Shown: piece by piece, positions 1-64,000 of the stretch | Numbering within the stretch: the stretch's first letter is position 1 | How the letters are laid out: every line of letters begins with the position of its first letter | NCBI GenBank assembly: GCA_963692865.2 | Contig: OY843592.1 | Span: forward strand, 2,624,001 to 2,688,000 | Direction of reading: 5' to 3' | Origin: a bacterium | Lineage (GTDB): Bacteria > UBA8248 | Length of the DNA: 64,000 bases | The notes under the pieces: model-generated | The model's input: the letters and a program-made list of their open reading frames with translations, nothing else | Databases searched by the model: none | Told to the model about the DNA's origin: nothing | Position numbers and translations under genes: made by a program

Positions 1-241
1 TCGTCGTGAGGACGACGTCCGCCCCCAGTTTCTTGAGCGCGGCGCCCAGATTGGCTTCGGACTTCCCGTTCCCGTAGCCCATCGCCGTATCGAAGAAGTT
101 CACGCCCCCGTCCAGCGCGCCGCGAACCGCGCGGAGCTGCCCCTCGTGGTCGTCGCCCACCATGAGGCGGCTGATCCCGCCCGTGCCGAAACCTATCTCG
201 GACACCGGGACGCCCGTGCTCCCCAGGGCGCGCATGCGCAT
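1..241 (-). CDS. Aldo/keto reductase, N-terminal part (runs off the window edge)
   Basis: Manual translation MRMRALGSTGVPVSEIGFGTGG...GVNFFDTAMGYGNGKSEANLG matches the AKR motif (FDTA..YG.G.SE); GGAG RBS upstream; not in the ORF track. Confidence 0.88.
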   Translation of the reverse strand, partial: MRMRALGSTGVPVSEIGFGTGGISRLMVGDDHEGQLRAVRGALDGGVNFFDTAMGYGNGKSEANLGAALKKLGADVVLTT

Positions 242-318
242 CGTCTGCCTCTCCATAAAATTTCTCCATACGTCCGGGGCGAAGCCTACCACGAGCGGGC
301 GAGCAGGCGAAGGAGAAC

Positions 319-660
319 GGGGCTGTTGAAAAAAACCCCTTGTCGGGTACGTCCTTTTGCTTTTGATCGTCATTCCCCTGCCATGAAAACCAACCGCCCT
401 ACCCCCCCTTGTCGAGGCTGTTGAAAAACCCTCTCCGTCTCATCCTGAGTAGCGGCGAAGCCGCGTATCGAAGGTCAATCACGACCAATGCGGGAGCGAT
501 TGCCTCTCGCCCGGCGCGAGGCGTTCGATTCCCCTCGCCCTTCGATACGCCGCCTCCGGCGGCTACTCAGGGTGAGGGGGGAAGAATGCCGCATAAGCCA
601 GGAACGAAAGCAAAATTCCTCATCCCGAGTAGGCGCGCTTGCGCGCCGTATCGAGGGACG
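319..660. repeat. REP-like cluster with two left TIR copies (GGGGCTGTTGAAAAA at 319 and 414) and CTGAG/TCGAAGG-family palindromes
   Basis: catcctgagtagcggcgaagccgcgtatcgaagg and its inverted partner; 414-545 is nearly identical to 39451-39585. Confidence 0.8.
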
Positions 661-717
661 AATGCGCGCCCGGCGCATTTTGATGTAGGATAGGCGTATT
701 CCTTACATGGAGAGAAC

Positions 718-3243
718 GTGCACCCCCTGCATCTGCTGGCGGTCGGTTACATAGCGGGTCTGTTGACGGGCGGGGTTTCCTTCGACTTCGAGCGGGGAGA
801 CGCGGCGTCGACCCTCACCGCCGCGCTCGTGCCGGCCTTCTCGATCATCCTCGCCATGAGCCGCCGCATTCGCGGAAAGACCCAGGGGCTCCTCGCTGCA
901 ACCCTCGTGTTCATGGGATTCGCCGCCTCTTTCGCCGTGCCCGCCCTCCACCGCCATGCGACGCCTGCGCATCACCTGCTGCGACAGGTTCCCTACGAGC
1001 GCATGAACCTCACGGGCCACCTCTCCCGGCCCGTGGAGCGAAACAAAAGCGCGTCGCGCAGGCCGCGCATATACCTCGAAGTGGAGCGCGCCCTCATCCG
1101 CGGCGTCGAGGTTCCTATGACCGGCGTCGTTCGGATCACGCTGGCCTCACGCCTCGAGAAAATCCCCGAGGTGGGCGACAGGCTTCTCATCCGGCGCGTC
1201 CGCCTGAGGCCTCCCGAGCGCTTCAAGAACCCGGGCGGGTTCGACTACCGCGAATTCCTGCGGCTGAGAGGCGTCCACGCCGTCGCCTACGGCTCCGTGC
1301 GCAACGTTCATCTTTTAGAACCGATGGAGAAACGGGGCTGGCGGCGGATTTTGTTCCGCTTCCGCGAGCGCATGAGCGCCCACATGCGCGCCGTCTACCC
1401 CGAGCGCGCCGCCGGCCTCATCGAGGCGATGACCATCGGCCTGCGGGACGGCATCGACACCAAACTCAAGGACGCCTTCAGGAAGTCGGGCGCTGCGCAT
1501 CTGCTCGCCATCAGCGGGCTTCACGTGGGCTTCATCGCCGCTTTTTTCTTCTTCGGCCTGCAAGGTTTTCTCCGCAGGCTTCCGCCCTGGGCTTTCCCCC
1601 TGCGACCGTTCGTGTTCACGCCGTCGAAACTCGCATCGCTCGGCGTCATCCCCCTCGTGATTCTGTTCGCGCTGCTGAGCGGCGCGCGGATTTCCACGGT
1701 GCGCGCCACCATCATGATCGTCACCTATCTCCTCACCCGGCTCCTGGAGCGGCCCGGATCGGCGATCCACTCCGTGCTTCTCGCCGCCCTGATCATCCTG
1801 CTGGTTGAACCCGGCTTCATCTGGGACGTGGGGTTTCAACTCTCCTTCGTTGCGGTGAGCGCCATCATCCTGGCGGCGGACAGGCTCCCGCGGCCCGAAG
1901 CGCGCCTGAGAATCCGGGAGAAGGAGTGGTGGCTCGCGCGCGCGCACCAACTCGCCGTCATCCAACTGGTCGTCACCGCGTCGATCACGCCGCTCACGGC
2001 GCTCCATTTCCATCAGGCGCATCCCATCGGCCTGATCGTGAATTTTCTGCTCATTCCGCTCGCCTCGCTTCTCGTGCCCCTCGCCTTCGCGGCGAGCGCC
2101 ATCGCCGCCCTCATTCCGGCGGGCGCGGGCGCGCTCCTGCTCCCCGCCGCGTGGCTCGCCGGCGCTCTCGCGCAGTTCATGATTCTCGTGTCGACCTGGT
2201 CCGCCTCCATTCCATGGGCCACGATCATTGCGCCGAGTCCCCAGGCCTGGCTCATCGCCTCCGTCTACGCACTCATGGCCCTGGCGTTGCGATCAAGGCG
2301 CGCGCGGCGGCGGCGAATCGCCTGGGCGGGCGTGTGCTGCCTGATTTTTTTCCTCCTGCTCCCCGGCGCCTCTACACAGGCCTCAGGGCCAAAGCGGACC
2401 ACGCTGCTTCTTCCCGACGCCGGTAACGTGGACGCCTTTTTCCTGCGCCTCCCCGACGGGAAAGGGCTGGCGGTCGACGCCTCAGGCAAACGGGCGGGCG
2501 GCTTCAACGCCTGGGGAAACGTGCTCGCTCCCCTGATGCGCCGGGAGAACGAGTTGAGCTGGCGCACGATGCTCAGCCTCTCCAGATATCCCAAAGAGCA
2601 ACTCGCTGCGAACGCGTTCGCCACAGGCATACGGATCGAAAACCTGCTTCGCATAGGCGACCTCAGGACTTCCGCGCCGTATCGCTCCCGTCTCAGCAAG
2701 CGGCGCCGCTCTCCCCGCGCCATATGGCGGATGAGCGGAGGCGCAGCGCGGGTTTCCCTGCATTCGTGGAGAGGAGGCGCGATGGGTTTCGAGGTTCAAA
2801 ACCCGGGTTCGCGCTGGCTGCTCATGCTGCGCTCCAGATATCCGGCGTTCGACGCAAGGTGGTTTCGAGGCAAGAGATACGACCTCGTGCGCCTGCCCGA
2901 GAGCCTGCTCAGAAAACGGGAAGTGCTCGACTGGCTGGAGGCGCGTCCGCCCCGCGCCGTCGTGGCCGCTCCCCAGAGGGTGGAATGGATGCGGACCGGC
3001 CTTTGGCGCGAAACGAGGAGAAGGCAGAGAAGACTGGGGGTCTATCGCCCCTGGCGCGGGGGAATGCTGCGCGTTCGGGCGGGCGGCGGGGCGGCTGGCG
3101 CGCGTCTTTTAATCGAGCGATTCCGCGCGCCCGAACCCTGGCCCGGGAGCGGCGCCGCTCGGTGGGTCGCGTTTCGAAGGAGTCTCGCGCCTGGATTATC
3201 AAACCGCGGGAAGATAAATCGACGGGTCGCCTACACCAGGTGA
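718..3243 (+). CDS. comEC: ComEC/Rec2 DNA uptake channel
   Basis: NPGGFDY motif, HLLAISGLHVG competence-domain motif, GFQLSF, many TM segments, degenerate C-terminal metallo-beta-lactamase region. Confidence 0.92.
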   Translation: MHPLHLLAVGYIAGLLTGGVSFDFERGDAASTLTAALVPAFSIILAMSRRIRGKTQGLLAATLVFMGFAASFAVPALHRHATPAHHLLRQVPYERMNLTGHLSRPVERNKSASRRPRIYLEVERALIRGVEVPMTGVVRITLASRLEKIPEVGDRLLIRRVRLRPPERFKNPGGFDYREFLRLRGVHAVAYGSVRNVHLLEPMEKRGWRRILFRFRERMSAHMRAVYPERAAGLIEAMTIGLRDGIDTKLKDAFRKSGAAHLLAISGLHVGFIAAFFFFGLQGFLRRLPPWAFPLRPFVFTPSKLASLGVIPLVILFALLSGARISTVRATIMIVTYLLTRLLERPGSAIHSVLLAALIILLVEPGFIWDVGFQLSFVAVSAIILAADRLPRPEARLRIREKEWWLARAHQLAVIQLVVTASITPLTALHFHQAHPIGLIVNFLLIPLASLLVPLAFAASAIAALIPAGAGALLLPAAWLAGALAQFMILVSTWSASIPWATIIAPSPQAWLIASVYALMALALRSRRARRRRIAWAGVCCLIFFLLLPGASTQASGPKRTTLLLPDAGNVDAFFLRLPDGKGLAVDASGKRAGGFNAWGNVLAPLMRRENELSWRTMLSLSRYPKEQLAANAFATGIRIENLLRIGDLRTSAPYRSRLSKRRRSPRAIWRMSGGAARVSLHSWRGGAMGFEVQNPGSRWLLMLRSRYPAFDARWFRGKRYDLVRLPESLLRKREVLDWLEARPPRAVVAAPQRVEWMRTGLWRETRRRQRRLGVYRPWRGGMLRVRAGGGAAGARLLIERFRAPEPWPGSGAARWVAFRRSLAPGLSNRGKINRRVAYTR

Positions 3244-3251
3244 ACCGAACC

Positions 3252-3646
3252 GAGGTTGTTGAAAAAGCCCCTTCACGAAAATCCTTCATTCGCGGAGGCG
3301 GCCTTTGATCGTCATTTCGGCGCACGCCGGAATCCAGAGCCGAGGAGGAAGGCAACAGCACCGGACAGCCCCAAAAACAACAAGACAAAAACAATAAAGC
3401 CAAAACCAAATTCCCTGGATTCCGGCGTGCGCCGGAATGACGGCGGGGACAAGCCCCTGGGAGAAGAAAAGCGGGGTCATCGGATGGCCCTGCGCAGGGC
3501 GCGATAGTTCTGTAGCAAGACAAGCCTTTTGGGTTGTCCTGCCCTCCGTGGTTGTCCTTTGTCAGGACAGGCACGGAGGCCTGTCCCTACGGTGAATAAT
3601 TCAACGATCGGGATTCCCTCCCCGACGAGGGATTTTCAACAGCCCC
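3252..3646. mobile_element. MITE-like element carrying a CGTC REP doublet and a GTAG REP
   Basis: TIRs GAGGTTGTTGAAAAA / TTTTCAACAGCCCC; GAACC direct repeat at 3247-3251 and 3647-3651; REPs at 3310-3336, 3416-3442 and 3564-3590. Confidence 0.8.
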
Positions 3647-3702
3647 GAACCGGGCGGGCCGCCTGCTCCCGGTGATACAAGCCCCCGTGGAACGGCCCCG
3701 AA

Positions 3703-5406
3703 TCAGTCGCCCGCGTCGGGCGGGGGCGCCGTGGCGGCCCCGCCCCGGAAGGACTTCACCGTCCGCGTCCAGCGGGAGGAAAGAACCTCCCGGTCGATGG
3801 GGCAGTCGATGACGTGGACGCCGCCCCCCGCCTGGGATTCGCGGATGGCGCTCGCCAACTCCTCCGCCGACTCCACGCGCCGGCCATGCGCGCCGAACGC
3901 GCGCGCGAGGGCCGGGAAATCGGGGTTGTTGAGCGAGGTGGCGATGTAGCGCTCGCCGAACACGTGTTTTTGCGAGTGCCTGAGCGCGTTGTATTCCCCG
4001 TCGTTGAAAATGAGATAGGTGATGGACAGATCGAGCGCCATAGCCGTGGCCAGTTCGCCGCAGACCATGGTGAAGCTGCCGTCGCCCACGACGGCGCACA
4101 CGGGCCGCTCGGGCGCGCCCAGCTTCGCCCCGATGGCCGCGCCCACGGCGTAGCCCATCGACTGGTAGGCTTCGGAGAGCAAAATGCTTCTCGGGCGGTG
4201 GACGACGAACGCCTGCTCCATGAGCCAGCTCTGGGTGGCCGAGGAATCGGAGACGAAAATCGTATCCGGCGAGGCGTTATCGCGCAGCGTCTTCATCACG
4301 AACAGACCGTGAAAGGGCGGCTCGGCGGGCTGCGCCAGAAACGAACGGAGCCTCTCCTCATAGCGCCTTTTCCCTTCGCGCACGCGGACGTGACCTTCAG
4401 AAAGCGCGGCGTCCTCAGCGTCGGCGATTCTCCTGAGCAGGCCATCGAGCGCGGGCTTGAGATCGCTCACCAGGCCTTTCGACGCCGGGTAATTCCGCCC
4501 GACCCGCTCGGGGTCGATGTCTATCTGCACGAGATTCTTCGGCATCGGCGCCTTGAAGTAGAAGGTGGCGAACTGCCCGAAACCCGTGCCCAGAGCCAGA
4601 CACAAATCCGCCTCTTCGAGCATCTCCTCACAGCCCAGGAAATGCGCGAGGCCGAAGGAGAGCGGATCGGCTTCGGAGAGAATCCCCCGCCCCTTCACGG
4701 AAGTGACGACGGGCGCGCCCAGTTTCGACGCCAGAAGCTGCACCTCTCTCTCGCAGCGGGCGGCCACCACGCCGTTTCCCGCGTATATCACGGGGCGCCT
4801 GGCGGCCAGGAGCGACTCCGCGATCTCATCGAGCGCGCGCTCGTCCACGGGCGGCGGGGGCGGCGGCCCCTCGAACTCGGGCGCGATGATCACCCGCTCC
4901 TCTTCGGCTTGAAAGAGGTTCGCCTTCATCACCACCTGCGCCGGGCCGGGCCTTCCCGCCGCCGCCCAGCGGAACGCCGCCTCGACGGCGGGCGCGATGC
5001 CCGCGACCGAATCGGGCGTGAACGCCTTTTTCACGCAGCCCGCGAGCGCCTTTTCCATGTCCACGTCGTGGATGGCGCTTCTGTCCCGCATGTTGTCTGC
5101 GAGCGTGGCCGTCACCGCGACGACGGGCGCCGCGTCCTCGAATGCGGAGCGGAGCGCGGTGGCGACGTTCGTGCCGCCCGGCCCCGGCACGGTGAAGACC
5201 ACGCCCGTCCTGCCTGAAACCTTGGCGTAGCCGTCCGCCGCGAAGCCCGCCCCCTGCTCGTGGCGCGTGACGACGGGCGTCGCGCCAGCGCCGTCGATCA
5301 TCGCGTCGTAGACCGGCAGCGTGAGCGTGCCCGGAATGCCGAAAATGTATTCCGCGCCGTTCGCCTGAAGCGCATCCAGCAGGACCTGCGATCCGTTTCG
5401 CGCCAC
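3703..5406 (-). CDS. Thiamine pyrophosphate-binding enzyme (acetolactate synthase-like family)
   Basis: FGIPG, RHEQGAGFAADGYA and GDGSF...N TPP motif; GTG start after a purine-rich (GGAGGAG-like) RBS. Confidence 0.9.
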   Translation of the reverse strand: MARNGSQVLLDALQANGAEYIFGIPGTLTLPVYDAMIDGAGATPVVTRHEQGAGFAADGYAKVSGRTGVVFTVPGPGGTNVATALRSAFEDAAPVVAVTATLADNMRDRSAIHDVDMEKALAGCVKKAFTPDSVAGIAPAVEAAFRWAAAGRPGPAQVVMKANLFQAEEERVIIAPEFEGPPPPPPVDERALDEIAESLLAARRPVIYAGNGVVAARCEREVQLLASKLGAPVVTSVKGRGILSEADPLSFGLAHFLGCEEMLEEADLCLALGTGFGQFATFYFKAPMPKNLVQIDIDPERVGRNYPASKGLVSDLKPALDGLLRRIADAEDAALSEGHVRVREGKRRYEERLRSFLAQPAEPPFHGLFVMKTLRDNASPDTIFVSDSSATQSWLMEQAFVVHRPRSILLSEAYQSMGYAVGAAIGAKLGAPERPVCAVVGDGSFTMVCGELATAMALDLSITYLIFNDGEYNALRHSQKHVFGERYIATSLNNPDFPALARAFGAHGRRVESAEELASAIRESQAGGGVHVIDCPIDREVLSSRWTRTVKSFRGGAATAPPPDAGD

Positions 5407-5626
5407 CTGAAACTCCTCCGGTTCCCTCGAAGATACAAAACCCGCCAAAGCTAGGCGGCATCCGCGCGCGTGTCAACTTCCACGCCCGTTTGCGCGCGGA
5501 GGGGGGATGGACTACCTTCTCGACTGTTTCATATCGGCAGACATCGTGGGGAACGAATGGATAAGTAGCCGGGGTTCGCGGGAGGCGGAGCCGACTGTTC
5601 GGGGTTGCGGAAAAAGCGCCTGACAA

Positions 5627-5914
5627 GGGTTGTTGAGAAAGTCCTGACGAACGAAGTTTGGCGCAACCGATGAAAGAGCAAGAACCACTCCCCCCTTGAG
5701 GGGGAGTCGATGAAGCCGAGCGGTTTGTGCGAAGGCTGAATCGGTGGGGGGTAAAACGTGTTTGATCGCCATTACGAATTATACCCCCCACCGAATCGCT
5801 TCCGGGCTTACGCCCTCAGCTCTTCGACTCCCCCTCAAGGGGGGAGTGAAATCTCCGCCCTCTTAGGTCGGCTCCATACGCAGAATCACGAAATCAGGGT
5901 TTTTCAACAGCCAC
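5627..5914. mobile_element. MITE-like element carrying an ACTCCCCC(T)TGAGGGGGAGT repeat doublet
   Basis: TIRs GGGTTGTTGAGAAA / TTTTTCAACAGCCAC; GACAA on both flanks (5622-5626, 5915-5919). Confidence 0.65.
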
Positions 5915-5978
5915 GACAAAGGGGGGTCGACAAGGGAGGTAGAAGCTATGCCCCCGACGAGGGATTATTGACGGCCCC

Positions 5979-6231
5979 GTAGGGACAAACCCCTCCTCGG
6001 GGTTGTCCTGCCCTCCGTGGTTGTCCTTTGCCAGGGTTTCGGACAGGCACGGAGGCCTGTCCCTGCGGTCGCCGCTCAGGGAGTTTTTCAACGGCCCTCA
6101 TCGGTGGGATTCGGCCTCCCTCATCCCGAGTAGGCGCGCTTGCGCGCCGTATCGAGGGACGGACGAACCCCTTCGATACAAACGCTCTTTTCTCAGTCGC
6201 GTTTGACCTTCGGCGGCTGCTCAGGGTGAGG
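5979..6231. repeat. REP cluster (GTAG and CTGAG families) including the empty-site version of the REP interrupted at 20454-20724
   Basis: ggacaggcacggaggcctgtcc; catcccgagtaggcgcgcttgcgcgccgtatcgaggg; 6000-6066 is similar to 3531-3592. Confidence 0.75.
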
Positions 6232-6305
6232 AAGATGGGGGGGACGGCAGAACCTGCCCGGGCACGGCGAGGCGCAATACCGGTTCGCGGCCGGGCGGCG
6301 AGCGC

Positions 6306-7070
6306 ATGATGGAGAAATCGATGTTCAGCAGGCAAGCGGTAGACGCACTCAAGGAGGCGGAATCGGTGGCCGTCCTGACCGGGGCGGGCGTGAGCGCGGA
6401 GAGCGGCGTGCCCACCTTCCGGGGAGCGGGCGGCCTCTGGCGCGAGTACAGCGCCACCTCGCTGGCGACGCCCGAGGCCTTTCGCGCCGACCCCAGGCTC
6501 GTCTGGGAGTTTTACAACTACCGCCGCGAGGCGCTCGCGCCGCTCTCCCCCAACCCGGGACATTACGCCATCGCCTCGCTGGAAGAGCACGTCAAGCGCT
6601 TCACCCTCATCACGCAGAACATCGACGACCTCCACCGCCTCGCCGGGACGAGGGAGATCGTGGAGCTTCACGGCAACATCTGGCGCGTCCGCTGCACGAA
6701 CCCGGGCTGTGAGCGCTACACGCTCGCGTGGGAGAACCGGGACGTGCCGGTCGACCCCCTGCCCCCTCATTGCGAGGCGTGCGAGAGCCTTCTGCGGCCC
6801 CACGTGGTGTGGTTCGGGGAGATGCTCGACCCCGAGCAGTTGCGCCGGGCGCTGGTTGCGGTGGATGATTGCGATTACCTGATCGTGGCGGGCACGTCCG
6901 CCGCGGTGCAGCCTGCCGCCTCGATGCCCATGACGGCCTCGCGGGGCGGCGCGTTCGTGCTCGAGGTGAACCCCGAGCCGACGGACATCAGCCCGTACAT
7001 GAGCGAGGCGGTGCAGGAGCCCTCGGGCGCCGCCCTCCCCCGCCTGCTCGAAGCGGCCTTAGGAGGATAG
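6306..7070 (+). CDS. cobB: NAD-dependent protein deacylase (sirtuin, class III)
   Basis: GAGVSAESGVPTFRG, TQNIDDLH, HGN, RPHVVWFGE, GTS; YxxR of the desuccinylase class. Confidence 0.95.
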   Translation: MMEKSMFSRQAVDALKEAESVAVLTGAGVSAESGVPTFRGAGGLWREYSATSLATPEAFRADPRLVWEFYNYRREALAPLSPNPGHYAIASLEEHVKRFTLITQNIDDLHRLAGTREIVELHGNIWRVRCTNPGCERYTLAWENRDVPVDPLPPHCEACESLLRPHVVWFGEMLDPEQLRRALVAVDDCDYLIVAGTSAAVQPAASMPMTASRGGAFVLEVNPEPTDISPYMSEAVQEPSGAALPRLLEAALGG

Positions 7071-7072
7071 CG

Positions 7073-8335
7073 ATGGCGCGGCCCAGGCTTACGGCGGTGC
7101 GCGGCGTGAGAGACATTCTGCCGGAGGAATCAAAACACTGGCATGGCGCCGAACGCCTGGCGCGCGAGATTTTCACGCGCTACGGCTACGGAGAGATTAG
7201 AGTGCCCGTGTTCGAGCGCACGGAGCTTTTCGCGCGCGGCATCGGCGAGGAAACCGACATCGTCTCCAAGGAGATGTACACCTTTGAGGACAAGGGCGGC
7301 GACTCCATCACCCTCCGTCCCGAGGCGACCGCCTCGATTTGCCGCGCCTACGTCCAAAACGGCCTCCACAACCGCGCGAGCGTCTCGAAACTCTTCTGCA
7401 TCGGCCCCATGTTCCGCTACGAGCGTCCCCAGGCGGGCCGCCTGCGGCAGTTCCACCAGATAGACGCCGAGGTGTTCGGCTCGGTGGACCCGGCGGTCGA
7501 CGCCGAACTCATCGTGATGCTCATGGAATTTCTGGACGCCATGGGGGTCGAGGGGCTGGCGCTCCAGATCAACAACCTGGGCGATGCGGAATGCCGCCCG
7601 GCCTACGCCGCCGCCCTCCAGGAGTATCTCAAGCAAGAAACGAAGCACCTGGGCGCCGAAACCGCCGAGCGGGTCGAGCGCAACCCGCTTCGTTTTCTCG
7701 ACAGCAAGGACCCGGATCACCAGGAGATCATCGCGCGCGCGCCGAGGATAGACGCCTTCTGGAACGAGCAGTGCGGTGAGCATCTGGAGAGCGTATGCCG
7801 CTTTCTGGAAAGCGCGGGCGTCGCGTATGAGATAAACCCGAGGCTCGTTCGCGGCCTCGACTACTACTGCCTCACCGTGTTCGAGGTGACGAGCGAGAGC
7901 CTCGGAGCGCAGAACGCGGTGTGCGGCGGGGGGCGCTACGACGGCCTCGTGGAGGAGTTGGGCGGCCCACCCACGCCGGGCATCGGCTTCGCGGTCGGCG
8001 TGGAGCGGCTCCTGCAACTGGCGGGCGAAAAGGCCCCCGCCCCGAAAGAAGAAGCGCAAGTCTACATCGTCGCGCTCGGCGACGCCGCGCAGGACCAGGT
8101 ATTCGAGCTCGCCACCGAGTTGCGCGCGCAGGGGGTTCGCACCGAACGCTCCTTCGGCGGGGGCAGCATGAAAAGCCAGATGAGGCGCGCAGACCGCTCG
8201 GGCGCGGCTTTCGTGCTCCTGCTCGGCGAGGATGAGGCCGCCAAAGGGGTGGTGAGCGTCCGCCACATGAACGAGAGCCGCCAGACCGAGGTGAGGCGCG
8301 AGGAAATATCGGATTATATTAAAGAGAATTTATAG
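7073..8335 (+). CDS. hisS: Histidine--tRNA ligase
   Basis: RGVRD, KEMYTF, LRPEATA, FRYERPQAGRLRQFHQ, LVRGLDYY, GGGRYDGL; ATG after GGAGG. Confidence 0.98.
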   Translation: MARPRLTAVRGVRDILPEESKHWHGAERLAREIFTRYGYGEIRVPVFERTELFARGIGEETDIVSKEMYTFEDKGGDSITLRPEATASICRAYVQNGLHNRASVSKLFCIGPMFRYERPQAGRLRQFHQIDAEVFGSVDPAVDAELIVMLMEFLDAMGVEGLALQINNLGDAECRPAYAAALQEYLKQETKHLGAETAERVERNPLRFLDSKDPDHQEIIARAPRIDAFWNEQCGEHLESVCRFLESAGVAYEINPRLVRGLDYYCLTVFEVTSESLGAQNAVCGGGRYDGLVEELGGPPTPGIGFAVGVERLLQLAGEKAPAPKEEAQVYIVALGDAAQDQVFELATELRAQGVRTERSFGGGSMKSQMRRADRSGAAFVLLLGEDEAAKGVVSVRHMNESRQTEVRREEISDYIKENL

Positions 8336-8365
8336 GTTAAATAACAATATCTTACAAATTGTTGT

Positions 8366-9313
8366 TCAAGTAGATTCAGAATCTTTGCAGAGCCATTCAT
8401 ACACGCTGACGACCCCCACTTCGCTGAATCCCAGACTTTGATAGAAGGCGCGCACATCCTCGTTATCGCCGGAAACGATGAGTTCGAGCGCCTCCGCGCC
8501 GCAATCCCGCGCTCTTTGGGCAGAGGTCTGGATCAGCAGGCGGCCCAGCCCTCTTCTGCGGTGAGCGGGCATGACGCCGATGTCGGGAATGTAGACGGCT
8601 TTATCGCCCGCAGCCAACCGGTTCGGGTCGACGGCCAGTATCGCCATCCCCGCGCCCTCGGGGTTTCCCGATTCGCCATTCAAAAACTCGAGGATGAACG
8701 AATTCTCAGGTCTAGTGTCCGGCGCGTCGTACCAGGCGGTGATCGTCTCGACCGTATGGGGCATGAAATTCCACATGTTCTCGAAAATCCCGTTGAAAAG
8801 CTCTGCAAGGTACTGCGCGTCGCCGGGCAGGGCCGCCGCTCGAATCCCGTAGCCCGAGGGCAGGAGCGGCTCCCCCAGCTCTTCGAGCGAGTCGTGCTTC
8901 AGGAAGCGGAGGTCGTGAACCTTCCGCCCCCCGCTCAGATACACGAAACGCCCCGGGAGCGAGACGGGCAGATACGCCCAGATGCCGCCCAGGCCGTTTT
9001 CCCGGGCCTCGGCGAGGGCCGCCTCGAGCAGATGACGCGCGTAGCCCGCCTTCCTGGCTTCGGGCCGCACGTAGAGCGCGTCGATGCAGGCCCTGCCCCG
9101 CGCCCGCGCCTCCCTGTTCACCACCATCCGGCAATAGCCCGCCGGATGCTCGTCACTCCCCTCGCCCGGCCAGGCCAGCCAGACCTTCGTGCCCGGCGCG
9201 CCGAACCCGCCGACCACCTCCTCGCGCGAAAGCCCGAAAGCCTCCGCCGCCAGGGCGGTCAGCGCATGGGTGTGCTGCGGCCCGACGGGCTCGACCCTAG
9301 CCGCGATGGACAT
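8366..9313 (-). CDS. Tandem GNAT acetyltransferase (MshD-like architecture)
   Basis: Two acetyl-CoA motifs, LYVRPEARKAGYA and IGVMPAHRRRGLG; FYQSLGF. Confidence 0.85.
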   Translation of the reverse strand: MSIAARVEPVGPQHTHALTALAAEAFGLSREEVVGGFGAPGTKVWLAWPGEGSDEHPAGYCRMVVNREARARGRACIDALYVRPEARKAGYARHLLEAALAEARENGLGGIWAYLPVSLPGRFVYLSGGRKVHDLRFLKHDSLEELGEPLLPSGYGIRAAALPGDAQYLAELFNGIFENMWNFMPHTVETITAWYDAPDTRPENSFILEFLNGESGNPEGAGMAILAVDPNRLAAGDKAVYIPDIGVMPAHRRRGLGRLLIQTSAQRARDCGAEALELIVSGDNEDVRAFYQSLGFSEVGVVSVYEWLCKDSEST

Positions 9314-9689
9314 GCACCTTCCCTTCGTCGATCATTTTCTCGAATTTTCTCATCAGCCAGCCCCGCACAACGGCCCGAACCGCGGGAACCATAAGCGCGA
9401 AGCCGGCGGCGTCGGTGAGAAGACCGGGCGTGAGCAGCAGCACGCCGCCCACGAGCACCATCGCGCCCTCGACCATCTCGGCGCCGGGGAGGCTCCCCGC
9501 CGCCATTTCCGCCTGGATGCGCGAGAGGGCGTAAAACCCCTGGGTTCTCGCCGCCCACGCGCCGAGCGCGCCCGTGAGAATCACGACCCCCAGCGTAGGC
9601 GCAAGGCCGATGGAGGTTCCCAGATCGATGAGAATCATCAGTTCGATGATGGGGATGAGCGTAAAGAGCAAAAACAGTTTGAAGATCAA
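9297..9689 (-). CDS. fxsA: FxsA family membrane protein
   Basis: PIIEL..LI, GGVLLLTPGLLTDAAG signature. Confidence 0.92.
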   Translation of the reverse strand: MIFKLFLLFTLIPIIELMILIDLGTSIGLAPTLGVVILTGALGAWAARTQGFYALSRIQAEMAAGSLPGAEMVEGAMVLVGGVLLLTPGLLTDAAGFALMVPAVRAVVRGWLMRKFEKMIDEGKVHVHRG

Positions 9690-9871
9690 GGGGCCTCTCC
9701 TTCCTGGCGCGTTTCGCGGATTTTACCACGAGTCCGCGCGGAATGGATATATGAGAAATTTGCGCTCAGCGGGGAGAATAAAGGTATACGCTGGAAAAGG
9801 ATTATCAAGCGGAGCCATCTCTCATTGAAGGCGCCCTTGACGCATTTTGTCAATTATGACAACATTTTCGA

Positions 9872-10222
9872 ATGAACGACGACACGCGGCCGATTGGGTG
9901 GATCAGGGCGGCACGCAAAACGTATGAGACGTTTCCCTTGAGCGTTCGGGATCGCTTCAACACTGCTCTGACGATTGCCGCAGAAGGCGGCAAGGCCGAC
10001 ATCGCCAAACCGCTGAAAGGACTTGGGTCCGGCGTCATTGAGATCGCGGTACGCTACCGGAGCGACGCCTACCGCGTCGTCTATGCTGTAGAGATCGCCG
10101 GAGCCTTGTGGGTGGTTCACGCCTTTCAGAAGAAGTCGAAGACGGGGATCAAGACCCCGAAGGCCGAGATCGATCTCATCCGGGCGAGATTGGGACGCCT
10201 GAAGAAGGAGTTGCGGCAATGA
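9872..10222 (+). CDS. RelE/HigB (Gp49-like) toxin
   Basis: KPLKGLGSGVIEI, AYRVVY, VHAFQKKSKTGIKTP. Confidence 0.9.
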   Translation: MNDDTRPIGWIRAARKTYETFPLSVRDRFNTALTIAAEGGKADIAKPLKGLGSGVIEIAVRYRSDAYRVVYAVEIAGALWVVHAFQKKSKTGIKTPKAEIDLIRARLGRLKKELRQ

Positions 10223-10560
10223 ATGAACACGATTTCGAACTGGTCCGGGGAAGCGGAAACGTCTTCCGGGACTTCGATGACCCTCACGCGGATTTGAAAC
10301 AGGCCAAGGCGATCCTCGCCGCCCGGATCATCGCGGTGCTCGACGAACGCAACCTCACGGTGAGAAAGGCCGCGGGCATGACCGGTTTCGCCGCGGCGGA
10401 TTTCTCGCGGATACGCAACGCGGCTCTCGGGCGTTTCACGCTGGATCGGCTGATGAAGATGCTCGCCGCCCTGGACGGGCGCATCCGGGTTACGGTCCAC
10501 CTCGACACACGGCAAGCCGGGCAAGCAGCCGTGCCGGTCCCTGGCCGACAGATGGCATAA
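10219..10560 (+). CDS. HigA-like XRE/HTH antitoxin
   Basis: GSGNVFRD...ADFSRIRNA.LGRFTLDRL; ATGA overlap with the toxin gene. Confidence 0.9.
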   Translation: MNEHDFELVRGSGNVFRDFDDPHADLKQAKAILAARIIAVLDERNLTVRKAAGMTGFAAADFSRIRNAALGRFTLDRLMKMLAALDGRIRVTVHLDTRQAGQAAVPVPGRQMA

Positions 10561-10673
10561 GCAGAGCGCCCCTTTTCAGGCCAGATGAAAAACCCTTATA
10601 AAGTCCCATAACGCATTTCATACATCCACGCGATGCGGCTACCGCGCTCGATGAGACGGAAGGAGGCTACGAC

Positions 10674-11735
10674 ATGGCATCCACGATGAAAGCAATGCGG
10701 CTTCATGAGCTGGGCGGCTCGTTTCAGCTGGAGGAGGTCCCGGTGCCCCAGCCGGGGCCGAACGACGCGCTGGTGCGCCTGAAGGCCACGGGCGTGGGCC
10801 TCACGCTGGTCATCATGCGCAATACGCCGGGCCTGGTGGATGAATACCCGAGAATCCTGGGGCACGAGATCGCGGGCGAGGTCGTCGAAGTAGGCTCCCA
10901 CGTCACGAACGTGGGCGCGGGCGATCACGTTACGTGCCATTTCTACCTCACCTGCCACAACTGCCGCTACTGCCGCAGCGGGCGCGAGACGCTCTGCGAG
11001 AATTTCCGGGGATACGTCGGCCTCGTCATGGACGGCGGCTACGCGGAATACGCCACCATCCCCGCCGTGAACCTGTGCAGGATTCCGGAGGGCGTGAGTT
11101 CGCTCGACGCCTGCGTGGCGGCGGACGCCATCTGCACGCCCTACCACAACTGCGTGGCCGAGGCGCAGATAAAACCCGGCGACGTGGTGGCTATCGTGGG
11201 CGCGGGCGGCGGCGTGGCGATCCACGCGGTGCAGATGGCCCAGGTGTGCGGCGGCCACGTGATCGGGATCGACGTGTCGGAGAAAAAGCTCGAAACCGTC
11301 TCCCGACTCGGCGCCTTCGCCACCCTGAACCCCGCGCAGACCGATACGGTGGAGGAAATCCTCGCGCTCACCGAAGGACGCGGGGTGGACGCCTACATCG
11401 ACTACGTGGCCACGCGCGAGACGCTCGAAGCGGGCGTGGCCAGCCTCGGCCGCGGCGGCAAGCTGGTGATCGTGGGCTACCGCCCGGCGGCGGCCTACAA
11501 CAACGTATCGCCCAACTTCACCGTGGACCCGCTCCAGTTCCTCACGTTCGCGCAGGAGATCCACGGCTCGCGCTATTGCTCGATGGAGGAACTCGGGCAA
11601 TCACTCATGCTGATTCAGCAGGGGAAGATCAAGCCCATCGTCACCGAGACCTTTTCGCTCGAGCAGACGGAAGACGCCTTTCAGGCGCTCATCGAGAACC
11701 GGGTGACCGGAAGGGCGGCGGTGGTGTTCGACTAG
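10674..11735 (+). CDS. Zn-dependent alcohol dehydrogenase family protein
   Basis: GHEIAGEV, CxxCxxCx7C structural Zn site, GAGGGV. Confidence 0.92.
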   Translation: MASTMKAMRLHELGGSFQLEEVPVPQPGPNDALVRLKATGVGLTLVIMRNTPGLVDEYPRILGHEIAGEVVEVGSHVTNVGAGDHVTCHFYLTCHNCRYCRSGRETLCENFRGYVGLVMDGGYAEYATIPAVNLCRIPEGVSSLDACVAADAICTPYHNCVAEAQIKPGDVVAIVGAGGGVAIHAVQMAQVCGGHVIGIDVSEKKLETVSRLGAFATLNPAQTDTVEEILALTEGRGVDAYIDYVATRETLEAGVASLGRGGKLVIVGYRPAAAYNNVSPNFTVDPLQFLTFAQEIHGSRYCSMEELGQSLMLIQQGKIKPIVTETFSLEQTEDAFQALIENRVTGRAAVVFD

Positions 11736-11785
11736 CATTCACACGCGAAGACGCATTCGCATTCATACGATAAGGAGAAATCCAG

Positions 11786-12262
11786 ATGGTGGAAGCCGTG
11801 GACAAGGAAGTGATGGCCAAACAGGAGCGCCGCGTGCGGGCCACGCGCGCGGAAGGCTGCCGGGTGGAGTTAAAAGCGCGCAAGCACGCCTTCGTCGCCG
11901 ATGAGCCGGCGCAGGGCGGCGGGACCGACACCGGCCCCACGCCGCGCGAACTGGCGCTCGGCGCGCTTTCCGCCTGCATCACGGTCATCACGAACAAGGT
12001 GGCCGAGGGTCTCGACTTCAACGTGATCGCCCAGGAGGTCGAGGTTCGCGGCACGGCCGACCCCAGGGGCGCCAGGGACCCGGACAACGGCATCAGCCCG
12101 AACTTCGACTACGTGGAGGCGAAGATCCACCTGACAACGGACGAGCCCGACGAGCGCGTGGAGGAGCTCAAACGCCAGCATCACGGGCGTTGCCCCATCT
12201 CCGCGCTCTACCGCGAGAGTGGCTGCGAACTGGTGGAGGAATGGATCGTCAAGCGGCCCTGA
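11786..12262 (+). CDS. OsmC/Ohr family protein
   Basis: ADEP..GG.DTGPTP.EL.LGAL.AC and C-terminal CPI. Confidence 0.9.
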   Translation: MVEAVDKEVMAKQERRVRATRAEGCRVELKARKHAFVADEPAQGGGTDTGPTPRELALGALSACITVITNKVAEGLDFNVIAQEVEVRGTADPRGARDPDNGISPNFDYVEAKIHLTTDEPDERVEELKRQHHGRCPISALYRESGCELVEEWIVKRP

Positions 12263-12900
12263 GGGGAGTTGTTGAAAAAGTTCTCCAAGGGTAGTGATGT
12301 CTCGAAGAGCGCCGCCCAATGTGGGAAGGTGGTTTTGCTCCTCGTCTTTGATCGTCATTCCGGCGAAAGCCGGAATGACGAGCCAAGCAAGACCAAGATC
12401 GAGGTGGCGCGGCAAGCCGGACGTTATTTCAAACAATATCCTCATACAAATCAAGCCACTCCGGGTTCCCCTCCTCGATCAGTTCGAGCTTCCATGCCCG
12501 CCGCCAGTTTTTGATGCTCTTGTCACGAACAATCGCGCTCTCCATCGTTTCGTGGCTCTCATACCAGACCAAGGCGTGGACGCCGTAACGCTTCGTGAAA
12601 CTATTCGCCGAACCATTCTTATGTTGCCAGACTCTACGGAGGAGGTCGGACGTAACGCCGATATAGAGCGTGCCGCGACGCTCATTGGCGAGAATGTAGA
12701 CACAAGGCTGCTTCATTTTTCCTGTTTTCTCGGTTTTTGACCGTCATTCCGGCGAAAGCCGGAATCCATTCTGACTTTTGCCCCCGCCGCGCGGGTAGCC
12801 CCTCATTCTCTTCCCGCGCAGGCATTTCCGCCGCCGATCCCCATCAGAGGCTCTCGTCTGTGGCCAGGGAAAATGGATTCCGGCTTTCACCGGAATGACG
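12263..12900. repeat. CGTC-type REPs and a left TIR flanking the GIY-YIG gene
   Basis: TIR at 12263-12280; cgtcattccggcgaaagccggaatgacg at 12353-12380; inverted REP doublet at 12742-12768 and 12874-12900. Confidence 0.85.
12429..12716 (-). CDS. Small GIY-YIG endonuclease
   Basis: VYIL...RGTLYIGVTSDL.RR..QH...LVWYE...K.W.RAWK..LIE. Confidence 0.93.
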   Translation of the reverse strand: MKQPCVYILANERRGTLYIGVTSDLLRRVWQHKNGSANSFTKRYGVHALVWYESHETMESAIVRDKSIKNWRRAWKLELIEEGNPEWLDLYEDIV

Positions 12901-12981
12901 AACCTCAAGAACCGGGGCGAGAGGTACGGCAAGCCGAGATCGGGGAGTGGTGCGGTAAGCCGGGCCGCGGTTTTGTCGATC

Positions 12982-13425
12982 TTACTCCACCTTCGCCTTC
13001 ACGTTCTTTGCGAACTCGGCGAAAATCCTGTTCGCCTGGTTCTTGATGACGCTGAAGCCGAGCGAACCGAGTTTTCCGAACACGTCAACGCTCGAATCGA
13101 TGCGCACCCTGGTTTCGTTCTCGGAGAGGGCCTCGAGCGTCACCTCGTTTTTCTGCTTGAGGCTCGCCGCGATCTTCGAGTCCTTCCCCTCCCCCACCGT
13201 GCGGATGTACTCGGGCGCGCGCACTTCCTCGATGTTGACCTGAAGCTGAAAGCTCGCCTTCAGGAAACTGACCTTCTGCTCGACACGCACGCCGTAGGTC
13301 GCGTCGTCTATTTTCTCCACGTCCTTCACGCCGGGCACGCAGGCGGCGAACTCCTCGACCCGCCAGATGAAGTCCCACACCTTCTCCCGGGGGGCGGCGA
13401 CGGTAATCTCTTGGTTGAATTCCAT
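12982..13425 (-). CDS. CoxG/SRPBCC family protein
   Basis: APREKVWDF...CVPG, VFGKLGSLG. Confidence 0.88.
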   Translation of the reverse strand: MEFNQEITVAAPREKVWDFIWRVEEFAACVPGVKDVEKIDDATYGVRVEQKVSFLKASFQLQVNIEEVRAPEYIRTVGEGKDSKIAASLKQKNEVTLEALSENETRVRIDSSVDVFGKLGSLGFSVIKNQANRIFAEFAKNVKAKVE

Positions 13426-13535
13426 GTCGTGTGTCCTTTTTGCTCGGTGTAACGCGAAATGATAATCGAACGAGGGTATGATTCTAGCAATACGAGAACT
13501 TTTACTCCACAGAGCCTTGGCCTTAAGGAACGACG

Positions 13536-14216
13536 ATGGCGGCCGAATCCCTCATCCTCTTCGCCAAACCGCCCCTGCCGGGCCGGGTGAAGACGCGCCT
13601 GGCCCGTAGCTTGGGACAGGAAGGCGCCGCGCGTCTTTATGCGTGTTTCCTGCGAGACGCCGCCGAGACGGCGCGCGCGATCGGCGAAGCAAGGCCCGGC
13701 GTCTCCCTCGTCTGCGAGTGGGCGCTTGAGCGCGGGGAATCGCTCGAAGATTTCCCCCTCACGGACTGGCTGCCCGGCGCCTTTCTCCACCGCGCGCAAA
13801 CGGGCGCGGACATCGGCGCGCGCATGTCGGCGGCTCTGGGGCGATGCCTCGCGGCCGGGGAGCGCGCGGTGCTCATCGGCACGGATTTTCCCGATCTGCC
13901 TCACGAGGTTCTTTTCGATGCGTTCGAAAATCTGACGAGTAAAGATGAACCGAGAATCACGCTAGGCCCCGCGGCGGACGGGGGCTACTACCTGATCGGG
14001 ATGAGCGGGTTCTTCCCCGAAATGTTCACCGGCATACCCTGGAGCACGAGCGAGGTACTCTCCCGTACAATGGAGAGAGCGGGCGCGCTCGGCATCGGGA
14101 TTTCCCTCCTCCCCGAGTGGCGCGACGTGGACGAGGCGGATGATCTGGAAGACCTGAAGCGCCGCCTCTCCCGTGACGACTCGCGCGCCCGGCATACGCG
14201 GGAATGCCTGCGCTGA
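13536..14216 (+). CDS. DUF2064/TIGR04282-type CofC-like transferase
   Basis: FAKPPLPGRVKTRL, GADIGARM, IGTDFPDL, LGPAADGGYYLIG, WST, DVD. Confidence 0.9.
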   Translation: MAAESLILFAKPPLPGRVKTRLARSLGQEGAARLYACFLRDAAETARAIGEARPGVSLVCEWALERGESLEDFPLTDWLPGAFLHRAQTGADIGARMSAALGRCLAAGERAVLIGTDFPDLPHEVLFDAFENLTSKDEPRITLGPAADGGYYLIGMSGFFPEMFTGIPWSTSEVLSRTMERAGALGIGISLLPEWRDVDEADDLEDLKRRLSRDDSRARHTRECLR

Positions 14217-14296
14217 TTCGCATCCAACGTTTGCGCCGCGCGGCTCAAGATGAAAGGATTGCGCGTCTGGTTCCGCCGAACGATGAGGGCAGCGCA

Positions 14297-14929
14297 TTGC
14301 CGAACCAATCCGTCGTAGAAGCCACTTACACCTATTGCGTCCACTGAGCCTGGTGCCTGATCGCGACCGGGCGGTTGCGAAATCTGACCGAGCGGGCGGG
14401 CGGGCGCCTCGCCGTCCGCTACCGCGCCTTTCTCCTCTCGCCCGAGCCGGATACCCGCCCGGCGCGCAAGGAGGCCATCATGGGCCACTGGACGATGGCG
14501 AAGAGCCACCCCGGCGGCGAGGGGATCAACCACGAACTCATGGCGCGCCGCGAATTCCCCTACCCCCATTCCACCCCCGGCGCTATCGCGATAAAAGCCT
14601 TCGCCGCCCAACTCCCCGAGCGCGAGGGAGAGTACCTCGAAGCCGTGGAGCGGACGCACCTGGTCGAGTGCAGGAACATCGACGACGCCGACGTGCTCGT
14701 TGCCGCCGCCGAGCGGCTGGGGGCGGAGCCCGCGATGATGCGCGAGGTCATGGCCGACCCGGATATGGAAAAGCGCGTCCGGGCGGATCACATCGAGGCC
14801 GTGAACGCAGGCGTACAGTCCACGCCCACGGTCGATTTTTCCGGCAGATACAGAATCACGGGCGCGCAGCCTATGGAGGTTTTCGTCAAAACCTTCGAGC
14901 GCGCCATGGCCGAGACTGCGGACGCCTAG
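14297..14929 (+). CDS. DsbA/FrnE-like thioredoxin-fold selenoprotein (Sec encoded by TGA 14345-14347)
   Basis: TTG start; YTYCVH-U-AWC occupies the CxxC position in frame with track ORF 14375..14929; GVQSTPT cis-Pro loop; ITGAQP; SECIS-like hairpin downstream. Confidence 0.85.
14361..14380 (+). promoter_or_regulatory. Putative bacterial SECIS hairpin
   Basis: TCGCGACC-GGGC-GGTTGCGA; G-initiated loop begins 21 nt after the UGA. Confidence 0.7.
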
Positions 14930-14936
14930 CCCCACC

Positions 14937-15833
14937 ATGCGCGAACGCCGGCGTCTCCGGGCAATCATACCCTTGTCGGCGGTGCTGTTGCTGACGGCGG
15001 GGTGCGAGAACGTCCGCGCCCTCTTCACCCCCTGGGAGAAAAAGGAGCCCGGGGCCCAATCCAACCCCCCTCAGAAGGAAAAAACGGAGGAGCCGCATTT
15101 TTTCCGCGTTTTGACGCTTCCCGACTACGGCACGGCGAAGGAGGCGTATGACAAGACGGCCATTCTCGGGATTCCCTTCCACAAGGTGGCCCGGGAGTTC
15201 AAGGAAAAAGCGGTCGCAATCCGCAATGCGCAGCCTTCCGAGTTGAGCGTCGGCGCGCGGGCCGAGGCGCGGGACTTGAAGCTCGGGGCGACGTCGGGAA
15301 TCATCGAATCGGACGAGGGGTTTTCGATTCTCCAGAAAACGACGAGCGCGCTTTATGAACGCGCCCTGAGGCTCATGGAGAAGAAAAGAGACGAGGCCGC
15401 GCTCGAGCTCATCCGCCGCGATCTGGAAATCAACCCCGGAAAGGTGGAGGCCTGGCTCGCCCTGGCGAAGATGATGGACGAGGCGGGCGACCCGGATGAG
15501 ACGCTCGCCGCTTACGAGAAGGCCCGCGAACTCGCCCCCGAGGACCCCGTCGTCTCCAACAGGTACGCCAAATACCTGGTCTCCCGGCGCCGCTACGAAG
15601 AGGCGGAAAAGGCGCTCCGGGCGGCGGAGAGATTATCGCCCGAAGACACAGGGGTTCTCCTGAACCTCGCCTCCCTGCTCGTCTACCTGAACAAGGAGCC
15701 GGATTTCGCATCGCGCCTCATCGAGCGCGGCTCACGGGGCGACCCCGGCCGCGAGGCGTGGTACCGCCTCTCGGGCGTGATCCGGAAAAGGCGGGAACTC
15801 GGCATCGCGCCGAAAGCGAAGGGGGTGAATTGA
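14937..15833 (+). CDS. Lipoprotein with a PpiC/rotamase-like segment and TPR repeats
   Basis: Lipobox LLTAGC; LKLG..SGIIESDEGFSILQK; TPR motifs (AYEKARELAPED). Confidence 0.75.
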   Translation: MRERRRLRAIIPLSAVLLLTAGCENVRALFTPWEKKEPGAQSNPPQKEKTEEPHFFRVLTLPDYGTAKEAYDKTAILGIPFHKVAREFKEKAVAIRNAQPSELSVGARAEARDLKLGATSGIIESDEGFSILQKTTSALYERALRLMEKKRDEAALELIRRDLEINPGKVEAWLALAKMMDEAGDPDETLAAYEKARELAPEDPVVSNRYAKYLVSRRRYEEAEKALRAAERLSPEDTGVLLNLASLLVYLNKEPDFASRLIERGSRGDPGREAWYRLSGVIRKRRELGIAPKAKGVN

Positions 15834-15911
15834 GGGATCAAGCGCGCCCGAGAAGGGAGCGATTGCGCTTTTTGCGTAAGGACACAACCTGTTCTTACAA
15901 AAGGCGGTACG

Positions 15912-16218
15912 GTTTTGTTCGTCATTCCGGCGAAAGCCGGAATCCATTTGCGGATGCGGGTGAATGAACGGCGGCGTATCATTCCCCGCCGATGCGCAGG
16001 AACCCTGATGAAAGGCAAAAGGCATAAAAATGGATTCCGTCGAACCCTCCCGCCTTGGTCGGCTCCGACACAGGAATGACGGTGGTTTATCCGGAGCGGT
16101 TTAAGAAATTTCCAGGAACAAAAGATAGGCGACGAATACCGGGCGGACACGCCGCTCCGCCCCTACGGAACCCTGTTAATTGAATTGAAGACGTAGGGAC
16201 AGGCCCCTGTGCCTGTCC
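15912..16218. repeat. CGTC REP doublet with conserved spacer, plus GTAG REPs
   Basis: 15915-16038 is nearly identical to 18312-18436; GTAG units at 16141-16166 and 16193-16218. Confidence 0.85.
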
Positions 16219-16344
16219 GAAGTCGCAACCTGCGGGGCAGTCCCGGGGAGGAGCCGCAACTCCAAATGTTTGACATCAGATCCCAAAAAGGAATAATACG
16301 GAAATACCTGCCCCCGCCGTCCGGCGGGATTTAAGGGGAAAGCG

Positions 16345-16590
16345 ATGGCGCAGGGCATTATCGAGATCTTTGCGGAGTGGGATTCCGAGTCGCGCGTCTG
16401 GGTGGCGGAAAGCGAGGACGTGCCGGGGCTCGTAGCGGAAGCGCCCACGCCGGAGGAGTTGAATGAGAAGCTCCGCCTCCTCATTCCAGAACTGCTGGAG
16501 TTGAACGGCCATCTTCTGGACGGCGCCGCCCGGCCAAGACAGGCGAAAATGCGCTTCGGCGCGTTCGTGCAAGAAGTCCAGTTCGCCTGA
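16345..16590 (+). CDS. DUF1902 / HicB-like antitoxin
   Basis: AEWDSESRVWVAESEDVPGLVAEAPT.EEL..KL..LIPELLELNG. Confidence 0.88.
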   Translation: MAQGIIEIFAEWDSESRVWVAESEDVPGLVAEAPTPEELNEKLRLLIPELLELNGHLLDGAARPRQAKMRFGAFVQEVQFA

Positions 16591-16593
16591 TCG

Positions 16594-16787
16594 GTGGGAA
16601 ATTACACGAGGAACTCAAGAAACTCCTGCGCGAGAACGGATGCTCCTTCGAGCGGCAGGGCTAGGGCGAGCATGAAATCTGCTACGGCCCGATAACATCA
16701 AAACGATTCCCTGTCGACAACGACATCAAGTCTCGCCACACGGCCAATGCGGTACTCAAACAAGCGGGTCTCGATAAAGCATTTTGA
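16594..16787 (+). pseudogene. HicA-like toxin pseudogene
   Basis: ELKKLLRENGCSFERQG*GEHEI...IKSRHTANAVLKQAGLDKAF; in-frame TAG at 16672-16674; the GTG start is out of frame (frameshift). Confidence 0.82.
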
Positions 16788-17108
16788 ATGAACCTTGCGG
16801 TATGGCTTCACCGCCTCTCGGGCGTGATCCGGAAAAGGCGGGAACTCGGCATCGCGCCGAAAGCGAAGGGTGTGAATTAGGGGGTTTAGAGGCGACCTTG
16901 CGCCTATAAATACGAGGCATAAAAAATCACTCCTCCCTTGGGGGCTGTTGAAAAGCCCTTGGCTCTGCGATTGGGCGTGTGGATATTGTCCGACCGGGAT
17001 GGGGAGAACCCGGGATGTCGGGACGCAGGAACTGCCCCTAACCGGAGAAACTCCCGCTTGGGTCCATGGCGGATGATCGACGCCTTGTCGAACCCTGTCG
17101 CGAAGCCT

Positions 17109-17765
17109 TTATTTGGCTTTTCCCGATTTATAGCTTATCAACTCTCCCGAGAAATCTCTCATTCTGGTCTTGTGCTCCCACTGATAAAACACGCTCGTCT
17201 TGAGAACGGGAGAAATGAACATATCCCTTTTGACGTACTCAGTCTCGCAGAAAATATGATAGGTATCGAAACTGCCCGCTGGCACGCTGACTCGAACCTG
17301 CTCCTTGACTTCACAATCCATTTTATTGCTCCAACTTCTGCCCGCGTTTCTGCCCGCGTCATTTGACCCCTTTGTTTCGTAGCGCCACTTCTTGCCGACT
17401 TTCAGGGGCCAGATTTCACCCTAGATCACTTTGATGGAGCCGGTTCCGCTGCTTCGCCTGCAATTCGTCCACTTCAGGGCTCGCACTGGAGCTCCTATGA
17501 AATCTGCATGGCTATCTATGGTGAAAATACAGCCTAGATTTGACTTGAAAGTAACCGTGGTTTCATCGGACGCCACGAGCGTCTGGGAGTAGTCGACTCG
17601 CCCTGTGCTCCAAGTTAATACGGTCCCGAGGGGCAATGTGGGCTTCGGCATCGGAGCGAGCGCGGCCGATACGGGCTTGATGTCGGCTCCCGACGCCGAT
17701 GGAGTATGGCCAAAGGCTCCGGTTGCGAATACGATCACGAGGCCTGCGACGATGATGCGTTTCAT
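17109..17765 (-). pseudogene. Secreted protein interrupted by an in-frame TAG (17421-17423)
   Basis: Signal peptide ORF 17421..17765 continues in frame through *GEIWPLKVGKKW... into ORF 17109..17321 (VSVPAGSFDTY). Confidence 0.75.
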
Positions 17766-18138
17766 GGAGCGACTCCTTTCTCGGTTAAAAATCCCGGACC
17801 GGGCAAGGCGACATCCCGGGTTCGAATTGACTGGTCATCCCTCGGCGTGATGGCCGCCCGCATTGCGGCGTCTCTCATGGACGAAACTCCTCCCCTTTTG
17901 CGGAGCATGTCGGCCGTATGAGTATCTCGGTCTCTCCCGCTTGTCGTCGACCTCCTGGCGCTCTGCGGGCAGCCCGAAACGGTTCGGCTTCTGTGGCTTT
18001 TGCGATGAATATGATGAGCGGGCATGGCTCCCGGCTTGTCAAACACGAGTGGATGGGCGGGGAGGCCGTCGTTTGAAGACGGCGGGCGAGGAATCGCCCC
18101 CTCGTGTCTTTCTTGCTCTCGGCAAACTTTCCCTCATC

Positions 18139-18498
18139 GGGGCTGTTGAAAAAGTCGGAGAGAGACAATTTGTTTGCAGGGGCCGCATGATATGTCAGCC
18201 ATATATGTCTAACCTACAATGCTATCGCGTTTTGCGTAGCAGGACAGGCACGGAGGCCTGTCCCTACGGTAGGCGGTGTTCTCTTCTCGGTACCCACGGC
18301 GAATTTGGTTTTCGTTCGTCATTCCGGCGAAAGCCGGAATCCATTTGCGGGTGCGGGTGAATGAACGGCGGCGTTTCATTCCCCGCCGATGCGCAAGAAC
18401 CCTGACGAAAGGCAAAAGGCGTAAAAATGGATTCCGGCTTTCGCCGGAATGACGGCGGTGGTTAATTCCGAACGAGGAGGGGCTTTTTCAACAACCCC
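18139..18498. mobile_element. TIR-bounded REP cassette (no clear TSD)
   Basis: GGGGCTGTTGAAAAAG ... CTTTTTCAACAACCCC enclosing a GTAG REP and a CGTC doublet (18317-18343, 18428-18454). Confidence 0.65.
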
Positions 18499-18597
18499 TT
18501 GAGGGTCGGACTTCCCGAGGGGAATGGCCGACGGCAAGGCAAGGACGAAATCCGTTGCCGCGCCGCTAGGGAGAGCTTTTGATTTTCTTAGAATCGT

Positions 18598-18708
18598 CCC
18601 CCCACCGATTCGCTTGCGGGCTTGCGCCCTTAGCTCATCGACTCCCCCTCAAGGGGGGAGTGATTCTTCCTATCTCCTTGGCTGCCAATCCCCCTCAAGG
18701 GGGGAGTA
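18598..18708. repeat. ACTCCCCCTCAAGGGGGGAGT-family repeats
   Basis: Similar to 5784-5849. Confidence 0.75.
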
Positions 18709-18828
18709 ATTTGCAAGCAGTCATCCCCTCCCCCCTTGGCCCCCCGCGCTCTTATGCGTCATAATGCCGCCATTCTCGAAGCACGCGAAGTTTCAAGCTG
18801 AACCGCTAAATCATGAGAGGGCAACCGC

Positions 18829-20181
18829 ATGAGCGCCGAGCTTTTGATCAAGAACGCGAAAATCGTGACGCCCACGGACACCTACGAGGGCTGCGTCTAT
18901 GTGGAGGGGGGGCGGATCGCCGCTATCACGCAAAAAGCCGAGGCGAATGCGGCGCGGGAGATTGATGCGGAAGGCCGCTTTCTGCTGCCGGGCATGGTGG
19001 ATGAGCACGTGCACATGATGGACCCGGGCTTCACCGACCGCGAAGACTGGACGACGGGAACCGAGGCGGCGGCCAGGGGCGGCATCACCACCGTGATCGA
19101 CCACCACCGGAGCGACCCGCTCGTCTACACGCGGGAGATTCTGGAGGATAAAACCGCCTACATCGACTCGCGCTCGGTGGTGGATTTCGGGCAGTTGGGG
19201 GGCCTGGACGTGGACAACCTGGAACACCTGCGCCCCATGTGGGAAGGCGGCGCGCTGGGCTTCAAGGGCTTCATGTGCGATCTGCACGGCGTGCCGGATC
19301 TCTCAGAAGGCGTGCTCTTGAACATCATGCGCGAGGTCAAATCCTTCGGCGGCACGGTGATGCTGCACTGCGAGAGCGACTCCATCCTCAATAAAGCAAA
19401 AGAAAAAATCGACGCCGATAACCGGACGGACTACATGTGTATCACCGACTGGCGAACCCCCGAGAGCGAATACGTGGCGACGCTGGACGCCGTGGCGCTC
19501 GCTGAACTCACCGGCTGCACCGTGCTCGTGGCGCACGTGAGCCAGCCCGTTCTGCTCGAGGCCATCCAGGCGGCGCGCGGGCGGGGCGCGCGGATATACG
19601 CCGAAAGCTGCCCCCAGTATTTCTATCTCGACCACTCGCATCTGGAAGAACTCGGGCCGTTCGTCAAGTTCACGCCGGTCATCCGCTCGGCGGAGACGCG
19701 CGAGGGCATGCGCGCGGCGCTCGGGCGCGGCATGGTGGATACCATCGGCACCGACCACTGCCCCTTCCCCCGCCAGCGGAAGGTGGACGGCCTCGAGAAC
19801 ATCCACGAGGCGCCCTTCGGGATACCGGGGGTCGAAACCACGGTGCGCCTGATGCTGAACGCCGTGAGCGAGGGCGTCCTGACCTTGAACCAGATGGTGC
19901 GCGTCTGCTGTGAGCAGCCCGCGCGCGTCTTCAACATCCATCCCCGCAAGGGCTGCATCCAGGTGGGCGCGGATGCGGACTTCATCCTCGTGGACATGGA
20001 GCAGGAAGAGACGCTGCGCGATACGGACATCGTCTCCAAGTGCAAGTGGACGCCGTTCGACGGCTGGAAGGTGCGCGGCGCGCCCGTGATGACGCTCGTG
20101 CGCGGCGAGGTCGTCATGGAAGACGGCGAGGTGACCGGAAGAGCGGGCTACGGCGAGACCGTCGAGCGGGCGGGGGGGTGA
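18829..20181 (+). CDS. Allantoinase/dihydroorotase-family cyclic amidohydrolase
   Basis: PGMVDEHVH, AAARGGITT, GFKGF (carbamylated Lys), HCE, GTDHCP. Confidence 0.9.
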   Translation: MSAELLIKNAKIVTPTDTYEGCVYVEGGRIAAITQKAEANAAREIDAEGRFLLPGMVDEHVHMMDPGFTDREDWTTGTEAAARGGITTVIDHHRSDPLVYTREILEDKTAYIDSRSVVDFGQLGGLDVDNLEHLRPMWEGGALGFKGFMCDLHGVPDLSEGVLLNIMREVKSFGGTVMLHCESDSILNKAKEKIDADNRTDYMCITDWRTPESEYVATLDAVALAELTGCTVLVAHVSQPVLLEAIQAARGRGARIYAESCPQYFYLDHSHLEELGPFVKFTPVIRSAETREGMRAALGRGMVDTIGTDHCPFPRQRKVDGLENIHEAPFGIPGVETTVRLMLNAVSEGVLTLNQMVRVCCEQPARVFNIHPRKGCIQVGADADFILVDMEQEETLRDTDIVSKCKWTPFDGWKVRGAPVMTLVRGEVVMEDGEVTGRAGYGETVERAGG

Positions 20182-20196
20182 GGGGCGAACGCGACC

Positions 20197-20830
20197 GGGG
20201 CTGTTGGAAAACCCCGCCTCGCCTGGAATTGACCAGCGCCGTCATTCCGGCGAATGCCGGAATCCAGAGCCGAGGAGAATGGCGACGCTCCGGTTTTTCA
20301 TCCCCTACTCATTGGCGGGAATACGGAAGAAATCAAAATACAAAGGCAAAATCCCTGGATTCCGGCATGCGCCGGAATGACGAACAAAACCACCCCTCCT
20401 CGTAGTGACAGCCCCGAGGAGGGGCCGTCACCGCAAAACCATCAAACCCCCTTCCTCGCCCTGAGCAGCCGCCTTAGGTCAAACGCGACCGAGAAGGGGC
20501 TGTTGAATAGCCCCGTTCCGGGGTCGGGCGGACACGCAGGTCCGCCCCTGCATTTCGTTTCGCAGAGGTTGGCAGGTCAGACATATATGTCTGACATATC
20601 ATGCGACCCGTATTGTGAAGGCGACAAGCCAGGACCGCATGATATGCGGCCCCTACGGTGAGATGCCGATCTGCTCGCAAGGGGTTTTTCAACAGCCCCG
20701 AGAAAGGAGCGTTCGTATCGAAGGACGAAATTCGCGCCCGCCGCAGAGATGCGCTGTGTTTGACCCTCCCTCCCCCCGGTCGGGTCAAACCTTCGATACG
20801 TCCTTCGACAGGCTCAGGACTGCTCAGGAC
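20197..20830. repeat. Composite REP cluster
   Basis: Left TIR at 20197, CGTC doublet 20240-20266 / 20356-20382, CTGAG-family units, ccttcgacaggctcagg. Confidence 0.8.
20496..20699. mobile_element. 204-bp MITE-like element inserted into a REP
   Basis: TIRs GGGGCTGTTGAATA / TTTTCAACAGCCCC; GAGAA TSD (20491-20495, 20700-20704); the flanks rejoin to match the uninterrupted REP at 6170-6231 (reverse strand). Confidence 0.88.
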
Positions 20831-20999
20831 GAGGATTCGGGGCGCTCGTCGGGACTGGCCACCGCCGTCGTTCAAAGGCGAAAAAAGCCCTCCCGAAAGC
20901 GCGCATTTCCCCGCATTTGCGTTGGATGGATGGCGGGTATGACCCGCATTCCGGCTGGACAATCGGCTCGTCTGAAGGCGCAGGAATTTCTGGAAAATT

Positions 21000-21084
21000 G
21001 GATAAATTCGGATAAATTTGGATAAATTCACGGGGTTTTTCGATAAATTATCGAGGGGAATTGCGGGGAGTTGCGGGGTATTGC
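21000..21084. repeat. Two arrays of 10-bp tandem repeats flanking a palindrome
   Basis: GGATAAATTY x3, TCGATAA-A-TTATCGA, GGGGWDTTGC x3. Confidence 0.85.
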
Positions 21085-21223
21085 GCGGCCCGAAATCTCC
21101 CTCCCGCTGAAACTTCGGGAGGATACCACGGCCCGGGAAGCGAGTGAGCAACGGTAAATGCGGGGGATTGCGTCCGCAAAACCGGCGGGATTCCCATTTG
21201 AACTCGATTCGGGATATGGCACA

Positions 21224-21236
21224 TAAATCATTGATA
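21224..21236 (-). promoter_or_regulatory. IHF-consensus site
   Basis: TATCAATGATTTA matches WATCAANNNNTTR. Confidence 0.45.
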
Positions 21237-22274
21237 TTACTTTCGTTTCTTCTCCATCTCCAGGAGTTTTCTCTTGCGCTCCACCCCCCAGCGGTAGCCC
21301 GCGAGGTCGCCGTCCCCCCGCACCACGCGGTGGCAGGGAACGAGCAGCGCCACCGGGTTTTCGGCGCATGCGCGCCCGACGGCTCGCGCGCCTTTCGGAA
21401 GCTCCAAGTCCTCCGCAATCTCCTTGTATGTCGTTGTATTTCCATGAGGTATGGATTCAAGCCTCTCCCACACGCGGCACTGGAAAGCGCTCGCGCGCAC
21501 GTCGAGCGGCAAGGATTCTGAGGGCGGTTCACCCTCGGCGAGACGCGCGACGACATTCAAGTAACCCTTTAGATCAACATCATTACGACTCAGATTCGCA
21601 TGGGGATACTCGTTTTTCAGATCGGATACGAGTTCGCCGACTCGCGCTCCGATGCTCACGCGGCAGACCCCCTTATCGGTAGCCGCCACCAGCAGCCTGC
21701 CCAGCCTGCAAGTAGTGGTCCCGTAGCGAATCGAAACGCCCTCCCCGCCCTTCTTGTAGGCGGCGGGCGTCATGCCCAGATAACGCGATGCGCCCTCGTA
21801 CACCCCCCTGCTCGAGCCGTAGCCGGCCTCATAGCCGGCGCCCGCCAGGTCGCGCCCGTTTTTCAATAACTCCTTGTAATTCTGCGCCTTAAGAGACTCC
21901 AGATACCGGCGGGGACTCACGCCCAGGGCCCGCTTGAAGGTGCGCTGCAAATGGTGGGGACTCAGGTCCACGCACCGCCCCAATTCGGCAAGAGTCGGGT
22001 TTTCATCCGCATGTTCTTCGATGTAGCGAACGGCTTTTCTCACCTTCTCCAGCCGTGGATCGTAGCCCGCATCCTGCGGGGCGCACCTGAGACAGGGCCT
22101 GAACCCGCGCGCCTCGGCCATCTCGGGGAATTCGAATATCAACACGTTGTTTTTCCTGGGCTTTCGGCTCGCGCAGGAAGGACGGCAATAGATACCGGTG
22201 GTGCGAACGGCGTATACGAAACGGCCATCGGCCTTTACGTCGCGGTCGAGGATGGCTTCCCATCGAGCATTCAT
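21237..22274 (-). CDS. ada: Bifunctional Ada regulator / O6-methylguanine-DNA methyltransferase
   Basis: TTGIYCRPSC...FRPCLRC Zn site, AraC HTH, VPCHRVV. Confidence 0.96.
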   Translation of the reverse strand: MNARWEAILDRDVKADGRFVYAVRTTGIYCRPSCASRKPRKNNVLIFEFPEMAEARGFRPCLRCAPQDAGYDPRLEKVRKAVRYIEEHADENPTLAELGRCVDLSPHHLQRTFKRALGVSPRRYLESLKAQNYKELLKNGRDLAGAGYEAGYGSSRGVYEGASRYLGMTPAAYKKGGEGVSIRYGTTTCRLGRLLVAATDKGVCRVSIGARVGELVSDLKNEYPHANLSRNDVDLKGYLNVVARLAEGEPPSESLPLDVRASAFQCRVWERLESIPHGNTTTYKEIAEDLELPKGARAVGRACAENPVALLVPCHRVVRGDGDLAGYRWGVERKRKLLEMEKKRK

Positions 22275-22361
22275 TTTTACCTTGCAACCTCCCTGAAGAA
22301 ATGAGCGATTACCTGTTCTTTCATAATGTAATCGCAACGCCGGGAGTCTTCTATCCGATTC

Positions 22362-22374
22362 TTGCCGTCAAATT
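22362..22374 (-). promoter_or_regulatory. Putative Ada box
   Basis: AAT-N6-GCAA (aatttgacggcaa) about 90 bp upstream of ada. Confidence 0.55.
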
Positions 22375-22444
22375 AGATTTTCCATATCGGGAGTCAAATG
22401 TATAATAGACATAAATTCAAATAGATACAAGGATTGTCTAGATT

Positions 22445-24121
22445 TCATGTCCCCGATCGGAAAACGATTTTCCCGCCGACCATCGTGAGCAGGGGTTTGA
22501 TGTCCTTGATTCGATCCGCAGGTATCGTCATGTAATCACGGTCGAGCACGACGAGATCCGCCAGTTTGCCTTTTTCGATGGAACCCAGCTCGTTTTCCTT
22601 GAAAAACAGGTATGCGTTCGAGCGCGTGTGGGCGATAAGCGCGTCTTTTCTGGAAACGGTTTCGGCCTCCGAAAGCGCCCTCTCCCCGCCCAGATCCATC
22701 CCCGTCACGGCCCACCACAGGGAGAGCATCGGCTGATAAGGGGATACGACGCCGGCGTCCGTGCCGAGCCCCCAAATGGCCCCGCTGTCTTGAACTGTCC
22801 TGAGTGGCGGGAGCGAGAGCGCCCGTTCCCCATATCGTCGCCTCAGCGCGGACCCTAGAATCGTCATTTTGCTGTGCAGGGCGAAAGTCATCCCGAGGGC
22901 TTTAGCGCGCTCGATGTTTCTCTTCGAGATGAAATCCGCGTGATGAATCGACCAGCGCAGATTCGTTATGTTCTTTTTTTGATTTATCTTCTCGAAAATA
23001 TCCAGATACCGCGTAATCGTGGTATTGCGAAAGGCATGTTCGTGGATCGTCCATCCCCCATCCGCGGCCGCATGTGAAACTTTTGCAAATTCAGCATAAT
23101 CCTCATCCGGGAACCGCGAGGGCCTGAATACCGAATCGTGGAGAGGCGCGTACATATGCTCCCCAAGCGCGATATTCCCCATCATCTTTGCGGATTTGTC
23201 CGGGCGGGAGTTTCGAACCCTCTCTATCACTCTTTTGTTCGCCTCGGGAGTACGAACCCGGAAGCGAGGCGTGTGAAATATCCTTAAACTGAGACCGTTT
23301 TTATCAGCCAATCTTCGCTTGATCATTTCATAAGTCGCATCCCGGACCCCGCCGCCGCCTAATTCGAATACACTCGTCACGCCGGCACGGTTGAAATCCG
23401 CCATCAGTTTTTTGAGGCCCGACACGATTTTATCGTCGGTAATCTGAGGCAAATATCGGCGCCAGAACCGGAAAATGGCCCGGCGGCCACGAATAACGCC
23501 CGTGGGAGCGCCGGACTCGTTTCTGGCAATCCGCCAGCCTCCCGGGGCTTCAAAATCCTCATCGATGCCCGCCTTCTCCAGTGCCATGCTGTTCAGAATC
23601 ATGAACCGGTACGATTCCTGGATGAAAACCGGATTGTTCGGAGCGGCCCTGTCCAACTCCGCTCTCGTGAACAATCCCGGCTTATCCCGGAATTGGCCGG
23701 GACTCCACCCACCAATCGTGAGCACCCACTCTCCGCGTTTCAGCGATTTCGCTTTGGCGGAGATGATGGAAAGCGCTTTTTTGCGCGAAGTAACCCCGTC
23801 GATTCTCGCTTCATGGTCCCAGCGCAACGCATGGCGGATGAAATGTACGTGGTTATCAATGAGGCCCGGAATCAGCGTTTTGCCTTTCAGATCAATCACT
23901 TTCGTATTGGAATTCACCAGTTGCCTTATCTGGGAATTACTCCCCACGGACAAGATGCGTTCACCCTGGACAGCTACTGCCTGCCGGGTGGAAAAGTCCG
24001 CATCGACGGTTACAATTTTGCCGTTCACCAGGGCGATATCCGCCGATTGAGCGAATGCAGGGAACGGGAGAACTCCCCAAACCACGAAAATGATTGCGAA
24101 TACTCTAAATTTCAGAGTCAT
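22445..24121 (-). CDS. Secreted amidohydrolase 3 (YtcJ-like)
   Basis: Signal peptide AFA/Q, PGLIDNHVH, GTD, GSIEKGKLADLVVLD. Confidence 0.9.
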   Translation of the reverse strand: MTLKFRVFAIIFVVWGVLPFPAFAQSADIALVNGKIVTVDADFSTRQAVAVQGERILSVGSNSQIRQLVNSNTKVIDLKGKTLIPGLIDNHVHFIRHALRWDHEARIDGVTSRKKALSIISAKAKSLKRGEWVLTIGGWSPGQFRDKPGLFTRAELDRAAPNNPVFIQESYRFMILNSMALEKAGIDEDFEAPGGWRIARNESGAPTGVIRGRRAIFRFWRRYLPQITDDKIVSGLKKLMADFNRAGVTSVFELGGGGVRDATYEMIKRRLADKNGLSLRIFHTPRFRVRTPEANKRVIERVRNSRPDKSAKMMGNIALGEHMYAPLHDSVFRPSRFPDEDYAEFAKVSHAAADGGWTIHEHAFRNTTITRYLDIFEKINQKKNITNLRWSIHHADFISKRNIERAKALGMTFALHSKMTILGSALRRRYGERALSLPPLRTVQDSGAIWGLGTDAGVVSPYQPMLSLWWAVTGMDLGGERALSEAETVSRKDALIAHTRSNAYLFFKENELGSIEKGKLADLVVLDRDYMTIPADRIKDIKPLLTMVGGKIVFRSGT

Positions 24122-24330
24122 ACGTTACCCCCTAATTTCAATAACTTAACTCTCATTTACAATATTAAGCATTTAGACGATGAGCAGTTCCATAAAACTC
24201 TCCCGAAATATGAGTGTAGCAATACTCCTATGGTGGTGATACCATATTCATCTTGCTCACCACTTACAGCAAATGCGAGCAAATGCGTAGTTGGAGAGAT
24301 GGTAATTCTCACTGCCGAGGAGGACCAAAA

Positions 24331-25332
24331 ATGAATACTTCCAACAATTCAAACCAGCAAACTCTCAGACCCAAAACAACCGTGGCGCCTGTTACAGTCA
24401 TTCGATTTGGCGAGATGATGCCTGATTGGGGCGAATATCATGAGTCGCATGCCGAGGGGAACCACCGCGCGATATATCGATACATCGGTGGCATTTCCGG
24501 TCAGAACCTTCGCTCTCCCCTTCCCGGCTGGGAATTTACTTGTGGCATCGCCATGGCTCCTCCCCAAAACGGCGCGCCGCTTCACGATCACCCGGATGAA
24601 GAGATTTTCATGGTCTGGGAAGGCGAGTTCGAGATTTTCTGGGAAGACTTTGATTCCAAGGAACTTAAAAACGTGATTCTGGGCAAATACGATCTTATCC
24701 GCGTGCCATCAGGTGTGATGCGCGGTTTCAGAAACGTCGGGAAAGATGACGGGTTCCTTCATTTCATCCACGGCCAGGGCGATTACCAATATCCCGTCTA
24801 TCCCGAGTCGCTGCAAGAAGGCTTGCCTGGTGGCGTAAGAACCGAAGCTTACGTCAACCAACCCGCCTATGACCCGGCCACCCAGTTGGTGCGTTTCGAG
24901 GAGTGTCCGCGCAACTGGAGCGTATATCACGAAGCGAAATTGCCTGAGGGAGTTCGGTCTCTGAGGCGCTACATCGGCGGCGTATCCGGTGATACGGATG
25001 AAGGCCCACCGCCTTCTTTATCCGAAGGAGAAATCGGGTACGCCATGGTGGAATGCGGCAATGGCCGCGGCGCGCCGCTACATGACCATCCCTGTGAGGA
25101 ACTTTTTATCGCGCTGGAAGGCAGGTGGGTCGTCTACTGGGCTGATGAGCGTGGCAGCATCCATCAGGCCGTTCTGGAACCATGGGATGCCTGCTGGGTG
25201 CCCACCGGCGTGCAGCGCGGTTTTCGGAATGCCGACAAAACCGAAGGCAAAATCCACATCATCCAGGGACAAGGAGCAACCCCCGCCCCGAATTATACGG
25301 AGGATTATTCTGCGCTTAAGGCAGAAGTCTAG
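24331..25332 (+). CDS. Bicupin protein
   Basis: Two repeats, GAPLHDHPDEEIF and GAPLHDHPCEELF, each followed by VP.GV.RGFRN; GGAGG RBS. Confidence 0.85.
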   Translation: MNTSNNSNQQTLRPKTTVAPVTVIRFGEMMPDWGEYHESHAEGNHRAIYRYIGGISGQNLRSPLPGWEFTCGIAMAPPQNGAPLHDHPDEEIFMVWEGEFEIFWEDFDSKELKNVILGKYDLIRVPSGVMRGFRNVGKDDGFLHFIHGQGDYQYPVYPESLQEGLPGGVRTEAYVNQPAYDPATQLVRFEECPRNWSVYHEAKLPEGVRSLRRYIGGVSGDTDEGPPPSLSEGEIGYAMVECGNGRGAPLHDHPCEELFIALEGRWVVYWADERGSIHQAVLEPWDACWVPTGVQRGFRNADKTEGKIHIIQGQGATPAPNYTEDYSALKAEV

Positions 25333-25372
25333 TTATTCGGCGGACTTGTTTATCTATATGAAAAGATTGCTA

Positions 25373-26461
25373 TCAATGTCCCTCACCCAATGGCAATTGA
25401 ACGGCTTCGCCCGTTTGGGAGGACAACTCCATCGCTATCGTCACCTCCAGGGTTTGACGCGCATCCTCAGCCGTGGCGTGGGTTGTCGGCCTCCCGTTGA
25501 TTACATGGTCCAACCAGCTCCTGGTTTCATCGCCCAGTGGACCCCAATAATCACCCGCCGCCCAGTCACCTGGAGTCGTGCTGCTTAAAAATGCCGTGTT
25601 GATATGGTGATCCGGTATATACGTGTGGGGAATTCCCTTGTCGGTGTAGAGCATCTCGTCCTTGTGATCCTCATCGAGCATTAAAACGCCATCCGTGCCG
25701 TAAATCTCCATTCTCACACTCTGCCCCAGCGCCGGATATTTTGCAGGCAGGGCGTAAAAAACGCCCAAATTCATCACGGCTCCATTGTCGAACGTTACGA
25801 TGGACCATGTGACGTCGTTCGCCGAATAGCCATGTTCCTTATATATTTTGCCGTTTCCACGGGCGACCACTTCCACCGGTCGGTGGCCTTCCATGAACCA
25901 GCAGGTCATATCCACCCAATACGTGAGCACGTCGAGCACGGGCGTTGCGTGCGGCGAGCGCTTGAGTATCTGCAGTCCCTGGGCGCGGGTGTTGCAGGTT
26001 CGGCCCGTGCCTGCGAGAATTTCACCCAGCCTTCCCTGGATAATCTGTTCTTTCGCCATCTGGTAGCGACGTTTGAATCGTTGGGCATATCCCACCCTGA
26101 GTTCAGTGCCTGTTCTCTCCGCAGCGGAGAGTATGCGGTCGGCATCCTCCAAAGTCAGGGAAATCGGTTTTTCCACCAACACGGGCTTGCCTAATTCCAG
26201 GGCATGGATAATGGAATCGGCATGATCGTGCTCGGGCGTGGACACGATAACAGTCGTGACTTCGGGGTGTTCAATCACTTCTTCATTTCTGCCGGTAGCG
26301 AGTTGGGCGCCTACTTCCGACCCCAATTCTTTCGCCCGCTCCTGATCGATGTCGGAGACCGCCAAAAACTCAAGAGACGGGTGACGTGAAACCAGATTCG
26401 CCCGCAAGGTTCCTATCCTGCCGGAACCCACGACTCCCACACCCAATGGTTTCTTGTTCAT
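25373..26461 (-). CDS. Gfo/Idh/MocA oxidoreductase
   Basis: GVVGSGRIG, VSTP..H, VLVEKP. Confidence 0.9.
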   Translation of the reverse strand: MNKKPLGVGVVGSGRIGTLRANLVSRHPSLEFLAVSDIDQERAKELGSEVGAQLATGRNEEVIEHPEVTTVIVSTPEHDHADSIIHALELGKPVLVEKPISLTLEDADRILSAAERTGTELRVGYAQRFKRRYQMAKEQIIQGRLGEILAGTGRTCNTRAQGLQILKRSPHATPVLDVLTYWVDMTCWFMEGHRPVEVVARGNGKIYKEHGYSANDVTWSIVTFDNGAVMNLGVFYALPAKYPALGQSVRMEIYGTDGVLMLDEDHKDEMLYTDKGIPHTYIPDHHINTAFLSSTTPGDWAAGDYWGPLGDETRSWLDHVINGRPTTHATAEDARQTLEVTIAMELSSQTGEAVQLPLGEGH

Positions 26462-26542
26462 TTTCGCCCTCTGGATTTTCTTAAGAATTTCATCAGACAA
26501 ATCGTCCCAAGAAAAGAGATGCCCCTTTCATTGGGACAAAGT

Positions 26543-26570
26543 AAAAACCGGCCTCCTGAGAGACCGGCTC
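26543..26570 (-). terminator. Intrinsic terminator after pnp
   Basis: gagccggtctctcaggaggccgg followed by TTTTT on the minus strand. Confidence 0.7.
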
Positions 26571-26592
26571 ACGTATCAAAATCTGGGGTTCA

Positions 26593-28728
26593 TCAAGTCA
26601 CGGGCGCATAGAATTGCTTCCATTCCTCGGGCAACTCTTCTTCCGTCACATCCTTCATGGAGAGACGAATTCTCCCATTTCCTTCCACTTCTATGCATTT
26701 CACCAAAACCTTCTGGCCTTCTTTCAAGACATCACTCACTGAGCCGATTCTCTTCTTCGCAATCATGCTGATGTGGCAAAGGCCATCCGTGCCCGGGAAT
26801 ATTTCGACGAATGCCCCAAAATCCATGATTTTCCTGACAGTGCCATAGTAAATCGTGCCCTTCTCGGCTTCCTGCGTCAGTTCACGAATAATCTCTATCG
26901 CCCTAAGAGCAGCCGCCTCATCCGTGGATGAGATGAAGATGGTTCCGTCATCCTCAATGTCTACATCGGCTCCCGTCTCCTCGACAATTCCGCGAATCAC
27001 TTTCCCGCCAGGTCCAATTACATCCCTCACGCGGTCCTTGGAAACCTGCATCGTCATAATCCTCGGCGCGTAGGGGGAAATCTCTTCACTTGGCTGGGAA
27101 ATAACCTTGTCCATTTGATCCAGGACATGCATCCTCGCATCGTTCGCCTGCGCCAAAGCATCTCTTACAAGGCTCAATTGCAATCCTTTGATCTTGATAT
27201 CCATTTGAAGAGCAGTAATGCCATGACGCGTGCCACCCACCTTGAAGTCCATATCCCCTAAATGATCTTCCAACCCAAGGATATCCGTAAGTATTGCCGT
27301 TCTTCCTGTGGATTCTTCACTGATCAATCCCATGGCGATACCGGCCACCGGAGATGTTATCGGTACGCCCGCACTCATCAAGGCCAGACTGGCGCCGCAA
27401 ATGCTCGCCATGGATGAGCTGCCATTGCTCTCCGTGATATCGGACACCACGCGGATGGTATAGGGGAAATCTTCCTGCTCAGGCAATATCGCCTGCACGG
27501 CGCGAGAAGCCAGCGCACCATGGCCAATTTCACGACGGCCAGGACCGCGGTTCGGCTTCGCTTCACCAACACTAAACCCAGGAAAATTATAATGCAGCAG
27601 AAAAGTCCTGTCGGCCTTGCCGTCCAGCGTGTCTATCAATTGCGCTTCGGAGGCCGTACCGAGCGTCACAGTCACCAACGCCTGGGTCTCGCCCCGCGTG
27701 AACAGTGCGCTGCCATGGGGTCTGGCAAGGGGGGACATTCTGATGGTAATCGGCCTGACTTCACGAAGCCCCCGCCCATCCGAGCGCCTCCCTTCGTCTA
27801 AAATCAAACCGCGGAAAATCTCTTTTTCGATTTTGCCAAAATAATCAGAGACAGTTCCTCTGTCGGGAGACCCCTCTTCGTCTGTACAAAGAGAATCGAC
27901 CGCAACGGCTTTCGCCTCGTCAATTGCGTTATACTGCCCTGCTTTGTCGTGAATCTCGGCAGCCGCTTGTAGTTTCGGAACAACAATTTCACGAACCTTC
28001 CCCATGAGTTCCGCACCTTCTTCCTCAGGCTCGACTGCGCGTTTTGTTTTTCCGCATTCAGTCCTGAGTTCATCCTGCAAAGCGCACAACTCTTTAATGA
28101 CAGAATGGCCTTTTTCAAACGCTTCCATGTATACGTCTTCGGAAACTTCAAAACTACCGGCTTCCACCATGACTATTGCGTCTGATGTTCCGGCCATCAC
28201 GCAATTCAGGTCGCTGTCGATCTGCTGTTCGACTGTCGGGTTGACGACAATTTCGCCATCAATCCGTCCAACGCGCACGGCACCGATTGGGCCGGCGAAA
28301 GGGATATCCGAAATATGGAGAGCTGCGGAGGTGCCGTTGATCGCCAAAATATCGGAATCATTCAGCTTATCGTAAGACATCACCATGACCTGAATCATGG
28401 TCTCACAACGAAATTCTTTCGGGAAAAGAGGACGGATGGGCCTATCGATTAAACGACAAGTTAATGTTTCCCTCTCTCCAGGTTTTGCCTCGCGCCTAAA
28501 AAAGTTGCCGGGAATAATGCCCGCGGCGTAGAAAAATTCTCGATAATCAACAGTAAGTGGGAAAAAGTCCACTCCCTCACGAGGAGAATGCGAGGCGCAA
28601 GCCGTACACAGTACGCTGGTTTCACCATAATGCATCATTACGGCGCCACCGGCTTGCTTGGCTATCTCACCTGTTTCAAAAGCAAGTGTATAACCGTTGA
28701 TAGATGTGTCTTTGCGATACGGTGGCAT
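26593..28728 (-). CDS. pnp: Polyribonucleotide nucleotidyltransferase
   Basis: DFFPLTVDY, RREIGHG, ESNGSSSMAS, GDMDFKV, KH and S1 domains. Confidence 0.99.
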   Translation of the reverse strand: MPPYRKDTSINGYTLAFETGEIAKQAGGAVMMHYGETSVLCTACASHSPREGVDFFPLTVDYREFFYAAGIIPGNFFRREAKPGERETLTCRLIDRPIRPLFPKEFRCETMIQVMVMSYDKLNDSDILAINGTSAALHISDIPFAGPIGAVRVGRIDGEIVVNPTVEQQIDSDLNCVMAGTSDAIVMVEAGSFEVSEDVYMEAFEKGHSVIKELCALQDELRTECGKTKRAVEPEEEGAELMGKVREIVVPKLQAAAEIHDKAGQYNAIDEAKAVAVDSLCTDEEGSPDRGTVSDYFGKIEKEIFRGLILDEGRRSDGRGLREVRPITIRMSPLARPHGSALFTRGETQALVTVTLGTASEAQLIDTLDGKADRTFLLHYNFPGFSVGEAKPNRGPGRREIGHGALASRAVQAILPEQEDFPYTIRVVSDITESNGSSSMASICGASLALMSAGVPITSPVAGIAMGLISEESTGRTAILTDILGLEDHLGDMDFKVGGTRHGITALQMDIKIKGLQLSLVRDALAQANDARMHVLDQMDKVISQPSEEISPYAPRIMTMQVSKDRVRDVIGPGGKVIRGIVEETGADVDIEDDGTIFISSTDEAAALRAIEIIRELTQEAEKGTIYYGTVRKIMDFGAFVEIFPGTDGLCHISMIAKKRIGSVSDVLKEGQKVLVKCIEVEGNGRIRLSMKDVTEEELPEEWKQFYAPVT

Positions 28729-28760
28729 CAGATTGCTTCCCTCTGGGGCAAGACTTGCAT

Positions 28761-29030
28761 CTAGCGACGCAGGCCAAGGTCCTGGATGATCGTGCGGTAG
28801 CGGTTAATATCTTTCTCTTTCAAATAATCAAGGAGGCGACGCCGCTGACCCACGAGTTTCAAGAGGCCTCTTCGGGAGTGATGATCTTTCTTGTGGGTCT
28901 TAAAATGGTCTGTGAGGTAGGTAATACGCTCGGTTAGGATAGCTACCTGTACTTCTGGTGAGCCGGTATCGGTGTCATGCGTGCGAAATTTTTCGATAAC
29001 TTCCGATTTTCGCTCCTTTGCTAGGGGCAT
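28761..29030 (-). CDS. rpsO: 30S ribosomal protein S15
   Basis: [25 protein letters not shown]. Confidence 0.99.
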
Positions 29031-29156
29031 TTCTTTCACTTCCTCCACTGCTTATTTGTTGCTTTCGACCCTAATAAATGCAACCTCATGAATAAACGGG
29101 CGGATTCTATATGACTTTGCGAGCAATGTAAATACGAAGCATGCCCTCTCCTAACG

Positions 29157-30086
29157 CTAGGTGGCAAATACTTTTTCAGGCGCCACAAATCCCTGGTTTC
29201 GTTTTCGTTTGTTTTGGTGAACCATTTTCCCAACTGCCAATAACTCTCCAGGTTCATTCAGCATACGGACACGAGTATCTGCCGGCAAATCAACAACTTG
29301 GCGAACATCTTCCAGCCTGACCAGAGCACCATTCAACACCCGCACCTCCGCTCTCGGATGCACATAGACGGCAGGCAGATGTGCGAGAGCATGCGCCGGA
29401 CTCACCAGAATGTCTTTAAGACGTTTGTCTTTCGAATGATGTTGGGCATCTTCGAGAGAAACGGAGTCCGCCAGATCAAACGGGCCCAAAGCAGTCCGGG
29501 TAAGCGCTTGTAAACACCCGCCGGACCCCTGGTTGGCGCCAATATCATGACAAATAGAGCGGATATATGTTCCCCGAGAACATGTGACGTCAAAGGTAAG
29601 TTGAGGCCCATCTATTCTGATTGCTTTTATCCGAAATACCTCTATAGGCCGCTTCTCTCTTTCAATTTCCTTGCCAGACCGCGCCAATTCGTGCAGGCGC
29701 TTTCCGTTGGCCTTCAAAGCAGAATACATCGGTGGCATCTGTTTCGTCTTGCCCAGCATAGCGCTCAGAAGCTCTTGGGCTCGGGAAAGCGTAATGTCCC
29801 CTGGCTCAGATTCGGCCAACAATTTCCCCGTGACATCCTGGGTGTCCGTCACTCGTCCAAACAACATGACAGCTCGATACGTTTTCCGGCACGCCAGCAA
29901 ATATGAGAACAATTTCGTTGAATTGCCAATACAAATCGGCAAAACTCCTTCAGCCATGGGGTCAAGTGTGCCTGCATGTCCCACTTTTGTTTTTCCGGGC
30001 AGGAGTTTTCTTACTTCATCAACCATATCGTGTGAGGTAGGTCCATGCTTTTTCTTAAGATTCAAGACACCCGAGAGTTCCAACAT
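29157..30086 (-). CDS. truB: tRNA pseudouridine(55) synthase
   Basis: GHAGTLDP, PPMYSALK, CSRGTYIRS. Confidence 0.97.
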   Translation of the reverse strand: MLELSGVLNLKKKHGPTSHDMVDEVRKLLPGKTKVGHAGTLDPMAEGVLPICIGNSTKLFSYLLACRKTYRAVMLFGRVTDTQDVTGKLLAESEPGDITLSRAQELLSAMLGKTKQMPPMYSALKANGKRLHELARSGKEIEREKRPIEVFRIKAIRIDGPQLTFDVTCSRGTYIRSICHDIGANQGSGGCLQALTRTALGPFDLADSVSLEDAQHHSKDKRLKDILVSPAHALAHLPAVYVHPRAEVRVLNGALVRLEDVRQVVDLPADTRVRMLNEPGELLAVGKMVHQNKRKRNQGFVAPEKVFAT

Positions 30087-30456
30087 CTGATCCTTTCTCG
30101 AACTTACTTTTCATATCGGATAACAAACGTTCGATTTCATCGCTGTATGCCAAACTGCGGTCGATGAAAAACTTCAATCTAGGCGTATTTTTCAATTGCA
30201 ACCGCTCGGCAAGTTTCCTCTGAAGGAATCCACCGGCTCTCTCAAGTCCCTTGAAACTCTCTTCAGTCTCTTCAACATTCCCCTGGTTTTCACCGTAACG
30301 GCTAAAGTAGACCTTCGCAACTCTCAAATCCCGGGACACTTCTACCCGGGTGATCACAACACGTCGCAAACGTGGATCCTTCATATCCTTCATCACCATA
30401 TTCGCGAGTTCGGATTGTATGAGTTCCGCTACGCGCAGCATGCGAGAATCGTTCAT
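30055..30456 (-). CDS. rbfA: Ribosome-binding factor A
   Basis: KDPRL, VSRDLRVAKVY, TPRLKF; synteny. Confidence 0.96.
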   Translation of the reverse strand: MNDSRMLRVAELIQSELANMVMKDMKDPRLRRVVITRVEVSRDLRVAKVYFSRYGENQGNVEETEESFKGLERAGGFLQRKLAERLQLKNTPRLKFFIDRSLAYSDEIERLLSDMKSKFEKGSDVGTLGCLES

Positions 30457-30480
30457 CTTTTCAATTTCTCTCGATGGATT

Positions 30481-30765
30481 TCAAAAAATCTCAATATCAA
30501 AATCCGCCACAATCACCAAGCCAGTTCCCTCAAGGAAATTCAGGACTTTTCTCAACTGGCTATCTACAAATCGACCGTCATTGCTTACGACACTTACGCC
30601 GATACGACATCTCTGCCATTTGTCCTGAAAATCGACCTCAGCGACAGATACATTAAACCTTTGACGCAGGCGTGCCGTGATCGACTGAACTATCTTACGC
30701 TTTGCTTTGAGCGAACGGCATTCAGGTATCTGAACATCTATTTTCAGAAGACCAACAACAGGCAT
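30481..30765 (-). CDS. DUF503 (YlxP) protein
   Basis: SLKAKR...FNVSVAEVDFQDKWQR; lies between infB and rbfA. Confidence 0.92.
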   Translation of the reverse strand: MPVVGLLKIDVQIPECRSLKAKRKIVQSITARLRQRFNVSVAEVDFQDKWQRCRIGVSVVSNDGRFVDSQLRKVLNFLEGTGLVIVADFDIEIF

Positions 30766-30802
30766 GGGATAAAGATTTCAAAAAAAGTCCGAATAAATCA
30801 AC

Positions 30803-33061
30803 CTAAAGCGTCCGAGATACTTCTTCCGTAATATACGGCTCTATAATATCGCCTTGCTTGATGTCATTATAATTCTCAATTCCAATTCCACACTCATAAC
30901 CAGATTGGACTTCGCTCACATCATCTTTGAACCGTCTCAAAGATGAAATTTTGCCCGTATATATAACCACATTATCCCGGATGAGCCGCACACTCGAGTT
31001 TCTATGGATGTTTCCGTCTGTGACATAACAACCGGCTATCGTTCCTACATTGGGAACATGGAACAGTTCCCGGATCTCCGCGTGCCCACGCACCACTTCC
31101 CGCTCAACGGGTTCAAGTATTCCCTCGAGAGCTGATCTAATTTCATCAATAGCATCATAAATAACAGAATATAATCGAACATCTACTTTTTCATGTTTCG
31201 CTACTTCTCTAGCTCCTGGCGTTGGACGAACATTAAAACCCACGATAACGGCCGCCGAGGCCGCCGCGAGCATTACATCCGTTTCAGTAATGCCACCCAC
31301 CGCACTATGCAGAACCTTCACTCCCGCCTCATCATTCCCTAGCTTGCCCAAGGATTCTTTCAGGGCCTCTATGCTTCCCTGCACGTCTGCCTTTAAGATT
31401 AAGCTCAACTCTTTTGCTTGGCCTTCCTCAACACTTTCCATGAAACTTTCCAAAGAAACACGCGCAGAAGCCATAAGCACCGCCATACGTTCACGTTGTT
31501 GGCGCCTTGCGCTTATTTCTCTCGCCATCTTCTCATCTTCTAAAACCGTAAATGTATCACCAGCCTCAGGAACACCTGCGAATCCCAAAATTTCTACCGG
31601 TGTGGAAGGTCCTGCGACCTTCAATTTACGCCCTTGGTCATCTAATAGCGCGCGAACTTTCCCGCTCCATTTACCGGCCACGAAATTATCGCTCACATTC
31701 AAAGTACCTCGTTGCACCAAAACAGTAGCAACCGGACCGCGCCCCCTATCCAATTTCGCTTCCACGACAACACCACCGGCGAGCCGGCTGGGGTTAGCCT
31801 TCAACTCCATGAGTTCCGCCTGCAGGATGGCAAGGTCTAAAAGATCATCAATTCCGATATTCTCTTTTGCTGAAATTTCAGAATAAACCGTACTTCCCCC
31901 CCAATCTTCCGGAATTAAATCCAATGTCGAGAGTTGTTGTTTTACTCTGTCGGGATTCGCATCGGCCAAATCCATTTTATTCATAGCCACCATAATCGGA
32001 ACTCCGGCGGCTTTTGCATGATCAATCGCCTCTCGAGTCTGGGGCATGACACCTTCATTCGCCGCCACAACGATGATTACCAAATCTGTTACCTGCGCCC
32101 CGCGCGCCCTCATTGCCGTAAAGGCTTCATGTCCCGGGGTGTCCAAAAATACAGCCGTTCCCTTGTCCGTGGTAACTCGATAGGCGCCTATGTGCTGGGT
32201 GATTCCGCCTGCTTCGCCTTCCATCACGTTGGCTTTGCGGATAGCATCGAGAAGTCTCGTTTTGCCATGATCGACATGCCCCATAATTGTTATGACGGGA
32301 GCCCTTGGCTGAAGATCTTCTTCTCTATCCTCTTCTTGAATCAGTATATCTTCAATGTTGTCTTTGGATATCTCGACTTCATAGCCGAAGATTTCGGATA
32401 TCTCGGTAGCCGTGTTGTGATCTATCATTTGATTGATAGTTGTCATCTGGCCTTTTTTCATCAACTCCTTGATTACTTCCGTCGCCTTTACGTTAATTTT
32501 CTCGGCGAGTTCTTTCACCGTTATCGTCTCTGCAATACGCACGCGCCCGCCATGCCGGCGAGGAAGTTTCTCTTTGCCGGTGTCCTGAGCCACTTTGGGA
32601 CTTGGTGATGATGGGGCGACTTTTTCTTTCGGTTGTGAAATCGCTTTATCCGGAACTGTCTGTTTTTTCCCGTCAACCTTGTCTTTTAGCGCATCTGAAT
32701 TTTCCTCAACAAGGGTACCTTCCGGAGTGCCGGAGGCTTGGGCTGCTGTTTCTGGAGTGGGCTGAGAGGCTGCTGTTTCTTCTTTGGATACTACATCTTC
32801 CAGGCCAGGCTCACTTGCTTTTTCCGGCTTTGCAGCTTTTGTCTTTGTTGAAACTTTTTCTTCAGCCTCGCTTGCAGGAACCGCTTTCTTCTCTTGAACC
32901 GCGTCCTGAGAAAAAAGCGCTATCACCAACTCGGCTGTTTCATCATCCACAGTGCTCATATGGCTTTTAACTACGATTCCCTCCCTGGCTAATTCCTCAA
33001 CAAAAGCCCTGCTGTCATATCCAAGATTTTTAGCCAACTGGTATACGCGTACACTCGCCAT
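30803..33061 (-). CDS. infB: Translation initiation factor IF-2
   Basis: [33 protein letters not shown]. Confidence 0.99.
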
Positions 33062-33141
33062 ATGACCCTCACTGCAGATTGTTCACATCCACCATTCAAT
33101 CAACGAGAAAATCTGAAATAAACTCCGAAATGCATATTGCC

Positions 33142-33732
33142 TCAACCGTTATGAATTGCTCTTTCCTGCATCAAGCGCAAGCAAATACTATCTACAAGAA
33201 GAGGTTCATCGATATATAACACTCCAATCGGTTTTCGACCTAAAAATTCCCCCAGTTCATTCTTAGCGAAAGGCAGAATATAGAATTCTTCGGTCATACG
33301 TTTCAAGTTCATCAAACCTTTTGATGATATATTATTGGCAACAAACGGTTTCCCCATTTTCGAGAGTTTTATCTTTTTGAAGACCGCCTCTTTTCCAAAG
33401 GTGAGCGCACCCTTTCTTTTAGAAGCGGCCAGCATTCCCATGAGTTTTCGGCCCAGAAGCATTCTCAAATTTGGAATCAACTCATCTGAGTCGATCCTGA
33501 AATTTCTTCCTTTCAGTGCGACTTGCAAGTGATTCGAAGAAACAAGCCTTGAAATGCAATTCATATTAAAACAACAATGAGCGCCTCTTCCCGGCAGCTT
33601 GCTCCCCAACTCGCAAACGATATTCTCCTTCGGGCCGATCACCATTCGAAAAAAGATATTCACATCGCCTTTGTTCCGACAAACTACGCACATTCTATGG
33701 GGCAAAGTATCCAGTCCTTCATCATGTCTCAT
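33142..33732 (-). CDS. YlxR/DUF448 protein fused to an L7Ae-like domain
   Basis: RMCVVCR, LPGRGAH.C; C-terminal GMLAAS.RKG.L..G and ELGEFLGR; synteny. Confidence 0.8.
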   Translation of the reverse strand: MRHDEGLDTLPHRMCVVCRNKGDVNIFFRMVIGPKENIVCELGSKLPGRGAHCCFNMNCISRLVSSNHLQVALKGRNFRIDSDELIPNLRMLLGRKLMGMLAASKRKGALTFGKEAVFKKIKLSKMGKPFVANNISSKGLMNLKRMTEEFYILPFAKNELGEFLGRKPIGVLYIDEPLLVDSICLRLMQERAIHNG

Positions 33733-35071
33733 GAGGCTCCGAGCCGACAGACTTCTCATGCAATTGGGCTGCTTCAATGAGTAGCCCGGCCCGCTTTGGG
33801 CCTATGCCGGGAACCTCGCATAGCTCATCCGTGGATGCCGCGCCGACCGCCGCAATAGTAGAAAAGCCATTGTCCGCCAAAAGCCGCGCCATTTTTTCAC
33901 CAACAAGCTCCAGTTCTACCAGTTCACTGGTAGAGTCCCCATCAGTTTCCGTTGATTGAATACTCTCATCTTGCTCTTCCACACCAGCGGCGTCCTCCGG
34001 ATGCTCATCGCTTGAAAATGCTTGCTCGGCGACGAGGCGTCGATACTCGCCCTCACCTTTCAGATCGATTTTCCAACCTAAAAGTTTAGCCGCTAAGCGA
34101 ACATTTTGGCCGCCTTTTCCAATGGCCAAGGAAAGCTGATCGTCAGGCACCAACACCTCCATTCGGCCTTCATCTTCAAACAAAGTGATATGTTGGATTT
34201 TGGCGGGACTGAGCGCATTTGCCGCATATGTGCGTATATCGTCACTCCAGGAGATGATATCGATCTTCTCCCCCCTGAGTTCTTGAACAATCGACTGCAC
34301 ACGGCTGCCCCGTGTTCCCACGCATGCGCCCACCGGATCGATATCTCGCTCATGACTTACAACAGAAACTTTTGAACGCCCACTAGGCTCACGGACACAA
34401 CCTTTTATGGCCACTACTCCATCGTAAATTTCAGGCACTTCCATCTCAAATAGACGAATCAGCAAGCCAGGATGCGTTCTGCTGAGAACAATTTGAGGCC
34501 CCTTCGTAATTTCACGCACCTCCATAATATAGGCACGGATGCGGTCTCCACGCTTGTAGACCTCTCTGAATATCTGCTCCCGACGAGGAAGGATTGCCTC
34601 TGTACGCCCGATATCTACATAAATATTCCCTCGCTCCACCTGGGAGACAGACCCGGTAATTAAATCGCCTTCACGCTCCTTGAATTCTTCGTAAATGTTC
34701 GCACGCTCCGCCTCTCGTACTCGCTGCAATATCACTTGCTTGGCGATCTGAGCGGCAATTCTGCCCAGTCCTTCAGTTTCCACACCTTGTGAGAGAAAAT
34801 CCCCGACCTGAATATCGGGATTTTCCTTGCGTGCCTCATCTAAAAGGATTTCACTCTGGGGGTTCTGGATAATCCTGACGACTTCTTTCGCCGCTTTGAC
34901 GTCAATTTCACCGGTTTGTTCATCAAACGATACATCCACGTTTTTGCCCAAGCCGTATTGCTTCTTCGCGGCTGACGCCATGGCGACTTTCAGGGTATCG
35001 AGAAGAAAATCTTTGGAGACACCTCGCTCGCGCTCCAATTGTGTTAGGACCGCAATCAATTCTTGACTCAC
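33722..35071 (-). CDS. nusA: Transcription termination factor NusA
   Basis: GRIAAQIAKQ, LSRTHP, DPVGACVG, LSLAIGKGGQNVRLA. Confidence 0.99.
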   Translation of the reverse strand: MSQELIAVLTQLERERGVSKDFLLDTLKVAMASAAKKQYGLGKNVDVSFDEQTGEIDVKAAKEVVRIIQNPQSEILLDEARKENPDIQVGDFLSQGVETEGLGRIAAQIAKQVILQRVREAERANIYEEFKEREGDLITGSVSQVERGNIYVDIGRTEAILPRREQIFREVYKRGDRIRAYIMEVREITKGPQIVLSRTHPGLLIRLFEMEVPEIYDGVVAIKGCVREPSGRSKVSVVSHERDIDPVGACVGTRGSRVQSIVQELRGEKIDIISWSDDIRTYAANALSPAKIQHITLFEDEGRMEVLVPDDQLSLAIGKGGQNVRLAAKLLGWKIDLKGEGEYRRLVAEQAFSSDEHPEDAAGVEEQDESIQSTETDGDSTSELVELELVGEKMARLLADNGFSTIAAVGAASTDELCEVPGIGPKRAGLLIEAAQLHEKSVGSEPHET

Positions 35072-35103
35072 AAACTACTCCTCCATGATGGATTGAGTTG
35101 ACT

Positions 35104-35601
35104 TTACTCCGAATTCCCTGAACTTAGAAATTCCGCACCCCAATCCACATCCAAGCTCGCTTTTGCGATATCGGCCAGCGGAAATGAAACTTTCTCCTCA
35201 TTCTCTAACAGCACACGGATATTGCTTCCATCAATCTCGATTAGTTGCCCGACAATTCCCCTCTTCCGCCTTTGCATCCCTTTAAGACGTATGCGCACTC
35301 GATGCCCGACATAGCGTTCAAAGTCTTGGATTTTTCGCAAAGATCTCTCAATCCCGGGGCTTGATATTTCAAGGCGATAAGAATTTTCAATGGCGTCCTT
35401 TTGGTCGAGACGTTCTCCGAGTTCTCGACTGACGGCTACGCAATCAGAAATAAAAATACCTCCTGGCTTTTCAATATATACCCGAATTACCTGTCGGCTA
35501 CGGCTACCGGTCAGTTCAACATCAATCAATTCAAACCCAAGCTCGGAAACTACTTCCTGGGCGATAGTCCATATTCGACCACCAACGTCAATTATCACCA
35601 T
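35104..35601 (-). CDS. rimP: Ribosome maturation factor RimP
   Basis: YIEKPGG...DC..VS, YRLEISSPGIER. Confidence 0.95.
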   Translation of the reverse strand: MVIIDVGGRIWTIAQEVVSELGFELIDVELTGSRSRQVIRVYIEKPGGIFISDCVAVSRELGERLDQKDAIENSYRLEISSPGIERSLRKIQDFERYVGHRVRIRLKGMQRRKRGIVGQLIEIDGSNIRVLLENEEKVSFPLADIAKASLDVDWGAEFLSSGNSE

Positions 35602-35619
35602 AACCCTGTTCCGAGAGCG

Positions 35620-35651
35620 AATAAAAAAATGGGCCATCAATTGACCCACTT
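35620..35651 (-). promoter_or_regulatory. rimP leader terminator-like hairpin
   Basis: AAGTGGG-tcaattgatgg-CCCATTTTTTT immediately upstream of rimP, as in the conserved rimP leader. Confidence 0.7.
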
Positions 35652-35914
35652 ACTCGACAGCCAAGATCATCGATACTTTAATCGCCATGCGAGTAAAGCG
35701 CAAGTGCAATAGCTTCTTCGTACAACATGAAGCATTATTGCCCGAAGAAATGCGGCGTGTTAAATTCTGCCGAATTAGGGTGATAGAATATCTTGAAACC
35801 AAACGAGCGGTGAATCCGTTTTGCGTTTTCCTCGAAGAAGCGCCAAGGGCTTCCTTGCCCGATGATGAAGACGCCTCCTGGGTGGAGCGCAATCATCAGC
35901 GAAGAGGCAACTCC

Positions 35915-36898
35915 ATGATTCGGTTGACGAAAGTAAAGGCCCTGTGGATTTACGAAACGATGGTCCGCATTCGAAAGTTCGAGGAGCGCTCCATCGAGTT
36001 GTTTCAGGCAGGAGAATTGCCAGGCTTTCTTCACGCCTATATCGGCGAGGAAGCCGTCGCCGCCGGTGTTTGCGCTCACTTGACCCCGAAAGACCAAATC
36101 ACCTCTACACACCGCGGGCACGGCCATATGATCGCAAAGGGACTTCAATACGAAGGCATGTTCGCCGAGTTGTACGCTCGGGCGACCGGCTACTGCAAGG
36201 GAAAAGGCGGCTCCATGCACATCGCTGACCAGGATTTGGGTGCTCTGGGGGCGAATGGCATTGTGGGAGGGGGTATCCCTATTGCCGCCGGCGCCGCTCT
36301 GGGGCTTCTACTCAAGGGGGAAAAACACGTCGCCGTAAGTTTTTTCGGCGACGGGGCCAGCAATGAAGGCGCTTTCCATGAGGGCATCAACATCGCCGCC
36401 ACCTGGAAGCTGCCTGCCGTATTCGTCTGCGAGAACAACGGATTCGCCGAAAGCACGCCTCGCGCTACTCATCAGGCGGTTCAGGACATCGCAGATCGGG
36501 CCAAAGCCTACGGCATGCCCGGAATCGTTGTCGATGGCATGGACCCTCAGGCCGTATACGAAGTGGCCGGTGAAGCGATTGCGCGCGCCCGCGAAGGGCG
36601 TGGACCTTCGCTGCTCGAAGCGAAAACAATGCGCTTTCTGGGCCATTACGTGGGTGACCCCGGCACCGCTTACGGGCACGACAAAGAGGTGGGGAAATGG
36701 CTCAAGCGCGACCCGCTCATCACGTTCGCCGAAACACTCAAGAAGAAAAAATGGTTGAACAAAAAAAGCATCGACGCCATCCTTGCGAACGTGAACAAAG
36801 AGATGGAAGAGGCTATCGAATTCGCCCGGAAAAGCCCGGAACCCGAGATTGACGACGCCATGGCCGATATTTACGCGCCCGCCCAGGGAAAAGGATGA
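35915..36898 (+). CDS. Pyruvate/acetoin dehydrogenase E1 alpha subunit
   Basis: HAYIGEEA, STHRGHGH, GGSMH, GDGA...ENN. Confidence 0.93.
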   Translation: MIRLTKVKALWIYETMVRIRKFEERSIELFQAGELPGFLHAYIGEEAVAAGVCAHLTPKDQITSTHRGHGHMIAKGLQYEGMFAELYARATGYCKGKGGSMHIADQDLGALGANGIVGGGIPIAAGAALGLLLKGEKHVAVSFFGDGASNEGAFHEGINIAATWKLPAVFVCENNGFAESTPRATHQAVQDIADRAKAYGMPGIVVDGMDPQAVYEVAGEAIARAREGRGPSLLEAKTMRFLGHYVGDPGTAYGHDKEVGKWLKRDPLITFAETLKKKKWLNKKSIDAILANVNKEMEEAIEFARKSPEPEIDDAMADIYAPAQGKG

Positions 36899-37878
36899 TG
36901 CGCGAGATTTTATACAGAGAAGCCATCGTCGAGGCCCTGGATGAGGAAATGGCGAGAGATGGTTCCGTCTTTCTGCTCGGAGAGGACATCGCGGAGTTCG
37001 GCGGCTCATACAAGACGACCGTGGGGCTTTTGGAGAAATACGGCGCCGAGCGGGTGAGGAACACGCCCATTTCCGAGCAGGGAATCATCGGCGCGGCCCT
37101 TGGGGCGGCGCTCGTGGGCATGCGGCCCGTAGCGGAGTTGATGTATATCGATTTTTCCGCCGTCGCCATGGATCAAATCGTCAACCAGGTCGCCAAGGTA
37201 CGCTATATGTTCGGCGGCAAGGCGAATACCTCGCTCGTCATCAGAACCCAGGGCGGCGCGGGACGCAGTTCCGCCGCGCAGCACGCGCAAAGCCTGGAAG
37301 CCTGGTTTGTTCACGTACCGGGCCTCAAGGTGGTCATGCCCTCCACCGCGCGTGACGCAAAAGGCCTTCTGAAGGCGGCGGTCAGGGATGATGACCCGGT
37401 ATTTTTCATCGAACACAAACTCCTTTATCTGGAAAGAGGCGCTGTCCCCGAGGAGGAGGAGATCATCCCCATAGGCGTCGCCGAGGTGAAAAGGGAGGGA
37501 AGCGACTTTACCATCGTTGCTACCTCCTCGATGGTCGGCAAATCGCTCGCTGCAGCGGAGGAACTCGAAAAAGAGGGCATAAGCTGCGAGGTCATCGACC
37601 CCAGAACGCTTTTCCCGCTGGACACGGAGACGATTCTCGCCTCGGTACGCAAGACGGGCCGGCTCCTCATCACCCATGAGGCGGTGCAACGTTGCGGCTG
37701 GGGAGCCGAAATCGCCGCCTTGGCCGCCAGGGAAGCTTTCGATTACCTCGACGCGCCCATCGAGCGCGTCTGCGGCAAGGAAACGCCGGTGCCTTTTTCG
37801 CCCAAACTCGAATCCTACGTCATCCCCGACAAAGATGACGTAATCGCCGGTGTCCGTGGTATGTTGGAGACGGTATAA
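36895..37878 (+). CDS. Pyruvate/acetoin dehydrogenase E1 beta subunit
   Basis: LGEDI, NTPISE, AAQHAQ, IDPRTL. Confidence 0.93.
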   Translation: MMREILYREAIVEALDEEMARDGSVFLLGEDIAEFGGSYKTTVGLLEKYGAERVRNTPISEQGIIGAALGAALVGMRPVAELMYIDFSAVAMDQIVNQVAKVRYMFGGKANTSLVIRTQGGAGRSSAAQHAQSLEAWFVHVPGLKVVMPSTARDAKGLLKAAVRDDDPVFFIEHKLLYLERGAVPEEEEIIPIGVAEVKREGSDFTIVATSSMVGKSLAAAEELEKEGISCEVIDPRTLFPLDTETILASVRKTGRLLITHEAVQRCGWGAEIAALAAREAFDYLDAPIERVCGKETPVPFSPKLESYVIPDKDDVIAGVRGMLETV

Positions 37879-37916
37879 TTCCCGAACACATTCATTCATT
37901 AGGAGCGTAAATATTC

Positions 37917-39161
37917 ATGGCCACTCCTCTCCCGATGCCGAAGCTCGGCCTCACCATGGAAGAAGGCACCATCCTCAAATGGCGCAAGGACGAGGGTGAA
38001 GCGGTCGAAAAGGGCGAGATTATTCTCGACATCCAGACCGATAAAGTCGAATACGAGGTCGAATCGCCGGACGGCGGCCTGCTTCTCAAAACTTTGGCGG
38101 GAGAAGGCGACGTCGTTCCCTGCGGCACGGACATCGCCGTCATCGGCGAGGCGGGAGAGGACATCGGCGGTTTTGGAAGTGCTCCCCCCAGCGCCCCGGC
38201 GGAGGCGGAACCAGAGGCGGCGCCGGTTCCCGCGCAAGCTTCCCCGACGCCTCCCCCTGCGCCCACGGCTCCAGTCCAGACTCAGCCTTCGCCTACGGGC
38301 CGCGTTTTCGCCAGCCCGGCGGCAAGGCGCGTGGCGCGAGAGCTGGGCATCGATTACCGCACGCTCAAAGGCTCGGGCCCCGGCGGAAGAATCGTTCAGG
38401 CCGACGTGAGGGCAGCGAAGGCATCGGGCCTTCCCGCCGCGTCGGCGGCAGCCCCAAGCGGCCCCGCGGCCGTGGCGGGTTCCACGCCCCTGGCCGGTAT
38501 GCGGAAAATCATCGCCGAGCGTATGCTCGCAAGCTGGTCGCAGGTGCCGCGCATCACCATGCAGGCCGAGGTGGACCTCACCAACCTCCTCGCCGTGCGC
38601 GAGGCCAGCCGCCAGGCATGGGAGAACGACCTCGGCGTCAAGGTGTCCATCAACGATCTCATCCTCTTCTACACGGCCCGCGCCGTACGCCGCTGCCCGG
38701 CCGTGAACGTCCGCCTCGCCGAAAACGCCCTGGAGCAGATGCGGGACGTGAACATCGGAGTAGCCGTCGCCGTCGAGCAAGGCTTGATGGTGCCCGTCAT
38801 CCGGGGCGCCGACCAGAAATCCATCGACGCCATCTCGCGCGAGTCGCGAGCGCTGGCCGAGGCGGCCAGAGCGGGCGCGCTGGGACTCGATGCGCTCGAG
38901 GGCGGCACCTTCACGGTCTCGAATCTCGGGGCGTACGGAGTCGACCATTTCAGCGCCGTCATCAACCACCCCGAATCCGCCATCCTCTCGGTGGGGGCGG
39001 CGCGCGAGCGCGCCGTCGTGCGAAACGGCGAGATCGCGGCCCGGACGACGGCCTATGTCGGCATCAACGCCGACCACCGCCTGGTCGACGGCGCGCCGGC
39101 GGCCGAATTCCTCAGTACGCTCAAGGAGATGCTCGAGCACCCCAAGGTGATGCCCGCGTAA
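37917..39161 (+). CDS. Dihydrolipoamide acyltransferase E2
   Basis: Lipoyl TDKV, ASPAARR E3-binding domain, DHRLVDG. Confidence 0.94.
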   Translation: MATPLPMPKLGLTMEEGTILKWRKDEGEAVEKGEIILDIQTDKVEYEVESPDGGLLLKTLAGEGDVVPCGTDIAVIGEAGEDIGGFGSAPPSAPAEAEPEAAPVPAQASPTPPPAPTAPVQTQPSPTGRVFASPAARRVARELGIDYRTLKGSGPGGRIVQADVRAAKASGLPAASAAAPSGPAAVAGSTPLAGMRKIIAERMLASWSQVPRITMQAEVDLTNLLAVREASRQAWENDLGVKVSINDLILFYTARAVRRCPAVNVRLAENALEQMRDVNIGVAVAVEQGLMVPVIRGADQKSIDAISRESRALAEAARAGALGLDALEGGTFTVSNLGAYGVDHFSAVINHPESAILSVGAARERAVVRNGEIAARTTAYVGINADHRLVDGAPAAEFLSTLKEMLEHPKVMPA

Positions 39162-39177
39162 CGAGAAACCCATTCAG

Positions 39178-39190
39178 TATCAATACTTTA
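39178..39190 (+). promoter_or_regulatory. IHF-consensus site at the start of an AT-rich tract (39170-39290)
   Basis: TATCAATACTTTA matches WATCAANNNNTTR. Confidence 0.45.
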
Positions 39191-39450
39191 CAACTTTTTA
39201 TTCAACTGTTTTATCTTGTGATTTATTTTCCGAAAAACATCGTGAATTTATCTTATTTTATCAGTTTTTTCAGGTTATTTATTGAAATGCCTCTCCGGTT
39301 TTCCGGCAGGGTTCGGAGAGGGTTCGCCCGTGCGGAAACGGCGCCCGGGAACGCGGCCGATCCGACCGGGCGCGCGCCCTGGAGTCGAAAACCCCGCATC
39401 GCCGGATCGACGCCGATGACGTGAACCTGCGCCATGAGCCCTCCTCCTTC

Positions 39451-39612
39451 GGGGTTGTTGAAAAAACCCTCTCCGCCGCATCCTGAGCAGCGGCGAAGCC
39501 GCGTATCGAAGGTCAATCGCAACCGATGCGGGAGCGATTGCCTCTCACCCCGGCGCGAGGCGCTCGATTCCCCTCGCCCCTTCGACAGGCTCAGGACAGG
39601 CCCCTTCGACAC
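39451..39612. repeat. Left TIR plus CTGAG-family REP doublet
   Basis: Near copy of 414-545. Confidence 0.8.
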
Positions 39613-39849
39613 GCCGTCTCGTCGCAGCGTGATGCCGCCGGGAGGGGCGTCCGCCCCACCGGCCTCTCGCTCAAGAAGCCGCGCATATCCTGTCCCGGCC
39701 CGAAAATCCCCGCCAACCGCAAATGCGGGAAAATGCGCGCCGCGCCCGGAATCGTGAGGGAGGGCGCGTAAACGGACAGGCGTCCCGGCGGGGTTCGCGC
39801 CGGAGGCCTCCCCGGCAATCCGGCTCGCGCGGCCCCTGCGTTTTCTCCC

Positions 39850-39970
39850 GCGCTCCGCTTCGTTCAAGAGCCGGCGACGGCGTCACGCGTTCTCGGGGCG
39901 CTCTGGCGCTCCGGATGCAGATCCCGTGGTCGAAATTCCTGCCGGAAAAATTTTTTCTCGTCGATGTCAT
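39850..39970 (-). pseudogene. Decayed 5' remnant of a zur duplicate
   Basis: MTSTRKNFSGRNFDHGICIRSA aligns with the Zur N-terminus MASREKHFLRRDHDHVACIESA; same position relative to AATTCCTTGACGG and znuA. Confidence 0.75.
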
Positions 39971-39980
39971 CCTGAATTCC

Positions 39981-40013
39981 TTGACGGACCGAATTGTTAT
40001 GTTATAACATTAC
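39981..40013 (+). promoter_or_regulatory. znuA1 promoter with Zur box
   Basis: TTGACG -35; palindrome GTTATGTTATAACATTAC. Confidence 0.75.
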
Positions 40014-40059
40014 ATTTAACAGCTTCGCCATCCCATTTCACGCCGAAAGGAAAGTATTC

Positions 40060-41172
40060 ATGAAAAGGACCTTATCAATGAAATATGTGTTGCTCACTGC
40101 GGCTCTGACGATGGCGCTCCTCGCGCGCCTGACCGCCCCCGCATCGGCCGCGCCCCCGGTGGTGGTCTCCATCAAACCGCTTCATTCGCTGGTCTCAGGC
40201 GTCATGAAGGGGGTCGGCGAACCCCATCTGCTGATAAAAGGCGCCGCCTCGCCGCATACGTTTTCACTCAAACCCTCCGATGCCGGCGTCCTCGAGAGGG
40301 CGCGCGTGATTTTCTGGGTGGGCGAGGCGCTCGCCCCGAGCCTCGATCGGCCCATCGAAGTTCTGCCGAAACGGGCGAAGGTCGTCGCCATGACGGAGAT
40401 AAAGGGTCTGAAGCTGTTGAAGATCAGAGAAGGCGGTTTGTGGGAAGCGCACGACGACCACGGCGAGAAGGGAAAAGGCGGCCACCATGACGAACACGGG
40501 CACGGCAAGGCCAAAGACGCCGATCATCACGACGAGCATAAACACGCCAAGGGAAAAGACGAGCGCCACGACGAGCATAAACACGAGAAAGCCAAAGACG
40601 ACCATCACGATGAGAAGGCCGGCGCTCATCACGGGGAGCATCATCATCACAGCGATATCGACGCGCACGCCTGGCTCGACCCCGTGTACGCCAAGAAGTG
40701 GGTGCATGAGATCACGCATGAGCTCGAAGAGGTGGATCCTGCGAACAGGAAAAAATACGAGGCGAACGAAAAGAGGCTTATGGCTCGATTGGACGCCCTG
40801 CACGAGGAATTGAAAAGCACGCTCGCGCCGCTGAAAGGCGCGCCCTACGTCGTCTTTCACGATGCGTATCAATACTTTGAGAAACGCTACGGACTGAACG
40901 CCATCGGTTCGGTGACCTTCTCGCCCGAGAAAAAGCCGGGCGCGGCGCGCCTCGTGGCGATACGCAAGAAGATCAGGGACACGAAGGCGGCCTGCGTGTT
41001 CAGCGAGCCGCAGTTCCAGCCCAAGCTGGTGAAGGTCGTCATGGAGGGAACGGGCGCCGAAACCGGCGTGCTCGACCCCCTGGGCGCGGATATTCCCGCC
41101 GGTGAGGACGCGTATTTCACCCTCCTGCGCAACATGGCGAAATCGCTCAGGACATGCCTTTCGGGAGAATAA
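40060..41172 (+). CDS. znuA: Zinc ABC transporter substrate-binding protein (copy 1)
   Basis: SIKPLHSL, ASPH.FSLKPS, His-rich loop, HAWLDP, FHDAYQYFE, FSEPQF. Confidence 0.95.
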   Translation: MKRTLSMKYVLLTAALTMALLARLTAPASAAPPVVVSIKPLHSLVSGVMKGVGEPHLLIKGAASPHTFSLKPSDAGVLERARVIFWVGEALAPSLDRPIEVLPKRAKVVAMTEIKGLKLLKIREGGLWEAHDDHGEKGKGGHHDEHGHGKAKDADHHDEHKHAKGKDERHDEHKHEKAKDDHHDEKAGAHHGEHHHHSDIDAHAWLDPVYAKKWVHEITHELEEVDPANRKKYEANEKRLMARLDALHEELKSTLAPLKGAPYVVFHDAYQYFEKRYGLNAIGSVTFSPEKKPGAARLVAIRKKIRDTKAACVFSEPQFQPKLVKVVMEGTGAETGVLDPLGADIPAGEDAYFTLLRNMAKSLRTCLSGE

Positions 41173-41285
41173 TCCCGGCGCCGCTTCCTGGGGAAATGAA
41201 CCGGCCCGCCCTGTTCCCCCGCATATCCCCAGGAGCCGCCCGCATTTTCGCAGCGGCGAATGGAACCGAAGGGGGGCGATAGTTC

Positions 41286-41706
41286 CGTAGCCGGACAGGC
41301 GCAGGAGCCTGTCCGGCTACGGTGGATGTGGACTGAGGGGAGAAGCCCGACTCCGAGGCGGATCGGCTCCCTTGCGGGGGTCGCATACGGGGTTGTTGAA
41401 AAAGCCGATGCGGTGCAATCCCCCTTCTCGTCCTGCCCAGCCCGCCTCTTCGCCTCACCCTGAGTAGCGGCGAAGCCGCGTATCGAAGGGCCGAAATTCG
41501 CGCCCGCCGGAGAGATGCTCTCCCATCCTTCGATACGGCGCTTACGCGCCTACTCAGGATGAGGGTTCGGGGCCGCTTGCTCGGGATGAGGAGGTCAAGC
41601 GTTCTGCGAAGTCCGATGCCGCGCGGTGGGCCGAGTCCGTTCAGCGACCCCTACACATTCTCCTCGAACAGCGACCGCAGGGAGGGCACAGGGGCCTGTC
41701 CGCTAC
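41286..41706. repeat. REP cluster between convergent znuA1 and znuB
   Basis: gtagccggacaggcgcaggagcctgtccggctac, TIR at 41389, CTGAG doublet 41454-41563. Confidence 0.8.
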
Positions 41707-41737
41707 GCCTCGCTTCGAACGCGGGGTTCCGCGCGGC

Positions 41738-42532
41738 TCACCCCCTGCCTGCGATCATTTCCCAGGAATGACTGAACAGGAACAGCACGGCCGCCGCCAC
41801 AACGATGCAGGGACCCGCGGGCGCGTTCCATTCGACCGACGCCCAAAGACCCGCCCCCACGGAGACGACCCCCGCCAGGACGGCGAGCGCCGCCATCTGC
41901 TCGGGCGTTTTGGCGAACCGCCGCGCCGCCGCCGCCGGTATGATGAGCATCGAGGTGATGAGCAATATGCCTATCAGCTTCATGGCGACGGCGATGATGA
42001 AGGCGATGAGGAGCATGAAGATGAATTTCACGGCGAAGGTCGGAATCCCCTCGGCGCTCGCCAGTTCCTCGTTCACCGTGACGGCGAGAAGGCCCCGCCA
42101 CAGCCACGCGAGCACGGCCAGCGCCGCCGCCCCGCCGAGGTATATCCACCATAAATCGAGCGGGCCGACCGCGAGAATGTCCCCGAACAGATAGCCCATC
42201 AGGTCCACCCGGAGCGTCTCCAGCACGCTGACGGCGATGATGCCCACCGAAAGCGCCGTGTGCGCCAGGATGCCGAGCAGGGTATCGGTGGAGAGTGTTT
42301 TCCGGCTTTGCAGCGCCAGAAGAACGATCGCGAGGCCGATGCATGAGATAAGGATGCCGAGCCTGAGGTCCACTCCGAAGGCGAACCCTATCGCCACGCC
42401 GAGAAGAGCCGTGTGGGACATGGAGTTTCCAAAGTAGGCCATCTTGCGCCAGACGATGAAACAGCCCACGGGGCCCGTCACCAGCGCGACGCCCACCCCG
42501 CCCATGAGCCCCCTGACCATGAAATCCTCCAT
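41738..42532 (-). CDS. znuB: Zinc ABC transporter permease
   Basis: GCFIVWRKMAYFG..SH.ALLG, YLFGDILAV, LIIPAAAAR. Confidence 0.95.
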   Translation of the reverse strand: MEDFMVRGLMGGVGVALVTGPVGCFIVWRKMAYFGNSMSHTALLGVAIGFAFGVDLRLGILISCIGLAIVLLALQSRKTLSTDTLLGILAHTALSVGIIAVSVLETLRVDLMGYLFGDILAVGPLDLWWIYLGGAAALAVLAWLWRGLLAVTVNEELASAEGIPTFAVKFIFMLLIAFIIAVAMKLIGILLITSMLIIPAAAARRFAKTPEQMAALAVLAGVVSVGAGLWASVEWNAPAGPCIVVAAAVLFLFSHSWEMIAGRG

Positions 42533-43317
42533 CAGTCGCCTCCTTGATGGTGGTGGGCTTCCTTGGGTTCGATGGGGAGTATCTCCCCTTCCGGCCCGTG
42601 AACGTGGTCGTATCTGTGCCTGTAAACGGCGAGGCTCTCGGCCGCCTGTTTGCCGAACAGGGCGAGATATTCGGGGTTTTTGCTCACGGCTTCGGGATGC
42701 CCCGTGCAGCAGATATGCCTGTTGAGGCACACCACGCGGTCCGTGAACGCCATGACGAGGTGGAGGTCGTGCGAGATCAGGATGACGCCGCAGCCCCTGT
42801 CGTCCCTGATCTTCGCGATCAGGCGGTACAGTTCGCCCTGCCCGTTGACGTCCACGTTCTGGATGGGCTCGTCGAGAACGAGGAGTTCGGGGTCGCGCAG
42901 CAGGGCGCGGGCGAGGAGAACGCGCTGGCGCTCTCCGCCGGAGAGGCTCTGGACGGGTTGATCCAGCAGGTTTCCCGCGCCCACCTCATCGAGATGCGCC
43001 TCCATCTGCTCGGAAGACGGTTTTTGGGTAAGACAGAGCAGCCTGCGCACGGTGAGCGGAAGCGAAGGGTCCACCTCGAAGGCCTGGGGCAGGTAGCCTA
43101 CGGAGAGGTCCCCGTTCCGGCGAATCTCGCCCGAGTCGGGCTTGAGCAGCCCGAGCAGCATGCGGACCAGCGTGGTCTTGCCCGCGCCGTTGGGGCCGAT
43201 GAGGGTGAGAATTTCGCCCGCCGATATATCGAGGTCGACGTTATCGAGAATCGTCGTCTCGCCGATGCGGAAATTGAGGTTCGCGACGGAAATGAGGGGA
43301 GGCCGCGCGTCATCCAT
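42532..43317 (-). CDS. znuC: Zinc ABC transporter ATP-binding protein
   Basis: GPNGAGKT, LSGGE, LDEP, SHDLHLVM, HICC.GHP. Confidence 0.95.
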   Translation of the reverse strand: MDDARPPLISVANLNFRIGETTILDNVDLDISAGEILTLIGPNGAGKTTLVRMLLGLLKPDSGEIRRNGDLSVGYLPQAFEVDPSLPLTVRRLLCLTQKPSSEQMEAHLDEVGAGNLLDQPVQSLSGGERQRVLLARALLRDPELLVLDEPIQNVDVNGQGELYRLIAKIRDDRGCGVILISHDLHLVMAFTDRVVCLNRHICCTGHPEAVSKNPEYLALFGKQAAESLAVYRHRYDHVHGPEGEILPIEPKEAHHHQGGD

Positions 43318-43798
43318 CGTCGTGGCACTCCATGCACCGGCCGCTGATTTCCATGACGGGCGTCTCCACCAGGAAGCCTGCCTGGGTGGCGCTCGCCTCG
43401 ATGGCCTCGCCGATTTCCTCGCTGTGCGTCTCCGCCACGTTTCCGCAATCACGACAAATGAAGAACAGGGCCTTGTGGGCGTCCGCCGACATCGCGCAGC
43501 CCACGAACGCGTTCATGCTTTCGATGCGGTGGATAAGGCCGTGCTTCAAGAGGAAATCCAGCGCCCGGTAGACCGTGGGCGGAGCGTTTCTGCCTCCGCC
43601 CGCGTTCATGCGCTCAAGCACATCGTACGCGCCCAGAGGCGCATGGCTCTCCCAGACGATTTCCAGAACCCGCCTCCTGTGCGGCGTGAGTCTGGCGCCG
43701 CGCTCACGGCAAAGCGCTTCGGCTTGTTCGAGGGCGCTCTCGATGCAGGCCACGTGGTCGTGATCCCTGCGGAGAAAATGTTTTTCTCTCGATGCCAT
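43310..43798 (-). CDS. zur: Zinc uptake regulator (Fur family)
   Basis: HDH..C, RLTP.RRRVL, PPTVYRALDFL, CxxC twice. Confidence 0.93.
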   Translation of the reverse strand: MASREKHFLRRDHDHVACIESALEQAEALCRERGARLTPHRRRVLEIVWESHAPLGAYDVLERMNAGGGRNAPPTVYRALDFLLKHGLIHRIESMNAFVGCAMSADAHKALFFICRDCGNVAETHSEEIGEAIEASATQAGFLVETPVMEISGRCMECHDDG

Positions 43799-43808
43799 AC
43801 AAAATTCC

Positions 43809-43846
43809 TTGACGGGCAAAATCGAAACGTTATATTATACCAACCC
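43809..43846 (+). promoter_or_regulatory. Divergent zur/znuA2 promoter with Zur box
   Basis: TTGACG; GAAACGTTATATTATACC resembles GAAATGTTATAWTATAACATTTC. Confidence 0.7.
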
Positions 43847-43889
43847 CAAGGGCTGATTCAATCCAACTCAGGCCAAAAGGGCTTAACTC

Positions 43890-45065
43890 ATGAAATATAT
43901 GTCGATCATCCTGGTTCTGACAATGGCGCTGTTTACGGGGTTTGCAGCCCCTGCTTCGGCCGCGCCCCAAGTGGTGGTTTCCATCAAACCGCTTCATTCG
44001 CTGGTATCCGGCGTCATGAAGGGGGTCGGCGAACCCTACCTTCTGATAAGAGGCGCCGCCTCGCCGCATACGTTTTCCCTGAAACCCTCCGACGCCAGAG
44101 AACTCGAGAGGGCGCGCGTGATTTTCTGGGTGGGCGAAGTGCTTGCTCCCGGATTGGAGCGGCCCCTTGAGGTTCTGCCGAAAAAGGCCAAAGTCGTCGC
44201 CCTCGCGGAAATAAAGGGTCTGGAGCTGATTAAGCTCAGGGAAGGCGGCCTGTGGGAAGGGCACGATGATGATCATGGCGAAAAGGATGATCACCACGAA
44301 AAGGAAAAGGGCGAGGCCAAAGGCGAGCATCACGACGAGGGCAAAGAGGCGAAAGCCGGGGACGATGATCACGACAAGGAGAAACGCGGAAAAGCCGAAG
44401 ACGACCATCATGACGAGAAGGAAAAAGCCAAGGCCAAAGAAGAACATCACGATGAAGAAAAGCGCGGAAAAGCCGAAGATGACGATCACGATAAGGAGAA
44501 GGCCGAGGCCAAGGGTGGTCATGGAGATGAGGAGGATCATCACGGCGGCTTCGACGCGCACGTCTGGCTCGACCCCATGAACGCCCGCAAATGGGTGGAC
44601 GCCATCGCCCATGAACTCGAAGAGGTGGATCCTGGGAACAGGAAAAAATACGAGGCGAACGCGCGGAACATGAAGGCCCGCATCGACGGCCTGCACAAGG
44701 AACTCGCGCGCACGCTCGCCCCGGTGAAGGGTACGCCCTACATCGTCTTTCACGATGCGTATCAATATATGGAAAAACGCTACGGACTGACCCCCATCGG
44801 TTCGGTGACGCTCTCGCCCGAGAAAAAGCCGGGTTCGGCGCGCCTCGTGGCGATACGCAAGAAGATCAGGGACACGAAGTCGATCTGCGTGTTCACCGAG
44901 CCGCAGTTCCAGCCCAGACTGGTGAAGGTCATCATGGAGGGAACGGGCGCCGGAACAGGGGTGCTCGACCCCCTGGGAACGGATATTCCCACCGGGGGGA
45001 ATGCGTATTTCACCCTCATGCGCAATATGGCGAAATCGCTCGTGAGGTGTCTTTCGAGGAAATAG
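43890..45065 (+). CDS. znuA: Zinc ABC transporter substrate-binding protein (copy 2) with an extended His/acidic repeat loop
   Basis: Same motifs as copy 1; about 90-aa H/D/E/K loop of ~13-aa repeats. Confidence 0.95.
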   Translation: MKYMSIILVLTMALFTGFAAPASAAPQVVVSIKPLHSLVSGVMKGVGEPYLLIRGAASPHTFSLKPSDARELERARVIFWVGEVLAPGLERPLEVLPKKAKVVALAEIKGLELIKLREGGLWEGHDDDHGEKDDHHEKEKGEAKGEHHDEGKEAKAGDDDHDKEKRGKAEDDHHDEKEKAKAKEEHHDEEKRGKAEDDDHDKEKAEAKGGHGDEEDHHGGFDAHVWLDPMNARKWVDAIAHELEEVDPGNRKKYEANARNMKARIDGLHKELARTLAPVKGTPYIVFHDAYQYMEKRYGLTPIGSVTLSPEKKPGSARLVAIRKKIRDTKSICVFTEPQFQPRLVKVIMEGTGAGTGVLDPLGTDIPTGGNAYFTLMRNMAKSLVRCLSRK

Positions 45066-45226
45066 TTCGGGGCGGCGTTTCCCCGGGGATATGAACGAGC
45101 CTGCCCGGCTCCACGCATATCTTCGGATGCCCGCCCGCCGCGGTCGATAATTTTGGCGGGAACGTATTCCCATCCTCTTTGCTGAAAACTTTCCGCAAAA
45201 TTCTGTATTTGCGCCTGAACAATCTG

Positions 45227-45256
45227 TTGACACTCCCCCCTTTCGTCTAGTAACTT
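45227..45256 (+). promoter_or_regulatory. Possible sigma70 promoter of the permease-SPFH operon
   Basis: TTGACA-N18-TAACTT. Confidence 0.4.
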
Positions 45257-45324
45257 CAAAAAATAACGCGATACGGAATCGGTGTGGTTTCCACGAAATC
45301 TTTCATTGCGAGGGGAATGGCCCA

Positions 45325-48054
45325 TTGGCTGCCGATTTGGCAAGCAGATTCGCCGATTTTTTTTACTTTCTGTGGATGTCGTTCCTGCTGCTCTCGCCCA
45401 TGCTGCTGCTCGGTCTGTTTCTCTCCGGCCTGATCCACGTCTTCATCTCCCGTCAGGCGATTCTCCGGTGGCTTCGCGACGACGGCCTGAAATCGGTGAG
45501 CGTCAGCTCGGCCGTCGGCGTCCCCGTGCCGCTGTGCAGTTGTTCCGTCGTGCCCGTGGTCGCCGAGATGCGCAGAAAAGGAGCTTCCCGCTCGTCTTGC
45601 ATGTCCTTTCTGATAACGGCTCCCGAAACGGGCGCCGATTCGATTCTCGTGACGAACGCCTTCTTCGGATGGATAGCGGCGATAGTCCGCCCCGTCATCA
45701 GTTTCGTCACCGCGGTCGTCGCCGGCGTCTTCTGCATCGGCCTCATAAGAGCGGATGAAGGCGCGGCGAAAGAAGGCGAGCACGATCATGAACACGACCA
45801 CGGGCACGATCACGACCACGCGCATGATCACGGGCATGGCCACGACCACGATCACGGCGCGCACGAACCGCTCGTGCCGGGTTCGGAGGACTGCTACATC
45901 AGTCCTGCCCAACTCAAGCGCGCCCTCATCCGTTGGGTGAAGGGAGTCGCCGTATCGGTGCGAAACTGGAAGGCCGCGTCATGGGTGAAGCCGGACTTCT
46001 ACCAGGAGGAATTGTCCGCCGATGAGGAATCGGGCGAGACCGGCCTCGCCCCTGTGTCCGAGGCGGAGCGCCTGCCGGGTTTCAGGACGATCGTCAGGCA
46101 CATATTCAGCTACGGCTTTGTCGAAATCGCGGACGACATTCTCTTCTCGCTTCTCTTCGGCGTCTTCGTGGGCGGATTGCTCTTTCTGGTGATCCCGAGC
46201 GATCTGATGCAGAACGAATACGCCCGCTGGGCGTCCTACCCGATCATGGTCATCATCGGTATTCCCCTCTATATCTGCGCGTCCGCGAGCACGCCCATCG
46301 CCGCCGCGCTCGTCGCCAAGGGTTTCACTCCCGGGGCTGCGCTGATTTTTCTCATGACGGGCCCGGCGACCAACACGGGAACCATCGCGGTTATCATGAA
46401 CCAGTTCGGCACGCGCTTCGCGTCCATCTACGTCGGCGTCGTCATCGTCGTCACCGTCATTTTCGCCGTCCTGATCGACGCGTTTTTCTTCGCCACCGGT
46501 TTTTCGCTTCCCGTGAACCTCAACGCCTCGGAATCGCCCGCCATCCTGTTCCTGCAATACGGGAGCGCCCTGGTCTTTTTCGTCCTGGTCGTGTGGCGTT
46601 TCCGCGCCGGCGCCTTCCGAACGGGATATGAGGATCTGTTGCAGAACATCCGCTCCATGTCCGAGCCTTCCAGGTACGTGTGGGATCGCCTGACCCGGGG
46701 CCGGTCCATACGAGGCGCTTTCTCCCTGAAAACGCCCATGGGCCTCATTCTCTCGGGCCTGATTCTCCTCGTCTTCCTCGGCACCGGCTTCACGACCGTG
46801 CCTCCAGGCGCCGTCGGCTACGGCCGCCTGTTCGGCAAGATCTACTGGAGAGACTTGCAACCGGGGCTGCACTATCTCGCTCCCTGGCCCTTCGTCGAGG
46901 TGGATAAATGGCCGGTCAGAGAGGTGAAGTCCATCATGTCCGGCGACGTCCACGAGTACGTTTCCGGCGATCTGAATCTGGTCTCCCTCACTGTGAACGT
47001 GCAGTACCGGGTGCAAGACCCCTTCGTCTATCATTATCGGGTAATCGACGCGCCCAAGGTCATTGAGGACAGCGTCAGGGACCACCTGCGCGGCTTCGTA
47101 TCCGCCCGGGGTCTGGAGCAGTTGCTCAACGTCCATCGCAAAACCCTGGAGAAGCACGTCTCCCATTTGTTCGAGCATTTGTCCGCCAAGGCGGATTCGG
47201 GGCATGCGGACGTAGAAGCCTCGGCGTTCGAGAGCGTCGAACTGGTAAAGGTGAATCTGGCGGCCATCCGCCCCGTGGCCGAGACGATAAGCGCGTTCCG
47301 GGAGGTGTCGAGCGCGCAGGAGGACAAGGAGCGGATTATCGTCAACGCGCAGCGGTTCCTCGTGTCGCTGACGCCCCGCGCTTACGGCAATGCCGATTAC
47401 GAGGTGAAACAGGCCGACGGCGAGGCGTACCGTAGAGTGAAAGGCGCCGGGGCGGAAGCCGACGCGATCCGGCGAGTGTCCGGGGCCGTGCGGAGCGCTC
47501 CGGAGGTTCTTGAGAACATGCTGTGGCGCGAGAAGCTCGAAATCGCGCTCTCGCATAACTCCAAGATCATCGTTCCCGACAAGGGAAGTCTGGCCAAGGT
47601 CGCGCTGTGGAAGCGGCGCTCCACGGGAACGAGTCATGGCGCCCACAATCCCGGACGCGGGAGGAACGGCGCCGGCGAGGACGCGGGCCACGAAGGCGGT
47701 GGCGGCGATAACGACAAGAGCGGCGGCCACGGCGGGAACAACGCAGAGAAAGACAAGAGCGAAGCCCACGGCGAATCGGGCGAATCCGGGGGCGGCGCGG
47801 CGCATGGCGAGAACAACGGCGCTCATGGCGAGACGGAAAAATCCGGGAACGCGAGAGCCCACGGCGGGAACAACGCGGAGAAAGACAAGAACGGCGCCCA
47901 CGGCGAATCGGATAAATCACCAAACGATACGGCCCTTGGCGGGAGGAACGGCGCAGACGAGGGACGCGGCGCTCATGGCGCGTCGGCGAGCTCGAACGTC
48001 GCGCGAAATGATTCCATGGCCGGGGCGAACCACAGCGGGAGAGAGAAGAGATGA
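45325..48054 (+). CDS. DUF318/ArsP (SO_0444-like) His-rich permease fused to an HflK-like SPFH domain
   Basis: GVPVPLCSCSVVP, FLITAPETG, PLYICASASTPIAAAL, FLMTGPATN; (HD)n loop; then TM-GFTTVPPG...FGK...PGLHY..PWP...SGDLNLV...VQYRV.DP...AFREVSSAQEDK SPFH/coiled coil; Gly/His tail. Confidence 0.88.
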   Translation: MAADLASRFADFFYFLWMSFLLLSPMLLLGLFLSGLIHVFISRQAILRWLRDDGLKSVSVSSAVGVPVPLCSCSVVPVVAEMRRKGASRSSCMSFLITAPETGADSILVTNAFFGWIAAIVRPVISFVTAVVAGVFCIGLIRADEGAAKEGEHDHEHDHGHDHDHAHDHGHGHDHDHGAHEPLVPGSEDCYISPAQLKRALIRWVKGVAVSVRNWKAASWVKPDFYQEELSADEESGETGLAPVSEAERLPGFRTIVRHIFSYGFVEIADDILFSLLFGVFVGGLLFLVIPSDLMQNEYARWASYPIMVIIGIPLYICASASTPIAAALVAKGFTPGAALIFLMTGPATNTGTIAVIMNQFGTRFASIYVGVVIVVTVIFAVLIDAFFFATGFSLPVNLNASESPAILFLQYGSALVFFVLVVWRFRAGAFRTGYEDLLQNIRSMSEPSRYVWDRLTRGRSIRGAFSLKTPMGLILSGLILLVFLGTGFTTVPPGAVGYGRLFGKIYWRDLQPGLHYLAPWPFVEVDKWPVREVKSIMSGDVHEYVSGDLNLVSLTVNVQYRVQDPFVYHYRVIDAPKVIEDSVRDHLRGFVSARGLEQLLNVHRKTLEKHVSHLFEHLSAKADSGHADVEASAFESVELVKVNLAAIRPVAETISAFREVSSAQEDKERIIVNAQRFLVSLTPRAYGNADYEVKQADGEAYRRVKGAGAEADAIRRVSGAVRSAPEVLENMLWREKLEIALSHNSKIIVPDKGSLAKVALWKRRSTGTSHGAHNPGRGRNGAGEDAGHEGGGGDNDKSGGHGGNNAEKDKSEAHGESGESGGGAAHGENNGAHGETEKSGNARAHGGNNAEKDKNGAHGESDKSPNDTALGGRNGADEGRGAHGASASSNVARNDSMAGANHSGREKR

Positions 48055-48962
48055 CCTTCAGCGCAAAGAGAATCTTCGCGGCCATCGCCGTGGTTGTCCT
48101 GCTCGTCGTAGCCTACGACTGCTTCTACGTCGTCGACGAGACGCAACAAGGGGTACTGACCCACTTCGGCAAGATTTCGCCTCCCGTCAGGCAGCCCGGC
48201 CTCCACGTGAAATGGCCCAGGCCCGTATCCAGGGTCTACAAGGTCGACCGGCGCATTCACGCCATGACGGGCCTCACCCAGGAATTGATCACCGAGGATC
48301 AAAAGAGTGTCCTTATAGACGGATACCTGCTCTGGCGCGTGACGGACCCCATTCTCTTCGTCGAATCGATCCGGACAGGCAAGAGCGCGACGAATCGGCT
48401 CAAGGACCTCTATATGTCGAGCAGCGGCATCATCATCAGCAACAAGGCGCGCGACGCCTTCATCGGGCTGGGACTCGAGCATGAAGATCTGAGCGAGGCG
48501 TCTCAGAAGATTCTGGGCCTCATCGCGCCCGTCGCGAAAAAAAATTACGGCGTCGAGGTAGTGCGCACCGGGATCGTCGAGTACACGCTGCCTGTAGCGA
48601 ACCGGCCGAGCGTGATTCAGCGGATGATCTCCGAGCGCGCCCGCATCGCCGCCCGCTACCGCAGCGAGGGCGAGGAGATGGCGATCCGCATCGAGGCCCG
48701 CGCCATCAACGAGCACGAGAAACTCCTCGCCGATGCCCACGCCCAGGCGACGACCATTCTGGGCAAGGCGGAAGCCCAGGCGATGGCGCTGCTCGGCGAG
48801 GCGTACAAAGCGGACCCGGAGTTCTACAAGTTCATCCGCGCCCTCGACAGCTATGATCTCATAATCAACCGGAACACAACCCTCATGCTGCCGGCGGACA
48901 ACGAACTGTTCAAATATCTCGACAGCAAGGAAATACCCCGCCGGGACGGGGCTGGCCGATGA
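48051..48962 (+). CDS. HflC-like SPFH protein
   Basis: YVVDETQQGV..FGK, PGLH.K.P, RMISER.RIA..YRSEGEE, AYKADPEFY.FIRALDSY. Confidence 0.92.
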   Translation: MTFSAKRIFAAIAVVVLLVVAYDCFYVVDETQQGVLTHFGKISPPVRQPGLHVKWPRPVSRVYKVDRRIHAMTGLTQELITEDQKSVLIDGYLLWRVTDPILFVESIRTGKSATNRLKDLYMSSSGIIISNKARDAFIGLGLEHEDLSEASQKILGLIAPVAKKNYGVEVVRTGIVEYTLPVANRPSVIQRMISERARIAARYRSEGEEMAIRIEARAINEHEKLLADAHAQATTILGKAEAQAMALLGEAYKADPEFYKFIRALDSYDLIINRNTTLMLPADNELFKYLDSKEIPRRDGAGR

Positions 48963-50284
48963 ACGAAGGACAATCAACGCCTCCAAGCGCGCGAATCATA
49001 TACGCCGTATTCGACTTTTTCGGGCGTCAATACAGGAAGGTTATCGCCGGCCTCATCATCGTCTGCGTGCTCGCTTTTCTGGCGAACGGCTTCTACGTCG
49101 TCCAGAAAGAAGAACAAGCCGTGCGCACCCGCTTCGGGAAGGTGGTCGACGCCGAAGTCGGCCCGGGGCTGGGCTACGCCGTCCCGCTCATCGAGCGGGC
49201 GCACGTTCGCAAGGTCAAGGAGATCGTCGGATACCAGATCGGGAGCAGGAGCGGCGCCACGATCAACTTCACGATACTCTCCGGCGACCTGAACCTCCTC
49301 GATACGGACGTGGCCGTTCAATACAAGATCAAGAACCTGCGCTCCTACCTCTTCGCGGCCTCCGACCCCCGCAAGATGCTCACCATGCTCGTTCGCGAGG
49401 GGCTGGTCAAGATTCTGGGGGAGAACTTCATCGACCTGATCTTCACCTCGAACCGCGACGTCATTCAGAAACAATTGGCCGGCCTGGTGAACAAGCGCCT
49501 CGAATCGCTGGGCGTCGGGATCGAGCTCGTCACGCTGAACATCGTCGAGGTGCGCTCGATTCCCGAAACCCTCCAGGCCTTCCGGGACGTCAACGACGCC
49601 TTCGCGGAGCGTGAGCAGGTCGTGAGCCGGGCGAACAGCCAGAGGGAAATGCTGCTCGCCCGCAGCAAGGGCCAGGCCGACGCGCTGATCATGAACGCGA
49701 AGGCGAACGCCCGCGAACGCCTCGTTCAGGCGCGAGGCAGCGTCCGCGCCTTCAAGGCGCTGCTGGCCGAGTACAGGAAAAATCCGAACCAGGTGGCCAT
49801 CACCCGGTATTGGCAGCGTATGCGCGCCATCTTCACCGAGGCGAGTCTGGCGATGGTGAATCCGGGCAAGGACTCGACCATCGACATCAACATGCTCGAA
49901 GGCGCGCCGGGATTCACTCCTGCGGGAGCAGGCGGCCACGGCGTGGCGGATTTGGTGACGCGAATGCCGCATACGGCGGGCGATGCCGATGGACGCCTGA
50001 GCAGGGCGACCATGCCGCCCTACATCCACAGGCTCGAAACCACCCGGCGGGACGACCCGCTCAGAGAAGGCCGTTTCCACAAACGGCGCACGGAGCGCGA
50101 CCATGCGCGGGTGGCCAGTCCACGCTCGCTGATCTTCGATACGCCTTCCATATTCTCCCATCGCCACGGCGCGCCCGGCCGCAAGAGGATCGGAAACCGG
50201 GCGGACCAGAGGCCGATGACGGAGAAAATGCTGGGCGCGGGCGGGAACAACCATGGGCGCGAGACGGGGAAAAAGGATGATTAG
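48959..50284 (+). CDS. HflK-like SPFH protein
   Basis: GFYVV..EEQAV..RFGK, LSGDLNL, VQYKI, AFRDV..A, F..LLAEYRKNP. Confidence 0.9.
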   Translation: MNEGQSTPPSARIIYAVFDFFGRQYRKVIAGLIIVCVLAFLANGFYVVQKEEQAVRTRFGKVVDAEVGPGLGYAVPLIERAHVRKVKEIVGYQIGSRSGATINFTILSGDLNLLDTDVAVQYKIKNLRSYLFAASDPRKMLTMLVREGLVKILGENFIDLIFTSNRDVIQKQLAGLVNKRLESLGVGIELVTLNIVEVRSIPETLQAFRDVNDAFAEREQVVSRANSQREMLLARSKGQADALIMNAKANARERLVQARGSVRAFKALLAEYRKNPNQVAITRYWQRMRAIFTEASLAMVNPGKDSTIDINMLEGAPGFTPAGAGGHGVADLVTRMPHTAGDADGRLSRATMPPYIHRLETTRRDDPLREGRFHKRRTERDHARVASPRSLIFDTPSIFSHRHGAPGRKRIGNRADQRPMTEKMLGAGGNNHGRETGKKDD

Positions 50285-51491
50285 ACGACTGCCCGGCAGA
50301 CTTCGCGCGGCTCTCTTTCCGGCCTTGGCGCTCTTGCTGGTCCCGTCGCTTTCGGCGGCGGCGCCCGGCGTGAGCGCGGATGCGGTCGTTTTCGGCCAGA
50401 CCGTCGGCATCTCGGGGCCGGCCAGGAGCGCGGGGCTCCTCTTTCAGGAGGGCATCTTCGCGGCGCTGGAAGAACGCAACGCGCGGGGGGGCGTAGGCGG
50501 CAGGACGTTGAGGCTGATCTCGATCGACGACGGATACGAGCCCCAAAGAGCCGCGGAGAACGCGAAGAAATTCGCCGCGGAAAACAAGGTGCTCGCCTTG
50601 ATCGGCGGAACGGGAACGCCGACGACGAAACGCGCCGCGCCGGTGCTGCGAGAGGCCGGGATCCCTCTGGTGGGCGTCCTCAGCGGCGCCGACTTTCTGC
50701 GGGATGCCAGGCGGTATCCGAACCTCGTCCACCTGCGGGCGAGCTATTCCCAGGAGGTCCGCGCTCTCGTGGATCACATCGTTCGCAAACGCGGCAAGAA
50801 ACGCTTCGGCATCATCTACCAGGACGACGCTTTCGGACGTTCCATATTGAAGAGCTACCGGGAGGCGCTGGCCGCGCACAAACTCCGCGTCCGGGCGAAA
50901 GCGAGTTTTTCGCGCAATACGCATGCCGTTCACGCGGGCCTGTTCGTCCTTCAAAAGGCCGATCTCGACGTCTTGATGATCGGCGGAACAAACGAGGTAA
51001 GCGCCGAGATCATCAATCTCGTGAACGACCTGGGCCACGATTACGTCATGGCCACGTTGTCCATCTCCCTGTCCCATAAACTGAGAATGAGCATCGAAGC
51101 GCGGAGTGACAAAATCCTGCTGAGCGAAGTGCTGCCGGACGCGCACGACACGAGCAGCAAAATCGTCAGAAGTTATCAGCGCGCCATGCTTGACCGAGCG
51201 GCGAAAAAGGGGAGCGGGGAGTCCGCCCGGCCCGAATTCACCCAGTTGTCCCTGGAGGGCTACATTCTCGGCCGCTTCGTCATCGCCGTCCTCGAGCGCA
51301 CGGGCGAGAATGTAACAAGGGAGCGGTTCCTGCAACAGGCGCTGGCCTCCGGGGTTACGCTCATCGACGACTGGGCGGTCGAATTCAAGCCCGGAGCGAA
51401 CACCGGCTCGAAGTACGTCAAGGTGATCAACTTCAACAAGGATAGCCACGACTTCACGAAAGGAGACGGCGGCCTTGAAAAAGGTAGATGA
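50277..51491 (+). CDS. Periplasmic binding protein, type 1 (LivJ/Leu-Ile-Val-like)
   Basis: Signal peptide, FGQT..ISGP, GGVGGR, DDGYEP, GTPT, RASY..E, YQDDAFG. Confidence 0.88.
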   Translation: MIRRLPGRLRAALFPALALLLVPSLSAAAPGVSADAVVFGQTVGISGPARSAGLLFQEGIFAALEERNARGGVGGRTLRLISIDDGYEPQRAAENAKKFAAENKVLALIGGTGTPTTKRAAPVLREAGIPLVGVLSGADFLRDARRYPNLVHLRASYSQEVRALVDHIVRKRGKKRFGIIYQDDAFGRSILKSYREALAAHKLRVRAKASFSRNTHAVHAGLFVLQKADLDVLMIGGTNEVSAEIINLVNDLGHDYVMATLSISLSHKLRMSIEARSDKILLSEVLPDAHDTSSKIVRSYQRAMLDRAAKKGSGESARPEFTQLSLEGYILGRFVIAVLERTGENVTRERFLQQALASGVTLIDDWAVEFKPGANTGSKYVKVINFNKDSHDFTKGDGGLEKGR

Positions 51492-51963
51492 GTTTTCCAC
51501 CGAAGAGGTCGGAGAGGAGTGGCTGCGCGAACTCTACAAGGTGATCGCGCTGCGCCGCGGCACCATGTTCCGGCTCATCACCGAGTCGGCGCGCATGCTG
51601 CTCTACGGCAACGCGGGCGGCACGGCGTTGATCATCGGCTTCATGAGCAACACCTCGAAGGCGGAAAATACGTTCTACCACTGGACGCTCCTGCTGGCTT
51701 TGATCGTGTTCGGAGCCGGCGTTCTCATGGCGGCGCTCACCCTGGTGCTGGTGACCCTGGTTTCGGTGAAAGAGGCGCACGGGGCGGAAGACGGACTCAA
51801 GGAGTTCGTCGACGGCAATCTGGATCGCACGAAAGTGCTGTTCACGGTGAAAAACGAGACGTTTCGCCTCGCGGACTACACCACGGTGGCCGGCACCGTC
51901 AGCGCCGCGTGTTTCATGATCGGCGGCCTGCTCAGCCTCTTCCTGTTGGTTCTGTTCTTCTAG
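51475..51963 (+). CDS. Small membrane protein of unknown function
   Basis: About 3 hydrophobic segments (LLYGNAGGTALII...); overlaps the upstream stop; GC3-rich codons. Confidence 0.7.
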   Translation: MKKVDEFSTEEVGEEWLRELYKVIALRRGTMFRLITESARMLLYGNAGGTALIIGFMSNTSKAENTFYHWTLLLALIVFGAGVLMAALTLVLVTLVSVKEAHGAEDGLKEFVDGNLDRTKVLFTVKNETFRLADYTTVAGTVSAACFMIGGLLSLFLLVLFF

Positions 51964-52159
51964 GCCTCCCGAGGGGACAAAAGCGAACCTCCCCGCTTCG
52001 GTAAGATTCCTCCCGCATCAGCCGCGATTGGCCCCCGTTTCCCTCCCCTCGCCTCGTGTTGTATGATGATCCGCGTTGCAACGCGCGCGTTATGGAAGAG
52101 CGCCGCGAGTACGGCATATACCGCCCCCCGGCGAGACCGGGTCATTCGGGAGACAGGCA

Positions 52160-52570
52160 ATGGCCGAGACAGTTCGTGAAGTCCCCTACTACTACATGAT
52201 CGCGTCGAACAAGCCGGGAGAGGGCGCCGCCCTCTCCGCCATGCTGAAGGAGTCGGGCGTCGGCCTGCTGGCGGTGCACGCCTTCCCCGAGCGCAGGCGC
52301 GTTCAGGTCGACATCGTGCCCGAGGACGCGCGCGCCTTCACCGCCTTCGCGCGAAAGGCGAAGATCAAGCTCAGCCCCCGGAAGAAGGCCTTCCTCGTCG
52401 AGGGCACGGACCGCACGGGCGCGCTGGTGCCGGTCTTCGCCAAGCTCGCGGACGCAGGCATCAACATCACCGCCATCACGGCCATCGCCGCGGGCCGGAA
52501 GCGCTACGGCGCCATCTTCTGGGTGAATCCCAAGGACCAGCGCCGGGCCAAGAAAGCGCTGGGGGCGTAG
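52160..52570 (+). CDS. Tandem ACT-domain protein
   Basis: NKPGEG and DRTGAL...KLADAGINI motifs. Confidence 0.82.
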   Translation: MAETVREVPYYYMIASNKPGEGAALSAMLKESGVGLLAVHAFPERRRVQVDIVPEDARAFTAFARKAKIKLSPRKKAFLVEGTDRTGALVPVFAKLADAGINITAITAIAAGRKRYGAIFWVNPKDQRRAKKALGA

Positions 52571-52608
52571 ACGCGCGAGCGAAAAGGTAAGGCTTGCCGC
52601 TCTTCGCA

Positions 52609-52942
52609 GCCGGACAGGCGAAGGAGCCTGTCCGGGGACCTTCGTGTCCGCCGCCTTTCTTTGAAGAAAATTGAGAATACTGTAGGGGCGGTTCACGAAC
52701 TGTGGAGCGACCCCGGGAGAGATCGCCCCCTATCCGTATCCTATCCGTATAAGAAGGCACTTACCTTTCCTCTCAAGGCGGTCTTGCCCAAGAGTCGTCA
52801 TTCCGGCGTATGCCGGAATCCAGAACCGACGAAGGGGGAGACACGGCGGGTTTTATTCCCTGCCCTCATGGGATAGGCATGACGGCAAAAAAAGAAAGGC
52901 GAAAAACAAATTTCCTCGATTCCGGCATACGCCGGAATGACG
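52609..52942. repeat. REP cluster (GTAG and CGTC families)
   Basis: ccggacaggcgaaggagcctgtccgg; gtaggggcggttcacgaac; CGTC doublet 52796-52822 / 52916-52942. Confidence 0.8.
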
Positions 52943-52952
52943 GTGTGAAACA

Positions 52953-53417
52953 CTACAACCCCAACTCCATGAAGAGCGCGCCCTCCACGGGATTCTCCGC
53001 ATACGGGTCTATCTCCCTGAAACCCATCGAGCGGTACAGGGCGACGGCCGCGCGCATGGCGGGCAGCGTATGGAGGCGCAGGGCGGCGTAGCCCATCTCC
53101 CGCGCCTCCCGGACGATTCGCTCCGCACACCTTCTCCCCAGGCCGCGTCCCCTGAAACCGGGCCTCAGATAAAGCCGCTTCATCTCGCATACGCCGCCGC
53201 CGAGGTCGCGCAGGGCGACGCAGCCCGCAGTCCGCTCCCCCGAGCGCAGGATGAGAAACCTCCCGCCCGGCGGGCCGTAGGCGCGCTCCAGAGCCTCGAC
53301 TTCCTCCTCGAAGCCCTGAAAGCACAGGTCCACCTCGCTCTCGGCCTCGTACTCGCGCAGCAGCACCCTCGCTTCGCGGTAGTCTTCTTCCGTCTCAGCG
53401 ATGATGAATTCGGGCAT
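52953..53417 (-). CDS. GNAT acetyltransferase
   Basis: DLCFQGF, CEMKRLY.RP.FRGRGLG, LYRSMGF. Confidence 0.92.
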   Translation of the reverse strand: MPEFIIAETEEDYREARVLLREYEAESEVDLCFQGFEEEVEALERAYGPPGGRFLILRSGERTAGCVALRDLGGGVCEMKRLYLRPGFRGRGLGRRCAERIVREAREMGYAALRLHTLPAMRAAVALYRSMGFREIDPYAENPVEGALFMELGL

Positions 53418-53685
53418 TTTCGCACCTCCTCCTCATGCGCATCCTACAGCGGGTGATGGCGACTCGTGAACCGCCCGAAGGGCGACCAAGAAAATTTACA
53501 ACAAGAGCGTAGGGACAGGCCCCCGTGCCTGTCCGAGGTCGCGACTGTCCTTCCATTCGACTATTTCCTGCGCGAAGGCGACCTCTCCCCTCTTCCCCCA
53601 CGCCGATGATGACGCGAACTCCACCCGCGCTTATAATGGCGTATCGCCCGATTGCGGATTATGGGAATGAAGGAGGCCTTGCGCC

Positions 53686-54021
53686 ATGACGCGAGTCGAC
53701 GACGCGCTTCTCCGGCGGATGGTCGAAACCATCGTGGACGAAGTCGATCCCGAGCAGGTGATCCTCTTCGGCTCACGCGCGCGCGGCGAGGCGGCGGCGG
53801 ACTCCGATGTGGATTTTGTGGTGGTGGAAGCCGCGCCCTTTGGCGCCGGACGGAACAGGCGCGCCGAGACGACGCGTCTTTGGCGCGCGCTGGCGGGTTT
53901 CGATGTTTCCAAAGACATTCTGCTCTTCAGCCGCGACGAAGTGGAATACTGGCGTGATTCCCTCAACCACGTGCTGGCGCGCGCCCTGCGCGAAGGCGAA
54001 GTACTCTATGAGCGACATTAA
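53686..54021 (+). CDS. Minimal nucleotidyltransferase (MNT) antitoxin
   Basis: ILFGSRARG...DSDVDFVVV; EGEVLYER. Confidence 0.9.
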   Translation: MTRVDDALLRRMVETIVDEVDPEQVILFGSRARGEAAADSDVDFVVVEAAPFGAGRNRRAETTRLWRALAGFDVSKDILLFSRDEVEYWRDSLNHVLARALREGEVLYERH

Positions 54022-54034
54022 GCAGGCTGGCTAA
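54008..54034 (+). pseudogene. Possible truncated HEPN toxin start
   Basis: Overlapping ATG (MSDIKQAG*) where the HEPN partner of an MNT normally begins. Confidence 0.35.
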
Positions 54035-54126
54035 GCCCCTCTCTGATTGATCCCTGCACCTCCTTGCGCCAGAATGCGCGCGTTCACTCTCATCCGTTCA
54101 CGCTTTCATCAGAAAAGGAATTCACC

Positions 54127-54789
54127 ATGCCGATAAACGAAGCCACCGGTCTTTCAGGCGACATGGGCGTCACCGAGGAGATGATGGCCTGCCCCCTGCC
54201 CCGCGTGCCGCTCATCGACCCGGACGACATCCCCGAACATCTGGCCGAAGAACTCGCGCCCCTCTATGAGCGCGGCGTGAAGCGCTGGGGCAAGGTGTCG
54301 CGCTTCCTGCGCCTGCTCGGCTGGGCGCCCGGCTTCGTCGAGGGCTGGCAGATCATGGACGGAAAGCTCAGGGTCCAGCACCGCGACTCCGACCCCGAAT
54401 ACCTCCACATGGCCCAGCTCGTCATCATCAAGACGGCCATCCTGACCGAGTGCAACAACTGACTCGGGCACAACGTCGAGCTCGGTCGGGCTCAGGGCAT
54501 CGAACAGGAAAAAATCAATCTGCTGGAAGGCGACGGCTGGCGCGACAGCGCGCTCTTTAACGAGAAGGAAAAGGCCGTCATCAACTGGGCGGAGGAAGTC
54601 ACGAACTTAACAGCGAAAGAGAACGACGCGGCCTTCGAGGCCATGAAGAAGCACTTCTCCACCGAGCAGCTCGTCTCCCTCACCCTCATCTGCGGGCTGT
54701 GGAACCTGACGGGCCGCGTGGCCGAGGCTTTGCACCTCGTCGTGGAACCCCCCGGCGAGCGCATCGCGTTTCAGGAGGGCGGTGAGTAG
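54127..54789 (+). CDS. AhpD/carboxymuconolactone decarboxylase-like selenoprotein (Sec encoded by TGA 54460-54462)
   Basis: ELVI-like QLVIIKTAILTECNN-U-LGH continues in frame for 108 more codons (GIEQEKI...FNEKEKAVINWAEEVT...HFSTEQLV.LT); SECIS-like hairpin. Confidence 0.88.
54478..54493 (+). promoter_or_regulatory. Putative bacterial SECIS hairpin
   Basis: GAGCTC-GGTC-GGGCTC; loop begins 21 nt after the UGA. Confidence 0.7.
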
Positions 54790-54811
54790 GGGGGATAGTT
54801 GTGAAAAGGTC

Positions 54812-54966
54812 GTAGGGGCGGACCTGCGTGTCCGCCCGCTTGTAGGTATCAATCTTCATAACGATAATAGAATGATAAAACACGGCGAACGCAAAGGGCG
54901 GACACGCAGGTCCGCCCCTACAAAACCATCGAACCCCACCGCTTCGGGCACTTTTTCAACAACTCC
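54812..54966. repeat. GTAG REP doublet plus right TIR
   Basis: gtaggggcggacctgcgtgtccgccc ... gggcggacacgcaggtccgcccctac; CTTTTTCAACAACTCC. Confidence 0.82.
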
Positions 54967-54996
54967 GTATACGCGCCTCTTCTTTTCTAAGAAGAA

Positions 54997-55176
54997 CTAT
55001 ACCCCAGGTATCGGATCCCCTGCCTCCTCCAAAACTTCGATATAGCCCTCGATGGCTTCCCGGATATTCTGAATGGCTTCTTTTCTGGATTGGCCCTGGC
55101 TGATGCACCCGGGCAAGCTCGGGCATTCGGCAAGCCAGTATCCATCCTCTCCGGGCTTGATGATGACCTGTCTCAA
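54997..55176 (-). CDS. Short HicB-family antitoxin (orphan)
   Basis: GEDGYWLAECPSLPGCISQG.S..EAI.NIREAI. Confidence 0.82.
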   Translation of the reverse strand: MRQVIIKPGEDGYWLAECPSLPGCISQGQSRKEAIQNIREAIEGYIEVLEEAGDPIPGV

Positions 55177-55231
55177 CCGTTTTCTCCCATGTATTCTTTT
55201 GAGAAAGGGAAGCTCTGCTGCTTGTGCCGCC

Positions 55232-55843
55232 TCATGGCGTGACGCCCACAAGCACCAGAGGAACGGCGGGAACCCCGCGGCCTTGCCGCAGGACGTTCAG
55301 CAAATCCCGCTCGTAGTAGGCGACGCCGGAAGACATCTCCCGCTCCAGTTCCTTCATGGGAAGTATCTCCACTCCTACGTCGATGATGTCGGAAACGTAG
55401 AAGCTCAAATGCTTTACGAACAGATCATGCGCGACGAAGGCGTACTTGCCGAACTGAACCTCCACCGCGACGCGCTCTTTTACGAAATCCGTCTGGTTGT
55501 AGGACATGATGGGTTCGTGTCCCGCTTCTTCGATGGCGCGTTTCTGCTCGCTTTCCGACAGGCCGTATATGCCACGCATGAGCTTCTCGTCCGCCGTGAG
55601 CCAGAAAGTGCTCCTGCGTTCGCTCCAGCCCCGGGCCTTGAGGCCATCCTTGAATGCGCGGTTCATATCGGCGGGCGAGAACAGCAACTTTCCGGGCATG
55701 GTCTTTTCTCTGGAGACCTTGGTCCGGCAAGCCATCGCGTCGACTTCCGCGATGACTTCCTGCACCTCATCCCATAACCGTTTGCGGTGGACAAGCAGAT
55801 ATTCCTCGCCGTTCAGATGAGAATACTTGGCTTTGATGCGCAC
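55232..55843 (-). CDS. BglII/BstYI-family type II restriction endonuclease
   Basis: NQTDFVKERVAVEVQFGKY (D...ExQ catalytic motif), DVGVEI.P. Confidence 0.85.
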   Translation of the reverse strand: MRIKAKYSHLNGEEYLLVHRKRLWDEVQEVIAEVDAMACRTKVSREKTMPGKLLFSPADMNRAFKDGLKARGWSERRSTFWLTADEKLMRGIYGLSESEQKRAIEEAGHEPIMSYNQTDFVKERVAVEVQFGKYAFVAHDLFVKHLSFYVSDIIDVGVEILPMKELEREMSSGVAYYERDLLNVLRQGRGVPAVPLVLVGVTP

Positions 55844-56757
55844 TAATGACCGCCGTTTGGTTTGGCGGGGTCATAGATGGGCTTTCCCATCGGGCGCGTT
55901 TTCAAGGTTCCCGCATACAGCTTACGCACCCGGTCGAGCGCGATGTCCGCGTATTCGGAAACGACGTCGCAGCCATAGGCCGTTCTCTCGTGCTTGAGAG
56001 CGGCGATGATGGAAGAGCCGACGCCCATGTAGGGGTCGAACACCGCATCGCCCGCATCCGTCATGGAAAGAACCAAGCGCTCCACCAACTCGACGGGGAA
56101 CTGGCAGGGGTGAATCGTTTTTTCGGGGTGATTGCTCTTCACGTTCGGAAAAATCCACACGTCGCTCGGGTTCTTTCCCTTGGGATTCCCCGATAGTTTT
56201 CCGATGTTCGGCCCCTTGAAGTGTTTCTTGCCCGGATACTTCGCAGGCACCCGTATCGGGTCGAGGTTCCAGGTGTAATCGTCGCCCTTCGTCCACCAGT
56301 TGATGGTTTCGTATCGGCCCGAGAGCCGCTTGGTGCAGTGAAGCCCGTGGCCGAAGCTCCAGACGATTCGGTTGCGGAGCTTGAGACCCTGCGCCCGAAA
56401 AACGGGATATAGAACCGCGTCGAGCGGAATGATCTCACCGTTTTCCACATAGTTGCCGACCTGCCAGCAGATGGAGCCTTTGGGGTGCAGGAGACGCACG
56501 CACTCGCGTATCACCCGCTCCTGCGCTTCGATGTAATCATCGATCGGGGTTCTCGATTCGTATTCCTTCCCCAGGTTGTAGGGGGGCGAGGTGACGATGA
56601 GCTTCATCCGCTCATCGGGAAACTCGGCCATGAAAACGAGGTTGTCCGCGCACGCGAGGACGGGTTGGCTTTTTGGTTCTTCCCCCTCCAATCGAGGGAG
56701 CATGTCCTGCATCGGCTGCCGCGCCGTGCTTTCAACATTCGAAGCGGCGTTGGTCAT
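55843..56757 (-). CDS. Beta-class N4-cytosine/N6-adenine DNA methyltransferase
   Basis: TSPPY (motif IV) precedes HPCQFP and FDPYMGVGS (motif I). Confidence 0.93.
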   Translation of the reverse strand: MTNAASNVESTARQPMQDMLPRLEGEEPKSQPVLACADNLVFMAEFPDERMKLIVTSPPYNLGKEYESRTPIDDYIEAQERVIRECVRLLHPKGSICWQVGNYVENGEIIPLDAVLYPVFRAQGLKLRNRIVWSFGHGLHCTKRLSGRYETINWWTKGDDYTWNLDPIRVPAKYPGKKHFKGPNIGKLSGNPKGKNPSDVWIFPNVKSNHPEKTIHPCQFPVELVERLVLSMTDAGDAVFDPYMGVGSSIIAALKHERTAYGCDVVSEYADIALDRVRKLYAGTLKTRPMGKPIYDPAKPNGGH

Positions 56758-56804
56758 CCGATTTCCTCACGGGCGGCTAGCAACAAACGGTTGGCAATCT
56801 CAAT

Positions 56805-57227
56805 TTATAACTTGCCTTGATTCGCTAACGCAACGAAGTTCTCCAAATCCATCAAGGTGACCAAATCCGCATGTACCAAATGACGGTTCAGGCCGCCTCC
56901 CAGATAATAATCACGCAAACTCCATCCGGCACCGCCAAGAACAAGATATGCTTTTTTCCCGGCTCCGTTTTGTATCGCTTCGGCGAGACATATTATTTCA
57001 TAAGGAACTTTTTGCTCGGCGGTGCCGGAAACCTGTTGCCACTTGAGAGAGATGAGATATTTATTGTCGTCATCGTCTTTCGCTAACACATCCAGACGAT
57101 GGCGTCTTCCATTCGGCCTTTCGCCGATGAACACCTGCGTTTCATAGTGATATCCGCCATTCGTCAGCGCAGGCAGAACCATCGCCTCCAAGACCCCACC
57201 CGTTCGGGTATCGCGCGCGGCATTCAT
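56805..57227 (-). CDS. Small PD-(D/E)XK nuclease
   Basis: G..LE, H.LD, ISLKWQQVSGTAEQKVPYE; ATGA-coupled to the Dam-family MTase. Confidence 0.78.
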   Translation of the reverse strand: MNAARDTRTGGVLEAMVLPALTNGGYHYETQVFIGERPNGRRHRLDVLAKDDDDNKYLISLKWQQVSGTAEQKVPYEIICLAEAIQNGAGKKAYLVLGGAGWSLRDYYLGGGLNRHLVHADLVTLMDLENFVALANQGKL

Positions 57228-58063
57228 GTTTCCATTCCCCTCACCGCCAGCACCTCCATCGCGGGAGAGCGATCCCCCGTGCAACTGATGCGGCGCGGGC
57301 CTTCGAGGAACGAGAGCGTGAAGCCGTTTTTCTCATAAAGCGCCACGATTCTCTCCGTCGCCTGGTTCGAGAGGACGACGGGACCTTCGTGCGCGGCGAG
57401 AAATTCCGCGAGCCGCACCTGATCCGCCCAGCCAAAATCCTCCTTGGCGTATTTGGTGAACTGGACGTCATACGGAGGGTCCGCGTAGATGAAATCACCG
57501 GGCTCGACCGGGAGCGCCTCGAAGTCTTCGCAGTGAAACTCCCAGCCTTCAAAAACCTCCCGGTAGGCCGAGAAATCCCGGGCATAGTTGATTCGCTTGT
57601 AGCGCCCGAAGGGGACGTTGAACTCGCCCTTGCTGTTGAAGCGGCAAAGCCCGTTGTAGCCCGTGCGGTTCAGGTAATAGAAAAGCTCCGCCGCCTCCTT
57701 GTTGCGCCCCCGTCCGCTCATGAGGAGTTCGTTGAACCGCTCCCTGTGAGCGTAGTAGGTCTCAGACTCGTTTCGCATGTCGGTCCGCGCGCGTGAGAAT
57801 CCCTTCTTGAGCCAGGCGTAGAAGTTCATAAGCGGGGCGTTGATGTCGTTCAGGAGCGCCCTCTCGGGGCGGAGGCCGAGCGCGACCGCCAGCCCGCCGC
57901 AGAAAGGCTCCACGAGGCGGCGCTCGCCGTGTTTTTTCCAGTACGCTTTAATGTGCGGGACGAGCCACCGCTTGCCGCCGGCCCATTTGAGCGGCGGGCC
58001 GGGTTTCTCATCGACTGCGTTGAGCTTCGCTTTGCGAACGCGCGCTTTCGTACTCGTGACCAT
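57224..58063 (-). CDS. Dam/D12-class alpha DNA adenine methyltransferase
   Basis: LKWAGGK, EPFCGG, YLNRTGYNGLCRFN..G.FNVPFG, DPPY. Confidence 0.94.
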   Translation of the reverse strand: MVTSTKARVRKAKLNAVDEKPGPPLKWAGGKRWLVPHIKAYWKKHGERRLVEPFCGGLAVALGLRPERALLNDINAPLMNFYAWLKKGFSRARTDMRNESETYYAHRERFNELLMSGRGRNKEAAELFYYLNRTGYNGLCRFNSKGEFNVPFGRYKRINYARDFSAYREVFEGWEFHCEDFEALPVEPGDFIYADPPYDVQFTKYAKEDFGWADQVRLAEFLAAHEGPVVLSNQATERIVALYEKNGFTLSFLEGPRRISCTGDRSPAMEVLAVRGMET

Positions 58064-58213
58064 TCGCTGTCCCGGGATGTGTCTTTGGGCGGATGCGGAC
58101 ACTTTATCACAAAGCGACGCCGGGGCCACTAATCCACAGGCGCAGAATAGCGATGGCGCATTTTCGCCGAGCGAAGTGATTGCGCTTTTCTTAAATTGTT
58201 ATTACGATTAGCC

Positions 58214-58465
58214 ATGCAATACGAATGGGACGAGAACAAACGGGAGGCCAATCTTGACAAGCATAATGTCGATTTCCTCACCGCCCTAGAGTTTGACTGG
58301 CAGACGGCTTTGGTCTACGAGGATGCGCGCACTGAATATGACGAACGACGTTTTTGGGCTTTGAGACAGATTCAGGAGCGGGTCCATGTTCTGGTATTCA
58401 CCCGCCGTGAATCGTTCGTCCGGATCATAAGCCTACGCAAAGCGAATCAAAGAGAAACGAGGTAA
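58214..58465 (+). CDS. BrnT toxin (possibly clipped at the C-terminus)
   Basis: YEWDENK...N..KH.VDF, RIISLRKAN.RE; TAA precedes a YAEHRA tail. Confidence 0.85.
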   Translation: MQYEWDENKREANLDKHNVDFLTALEFDWQTALVYEDARTEYDERRFWALRQIQERVHVLVFTRRESFVRIISLRKANQRETR

Positions 58466-58499
58466 TACGCGGAACATCGCGCATAACGAAGGAGTGAAG

Positions 58500-58808
58500 A
58501 TGGCGAGAAAGCGAAAGAATCAGGCACCGCCAGAGGCGGAGGATCGCCCACTGAGCAAGGAGATGCTGGAGAAGATGCGTCCTGCCTCAGAGGTCGTGCC
58601 CGAGATCGTCGCGGCCCACGCACGAGGAGAACTGGTGAGCACCCCTCCCCGCCGTTTTCGCGGGCCGCAGAAAAAGCCCACCAAGGTGCAGACCACCATT
58701 CGCCTCGACGCGGACGTGGTGGCGCACTTCAAAGCAGGCGGCAGGGGGTGGCAATCCCGCATCAACACCGCCCTGCGCAATACCGCGTTCGGCGGCAACG
58801 CGGACTGA
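58500..58808 (+). CDS. BrnA antitoxin
   Basis: RGPQKKPTK..TIRLDADVV..FKA.G.GWQSRIN.ALR. Confidence 0.92.
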   Translation: MARKRKNQAPPEAEDRPLSKEMLEKMRPASEVVPEIVAAHARGELVSTPPRRFRGPQKKPTKVQTTIRLDADVVAHFKAGGRGWQSRINTALRNTAFGGNAD

Positions 58809-58913
58809 CCCCGGCCGAGCCCCTGGGAGGTGAAAAACCAGCCCTTGGAACGGCCGCGTTTGACGCTCCTTCATCGGGCGCGTCAACTCTCGTCCTGCAC
58901 GCCGCCGTATCTG

Positions 58914-59013
58914 CCTCACCCTGAGTAGCCGCTGAAAGCGGCGTATCGAAGGGCGCTCCCGACGCGGTCCGTCCCTCGATACGGCGCGCGAACGCGCCTA
59001 CTCGGGATGAGGG
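58914..59013. repeat. CTGAG-family REP doublet
   Basis: cctcaccctgagtagccgctgaaagcggcgtatcgaaggg ... ccctcgatacggcgcgcgaacgcgcctactcgggatgagg. Confidence 0.8.
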
Positions 59014-59133
59014 GGCATTTCGTCCCGGGTCAAACACGATTGATGAATGAGTGTTTGACGCGACCTTTTGGAGACGAGGAAAACATCACGCGCAAGGACG
59101 TCGGATGCGCTGCAGGTATTCCCCCCTGCCCCC

Positions 59134-60183
59134 CTACCCCCCGATCTCCGCACGCACGATGGCCGCGCCCTCGGCCATGGACTTGAGCTTGCCGAAGGCG
59201 ACGTCGCGGCTCATGTACTTCATACCGCAATCAGGCGCCAGGATGAGCCGCTCGGGCGATATGTGCTCGAGCGCCGCGCGGATGCGCGCGGCAACGGTTT
59301 CGGGCGTTTCGATCTCGGGGTCGTCGTTGTCGATGACGCCCAGGATGATGGTCTTGTCCGGCAGTTCCTCCAGCACGGCGAGATCGATTTTCGGCTGGGC
59401 CGCCTCGATGGATATCTGGTCGATGGCGCTCTCGTTCAGTTCGGGCAGGAAGGAATAGGCGTCGGGCTTTCCCAGCCCCTGCCAGGCGTGTATGGCCGCG
59501 TAGCCGAAGCACATGTGAAGCGCGGTCGTGCCCTCCACGCCCTTCAGCGCCTCGCCGATCACCTCCACGGCGAACTCCCTGGCGATTTCCGCGCGCGCCT
59601 GCATGTAGGGCTCGTCTATCTGCACCACGTCGGCGCCCGCGGCGAACATGTCCTTCACCTCCTCGTTCACCGCGCGGGCGTAGTCGAGCGCCATCGCCCG
59701 CTGATCGCCGCCGTAGTAGTCATCCTGCGCCTGCTGCGTCATGGTGAAGGGCCCCGGCAGCGTGATCTTGATCTCCCGGTCCGTGTTGGCGCGCAGAAAC
59801 GCCACGTCGCTCACCTCGATGGGCCGGGGGCGGTGGATCTTGCCAATCACGCGGGGGACGGGGTTGTCCCGGCCAGAACGATCCTTCGCATAGCCGTGGC
59901 TCTCGGTATCGATGCCGCCCAGGGCCGTGGAGACGCGGTTCGAATAGCTCTCGCGGCGCGCCTCGCCGTCCGAGATGATATCGATTCCCGCGCGCTCCAT
60001 GTCGCGGATCGCGAGGAGGGTGGCGTCGTCCTGCGCGGCCTCCAGAAACTCGGGCGGGATGCGCCACAACTCCTGCACGCGCACGCGCGGGGGGAGGCGC
60101 GTATTGAGATTCTCGCGGTCGATGAGCCAGTCGGGCTGGGTGTAGCTGCCCACGACGGTGGTGGGCAGTAGTTTTTGGGACAT
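59134..60183 (-). CDS. Cobalamin-independent methionine synthase family, catalytic-domain-only protein
   Basis: TTVVGSY, SDGE.RR, PGPFT, QIDEP, HMC.GY, PDCG Zn ligands. Confidence 0.9.
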   Translation of the reverse strand: MSQKLLPTTVVGSYTQPDWLIDRENLNTRLPPRVRVQELWRIPPEFLEAAQDDATLLAIRDMERAGIDIISDGEARRESYSNRVSTALGGIDTESHGYAKDRSGRDNPVPRVIGKIHRPRPIEVSDVAFLRANTDREIKITLPGPFTMTQQAQDDYYGGDQRAMALDYARAVNEEVKDMFAAGADVVQIDEPYMQARAEIAREFAVEVIGEALKGVEGTTALHMCFGYAAIHAWQGLGKPDAYSFLPELNESAIDQISIEAAQPKIDLAVLEELPDKTIILGVIDNDDPEIETPETVAARIRAALEHISPERLILAPDCGMKYMSRDVAFGKLKSMAEGAAIVRAEIGG

Positions 60184-60251
60184 CGGGGTTTCCTCCTCGC
60201 ATCGCTGAAGCCGAGTCCGGCTCCGTTTGTCGCATTACCCTCAGAAAAGTC

Positions 60252-61322
60252 TCAGGGCGTCAGCATCACGCGCATCACGCCGTCTTCGCGCGCCTTGAAC
60301 ATGCGCATCGCCTCGTTGAACTCATCGAGCGCGTACGAGTGCGTGAGCATCTTGTCAACGGCGATGTGCCCGTCGGCGATAATCTGGATCGCCCTCGGGT
60401 AGCAGTTGGGCGAACCACGCCCGCCGAAGATCGCGATTTCGTCGAGCACAATGCGGTCGGTGTTGAAAGACGTCTCCTGGCCGCCGTTGATGCCTTCCAG
60501 CACAACGCGACCGCCGCGCCGGGCCATGTCCACCGCCTGGCGCATCACCTCGGGCGGGCCTGCGCACTCGATGACGAGGTCCACACCGCGGCCGTCGGTC
60601 TCGCTCATCACGACCTCGACGGGGTCTTCCTTCGTGATGTCGATAGTGCGGTCCGCTCCCAGTTCCTCCGCGATTCCCAGCCGGTAGCCGCGACCGGTGA
60701 TGAAGGTCTTGGACGCGCCCATCATCTTGACGAGCTGGAGCACGGCGAGACCCAGCAGACCGGGACCCAGGATCGCCACGGTGTCGGCCGGCTCGATGCC
60801 TCCGCGCTCGAGTGCGTGAAGCGCGATGACCACCTGGTTCACGATCACCGCGTCTTCCCATCTCAAGGAGTCGGGCATCTTGTGGAGGTTGTTCGGCGGC
60901 GCCAGGCCGTATTCGCTGAAGGCGCCGTTCGCCGTGTGGCCCAGGAGCTTGTAGCCGCCGCCTGGCTTCGCGAAGTTCTCGCAGATGTGGTAGTCGCCCC
61001 GGATGCAGGTGGCGCAAGCGCCGCAACCCACAGTCGGCTCCATGATGACGCGATCTCCAATTTGGAGTGAGGTTCTCGCGCCGGTCCCGATGGCGGCCAC
61101 CTCGCCGGCCCACTCGTGCCCCTGGACGAAGGGATAAAACGGCGGCCACATGGGGCGCATGTGCCCCTCGTAGATATGGATGTCCGTGCCGCAGATGCCG
61201 CAGGCGGCGACCTTCACCAGCACCTGGTCGGGTTCGTAGTCGGGCACGGGGATCTGCTCGATGCGCACCTCGTGCGCGTCGTGTGTGACGGCGGCCTTCA
61301 TGGTTTCGGGAATATCGCTCAT
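60252..61322 (-). CDS. Zn-dependent dehydrogenase (sorbitol/threonine DH-like)
   Basis: CGICGTD, GHEWAG, CxxCxxCx7C, GPGLLG. Confidence 0.92.
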   Translation of the reverse strand: MSDIPETMKAAVTHDAHEVRIEQIPVPDYEPDQVLVKVAACGICGTDIHIYEGHMRPMWPPFYPFVQGHEWAGEVAAIGTGARTSLQIGDRVIMEPTVGCGACATCIRGDYHICENFAKPGGGYKLLGHTANGAFSEYGLAPPNNLHKMPDSLRWEDAVIVNQVVIALHALERGGIEPADTVAILGPGLLGLAVLQLVKMMGASKTFITGRGYRLGIAEELGADRTIDITKEDPVEVVMSETDGRGVDLVIECAGPPEVMRQAVDMARRGGRVVLEGINGGQETSFNTDRIVLDEIAIFGGRGSPNCYPRAIQIIADGHIAVDKMLTHSYALDEFNEAMRMFKAREDGVMRVMLTP

Positions 61323-61363
61323 CTCACTCCCCTCCTTCGCTTAAGAGGATTTTGATAATGCCG

Positions 61364-62008
61364 TCAGCCCTTCGGGCTCAATTGCTGGGGTTTCCTGTCG
61401 GGCCGCTGCATGTCGAACACGTCGTGCGAGCGGCAGTACCCGTTGCCCGCCAGCCTGCCAACAGGCCTGAGCAGAACGGGGTCGATGTATTTCCCCTCCT
61501 CTATCATCACGTCCTCGCGCACGTGCCAGCGCACCACCTCGCCGATGATGACGTTCGTCAGGTGCTCGCGCCCGTTCGTGATGAGGTGGCGGAACTGGCA
61601 CTCCATGGCCACGGGGGCCTCGGCGATGCGCGGGGCCTTCACGAGATCGGAATCCAGCGGCGTGAGGCCCGCTTCCTCGAACTCGCTCACCTCGAAGGGA
61701 AAGTCGTCCGCGCAGATGTTCATCTGCTCCTCCAGGCCGTCCACCACCGTGTGGATGACGTAGCCCTGCGTCTCCATGATGTTGCGCGCCGTGTCCTTGT
61801 AGGAACTCTCGCGCACGCCCACCGATATCGATAGCAGGGGCGGGTCGTGGCCCACGCAGGTGAAGAAGCTGAAGGGCGCGAGGTTCGCGTAGCCGTCAGC
61901 ACTTATGCTGCTCACCCAGGCGATGGGCCTCGGCACGACGGAGCCGACGAGCAGGCGGTAGTTCTGGCGCCAGTGGTTGTCGGCGGGGTCGATGGTTTTG
62001 TATTCCAT
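61364..62008 (-). CDS. Flavin reductase-like FMN-binding protein
   Basis: VVPRPIAWVS, NLAPFSFF, KDT.RNI, GRLAG..Y. Confidence 0.92.
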   Translation of the reverse strand: MEYKTIDPADNHWRQNYRLLVGSVVPRPIAWVSSISADGYANLAPFSFFTCVGHDPPLLSISVGVRESSYKDTARNIMETQGYVIHTVVDGLEEQMNICADDFPFEVSEFEEAGLTPLDSDLVKAPRIAEAPVAMECQFRHLITNGREHLTNVIIGEVVRWHVREDVMIEEGKYIDPVLLRPVGRLAGNGYCRSHDVFDMQRPDRKPQQLSPKG

Positions 62009-62048
62009 GCGTTTTCATACTCCTGTCGATGTGAGCCGCAAAGCGGCT

Positions 62049-62852
62049 TCAAGGGGAACAATCTACAGGACCCGTCGATTCCATCGCCGTGAAGCACGCC
62101 CCCTGCGGGTCCATGATTCCGCCGATCCGCCCCACGTCGGGTATGTCCATCGGCGGGAACGTGCCCTGCCCGCCCAGGCTGACTGCCTTCTCCAGCGCGG
62201 CGTCGAAGTTTTCCACCTGAAAATACACGCCCCAGTGCGGCGGCATGCCGCCCATCTCGGGCGTGAGTTCGAGCATGCCCGCGCGCGGCTCCTCGCCGCT
62301 CATGAAAACCGTGTAGTCCCCGCCCGCGGGGTTGGGCGCCACGGTGTCCGTCCAGCCGAACAAATCAGCGTAGAAAGAACCCACGCGTTCCAGATCTTTC
62401 GTGAGCAGTTCGTTCCAATTGAGCGCGCCCGGCTCGTTCATCACGTCGGCCCCCTTGTGCGCCCTGGGCTGCCAGAGGCACAGGAACGCCTCCCCCGGGT
62501 CGCGGATCATCGCCATGCGGCCCGCGTCGAACACGTCGCAGGGCTCCTGGGCGGCCTGGCCGCCGAGTTCCACCGCTCTTTTCACGGTCTCGTCCGCGCT
62601 TTCGACCGACACGTAGCTCTGCCAGAAAGAGGGGTGGCCGCTTTCGAGCATCCCCGGAAACATCTCGAACATGGCGCAGACCTGTTTTCCGCTCTTCGAG
62701 AATATGGTGTAGACCGCGTCGTCCATCACGGGCCGATCCTCGAACGTCCAGCCGAACAGGGACGTGTAGAAATCCCTGGCGACGACCACCTCTTTCGCCA
62801 CCAGGTCGGCCCAGCAGAAACTCCCCGGCGCGTATTCATTTCCCTCAGGCAT
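62049..62852 (-). CDS. Two-domain VOC/glyoxalase protein
   Basis: PGSFCWADL, FY..LFGW twice, DPGEA and DPQGA. Confidence 0.9.
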   Translation of the reverse strand: MPEGNEYAPGSFCWADLVAKEVVVARDFYTSLFGWTFEDRPVMDDAVYTIFSKSGKQVCAMFEMFPGMLESGHPSFWQSYVSVESADETVKRAVELGGQAAQEPCDVFDAGRMAMIRDPGEAFLCLWQPRAHKGADVMNEPGALNWNELLTKDLERVGSFYADLFGWTDTVAPNPAGGDYTVFMSGEEPRAGMLELTPEMGGMPPHWGVYFQVENFDAALEKAVSLGGQGTFPPMDIPDVGRIGGIMDPQGACFTAMESTGPVDCSP

Positions 62853-62935
62853 GAATTTCATTCCTCTATTGATGACGGCAAATCATGATTGGGGTTCGGG
62901 GAAAAATCATAGCGCGAAGCGGCGGCGGCGAACAA

Positions 62936-63204
62936 GGGGTTGTTAAAAAACCCCTCCTCGCTTGAAATTGAGCACCACCGTCATTCCGGCGAAAGCCGGA
63001 ATCCAGGGACTTTGCTTTTGAATTCGTCTTTTCGCTTTATCGTTTTTCATGGTCATCCTGCGATTCGATATCCTGATCTGTTCTGGATTCCGGCTTTCGC
63101 CGGAATGACGGCAATCCGCGAATACGGGTTTGCAATGACGGTCCTCTTTCCCGGTTGGGTTTCATATGCCGAATCACGAAGGTCAGGATTCTTTCAACAG
63201 CCCC
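62936..63204. mobile_element. TIR-bounded CGTC REP doublet (no clear TSD)
   Basis: GGGGTTGTTAAAAAA ... CTTTCAACAGCCCC; REPs at 62979-63005 and 63084-63110. Confidence 0.65.
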
Positions 63205-63212
63205 ACGAGCGC

Positions 63213-64000
63213 TCAAGCATCCGCATCGTATTCATAGCGCAGGCCGTCCGGCTCATCGGGGTCGGCGGGACGAGAAACAGGACCTTGGGCGTCTTCACCC
63301 TGCGGGGTCTCTATCGCCTCTTCCTCCAGCAGCCAGCGCTCATAGAGATCATTTGGCAATTCCTCCACGTATCTCGAAAGCCTGGAGAACGCCCCCATAT
63401 TCCACCTCTCGCTCTCGAGCATGGGCTGGCACATGTAGAGTTCATCCTTCGCCCGCGTGAGGGCGACGTAGAAAAGCCTTCTCTCCTCCTCCTCGCCCTC
63501 GGGGTCGGCAAGCGACCGCGTCGAGGGGAAGCGGGTGTCTGTGAGCCAGAGGAGGAACACCACCTTCCACTCCAGGCCCTTCGCCTGGTGAACCGAGGTC
63601 AGGACCATCGACTCATCCGGCTCGTCTTGATCGCCAGGCGCCGAGGGGCCGGCTGCGGCGGCCGTTCCCATGAGCGCGAGTTCCGAGAGAAACGCCGTCG
63701 CCCCGTCGTACTGCGCCGCGTATTCCGCGAGCTGGCGCACGTCTTCTATGCGCGCTTCGGCATCTTCGAAAGTGTTCTCGACGTAATCCTGATAGAACCG
63801 ATCCAGCACGAGGTTTATCATCTCCGTCGGCGGCAGGGCGGATTGCCCGGCTCCGTCGGCGGCGCGGGGCGCGCCCGTGAGCTCGACGACCAGTTTTCTG
63901 AACTTCTCGAAACCCTCGCGCGCGTTCCCGGGGATGAATCCCACGCCGGCGCTCGCGAGAAACGAGAAGGGCTCCTCATATATCCGCACCTGCTCCCACA
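63213..64000 (-). CDS. UvrD/PcrA-family helicase, C-terminal part
   Basis: LTSVHQAKGLEW, EEERRLFYVALTRAKDEL. Confidence 0.92.
   Translation of the reverse strand, partial: WEQVRIYEEPFSFLASAGVGFIPGNAREGFEKFRKLVVELTGAPRAADGAGQSALPPTEMINLVLDRFYQDYVENTFEDAEARIEDVRQLAEYAAQYDGATAFLSELALMGTAAAAGPSAPGDQDEPDESMVLTSVHQAKGLEWKVVFLLWLTDTRFPSTRSLADPEGEEEERRLFYVALTRAKDELYMCQPMLESERWNMGAFSRLSRYVEELPNDLYERWLLEEEAIETPQGEDAQGPVSRPADPDEPDGLRYEYDADA

Follow-up and report, generated by a model that had tools for sequence, protein, structure and literature searches.

Intergenic repeats that are probably MITEs of an IS1182-family element, with mosaic interiors that include REP dimers

We analysed one strand of a 64,000-nucleotide stretch of bacterial DNA (the window), and conclude that its repeated elements are probably MITEs of an IS1182-family element, accompanied by decayed or solo ends of the same kind. 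This kind of mobile DNA is ordinary; the patchwork interior is unusual. To judge from their sequence, the GGGGYTGTTGAAAAA(S)CCC ends come from an IS1182-family insertion sequence, whose terminal inverted repeats they represent. The interiors are mosaics of common modules, which comprise REP dimers of the CGTC and GTAG types as well as further palindromes.

Results

The motif GGGGCTGTTGAAAAA has 18 matches in the window at two mismatches or fewer, against a mean of 0.18 expected from 100 dinucleotide-preserving shuffles, none of which reaches 18. All 18 ends lie outside the Pfam-supported ORFs (49 ORFs that account for 75% of the 64-kb window), in agreement with the original prediction of more than 15 copies of a ~15-bp end, all intergenic. 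Two additional copies with three mismatches (5601 and 5626, both + strand) were judged plausible; the three-mismatch matches at 21859, 32454, 32855 and 37023 were rejected, as they are inside genes and look like chance. Tandem ends spaced 25-27 nt apart, like the one at 5601..5615, are seen in the sampled loci too. As expected of MITEs, the window elements (Table 1) are small, have terminal inverted repeats in common and are non-coding, the ORFs that overlap them having no Pfam match.

The sample consists of the window and 115 loci among the matches listed of a genome scan for the end motif; long flanks were available for the first 80 of these loci, and the genome from which the window comes is not itself among the 115. 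Because the loci were picked for holding the motif, the association between REPs and shells (the regions bounded by paired ends) is inflated near the seed matches. This sample contains 325 unique ends, conserved at positions 1-19, and 92 unique end pairs, of which 84 are MITE-sized (84-462 bp) and 8 are IS-sized; REP content was scored in 85 shells among the matches listed, for the scanned REP types only.

Table 1. Elements, solo ends and REP dimers in the window (matches are to sampled loci, designated L and a number).
Position	Strand	Feature	Contents and flanks	Match in sampled loci
319..333	+	Solo IS1182-type terminal repeat	Exact motif match; no partner within pair limits	
414..577	+	MITE left part, right end missing	Terminal repeat GAGGCTGTTGAAAAA, then long hairpin pair (CATCCTGAGTAGCGGCGAAGCCGCGTATCGAAGG type)	418-577: 84% match to L019 10001-10222 (subject positions 218-55 of 222), so that the last 54 nt with the far end are absent
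3247..3651	.	Composite MITE 3252-3646 (395 bp)	Duplication GAACC at 3247-3251 and 3647-3651; CGTC REP dimer 3310-3442; GTAG REP 3565-3590 plus partner	3492-3646 aligns to right part of ~205-bp GTAG-dimer MITEs L015 10257-10459, L103 301-507, L086 85-320
5601..5615	+	Degenerate extra end, 3 mismatches	25 nt before next end in same orientation	
5622..5919	.	MITE 5627-5914 (288 bp)	Duplication GACAA at 5622-5626 and 5915-5919; left end with 3 G in place of 4; long hairpin, two CCCCCCTTGAGGGGGAG palindromes (5690-5706, 5828-5844)	Clusters with 8 further elements; 95% identity to L115 301-553 over 171 nt
5977..6098	-	End 6084-6098 (2 mismatches)	Adjoins GTAG REP dimer (6041-6066 plus partner)	
12265..12380	+	Solo end GGAGTTGTTGAAAAA	Single CGTC REP hairpin 12353-12380, 88 nt on	
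12742..12900	.	CGTC REP dimer	No shell	
15920..16084	.	CGTC REP dimer, right arm interrupted	No recognised shell; by eye, flank has likeness to a decayed junction and end	15879-16039: 85% identity to interior of L014 9729-10019
16941..16955	+	Solo end	Subterminal part weakly like autonomous IS left end	
18139..18498	.	Composite shell (360 bp), without duplication	GTAG REP 18242-18267; CGTC REP dimer 18317-18454; CGTC unit 44 nt from right end	18311-18498: 88% identity to L014 9729-10019 (positions 105-291 of 291)
20197..20382	+	End GGGGCTGTTGGAAAA, partner end unrecognised	43-nt junction; CGTC REP dimer 20240-20382	
20491..20704	.	MITE 20496-20699 (204 bp)	Duplication GAGAA at 20491-20495 and 20700-20704; GTAG-type REPs 20526-20551 and 20632-20656	L030 1641-1922 has nearly the same flanks: cgcgac[c/t]GAGAA ... 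GAGAAaggagcg
39451..39585	+	MITE left part, same family as 414-577; right end missing		82% identity to L056 9066-9305 (positions 1-131 of 240)
41389..41683	+	MITE, left end intact, right end decayed		86% identity over 240 nt to complete L030 1641-1922 (duplication GAGAA)
52796..52942	.	CGTC REP dimer	No shell	
54812..54966	-	Solo end 54952-54966	Adjoins GTAG REP dimer (54812-54837, 54896-54921)	
62936..63204	.	Composite shell (269 bp), without duplication	43-nt junction; CGTC REP dimer 62979-63110	

An autonomous IS with the same ends, for which the original prediction had offered IS1182-like elements as one candidate family, was found outside the window, on chromosomes of related MAGs and on Sinorhizobium and Bradyrhizobium plasmids. 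These partner elements of 1.50-1.53 kb (1504-1529 bp) have 5-bp duplications and encode an IS1182-family transposase. Specifically, the same ends bound L027 10001-11516, L071 10001-11510, L049 10001-11529 and L012 8498-10019, with one ORF of 479-481 aa in L027 and L071. The protein encoded by this ORF matches the Pfam families DUF772, DDE_Tnp_1 and DDE_Tnp_1_6 and scores 348.4 and 342.7 bits against NCBIfam NF033551 ('IS1182 family transposase', cutoff 270), and the next best models (IS5 and ISNCY) remain under their own cutoffs. IS1182 elements have a single ORF, a length of ~1.3-1.9 kb (the ISfinder size range) and short inverted repeats, and the partners are like them in all three respects, at ~1.5 kb. 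A tblastn search of the loci placed the transposase at 7 or more distinct sites, with 3 partial matches in short loci, and its relatives from cultured organisms (59-60% amino acid identity) are annotated 'IS1182 family transposase'. The rhizobial copies have the end sequence and 5-bp duplication seen here: the copy on Sinorhizobium medicae pSymB (CP140907.1) has ends GGGGCTGTTGAAGAA and duplication TACGT, and that on Bradyrhizobium sp. 62B p1 (CP092842.1) has ends GGGGTCGTTGAAAAA and duplication CGCGT. In one locus (L071, chromosome OZ241996) the IS and MITEs occur together.

Unlike these insertion sequences, the window holds only non-coding derivatives and no transposase; tblastn detected no transposase remnant in its 64 kb (best E 0.06). 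Because of this absence the transposase would have to act in trans on the window elements, and a matching enzyme is presumably resident in the window's organism. Past ~19 nt the window ends and the sampled IS ends are scarcely alike, with z of 2.5-2.7 for only 3 of 19 ends; the subterminal likeness at 16941..16955 has a z of 2.6, a score reached by 1 of 100 shuffles, and no transposase remnant lies alongside. The situation in which MITE families are linked to one transposase by their ends alone is a known one.

The duplications GAACC, GACAA and GAGAA that had been proposed for three elements were verified as exact 5-bp direct flanks (Table 1), so that three of the five window pairs have the fixed-length duplication expected of MITEs. 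The length is also consistent in the window and the 115 loci among the matches listed, where exact direct repeats of 5 bp adjoin 21 of the 92 pairs (0.09 expected); the corresponding counts for 4 bp and 6 bp are 3 and 1. With a 1-nt register shift allowed, 28/92 pairs are duplicated versus 2/92 in displaced control flanks, and one-mismatch duplications occur at 8/92 pairs versus 3 in the control; six of the eight IS-sized pairs have a 5-bp duplication. No exact or shifted 5-bp duplication was found at 62 of the 84 MITE-sized pairs, two of the five window pairs included, and 4/92 pairs have inverted instead of direct flanks, which the IS1182-MITE model leaves unexplained. A suggested preference for targets starting with GA was not borne out, as only 4 of 28 duplications start this way as read and 8 of 28 on either strand (our tally). 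The real target bias is for TTGAG or TTGTC after a run of C: CCCC is present at positions -15 to -4 from 77 of the 325 ends, compared to 4.2% of random 12-mers, and the commonest flanks are TTGAG (17), TTGTC (10), CTCAA (7) and GACAA (7).

REP hairpins are present inside duplication-flanked elements, as had been predicted, and belong to both the CGTC and GTAG classes. The CGTC units read CGTC ATTCCGGC GAAA GCCGGAAT CCA and agree with CGTC-1, by its written description rather than the alignments of the source: the tag is CGTC, the 8-bp stem starts with AT, the loop has 4 nt and the tail is CCA, with most units in head-to-head dimers (cited part of Di Nocera et al. 2013, PMC3733652). The window has 14 CGTC arms in 8 clusters, seven of which contain units in both orientations, and 10 units of three sequence types that classify as GTAG REPs; GTAG dimers are formed at 54812/54896 and in the alignment of the ~205-bp GTAG-dimer MITEs. 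The elements were described as having common ends and unrelated interiors, of which the first part stands; the second does not, as modules are common to four of the five window pairs. A CGTC REP dimer is common to 3252-3646, 18139-18498 and 62936-63204, the first two of these also have a GTAG REP in common (31 nt, 100% identity), and a 36-nt module (92%) is common to 18139-18498 and 20496-20699, leaving only 5627-5914 without a module in common with the other four. The description of REP families as shell cargo likewise applies in part, to the 26 of 85 shells that contain REPs and not to the 59 without any scanned type. Clusters of CGTC REPs show strong enrichment within shells, which enclose 18 of the 32.

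The evidence for movement of this cargo differs between the two classes. Full-length copies of a GTAG-dimer MITE occur at four loci (L015, L085, L086 and L103; 190-236 bp), each with 2 GTAG units. Aligned with one another over at least 85% of either copy, they are 70-92% identical; L085 and L103 are on a single chromosome. In contrast, none of the 16 CGTC-bearing shells in the window and the loci among the matches listed has a full-length homologue, and by our cross-reading of the lists an exact duplication flanks only two of them (3252-3646 in the window and L023 10001-10332). Movement of CGTC shells as units is therefore not shown, and the proposal that a DDE transposase mobilises REP mosaics in trans retains its partner with matching ends and, for co-mobilisation, partial support.

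Discussion

To account for the window elements as IS1182-family MITEs, we propose that a DDE transposase encoded elsewhere would bind two inward-facing ends, move whatever lies between them and generate a 5-bp target duplication. Insertion would favour a run of C with TTGAG or TTGTC after it. The palindromic repeats contain sites of this type, as do the ends of the element itself, so that elements would land in and next to one another and next to REP hairpins. Any two properly oriented ends could then act as a new unit, and this re-use would produce mosaic interiors from a small module set, comprising CGTC-type REP dimers, GTAG-type REP dimers, the long CATCCTGAG...ATCGAAGG hairpin and C6-TTGAG-G6 palindromes. 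We infer that the mosaics arise by nesting and re-use of outer ends.

It is conceivable, if unlikely, that the cargo never moves, the REP dimers having entered the MITEs later or the MITE ends having landed independently in REP-rich hot spots, in which case pairs without a duplication would be chance juxtapositions of ends from separate events. Such a history would suit the 62 of 84 MITE-sized pairs that lack a duplication, the strong insertion bias to C-run palindromes and to sites just inside other ends, the presence of the same REP types outside shells, and the nested insertion of 20496-20699 within another repeat; REPs are, moreover, known IS insertion targets (Tobes and Pareja 2006, PMC1525189, cited part). 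However, it does not readily explain a GTAG-dimer MITE with full-length copies at four sites that differ in their flanks (two are on the same chromosome), the perfect GAACC duplication of the chimeric 3252-3646, or an end-to-CGTC junction that is conserved at 16 different ends (of 319). REP-targeting IS, BIMEs and the Neisseria mosaic regions resemble the present case in their insertion bias to palindromic repeats and interleaved intergenic repeat families (cited parts of PMC1525189 and PMC3733652), but the IS families exemplified in the cited part of PMC1525189 exclude IS1182, and the units inserted here are mostly MITEs, some of which enclose REPs and do not merely interrupt them.

Somewhat more doubtful is the idea that the shells are a dedicated REP vehicle, in which REP dimers, above all the CGTC type, spread mainly as passengers of IS1182-type MITEs. 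Inward-facing ends enclose 18 of the 32 CGTC clusters, although shells make up 1.9% of bases, and the counts in less biased subsets are 7/12 away from seed matches and 4/8 in the window; the end-to-CGTC distance is 36-44 nt in 13 of 43 cases, and the conserved junctions are of two types. In addition, CGTC REPs are described as lacking a dedicated transposase, and all CGTC-1 dimers of Halothiobacillus neapolitanus lie within 41-bp palindromes (Di Nocera et al. 2013, PMC3733652, cited part). There, as here, a head-to-head CGTC-tagged dimer is enclosed by an inverted repeat, and by our reading the arm GGGaaGCTTGAAAaACC is like GGGGCTGTTGAAAAACC of this end at 13/17 positions, which gives a lead rather than a test. 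That palindrome is, however, seen as an insertion target, with no transposase named and no duplication reported in the cited part, and its arm abuts the dimer, whereas a 36-44-nt junction intervenes here. Also against a dedicated vehicle are the 59 of 85 shells without scanned REP types, the CGTC clusters with no end nearby (7/32) or with an end on one side only (7/32), the CGTC shells, of which 0/16 recur full-length and 2/16 have an exact duplication, the linker motif that lacks a CGTC REP at 5/11 ends, the statement in the cited part of PMC3733652 that most REPs are unassociated with other repeats, and the choice of loci by motif, which inflates the association near seed matches.

The remaining proposal, that the motif is simply one more subunit of REPs or BIMEs, whose hairpin would serve structure or protein binding without DDE transposition, is highly improbable and already contradicted by the IS ends and by the duplications: a GGGG / CCC(C) stem can be drawn around a TGTTGAAAAA loop, with CCC at most 8 nt after the loop in 159/255 GGGG-arm ends, and the motif lies among REPs in mosaic intergenic regions, but the outer 15 nt have no GTAG or CGTC tag, the arms do not covary (matching complement for GGAG 1/9 vs 19/255 and for GAGG 2/7 vs 45/255 in controls), no family reached the gathering threshold in an Rfam scan, the duplication is sharply 5 bp, and the 1.5-kb elements that these ends bound carry the gene of an IS1182-family transposase. 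REPINs, which are mobilised by RAYT (HUH) transposases (Bertels and Rainey 2011, PMC3116915, cited part), are similar in the inverted REP doublets of the interiors and in GTAG-tagged hairpins like those of RAYT-associated REPs; they differ in that the outer ends here have no such tag or supported hairpin and are paired with a 5-bp duplication and a match to a DDE element. No RAYT domain was found among 79 scanned window ORFs.

The reading of the window elements as IS1182-family MITEs can be compared with two described systems. ISPse1 of Paracoccus, an IS1182-family member with 16/16 inverted repeats, has a 4-bp direct repeat (PMC3281130, cited part), compared to the 5-bp duplication here. The IS1182-related MITEs of Methanosarcina acetivorans (160-169 bp, 7-14 copies), for which ISMac2 is the putative partner, are likewise short, non-coding and have ends in common with an IS1182-family element; their listed repeat sizes are 26/4 and 25/0, and the cited table is silent on REPs (Kamoun et al. 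2013, PMC3852290). The elements described here differ from them in having a 5-bp duplication, ~19-nt ends, several subfamilies and, in some, REP-dimer interiors.

The window's elements and their repeated end

The shells of the window, i.e. pairs of inward-facing ends with an interior between them, are MITEs (non-autonomous derivatives) of an IS1182-family element. Their end was described from the sequence as a repeated motif, and it is one: GGGGCTGTTGAAAAA is present in 18 copies at up to 2 mismatches, as compared to a mean of 0.18 in dinucleotide-preserving shuffles (0 of 100 reach 18), and all 18 copies lie outside the Pfam-supported ORFs (49 ORFs, covering 75% of the window). When 3 mismatches are allowed, two extra copies (5601+ and 5626+) appear within the same repeat-rich spacers, together with four matches within genes that look like chance. 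By eye, the end can also be read as a stem of GGGG and CCCC in which some copies (12265, 414 and 6098) vary in a compensatory manner; this reading was discarded, as 487 loop-anchored sites exhibit no covariation. Rfam returned nothing at the gathering threshold for the window, no tRNA genes were found in it, and the end sequence, in four spellings, was not found in the published papers searched. The 1-kb spacer upstream of an ada-like gene also holds three tandem 11-nt units of the type GGATAAATT(C/T), beside which lies a CGATAAATTATCG palindrome.

A genome collection was scanned with GGGGYTGTTGAAAAAN{0,2}CCC, which yielded at least 115 loci, 80 of them with long flanks; the loci were seeded by the motif, and the sample is thus biased towards it. 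Most of the loci listed originate from MAGs titled Nitrospinota or Nitrospinaceae, or from other bacterial MAG chromosomes. The source genome is not in the sample, as megablast of the window against the loci gave only repeat-sized matches (70-300 bp, 80-96% identity); the shared repeats suggest that the window's organism may be related to these Nitrospinota-type MAGs. Among the loci listed, the motif occurs mainly in inward-facing pairs spaced 84-462 bp apart, and several pairs are spaced ~1.5 kb apart.

An autonomous IS1182-family partner in relatives

The ~1.5-kb pairs enclose a single ORF of 479-481 aa (10045-11490 in locus L027, 10045-11484 in L071) with the Pfam domains DUF772, DDE_Tnp_1 and DDE_Tnp_1_6, which scores 348 and 343 bits against the NCBIfam model NF033551 'IS1182 family transposase' (cutoff 270) and falls under the cutoffs of the IS5 and ISNCY models. 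Among the loci listed, tblastn matches to this transposase were found in L006, L012, L027, L039 (split in three pieces), L049, L071 and L077, with L028 overlapping L027 and repeating its match, and the short loci L087, L098 and L099 hold partial matches. Flanks of the IS copies carry exact 5-bp duplications in L071 (TTGTC), L039 (CGCGT), L077 (TATTT) and L012 (GAAGA), and duplications with a 1-nt register shift in L027 (TTGAG) and L049 (CTCAA); across the window and the loci listed, 6 of 8 IS-sized pairs have one. The nearest plasmid-borne relatives (59-60% amino acid identity) are annotated 'IS1182 family transposase' and share the same architecture. The original prediction of an autonomous insertion sequence with matching ends, for which IS1182 was among the families suggested, is thus borne out in relatives, but the window itself has none: tblastn with four transposases detected no remnant there (best E 0.06), and Pfam gives no match for the ORF at 16938-17366, which adjoins the end at 16941.

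The MITEs do not appear to have arisen from the sampled IS by simple internal deletion, as the subterminal likeness between 19 window ends and four IS copies is weak. Only the ends 5914-, 16941+ and 63204- reach z values of 2.5-2.7, and blastn-short aligns the window ends to the sampled IS over the terminal 17-20 nt only.

Two side observations concern individual IS copies. Those in L039 (an alphaproteobacterial MAG), L116 and L117 (two rhizobial plasmids) share a near-identical flank, ctggca.cgctg..(c/t)(g/a)cgt / ... cacttcatgcgcaacgt. In L039, the ORF of a further transposase-like gene reads through this flank, and the common site looks like an IS-in-IS hot spot. In addition, a low-GC (40%) Myxococcales MAG (L033) holds a 1.6-kb element whose related ends run on outward to form a longer inverted repeat. 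At E < 1e-10, tblastn with the L027 transposase gives no match in this element, which may represent a distant or different partner.

Features of the window and of the sampled loci (coordinates without a locus number are those of the window)
Feature	Position	Detail
Duplication GAACC	3247-3251 and 3647-3651	flanks read directly
Duplication GACAA	5622-5626 and 5915-5919	left end one G fewer
Duplication GAGAA	20491-20495 and 20700-20704	flanks read directly
Same-orientation end pairs	5601/5626; L010 7372/7399; L019 10208/10234; L033 11724/11750; L107 170/196	25-27 nt apart
Pairs with inverted 5-bp flanks	L035 7182-7439; L043 10001-10462; L056 5117-5361; L073 16506-16753	
IS1182-family element, Sinorhizobium medicae pSymB	L116 345-1841	ends GGGGCTGTTGAAGAA; duplication TACGT
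IS1182-family element, Bradyrhizobium sp. 62B p1	L117 341-1853	ends GGGGTCGTTGAAAAA; duplication CGCGT
Shared flank of IS copies	L039 9990-10000/11507-11520; L117 330-340/1854-1870; L116 335-344/1842-1860	
1.6-kb element, Myxococcales MAG	L033 11750-13340	ends GGGGTTGTTCAAAAAT
Single CGTC REP hairpin	12353-12380	
GIY-YIG nuclease ORF, 95 aa	12429-12716, minus strand	Pfam PF01541, E 8e-15
CGTC REP dimer	12742-12900	
Tandem 11-nt units	20995-21055	
Low-GC block	24000-36000	
Gp49-like ORF and HTH_37 partner	9872-10560	
Nucleotidyltransferase-domain ORF	53686-54021	within cluster region 53686-54462
Two DNA methylases and PD-(D/E)XK nuclease	55843-58129	
BrnT toxin domain	58196-58465	

Target-site duplication and site preference

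The three 5-bp duplications originally read from the window are present in its flanks, and the pairs at 18139-18498 and 62936-63204 have none. Of 92 unique inward-facing pairs no more than 2 kb apart (window and loci listed), 21 are immediately flanked by exact 5-bp direct repeats, for which 0.09 would be expected; exact adjacent repeats of 4 bp flank 3 pairs, and those of 6 bp flank 1. Allowing a 1-nt shift, a duplication is found at 28 of the 92 pairs as compared to 2 in control flanks displaced by 7 bp, and tolerating one mismatch adds 8 pairs as compared to 3 in a control; 62 of the 84 MITE-sized pairs in the window and the loci listed lack an exact or shifted duplication. At four of the 92 pairs, the 5-bp flanks are reverse complements of each other instead of direct repeats. 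Across all 92 pairs, the four longest outward inverted-repeat extensions are 6, 7, 9 and 11 nt; a continued inverted repeat thus takes the place of the direct duplication.

Conservation over 325 unique ends from the window and the loci listed is confined to positions 1-19. Outside the ends, positions -12 to -6 are rich in C, with CCCC at -15 to -4 in 77 of 325 ends versus 4.2% of random 12-mers, and the commonest flanking 5-mers are TTGAG (17), TTGTC (10), CTCAA (7), GACAA (7) and GAGAA (6). The proposed rule that duplications start with GA is not upheld, as by hand tally it fits 4 of 28 duplications as read and 8 of 28 on either strand, versus ~3.4 expected. The preferred site matches the centre of C6-TTGAG-G6 palindromes, which are themselves repeats in the window, and also the stretch just inside the end of another copy. 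The latter fits the same-orientation ends found 25-27 nt apart, which look as if a resident copy had received a new one ~5 nt beyond its own terminal ~20 nt.

Modular interiors enriched in CGTC REPs

The interiors were originally described as unrelated, whereas pairwise matches reveal shared modules. Single-linkage clustering sorted 85 shell interiors (window and loci listed) into 23 clusters, of which the three biggest have 35, 15 and 9 members; 4 of the 5 window elements belong to the biggest via chains of shared pieces. The 'CGTC doublets' inside some shells are head-to-head dimers of the unit CGTC ATTCCGGC GAAA GCCGGAAT CCA, and the 'GTAG REPs' comprise three GTAG-tagged palindrome types. 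As characterized in Di Nocera et al. 2013 (PMC3733652), the CGTC-1 REP is tagged by CGTC, has an 8-bp stem that begins with AT, a 4-nt loop and a CCA tail, and forms mostly head-to-head dimers; the window units fit this written description.

In a pattern search of the 85 shells (window and loci listed), 59 contain no scanned REP, 11 contain CGTC units only, 10 GTAG units only and 5 both. REP clusters in the same material were classed by whether inward-facing ends lie on both sides, on one side or on neither: the 32 CGTC clusters divide 18, 7 and 7 (4, 1 and 3 for the 8 in the window; 7, 2 and 3 for the 12 at loci away from seed matches), and GTAG types a, b and c divide 10, 14 and 13 (n=37), 4, 7 and 9 (n=20) and 2, 1 and 0 (n=3), respectively. 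Both REP classes are thus also found outside shells. A clear enrichment of the CGTC class in shells follows from the 18 of 32 CGTC clusters found there, as bases within pairs make up only 1.9% of the window and loci listed. End-to-CGTC distances are 36-44 nt in 13 of 43 cases (window and loci listed), and 16 of 319 ends have a CGTC unit at this distance, via two conserved junction sequences; of the 11 ends that carry the linker motif of one junction, 5 lack a CGTC unit.

To our knowledge, no transposase for the CGTC class has become known since the class was defined in 2013. Given that CGTC REPs lack a known enzyme, a GIY-YIG nuclease ORF that lies in the window between a CGTC REP hairpin and a dimer of this class draws attention as a conceivable CGTC-linked enzyme; it has no homologue in the at least 115 loci at E < 1e-5.

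Possible movement of REPs with the shell

The inference that REP mosaics are mobilised is supported by a GTAG-dimer MITE (190-236 bp), copies of which occur in full length at four different flanks among the loci listed (L015, L085, L086 and L103, with L085 and L103 on one chromosome); they are 70-92% identical, and the alignments cover at least 85% of either partner. REPs could also have entered a shell after its final move. None of the 16 CGTC-bearing shells has a full-length homologue in the window and the loci listed. Exact duplications in this group, cross-read by hand, flank only 3252-3646 in the window and 10001-10332 in L023. Against late entry stand the recurring GTAG-dimer MITE and the chimera at 3252-3646, in which an end and a CGTC dimer form the left part, the right 155 bp align to the right part of the GTAG-dimer MITE, and a perfect GAACC surrounds the whole. 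The element at 20496-20699 also speaks for movement: it contains GTAG-type REPs, is flanked by GAGAA and is set inside another repeat, and L030 1641-1922 has nearly identical flanks.

A model for the shells and its precedents

Most likely, an IS1182-family DDE transposase encoded elsewhere would bind any two inward-facing ends of ~19 nt and move the DNA between them, leaving a 5-bp duplication; we infer that this enzyme is present in the organism and acts in trans. Its preference for C-run/TTGAG-type sites would direct new copies into or beside palindromic repeats and other copies, and composite units would subsequently arise when inner ends decay and outer ends are used. Nesting, presumably followed by such end re-use, better explains the patchwork interiors than a dedicated REP-carrying system does. 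The core of the original inference was largely right. Most of the repeat clutter between the window's genes is accounted for by one ordinary mechanism, in which short ends are worked on by an IS1182-family transposase, and the end sequence and duplication length offer a concrete means of annotating these elements, which are abundant in uncultured Nitrospinota-like genomes.

IS1182-derived MITEs are already in print: Kamoun et al. 2013 (PMC3852290) report ISMac2-related MITEs from Methanosarcina acetivorans that are 160-169 bp long. Another member of the IS1182 family, ISPse1 of Paracoccus, is described in PMC3281130 as 1653 bp long, its inverted repeats being given as 16/16 and its repeat as 4 bp, and REPs are established insertion targets for IS elements (Tobes and Pareja 2006, PMC1525189). 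Among the papers found in literature searches, no title or abstract describes IS1182 MITEs that carry REP dimers. A shell that encloses REPs has its closest precedent, offered here as a lead, in Di Nocera et al. 2013 (PMC3733652), where every CGTC-1 dimer of Halothiobacillus neapolitanus lies within a 41-bp palindrome with the arm GGGaaGCTTGAAAaACC, no such palindrome was found without a dimer, and CGTC REPs are said to lack a dedicated transposase. This arm and the present end are alike, by eye, at 13 of 17 positions.

The one part of the system that merits follow-up is also the less ordinary one: CGTC REP dimers are enriched in shells, and their distance from the end is fixed. Because no mobilising enzyme is known for these REPs, a DDE-driven ride in MITEs is a testable route for their spread, and it could also account for the unexplained H. 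neapolitanus observation. It is conceivable, if rather doubtful, that CGTC dimers spread in this lineage largely as passengers of IS1182-family MITEs, that the mobile module consists of terminal repeat, 36-44-nt junction and CGTC dimer, and that the H. neapolitanus palindromes are the same kind of end.

Other features of the window

A low-GC block (48-53% versus ~62% elsewhere; gene GC3 0.43-0.55 versus ~0.8) contains the core genes rimP, nusA, ylxR, infB, DUF503, rbfA, truB, rpsO and pnp; both foreign origin and an assembly chimera are possible. The end motif has no copy from 20699 to 39451, and the window's repeat map lists nothing from 21068 to 39440. Defence and addiction genes (last four rows of the table) cluster near the repeat-rich spacers of the window.

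Follow-up and report, generated by a model that had tools for sequence, protein, structure and literature searches.

The locus examined here raises the question of why a metal permease should share one polypeptide with an HflK-like cage subunit, and what the genes encoded alongside it might do. It lies in a 64,000-nucleotide stretch of a bacterial genome (UBA8248; GCA_963692865.2, contig OY843592.1; C1:2624001-2688000), hereafter the window. We find that a permease covalently joined to a cage-type subunit is a natural, uncharacterised architecture, and that the five-gene cassette headed by this fusion probably encodes its own HflK/C-type assembly, located in the periplasm and centred on a metal permease of elevator fold, which serves the handling of zinc or a soft divalent metal.

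A five-gene cassette headed by a permease-HflK fusion

The 6.9 kb cassette comprises five open reading frames, all on the + strand, in the order K1-C2-K2-PBP-TM162. K1 (45325-48054), the permease-HflK fusion, is a single open frame of 909 aa with a TTG start codon. It is followed by C2 (48051..48962), an HflC-like SPFH protein of 303 aa with an N-terminal membrane anchor and a remainder predicted to be periplasmic, and by K2 (48959..50284), a second HflK-like SPFH protein of 441 aa with a conserved C-terminal extension. PBP (50253..51491) is a LivJ-type periplasmic binding protein of 412 aa with a signal peptide, and TM162 (51475..51963) a membrane protein of 162 aa that has three hydrophobic segments and falls outside any known family. 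Successive genes overlap start over stop by 4, 4, 32, and 17 nt; the ORFs agree with the original prediction, which had described hflC-like, hflK-like, binding-protein and membrane-protein genes, each overlapping the preceding stop. The cassette is present in 7 of the 23 genomes of the genus, and homology to those lacking it breaks at ~45138 and returns at ~52006.

The fusion is genuine and old

It is virtually certain that neither misassembly nor a frameshift produced the fusion, given hundreds of independent full-length fusions with a conserved linker and gap-free contigs, both DNA and RNA, from other studies. The 909-aa frame predicted to join a permease to an HflK-like part carries both domains in Pfam and NCBIfam scans. 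Among 8000 scored candidates, 671 relatives were retrieved at E<=1e-3, and PF01145 and PF03773 occur together in 116 of the 120 listed. Taking one representative per 50%-identity cluster, 99 of the top 150 have the two-domain form, always with the permease at the N-terminus, and deep fusion clades exist at 26-46% identity. With few candidates scored per genome, the fusion was found in none of 201 sampled Gemmatimonadota and none of 301 sampled Verrucomicrobiota genomes. The junction, for which a check of read coverage across 46600-46900 had been suggested, is bridged with 0 gaps by DNA contigs from two other studies (X5 record 2, 45312-47818; X8 record 18, 46348-47809) and by metatranscriptome contigs (X6 record 8, 46174-47138; X9 record 24, 46443-47072). 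On this sequence record, the permease-HflK fusion is real and old; a literature search found no paper on such an architecture.

The neighborhood is equally constant. In related loci down to 53% identity, each followed as far as its contig reaches, adjoining genes are retained in the same order in every case (C2 in 22/22, K2 in 21/21, PBP in 20/20, and TM162 in 17/17), with gene ends that abut or overlap. Where the permease is a close unfused relative (52-62% identity; seven loci), C2, K2, PBP, and TM162 are all missing.

K1 combines a thiol-lined permease with a cage-type SPFH subunit

The N-terminal part of K1 (residues 1-427; 45325..46605, + strand) is best read, from family matches and AlphaFold models (pLDDT 85.6 and 84.1), as a zinc/copper-type permease with an elevator fold and a thiol lining, from the SO_0444/ArsP family. 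Pfam ArsP_1 covers residues 21-384 (E 3.5e-46), and the NCBIfam model of the SO_0444 family, NF033936, scores 316.2 bits (cut-off 300). The modeled domain consists of two repeats and a ninth membrane helix, each repeat containing a re-entrant pair of short helices. The tips of these pairs hold the anticipated PLCSC (residues 69-73) and PLYICA (314-319, within PLYICAS at 314-320) motifs, whose cysteines C71, C73, and C318 do not vary over 104 aligned fusion proteins. A His/Asp-rich loop at residues 153-180 (45781..45864, + strand), predicted to be cytoplasmic from loop charges and disordered in the model, does contain the 14 His initially counted, and residues 150-182 give the same number. Family members differ in how long this loop is and how many His it has; at least 6 His fall within residues 121-300 in 37 of 99 fusions. 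Structural alignment of residues 1-396 (VIA-align) points to a resemblance to ArsB, DASS, TRAP-M, AbgT, and CNT proteins, with ArsB as the top match (Z 12.2), followed by IseQM (Z 10.4) and SiaQM (Z 9.6-9.7), in an overall range of Z 12.2-8.9 in which helical bundles may match by arrangement alone. A sequence relation to the TRAP, TTT, ArsB, and DASS proteins did not emerge, Foldseek yielding no match at E<=1e-3.

An Arg/Lys-rich cytoplasmic linker and an HflK-type anchor follow (residues 428-486; 46606..46782, + strand), modeled as a 28-residue linker helix (430-457) and a membrane anchor helix (471-486) and assigned from these helices and from loop charges. The linker is conserved across the K1 family and, averaged over 104 fusions, holds 6.1 K+R vs 1.9 D+E, while the stretch behind the anchor is not basic. 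The HflK-like region (residues 487-765; 46783..47619, + strand) is modeled as an SPFH domain, a 73-residue coiled-coil helix, a second helix, and C-terminal strands. Pfam Band_7 matches residues 492-676 (E 4.8e-11), the hflK model TIGR01933 scores 121.2 bits over residues 503-755, below its cut-off of 159.4, and residues 475-758 align with E. coli HflK residues 83-351 (E 2.4e-19). The best PDB fold matches of the K1 model (mean pLDDT 85.6) are E. coli HflK cage chains (7vhq_E, E 2.5e-13, TMt 0.64), with HflC, prohibitin, QmcA, stomatin, erlin, and flotillin ranking behind them; what had been noted as an HflK-like SPFH plus coiled-coil region is, by fold (TM-score 0.64), a full-length cage-type subunit. 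The N-terminal anchors of C2 and K2 are likewise preceded by basic residues. Together with the basic linker of K1 and the signal peptide of PBP, this places all large soluble parts, including the SPFH part of K1, in the predicted periplasm, as in HflK/C.

K1 ends in a low-complexity tail of 144 aa, which together with the stop codon spans 47620..48054 (+ strand) and contains 36 Gly, 20 Ala, 16 Asn, and 11 His. This long tail is lineage-specific and differs in length among strains; tails of relatives measure ~18 aa, and at least 2 His occur in 18 of 31 tails.

C2 and K2 are distinct from the housekeeping HflK/C pair

C2 passes the hflC model TIGR01932 (170.2 bits vs a cut-off of 134.4), whereas K2 remains below that of TIGR01933 (147.6 bits vs 159.4). 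In a tree with a single canonical representative each for HflK and HflC, both on long branches, C2 is sister to the canonical HflC of the genome (97% support) and K2 forms its own clade inside the HflK group; each of K1, K2, and C2 makes up a monophyletic group (99-100% support), and the three branch congruently. The canonical hflK-hflC pair is encoded elsewhere in the genome (285.9 bits for TIGR01933, 232.5 bits for TIGR01932), and the cassette thus holds a paralogous K/C set, as had been proposed. The C-terminal extension of K2 carries a conserved motif (residues 357-401; 50027..50161, + strand), in which H357, D365, G371, H374, E379, R380, R389, S390, L391, F393, D394, S397, F399, and H401 are invariant over 15 aligned sequences.

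The cassette could nonetheless recruit housekeeping FtsH, in which case the K1/C2/K2 assembly would present the tethered permease as a regulated substrate whose level follows metal. Partly disordered cytoplasmic segments are of the kind that FtsH can grasp, and such segments are predicted, from the model and loop charges, in the linker and the His-rich loop of K1. HflK/C is, moreover, a known FtsH partner (PDB 7vhp, 7wi3, 9cz2), and the genome has two ftsH genes (C1:2571137-2572861 and C1:1397888-1399636). Both lie outside the window, in line with the earlier statement that it contains no ftsH. None lies in or near the cassette there, and none turned up in the related loci, which were examined with queries for other genes. 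Two copies occur in 20 of 23 genus genomes with or without the module, and no module-specific ftsH was found among the 23. As K1 and K2 also score under the HflK equivalog cut-off, and PBP and TM162 would be left unexplained, we consider proteolytic control of the permease quite improbable.

PBP and TM162 go with the SPFH part

PBP belongs to Pfam Peripla_BP_6 (E 7.2e-47), and its nearest solved chain is 4kv7 (E 4.7e-39). This type binds amino acids or small organic ligands, which counts against a metal-cage reading; PBP alignments contain no conserved Cys, and H224 is the sole invariant His. No ABC transporter genes are found beside PBP in the cassette. TM162 has no match in Pfam and NCBIfam scans, and its atlas neighbors are unnamed clusters. 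Of the 23 genus genomes, the 7 with the fusion have its gene and the others lack it. Since close unfused permease loci have neither protein, PBP and TM162 appear to go with the SPFH part.

This co-occurrence also bears on a simpler explanation, namely that K1 is a plain efflux pump whose SPFH appendage stabilises or localises an exporter, with no ring formed and the downstream genes merely co-located. The above-cut-off match to the SO_0444 efflux family would fit, as would the CzcA-type RND and CDF exporter genes adjoining some loci. We nevertheless rate it very improbable: the five-gene order and overlapping ends are strict over all loci, the trees of the three SPFH clades are congruent, and TM162 follows the fusion perfectly within the genus. 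In addition, the coiled coil and C-terminal strands, the ring-closing parts in HflK, are fully kept in K1, and the K2 tail motif calls for a partner.

The cassette is embedded in a zinc context

Directly upstream of K1 lies a second znuA paralogue (znuA2, 43890..45065, + strand), preceded on the - strand by genes which we take, from family similarity and an NCBIfam hint for ZnuA, to be znuB, znuC, and zur (41738..43819; ORFs and translations). The position behind a zur/znu locus is as first described. Conserved neighbors strengthen the metal link and narrow it to zinc: zinc-uptake genes adjoin the cassette in 12 of 16 distinct lineages, either as znuABC/zur-type genes (the window, L028, L030 weakly, L041, L044, and L045) or as an abutting ZIP gene (L035, L037, L040, L047, L048, and L051). 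In L041 the cassette is flanked by znuA on one side and znuC-znuB on the other, all on the same strand, and in L045 znuC-znuB follow it. Close unfused permease relatives are also found beside ZIP genes (L054, L060), which makes the zinc context a trait of the permease clade rather than one specific to the caged form.

A motif scan yielded three Zur-box-like matches where 0.12 were expected, among them one in the divergent zur/znuA2 promoter (43829..43841, + strand) and one before znuA1 (39996-40013), and none between znuA2 and K1. A short terminator-like hairpin (GGGAA-N4-TTCCC; 45158..45171, + strand) lies 3' of znuA2, just behind the point where homology to module-lacking genomes stops, and is conserved in the window, G016, L008, and L028. 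Upstream of K1, a promoter-like site (TTGACA, 17 nt, GTAACT; 45227..45261, + strand) is conserved in four informative alignment rows and does not pass a stricter consensus scan. Metatranscriptome contigs from one study cover 45386-52032; in two metatranscriptome runs none covers znuA2, whereas DNA runs cover both znuA2 and the cassette.

These data bear on a further alternative, a tripartite-like importer in which PBP, TM162, and the permease correspond to P, Q, and M of TRAP or TTT systems and take up zinc or a zinc chelate under shortage, the SPFH proteins merely keeping binding protein and permease together. It would account for the TRAP-M and DASS fold matches, for the constant presence of a single binding protein and a single small membrane protein in the cassette, and for the adjacent zinc importers and their arrangement in L041 and L045. 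However, PBP is neither DctP nor TctC, TM162 lacks a DctQ match, and the top fold match is the exporter ArsB, at Z scores that helical bundles can reach. PBP and TM162 are tied to the SPFH part, no Zur-type box precedes K1, and RNA contigs lie on the cassette instead of znuA2. Tested family members act as exporters (PMC3219624). We regard such an importer as unlikely, although less so than the two alternatives above.

A proposed periplasmic assembly around the permease

Of the interpretation originally offered, a cage with one HflK subunit tethered to a metal permease, the old and real fusion, the paralogous K/C set, the predicted periplasmic SPFH part, and the zinc link stand; for the cage itself we infer the following model by analogy. 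Given their homology to HflK/C, K1, C2, and K2 would come together in HflK/HflC fashion, giving a ring or dome on the periplasmic side that is anchored to the inner membrane. K1 would bring the permease along, so that metal permeases might be held at or under the dome, and K2 would fill permease-free HflK positions. A ring with 12 K1 would need room for 12 ten-helix permeases, for which an HflK/C-size cage may be too small. PBP and TM162 would be partners specific to the SPFH assembly rather than to the permease itself. The dome would close off a membrane patch and the periplasmic volume above the permease mouth, and passing metal could then be handled locally.

As to direction, import or acquisition is given slightly less than an even chance, export into the periplasm is a serious possibility, and any other mode seems fairly improbable. 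The prototype SO_0444 is required under Zn and Cu stress (PMC3219624), and characterised relatives are plain exporters that work without an SPFH partner (PMC3219624; PMC10092412), in contrast to the mostly importing neighbors of the cassette.

Comparison with known systems

K1 shares its permease family, and a vicinal Cys pair in a membrane segment, with ArsP, an organoarsenical efflux permease, and with the Cu/Zn efflux protein SO_0444 of Shewanella oneidensis. SO_0444 is described as unfused and as sharing its operon with a regulator of ZntR-like type (PMC3219624), whereas K1 is fused and neighbors uptake genes. The elevator-type fold with two re-entrant hairpins is common to the K1 permease and TRAP, TTT, ArsB, and DASS proteins (VIA-align). 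Like TRAP systems, the cassette pairs a large permease with a binding protein and a small membrane protein, one of each; PBP is, however, of another family than in TRAP/TTT, and TM162 has three hydrophobic segments and no DctQ match.

QmcA-YbbJ (SPFH-NfeD, PDB 8z5g) likewise combines a bacterial SPFH protein with a small membrane partner, and QmcA matches K1 weakly in sequence (E 1.7e-5) and in fold. TM162 matches neither NfeD nor another family, and QmcA is a homo-oligomer without a transporter, unlike the cassette proteins. E. coli HflK/HflC-FtsH (7vhp, 7wi3, 9cz2) has in common with the cassette the N-in anchors, the periplasmic bulk, and neighboring genes for K-type and C-type subunits. 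The cassette differs in the N-terminal ten-helix permease of a K-type subunit, two K-type paralogues below the equivalog cut-off, the absence of a linked ftsH, the added binding protein and small membrane protein, and a canonical pair kept separately in the genome.

SPFH rings with channel or transporter clients, as proposed for K1, have been described in eukaryotes: stomatin cages are reported to enclose aquaporin-1 and urea transporter-B (PMC12407830; PDB 9zd2), and sequestration is reported for erlin1/2 (10.1101/2025.06.14.659634). The stomatin-AQP1 entry 9zd2 ranks 27 among the K1 fold matches. Those clients are reportedly held non-covalently on the cytoplasmic side of eukaryotic membranes, whereas the client of K1 is in the same polypeptide and its dome would be periplasmic. 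The fusion cassette offers a natural example in which a cage protein and its client are permanently linked.

A permease and an HflK-type subunit in one polypeptide

The five plus-strand reading frames of the original prediction (45325-51963) were borne out, every start overlapping the preceding stop: K1 (45325-48054, 909 aa), a permease continued by an HflK-like part; C2 (48051-48962, 303 aa), HflC-like; K2 (48959-50284, 441 aa), a second HflK-like protein; PBP (50253-51491, 412 aa), a periplasmic binding protein; and TM162 (51475-51963, 162 aa), a membrane protein of no known family. Profile searches confirmed the proposed fusion of a permease with an HflK-like SPFH domain in K1, with Pfam ArsP_1 at residues 21-384 (E 3.5e-46), Band_7 at residues 492-676 (E 4.8e-11) and NCBIfam NF033936 'SO_0444 family Cu/Zn efflux transporter' at residues 18-423, at 316.2 bits barely above the cut-off of 300. 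The composition count likewise returned the 14-His loop of the permease. Its membrane segments keep the Cys motifs of the family, with C71 and C73 (CxC, repeat 1) and C318 (a single Cys, repeat 2) unchanged throughout 104 fusions.

An assembly or frameshift artefact is rejected, since hundreds of full-length relatives exist and independent DNA and RNA contigs span the junction: contigs from two other DNA studies and two metatranscriptome runs cross it with no gaps. Of 8000 candidates scored in a word-indexed search, 671 proved to be relatives at E<=1e-3, and both Pfam domains are present in 116 of the 120 relatives listed. Linker, anchor, SPFH domain and coiled coil are kept in an alignment of 31 relatives, with a mean column identity of 59%. 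The fusion family is large. Using phmmer against 1.84 billion cluster representatives, 7821 matches were obtained at E<=1e-3, of which 1104 reached E<=1e-30; among the best 150 50%-identity cluster representatives, 99 carry both domains, the permease always first, at identities down to ~26%, and 95 of these 99 contain a CxC motif within their first 140 residues. Numerous proteins filed in databases as 'SO_0444 family Cu/Zn efflux transporter' thus have two domains, and their function, even the direction of transport, may differ from that of the SO_0444 prototype.

Among sampled genomes, a match at E<=1e-40 was found in none of 201 Gemmatimonadota, and 1 of 301 Verrucomicrobiota had a match, which was unfused; as only 3-5 candidates were scored per genome, the rarity of the fusion in these phyla applies at most within the sample. 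A one-protein search of genome contigs gave a single full-length relative, and tblastn of K1 against PLSDB plasmids returned 42 records, all confined to the HflK part and none covering 80% of the query. Two relatives have unusual gene structures. At L048, a metagenome locus, the fusion gene (124-2528) lies in two frames, the permease start in one and the remainder in the other, maybe through a frameshift or sequencing error, and a listed relative of 796 aa (P0014) has a precomputed Zip domain (PF02535) together with ArsP_1 and Band_7, and may be a triple fusion or result from merged gene calls.

Predicted architecture and topology of K1

An AlphaFold model of K1 residues 1-780, built on a 104-row alignment, has a mean pLDDT of 85.6. 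After residue 487, an SPFH domain is followed by a 73-residue helix, another helix and terminal strands, as in a complete HflK-type subunit. In the PDB, the model is matched best by HflK chains of E. coli in HflK/C cages (E 2.5e-13, TM-score 0.64 on the target), followed by HflC, prohibitin, QmcA, stomatin, erlin, flotillin and vault, and the K1 sequence aligns to E. coli HflK residues 83-351. Model, fold matches and loop charges together place the HflK architecture in K1, with an N-in membrane anchor, a periplasmic SPFH domain, a long coiled coil and C-terminal strands.

The permease is modeled as two repeats followed by a ninth helix, each repeat consisting of a long helix, a short-helix pair with the Cys motif at its turn, a second short-helix pair and another long helix. 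Foldseek found no solved relative of the permease model at E<=1e-3. VIA-align against 48,161 chains gave 13 top rows with Z 12.2-8.9, separated by a gap from the next at 5.7, and all 13 are elevator-type proteins of the ion-transporter class (ArsB, Pho90, INDY and other DASS members, TRAP-M, YdaH, NaS1 and CNT). Since such Z values are too low to be relied on for helical bundles, the elevator fold is likely rather than proven; the short-helix pairs of the models and the loop charges fit inverted repeats with re-entrant hairpins. Mean loop charges over the 104 fusions are consistent with an N-out topology in which each side of the membrane is entered by one hairpin, which would place the His-rich loop and the basic linker in the cytoplasm and the SPFH part in the periplasm. 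C2, K2 and PBP are predicted to be periplasmic too, judging from their anchors and signal peptide.

The 144-aa K1 tail (47620-48051), rich in Gly, Ala, Asn and His, is specific to the genus-level lineage of the window and varies in length between strains, with contig joints containing inserted letters near 47794-47818. Tails with at least two His residues occur in 18 of 31 relatives.

The fusion belongs to a conserved five-gene cassette

From 80 metagenome loci and one genome locus, 36 (L008, L028-L061, L068) were compared, over all their reading frames, with the window proteins; several are near-duplicates, leaving ~15 distinct lineages besides the window. Down to 53% identity to K1, the genes 3' of the fusion are constant in order and strand as far as the contigs reach, with C2 present in 22/22, K2 in 21/21, PBP in 20/20 and TM162 in 17/17 cases, and gene ends abut or overlap as they do in the window. 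None of the four was found at seven loci with unfused permeases of 52-62% identity (L054, L056-L060, L068).

Within the genus, the fusion is found in 7 of 23 genomes, the window's own included, and TM162 in exactly the same seven. In five genus genomes that lack the module, homology to the window stops at ~45138 and restarts at ~52006-52033, and the two flanks lie far apart from each other. Because homology breaks off at both flanks, the cassette is a discrete 6.9-kb unit. On its 3' side, stretches at 52794-52944, 53508-53552 and 54416-54497 have dozens of matches in five same-genus genomes (55-108 per genome) and look like dispersed REP- or MITE-like repeats.

At its C-terminus, K2 is extended by a segment whose invariant motif contains three His and three acidic residues. 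PBP, assigned to Peripla_BP_6/ANF_receptor in Pfam, has the invariant residues expected of LivJ-type proteins and a single invariant His but lacks Cys, and its nearest solved chains are LivJ-like. Complex prediction of PBP (43-412) with the K2 tail (340-425) scored 0.00, which counts neither for nor against binding. TM162 is highly conserved, matches no Pfam or NCBIfam family and has only unnamed clusters as atlas neighbors.

The cassette K/C set is apart from the housekeeping HflKC

The genome encodes seven Band_7 proteins: three in the cassette, two singletons and a canonical hflK-hflC pair near 490-492 kb of C1, the contig that contains the window. Under the HflK equivalog model (TIGR01933, cut-off 159.4), canonical HflK reaches 285.9 bits compared with 121.2 bits for K1 (residues 503-755) and 147.6 bits for K2, both under the cut-off. 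The HflC equivalog model (TIGR01932, cut-off 134.4) gives 232.5 bits for canonical HflC and 170.2 bits for C2, which passes. In a quick maximum-likelihood tree of 52 rows, which contains only one canonical pair, on long branches, K1, K2 and C2 form three separate clades with 99-100% support. The C2 clade is sister to canonical HflC (97%), and K1, K2 and canonical HflK share one clade (100%) whose internal branching is unresolved. Congruent branching of the three module clades fits their co-inheritance. Within the reach of a tree with a single canonical pair, the K/C set is therefore paralogous to and apart from the genome's own, as originally proposed.

The proposal had further suggested that the set may serve something other than protease control, noting that no ftsH lies in the window. 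The absence of ftsH from the window was confirmed, as both ftsH genes of the genome lie elsewhere. Of 23 genus genomes, 20 have two ftsH genes irrespective of the module, so that copy number is unrelated to it; by this count, no module-specific FtsH was found in the 23 genomes.

Zinc genes neighbor the cassette in most lineages

In 12 of 16 distinct lineages, genes for zinc uptake lie beside the cassette. These are znuABC/zur-type genes in the window, L028, L030 (weak), L041, L044 and L045, and a ZIP gene in L035, L037, L040, L047, L048 and L051. At L041, the cassette is placed between znuA and znuC-znuB, all on one strand. CzcA-type RND genes are found nearby in L035, L040, L047 and L048, and a CDF gene in L047. 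A ZIP gene also sits directly beside the unfused close permeases of L054 (6857-9491) and L060 (6842-9256), which suggests that permease and ZIP were paired before the SPFH fusion arose or independently of it.

In the window, two znuA paralogs, znuB, znuC and zur lie upstream of the cassette. Both znuA genes (39994-41172 and 43890-45065) encode a long insert of ~80-100 residues rich in His, Asp, Glu and Lys, and each follows a Zur-box-like site; for the first, an ATG near 40060 is the likelier start, because the listed TTG overlaps that site. Further upstream (35687-39161) are genes that, from their translations, we take to encode E1-alpha, E1-beta and E2 of a 2-oxoacid dehydrogenase, presumably of the pyruvate or acetoin type.

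The metal link of the original prediction is upheld for zinc by these neighbors and by the SO_0444 precedent, and zinc as the metal of the cassette is well supported; the direction it had left between capture and export is not comparably supported. The prototype SO_0444 is needed when cells are stressed by ZnSO4 or CuCl2 and is encoded alongside a ZntR-like regulator; efflux, as judged by a mutant sensitive to Zn and Cu, is known for SO_0444 alone (PMC3219624). A Nitratiruptor member is induced by Cd and Cu (PMC10092412). By analogy, family precedent speaks for export, whereas the neighboring genes and the binding protein of the cassette point to acquisition.

Promoter-like site, Zur-type boxes and transcription

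A promoter-like site (TTGACA, 17 nt, GTAACT) is located at 45227-45261 on the plus strand, inside the cassette unit, and is kept in all four informative rows of the upstream alignment (window, the locus G016, L008 and L028), the rows of L017, L018, L020 and L021 being left out because they came from the wrong strand. The spacer between the second znuA (znuA2) and K1 differs between close strains, as an X5 DNA-run contig carries 312 other letters in place of the 247 nt at 45064-45312.

Searching for the Zur-type box GTTATANTATAAC with <=2 mismatches gave three matches in the window, against 0.12 expected, all at the two znuA promoters and none before K1. The same holds for 23 related loci, where the box is confined to znuA promoters and in no case precedes the fusion gene. 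Regulation of the cassette by Zur is thus unsupported, although it could still operate, as other taxa may use other boxes. RNA contigs cover the cassette and leave gaps over znuA2 and over 49948-50231; these are Logan contigs of one study, which attest that transcripts are present but give no information on level, start or operon structure, and the gaps are only a weak hint. Together with the missing box before K1, coverage of the cassette and not of znuA2 hints that the cassette is transcribed apart from znuA2.

A proposed dedicated HflK/C-type assembly and its relation to known systems

The analysis establishes the anatomy of the proteins, their conservation, inheritance of the cassette as one unit, its zinc setting and the distinction from the canonical hflKC. 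The best-supported reading is that K1, C2 and K2 would form a dedicated HflK/C-type periplasmic assembly that has an elevator-type soft-metal permease built into one of its subunits and works in zinc homeostasis, with PBP and TM162 as specific partners. Judging from the complete subunit architecture only, the three proteins may close into a ring or dome, of a class with some 16-26 subunits. K2 may fill HflK positions without extra bulky permeases, which we infer from geometry only. An elaboration of this reading, which we consider improbable, makes the cassette a protein-walled periplasmic chamber: the walls of an HflK/C-type dome would partly be the transporter's own polypeptide, a captive PBP would sit above the elevator-type permeases in a diffusion-limited compartment, and the conserved K2 tail, with its His and acidic residues, and the His-bearing K1 tails would line or plug the space, giving a binding-protein-dependent secondary transporter that acquires zinc or supplies it to periplasmic zinc proteins. 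If true, this would be a new kind of such transporter.

Full-text literature searches turned up no publication describing a permease-SPFH fusion or the cassette, and a term search of a 2009 survey of prokaryotic SPFH proteins gave no mention of permeases or transporters (PMC2636767). Among binding-protein-dependent secondary transporters, TRAP and TTT systems use binding proteins of the DctP or TctC family, whereas the cassette PBP belongs to Peripla_BP_6. Their small subunit is of the DctQ or TctB family; four TM162 homologs give no Pfam match even at E<=10, and a distant kinship is possible. The compact five-gene system is expressible, imageable and assayable, with metal transport or tolerance as a simple read-out. 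The nearest precedents from these searches are the stomatin cages around AQP1 and UT-B and sequestration by erlins. In all solved SPFH cases that we know of (HflK/C-FtsH, stomatin with AQP1 and UT-B, erlins and prohibitins), clients are held non-covalently, and their identity and number therefore need purification. One standing question is what clients gain from SPFH cages, and here the client is encoded within the putative cage subunit itself, together with a defined set of partners.
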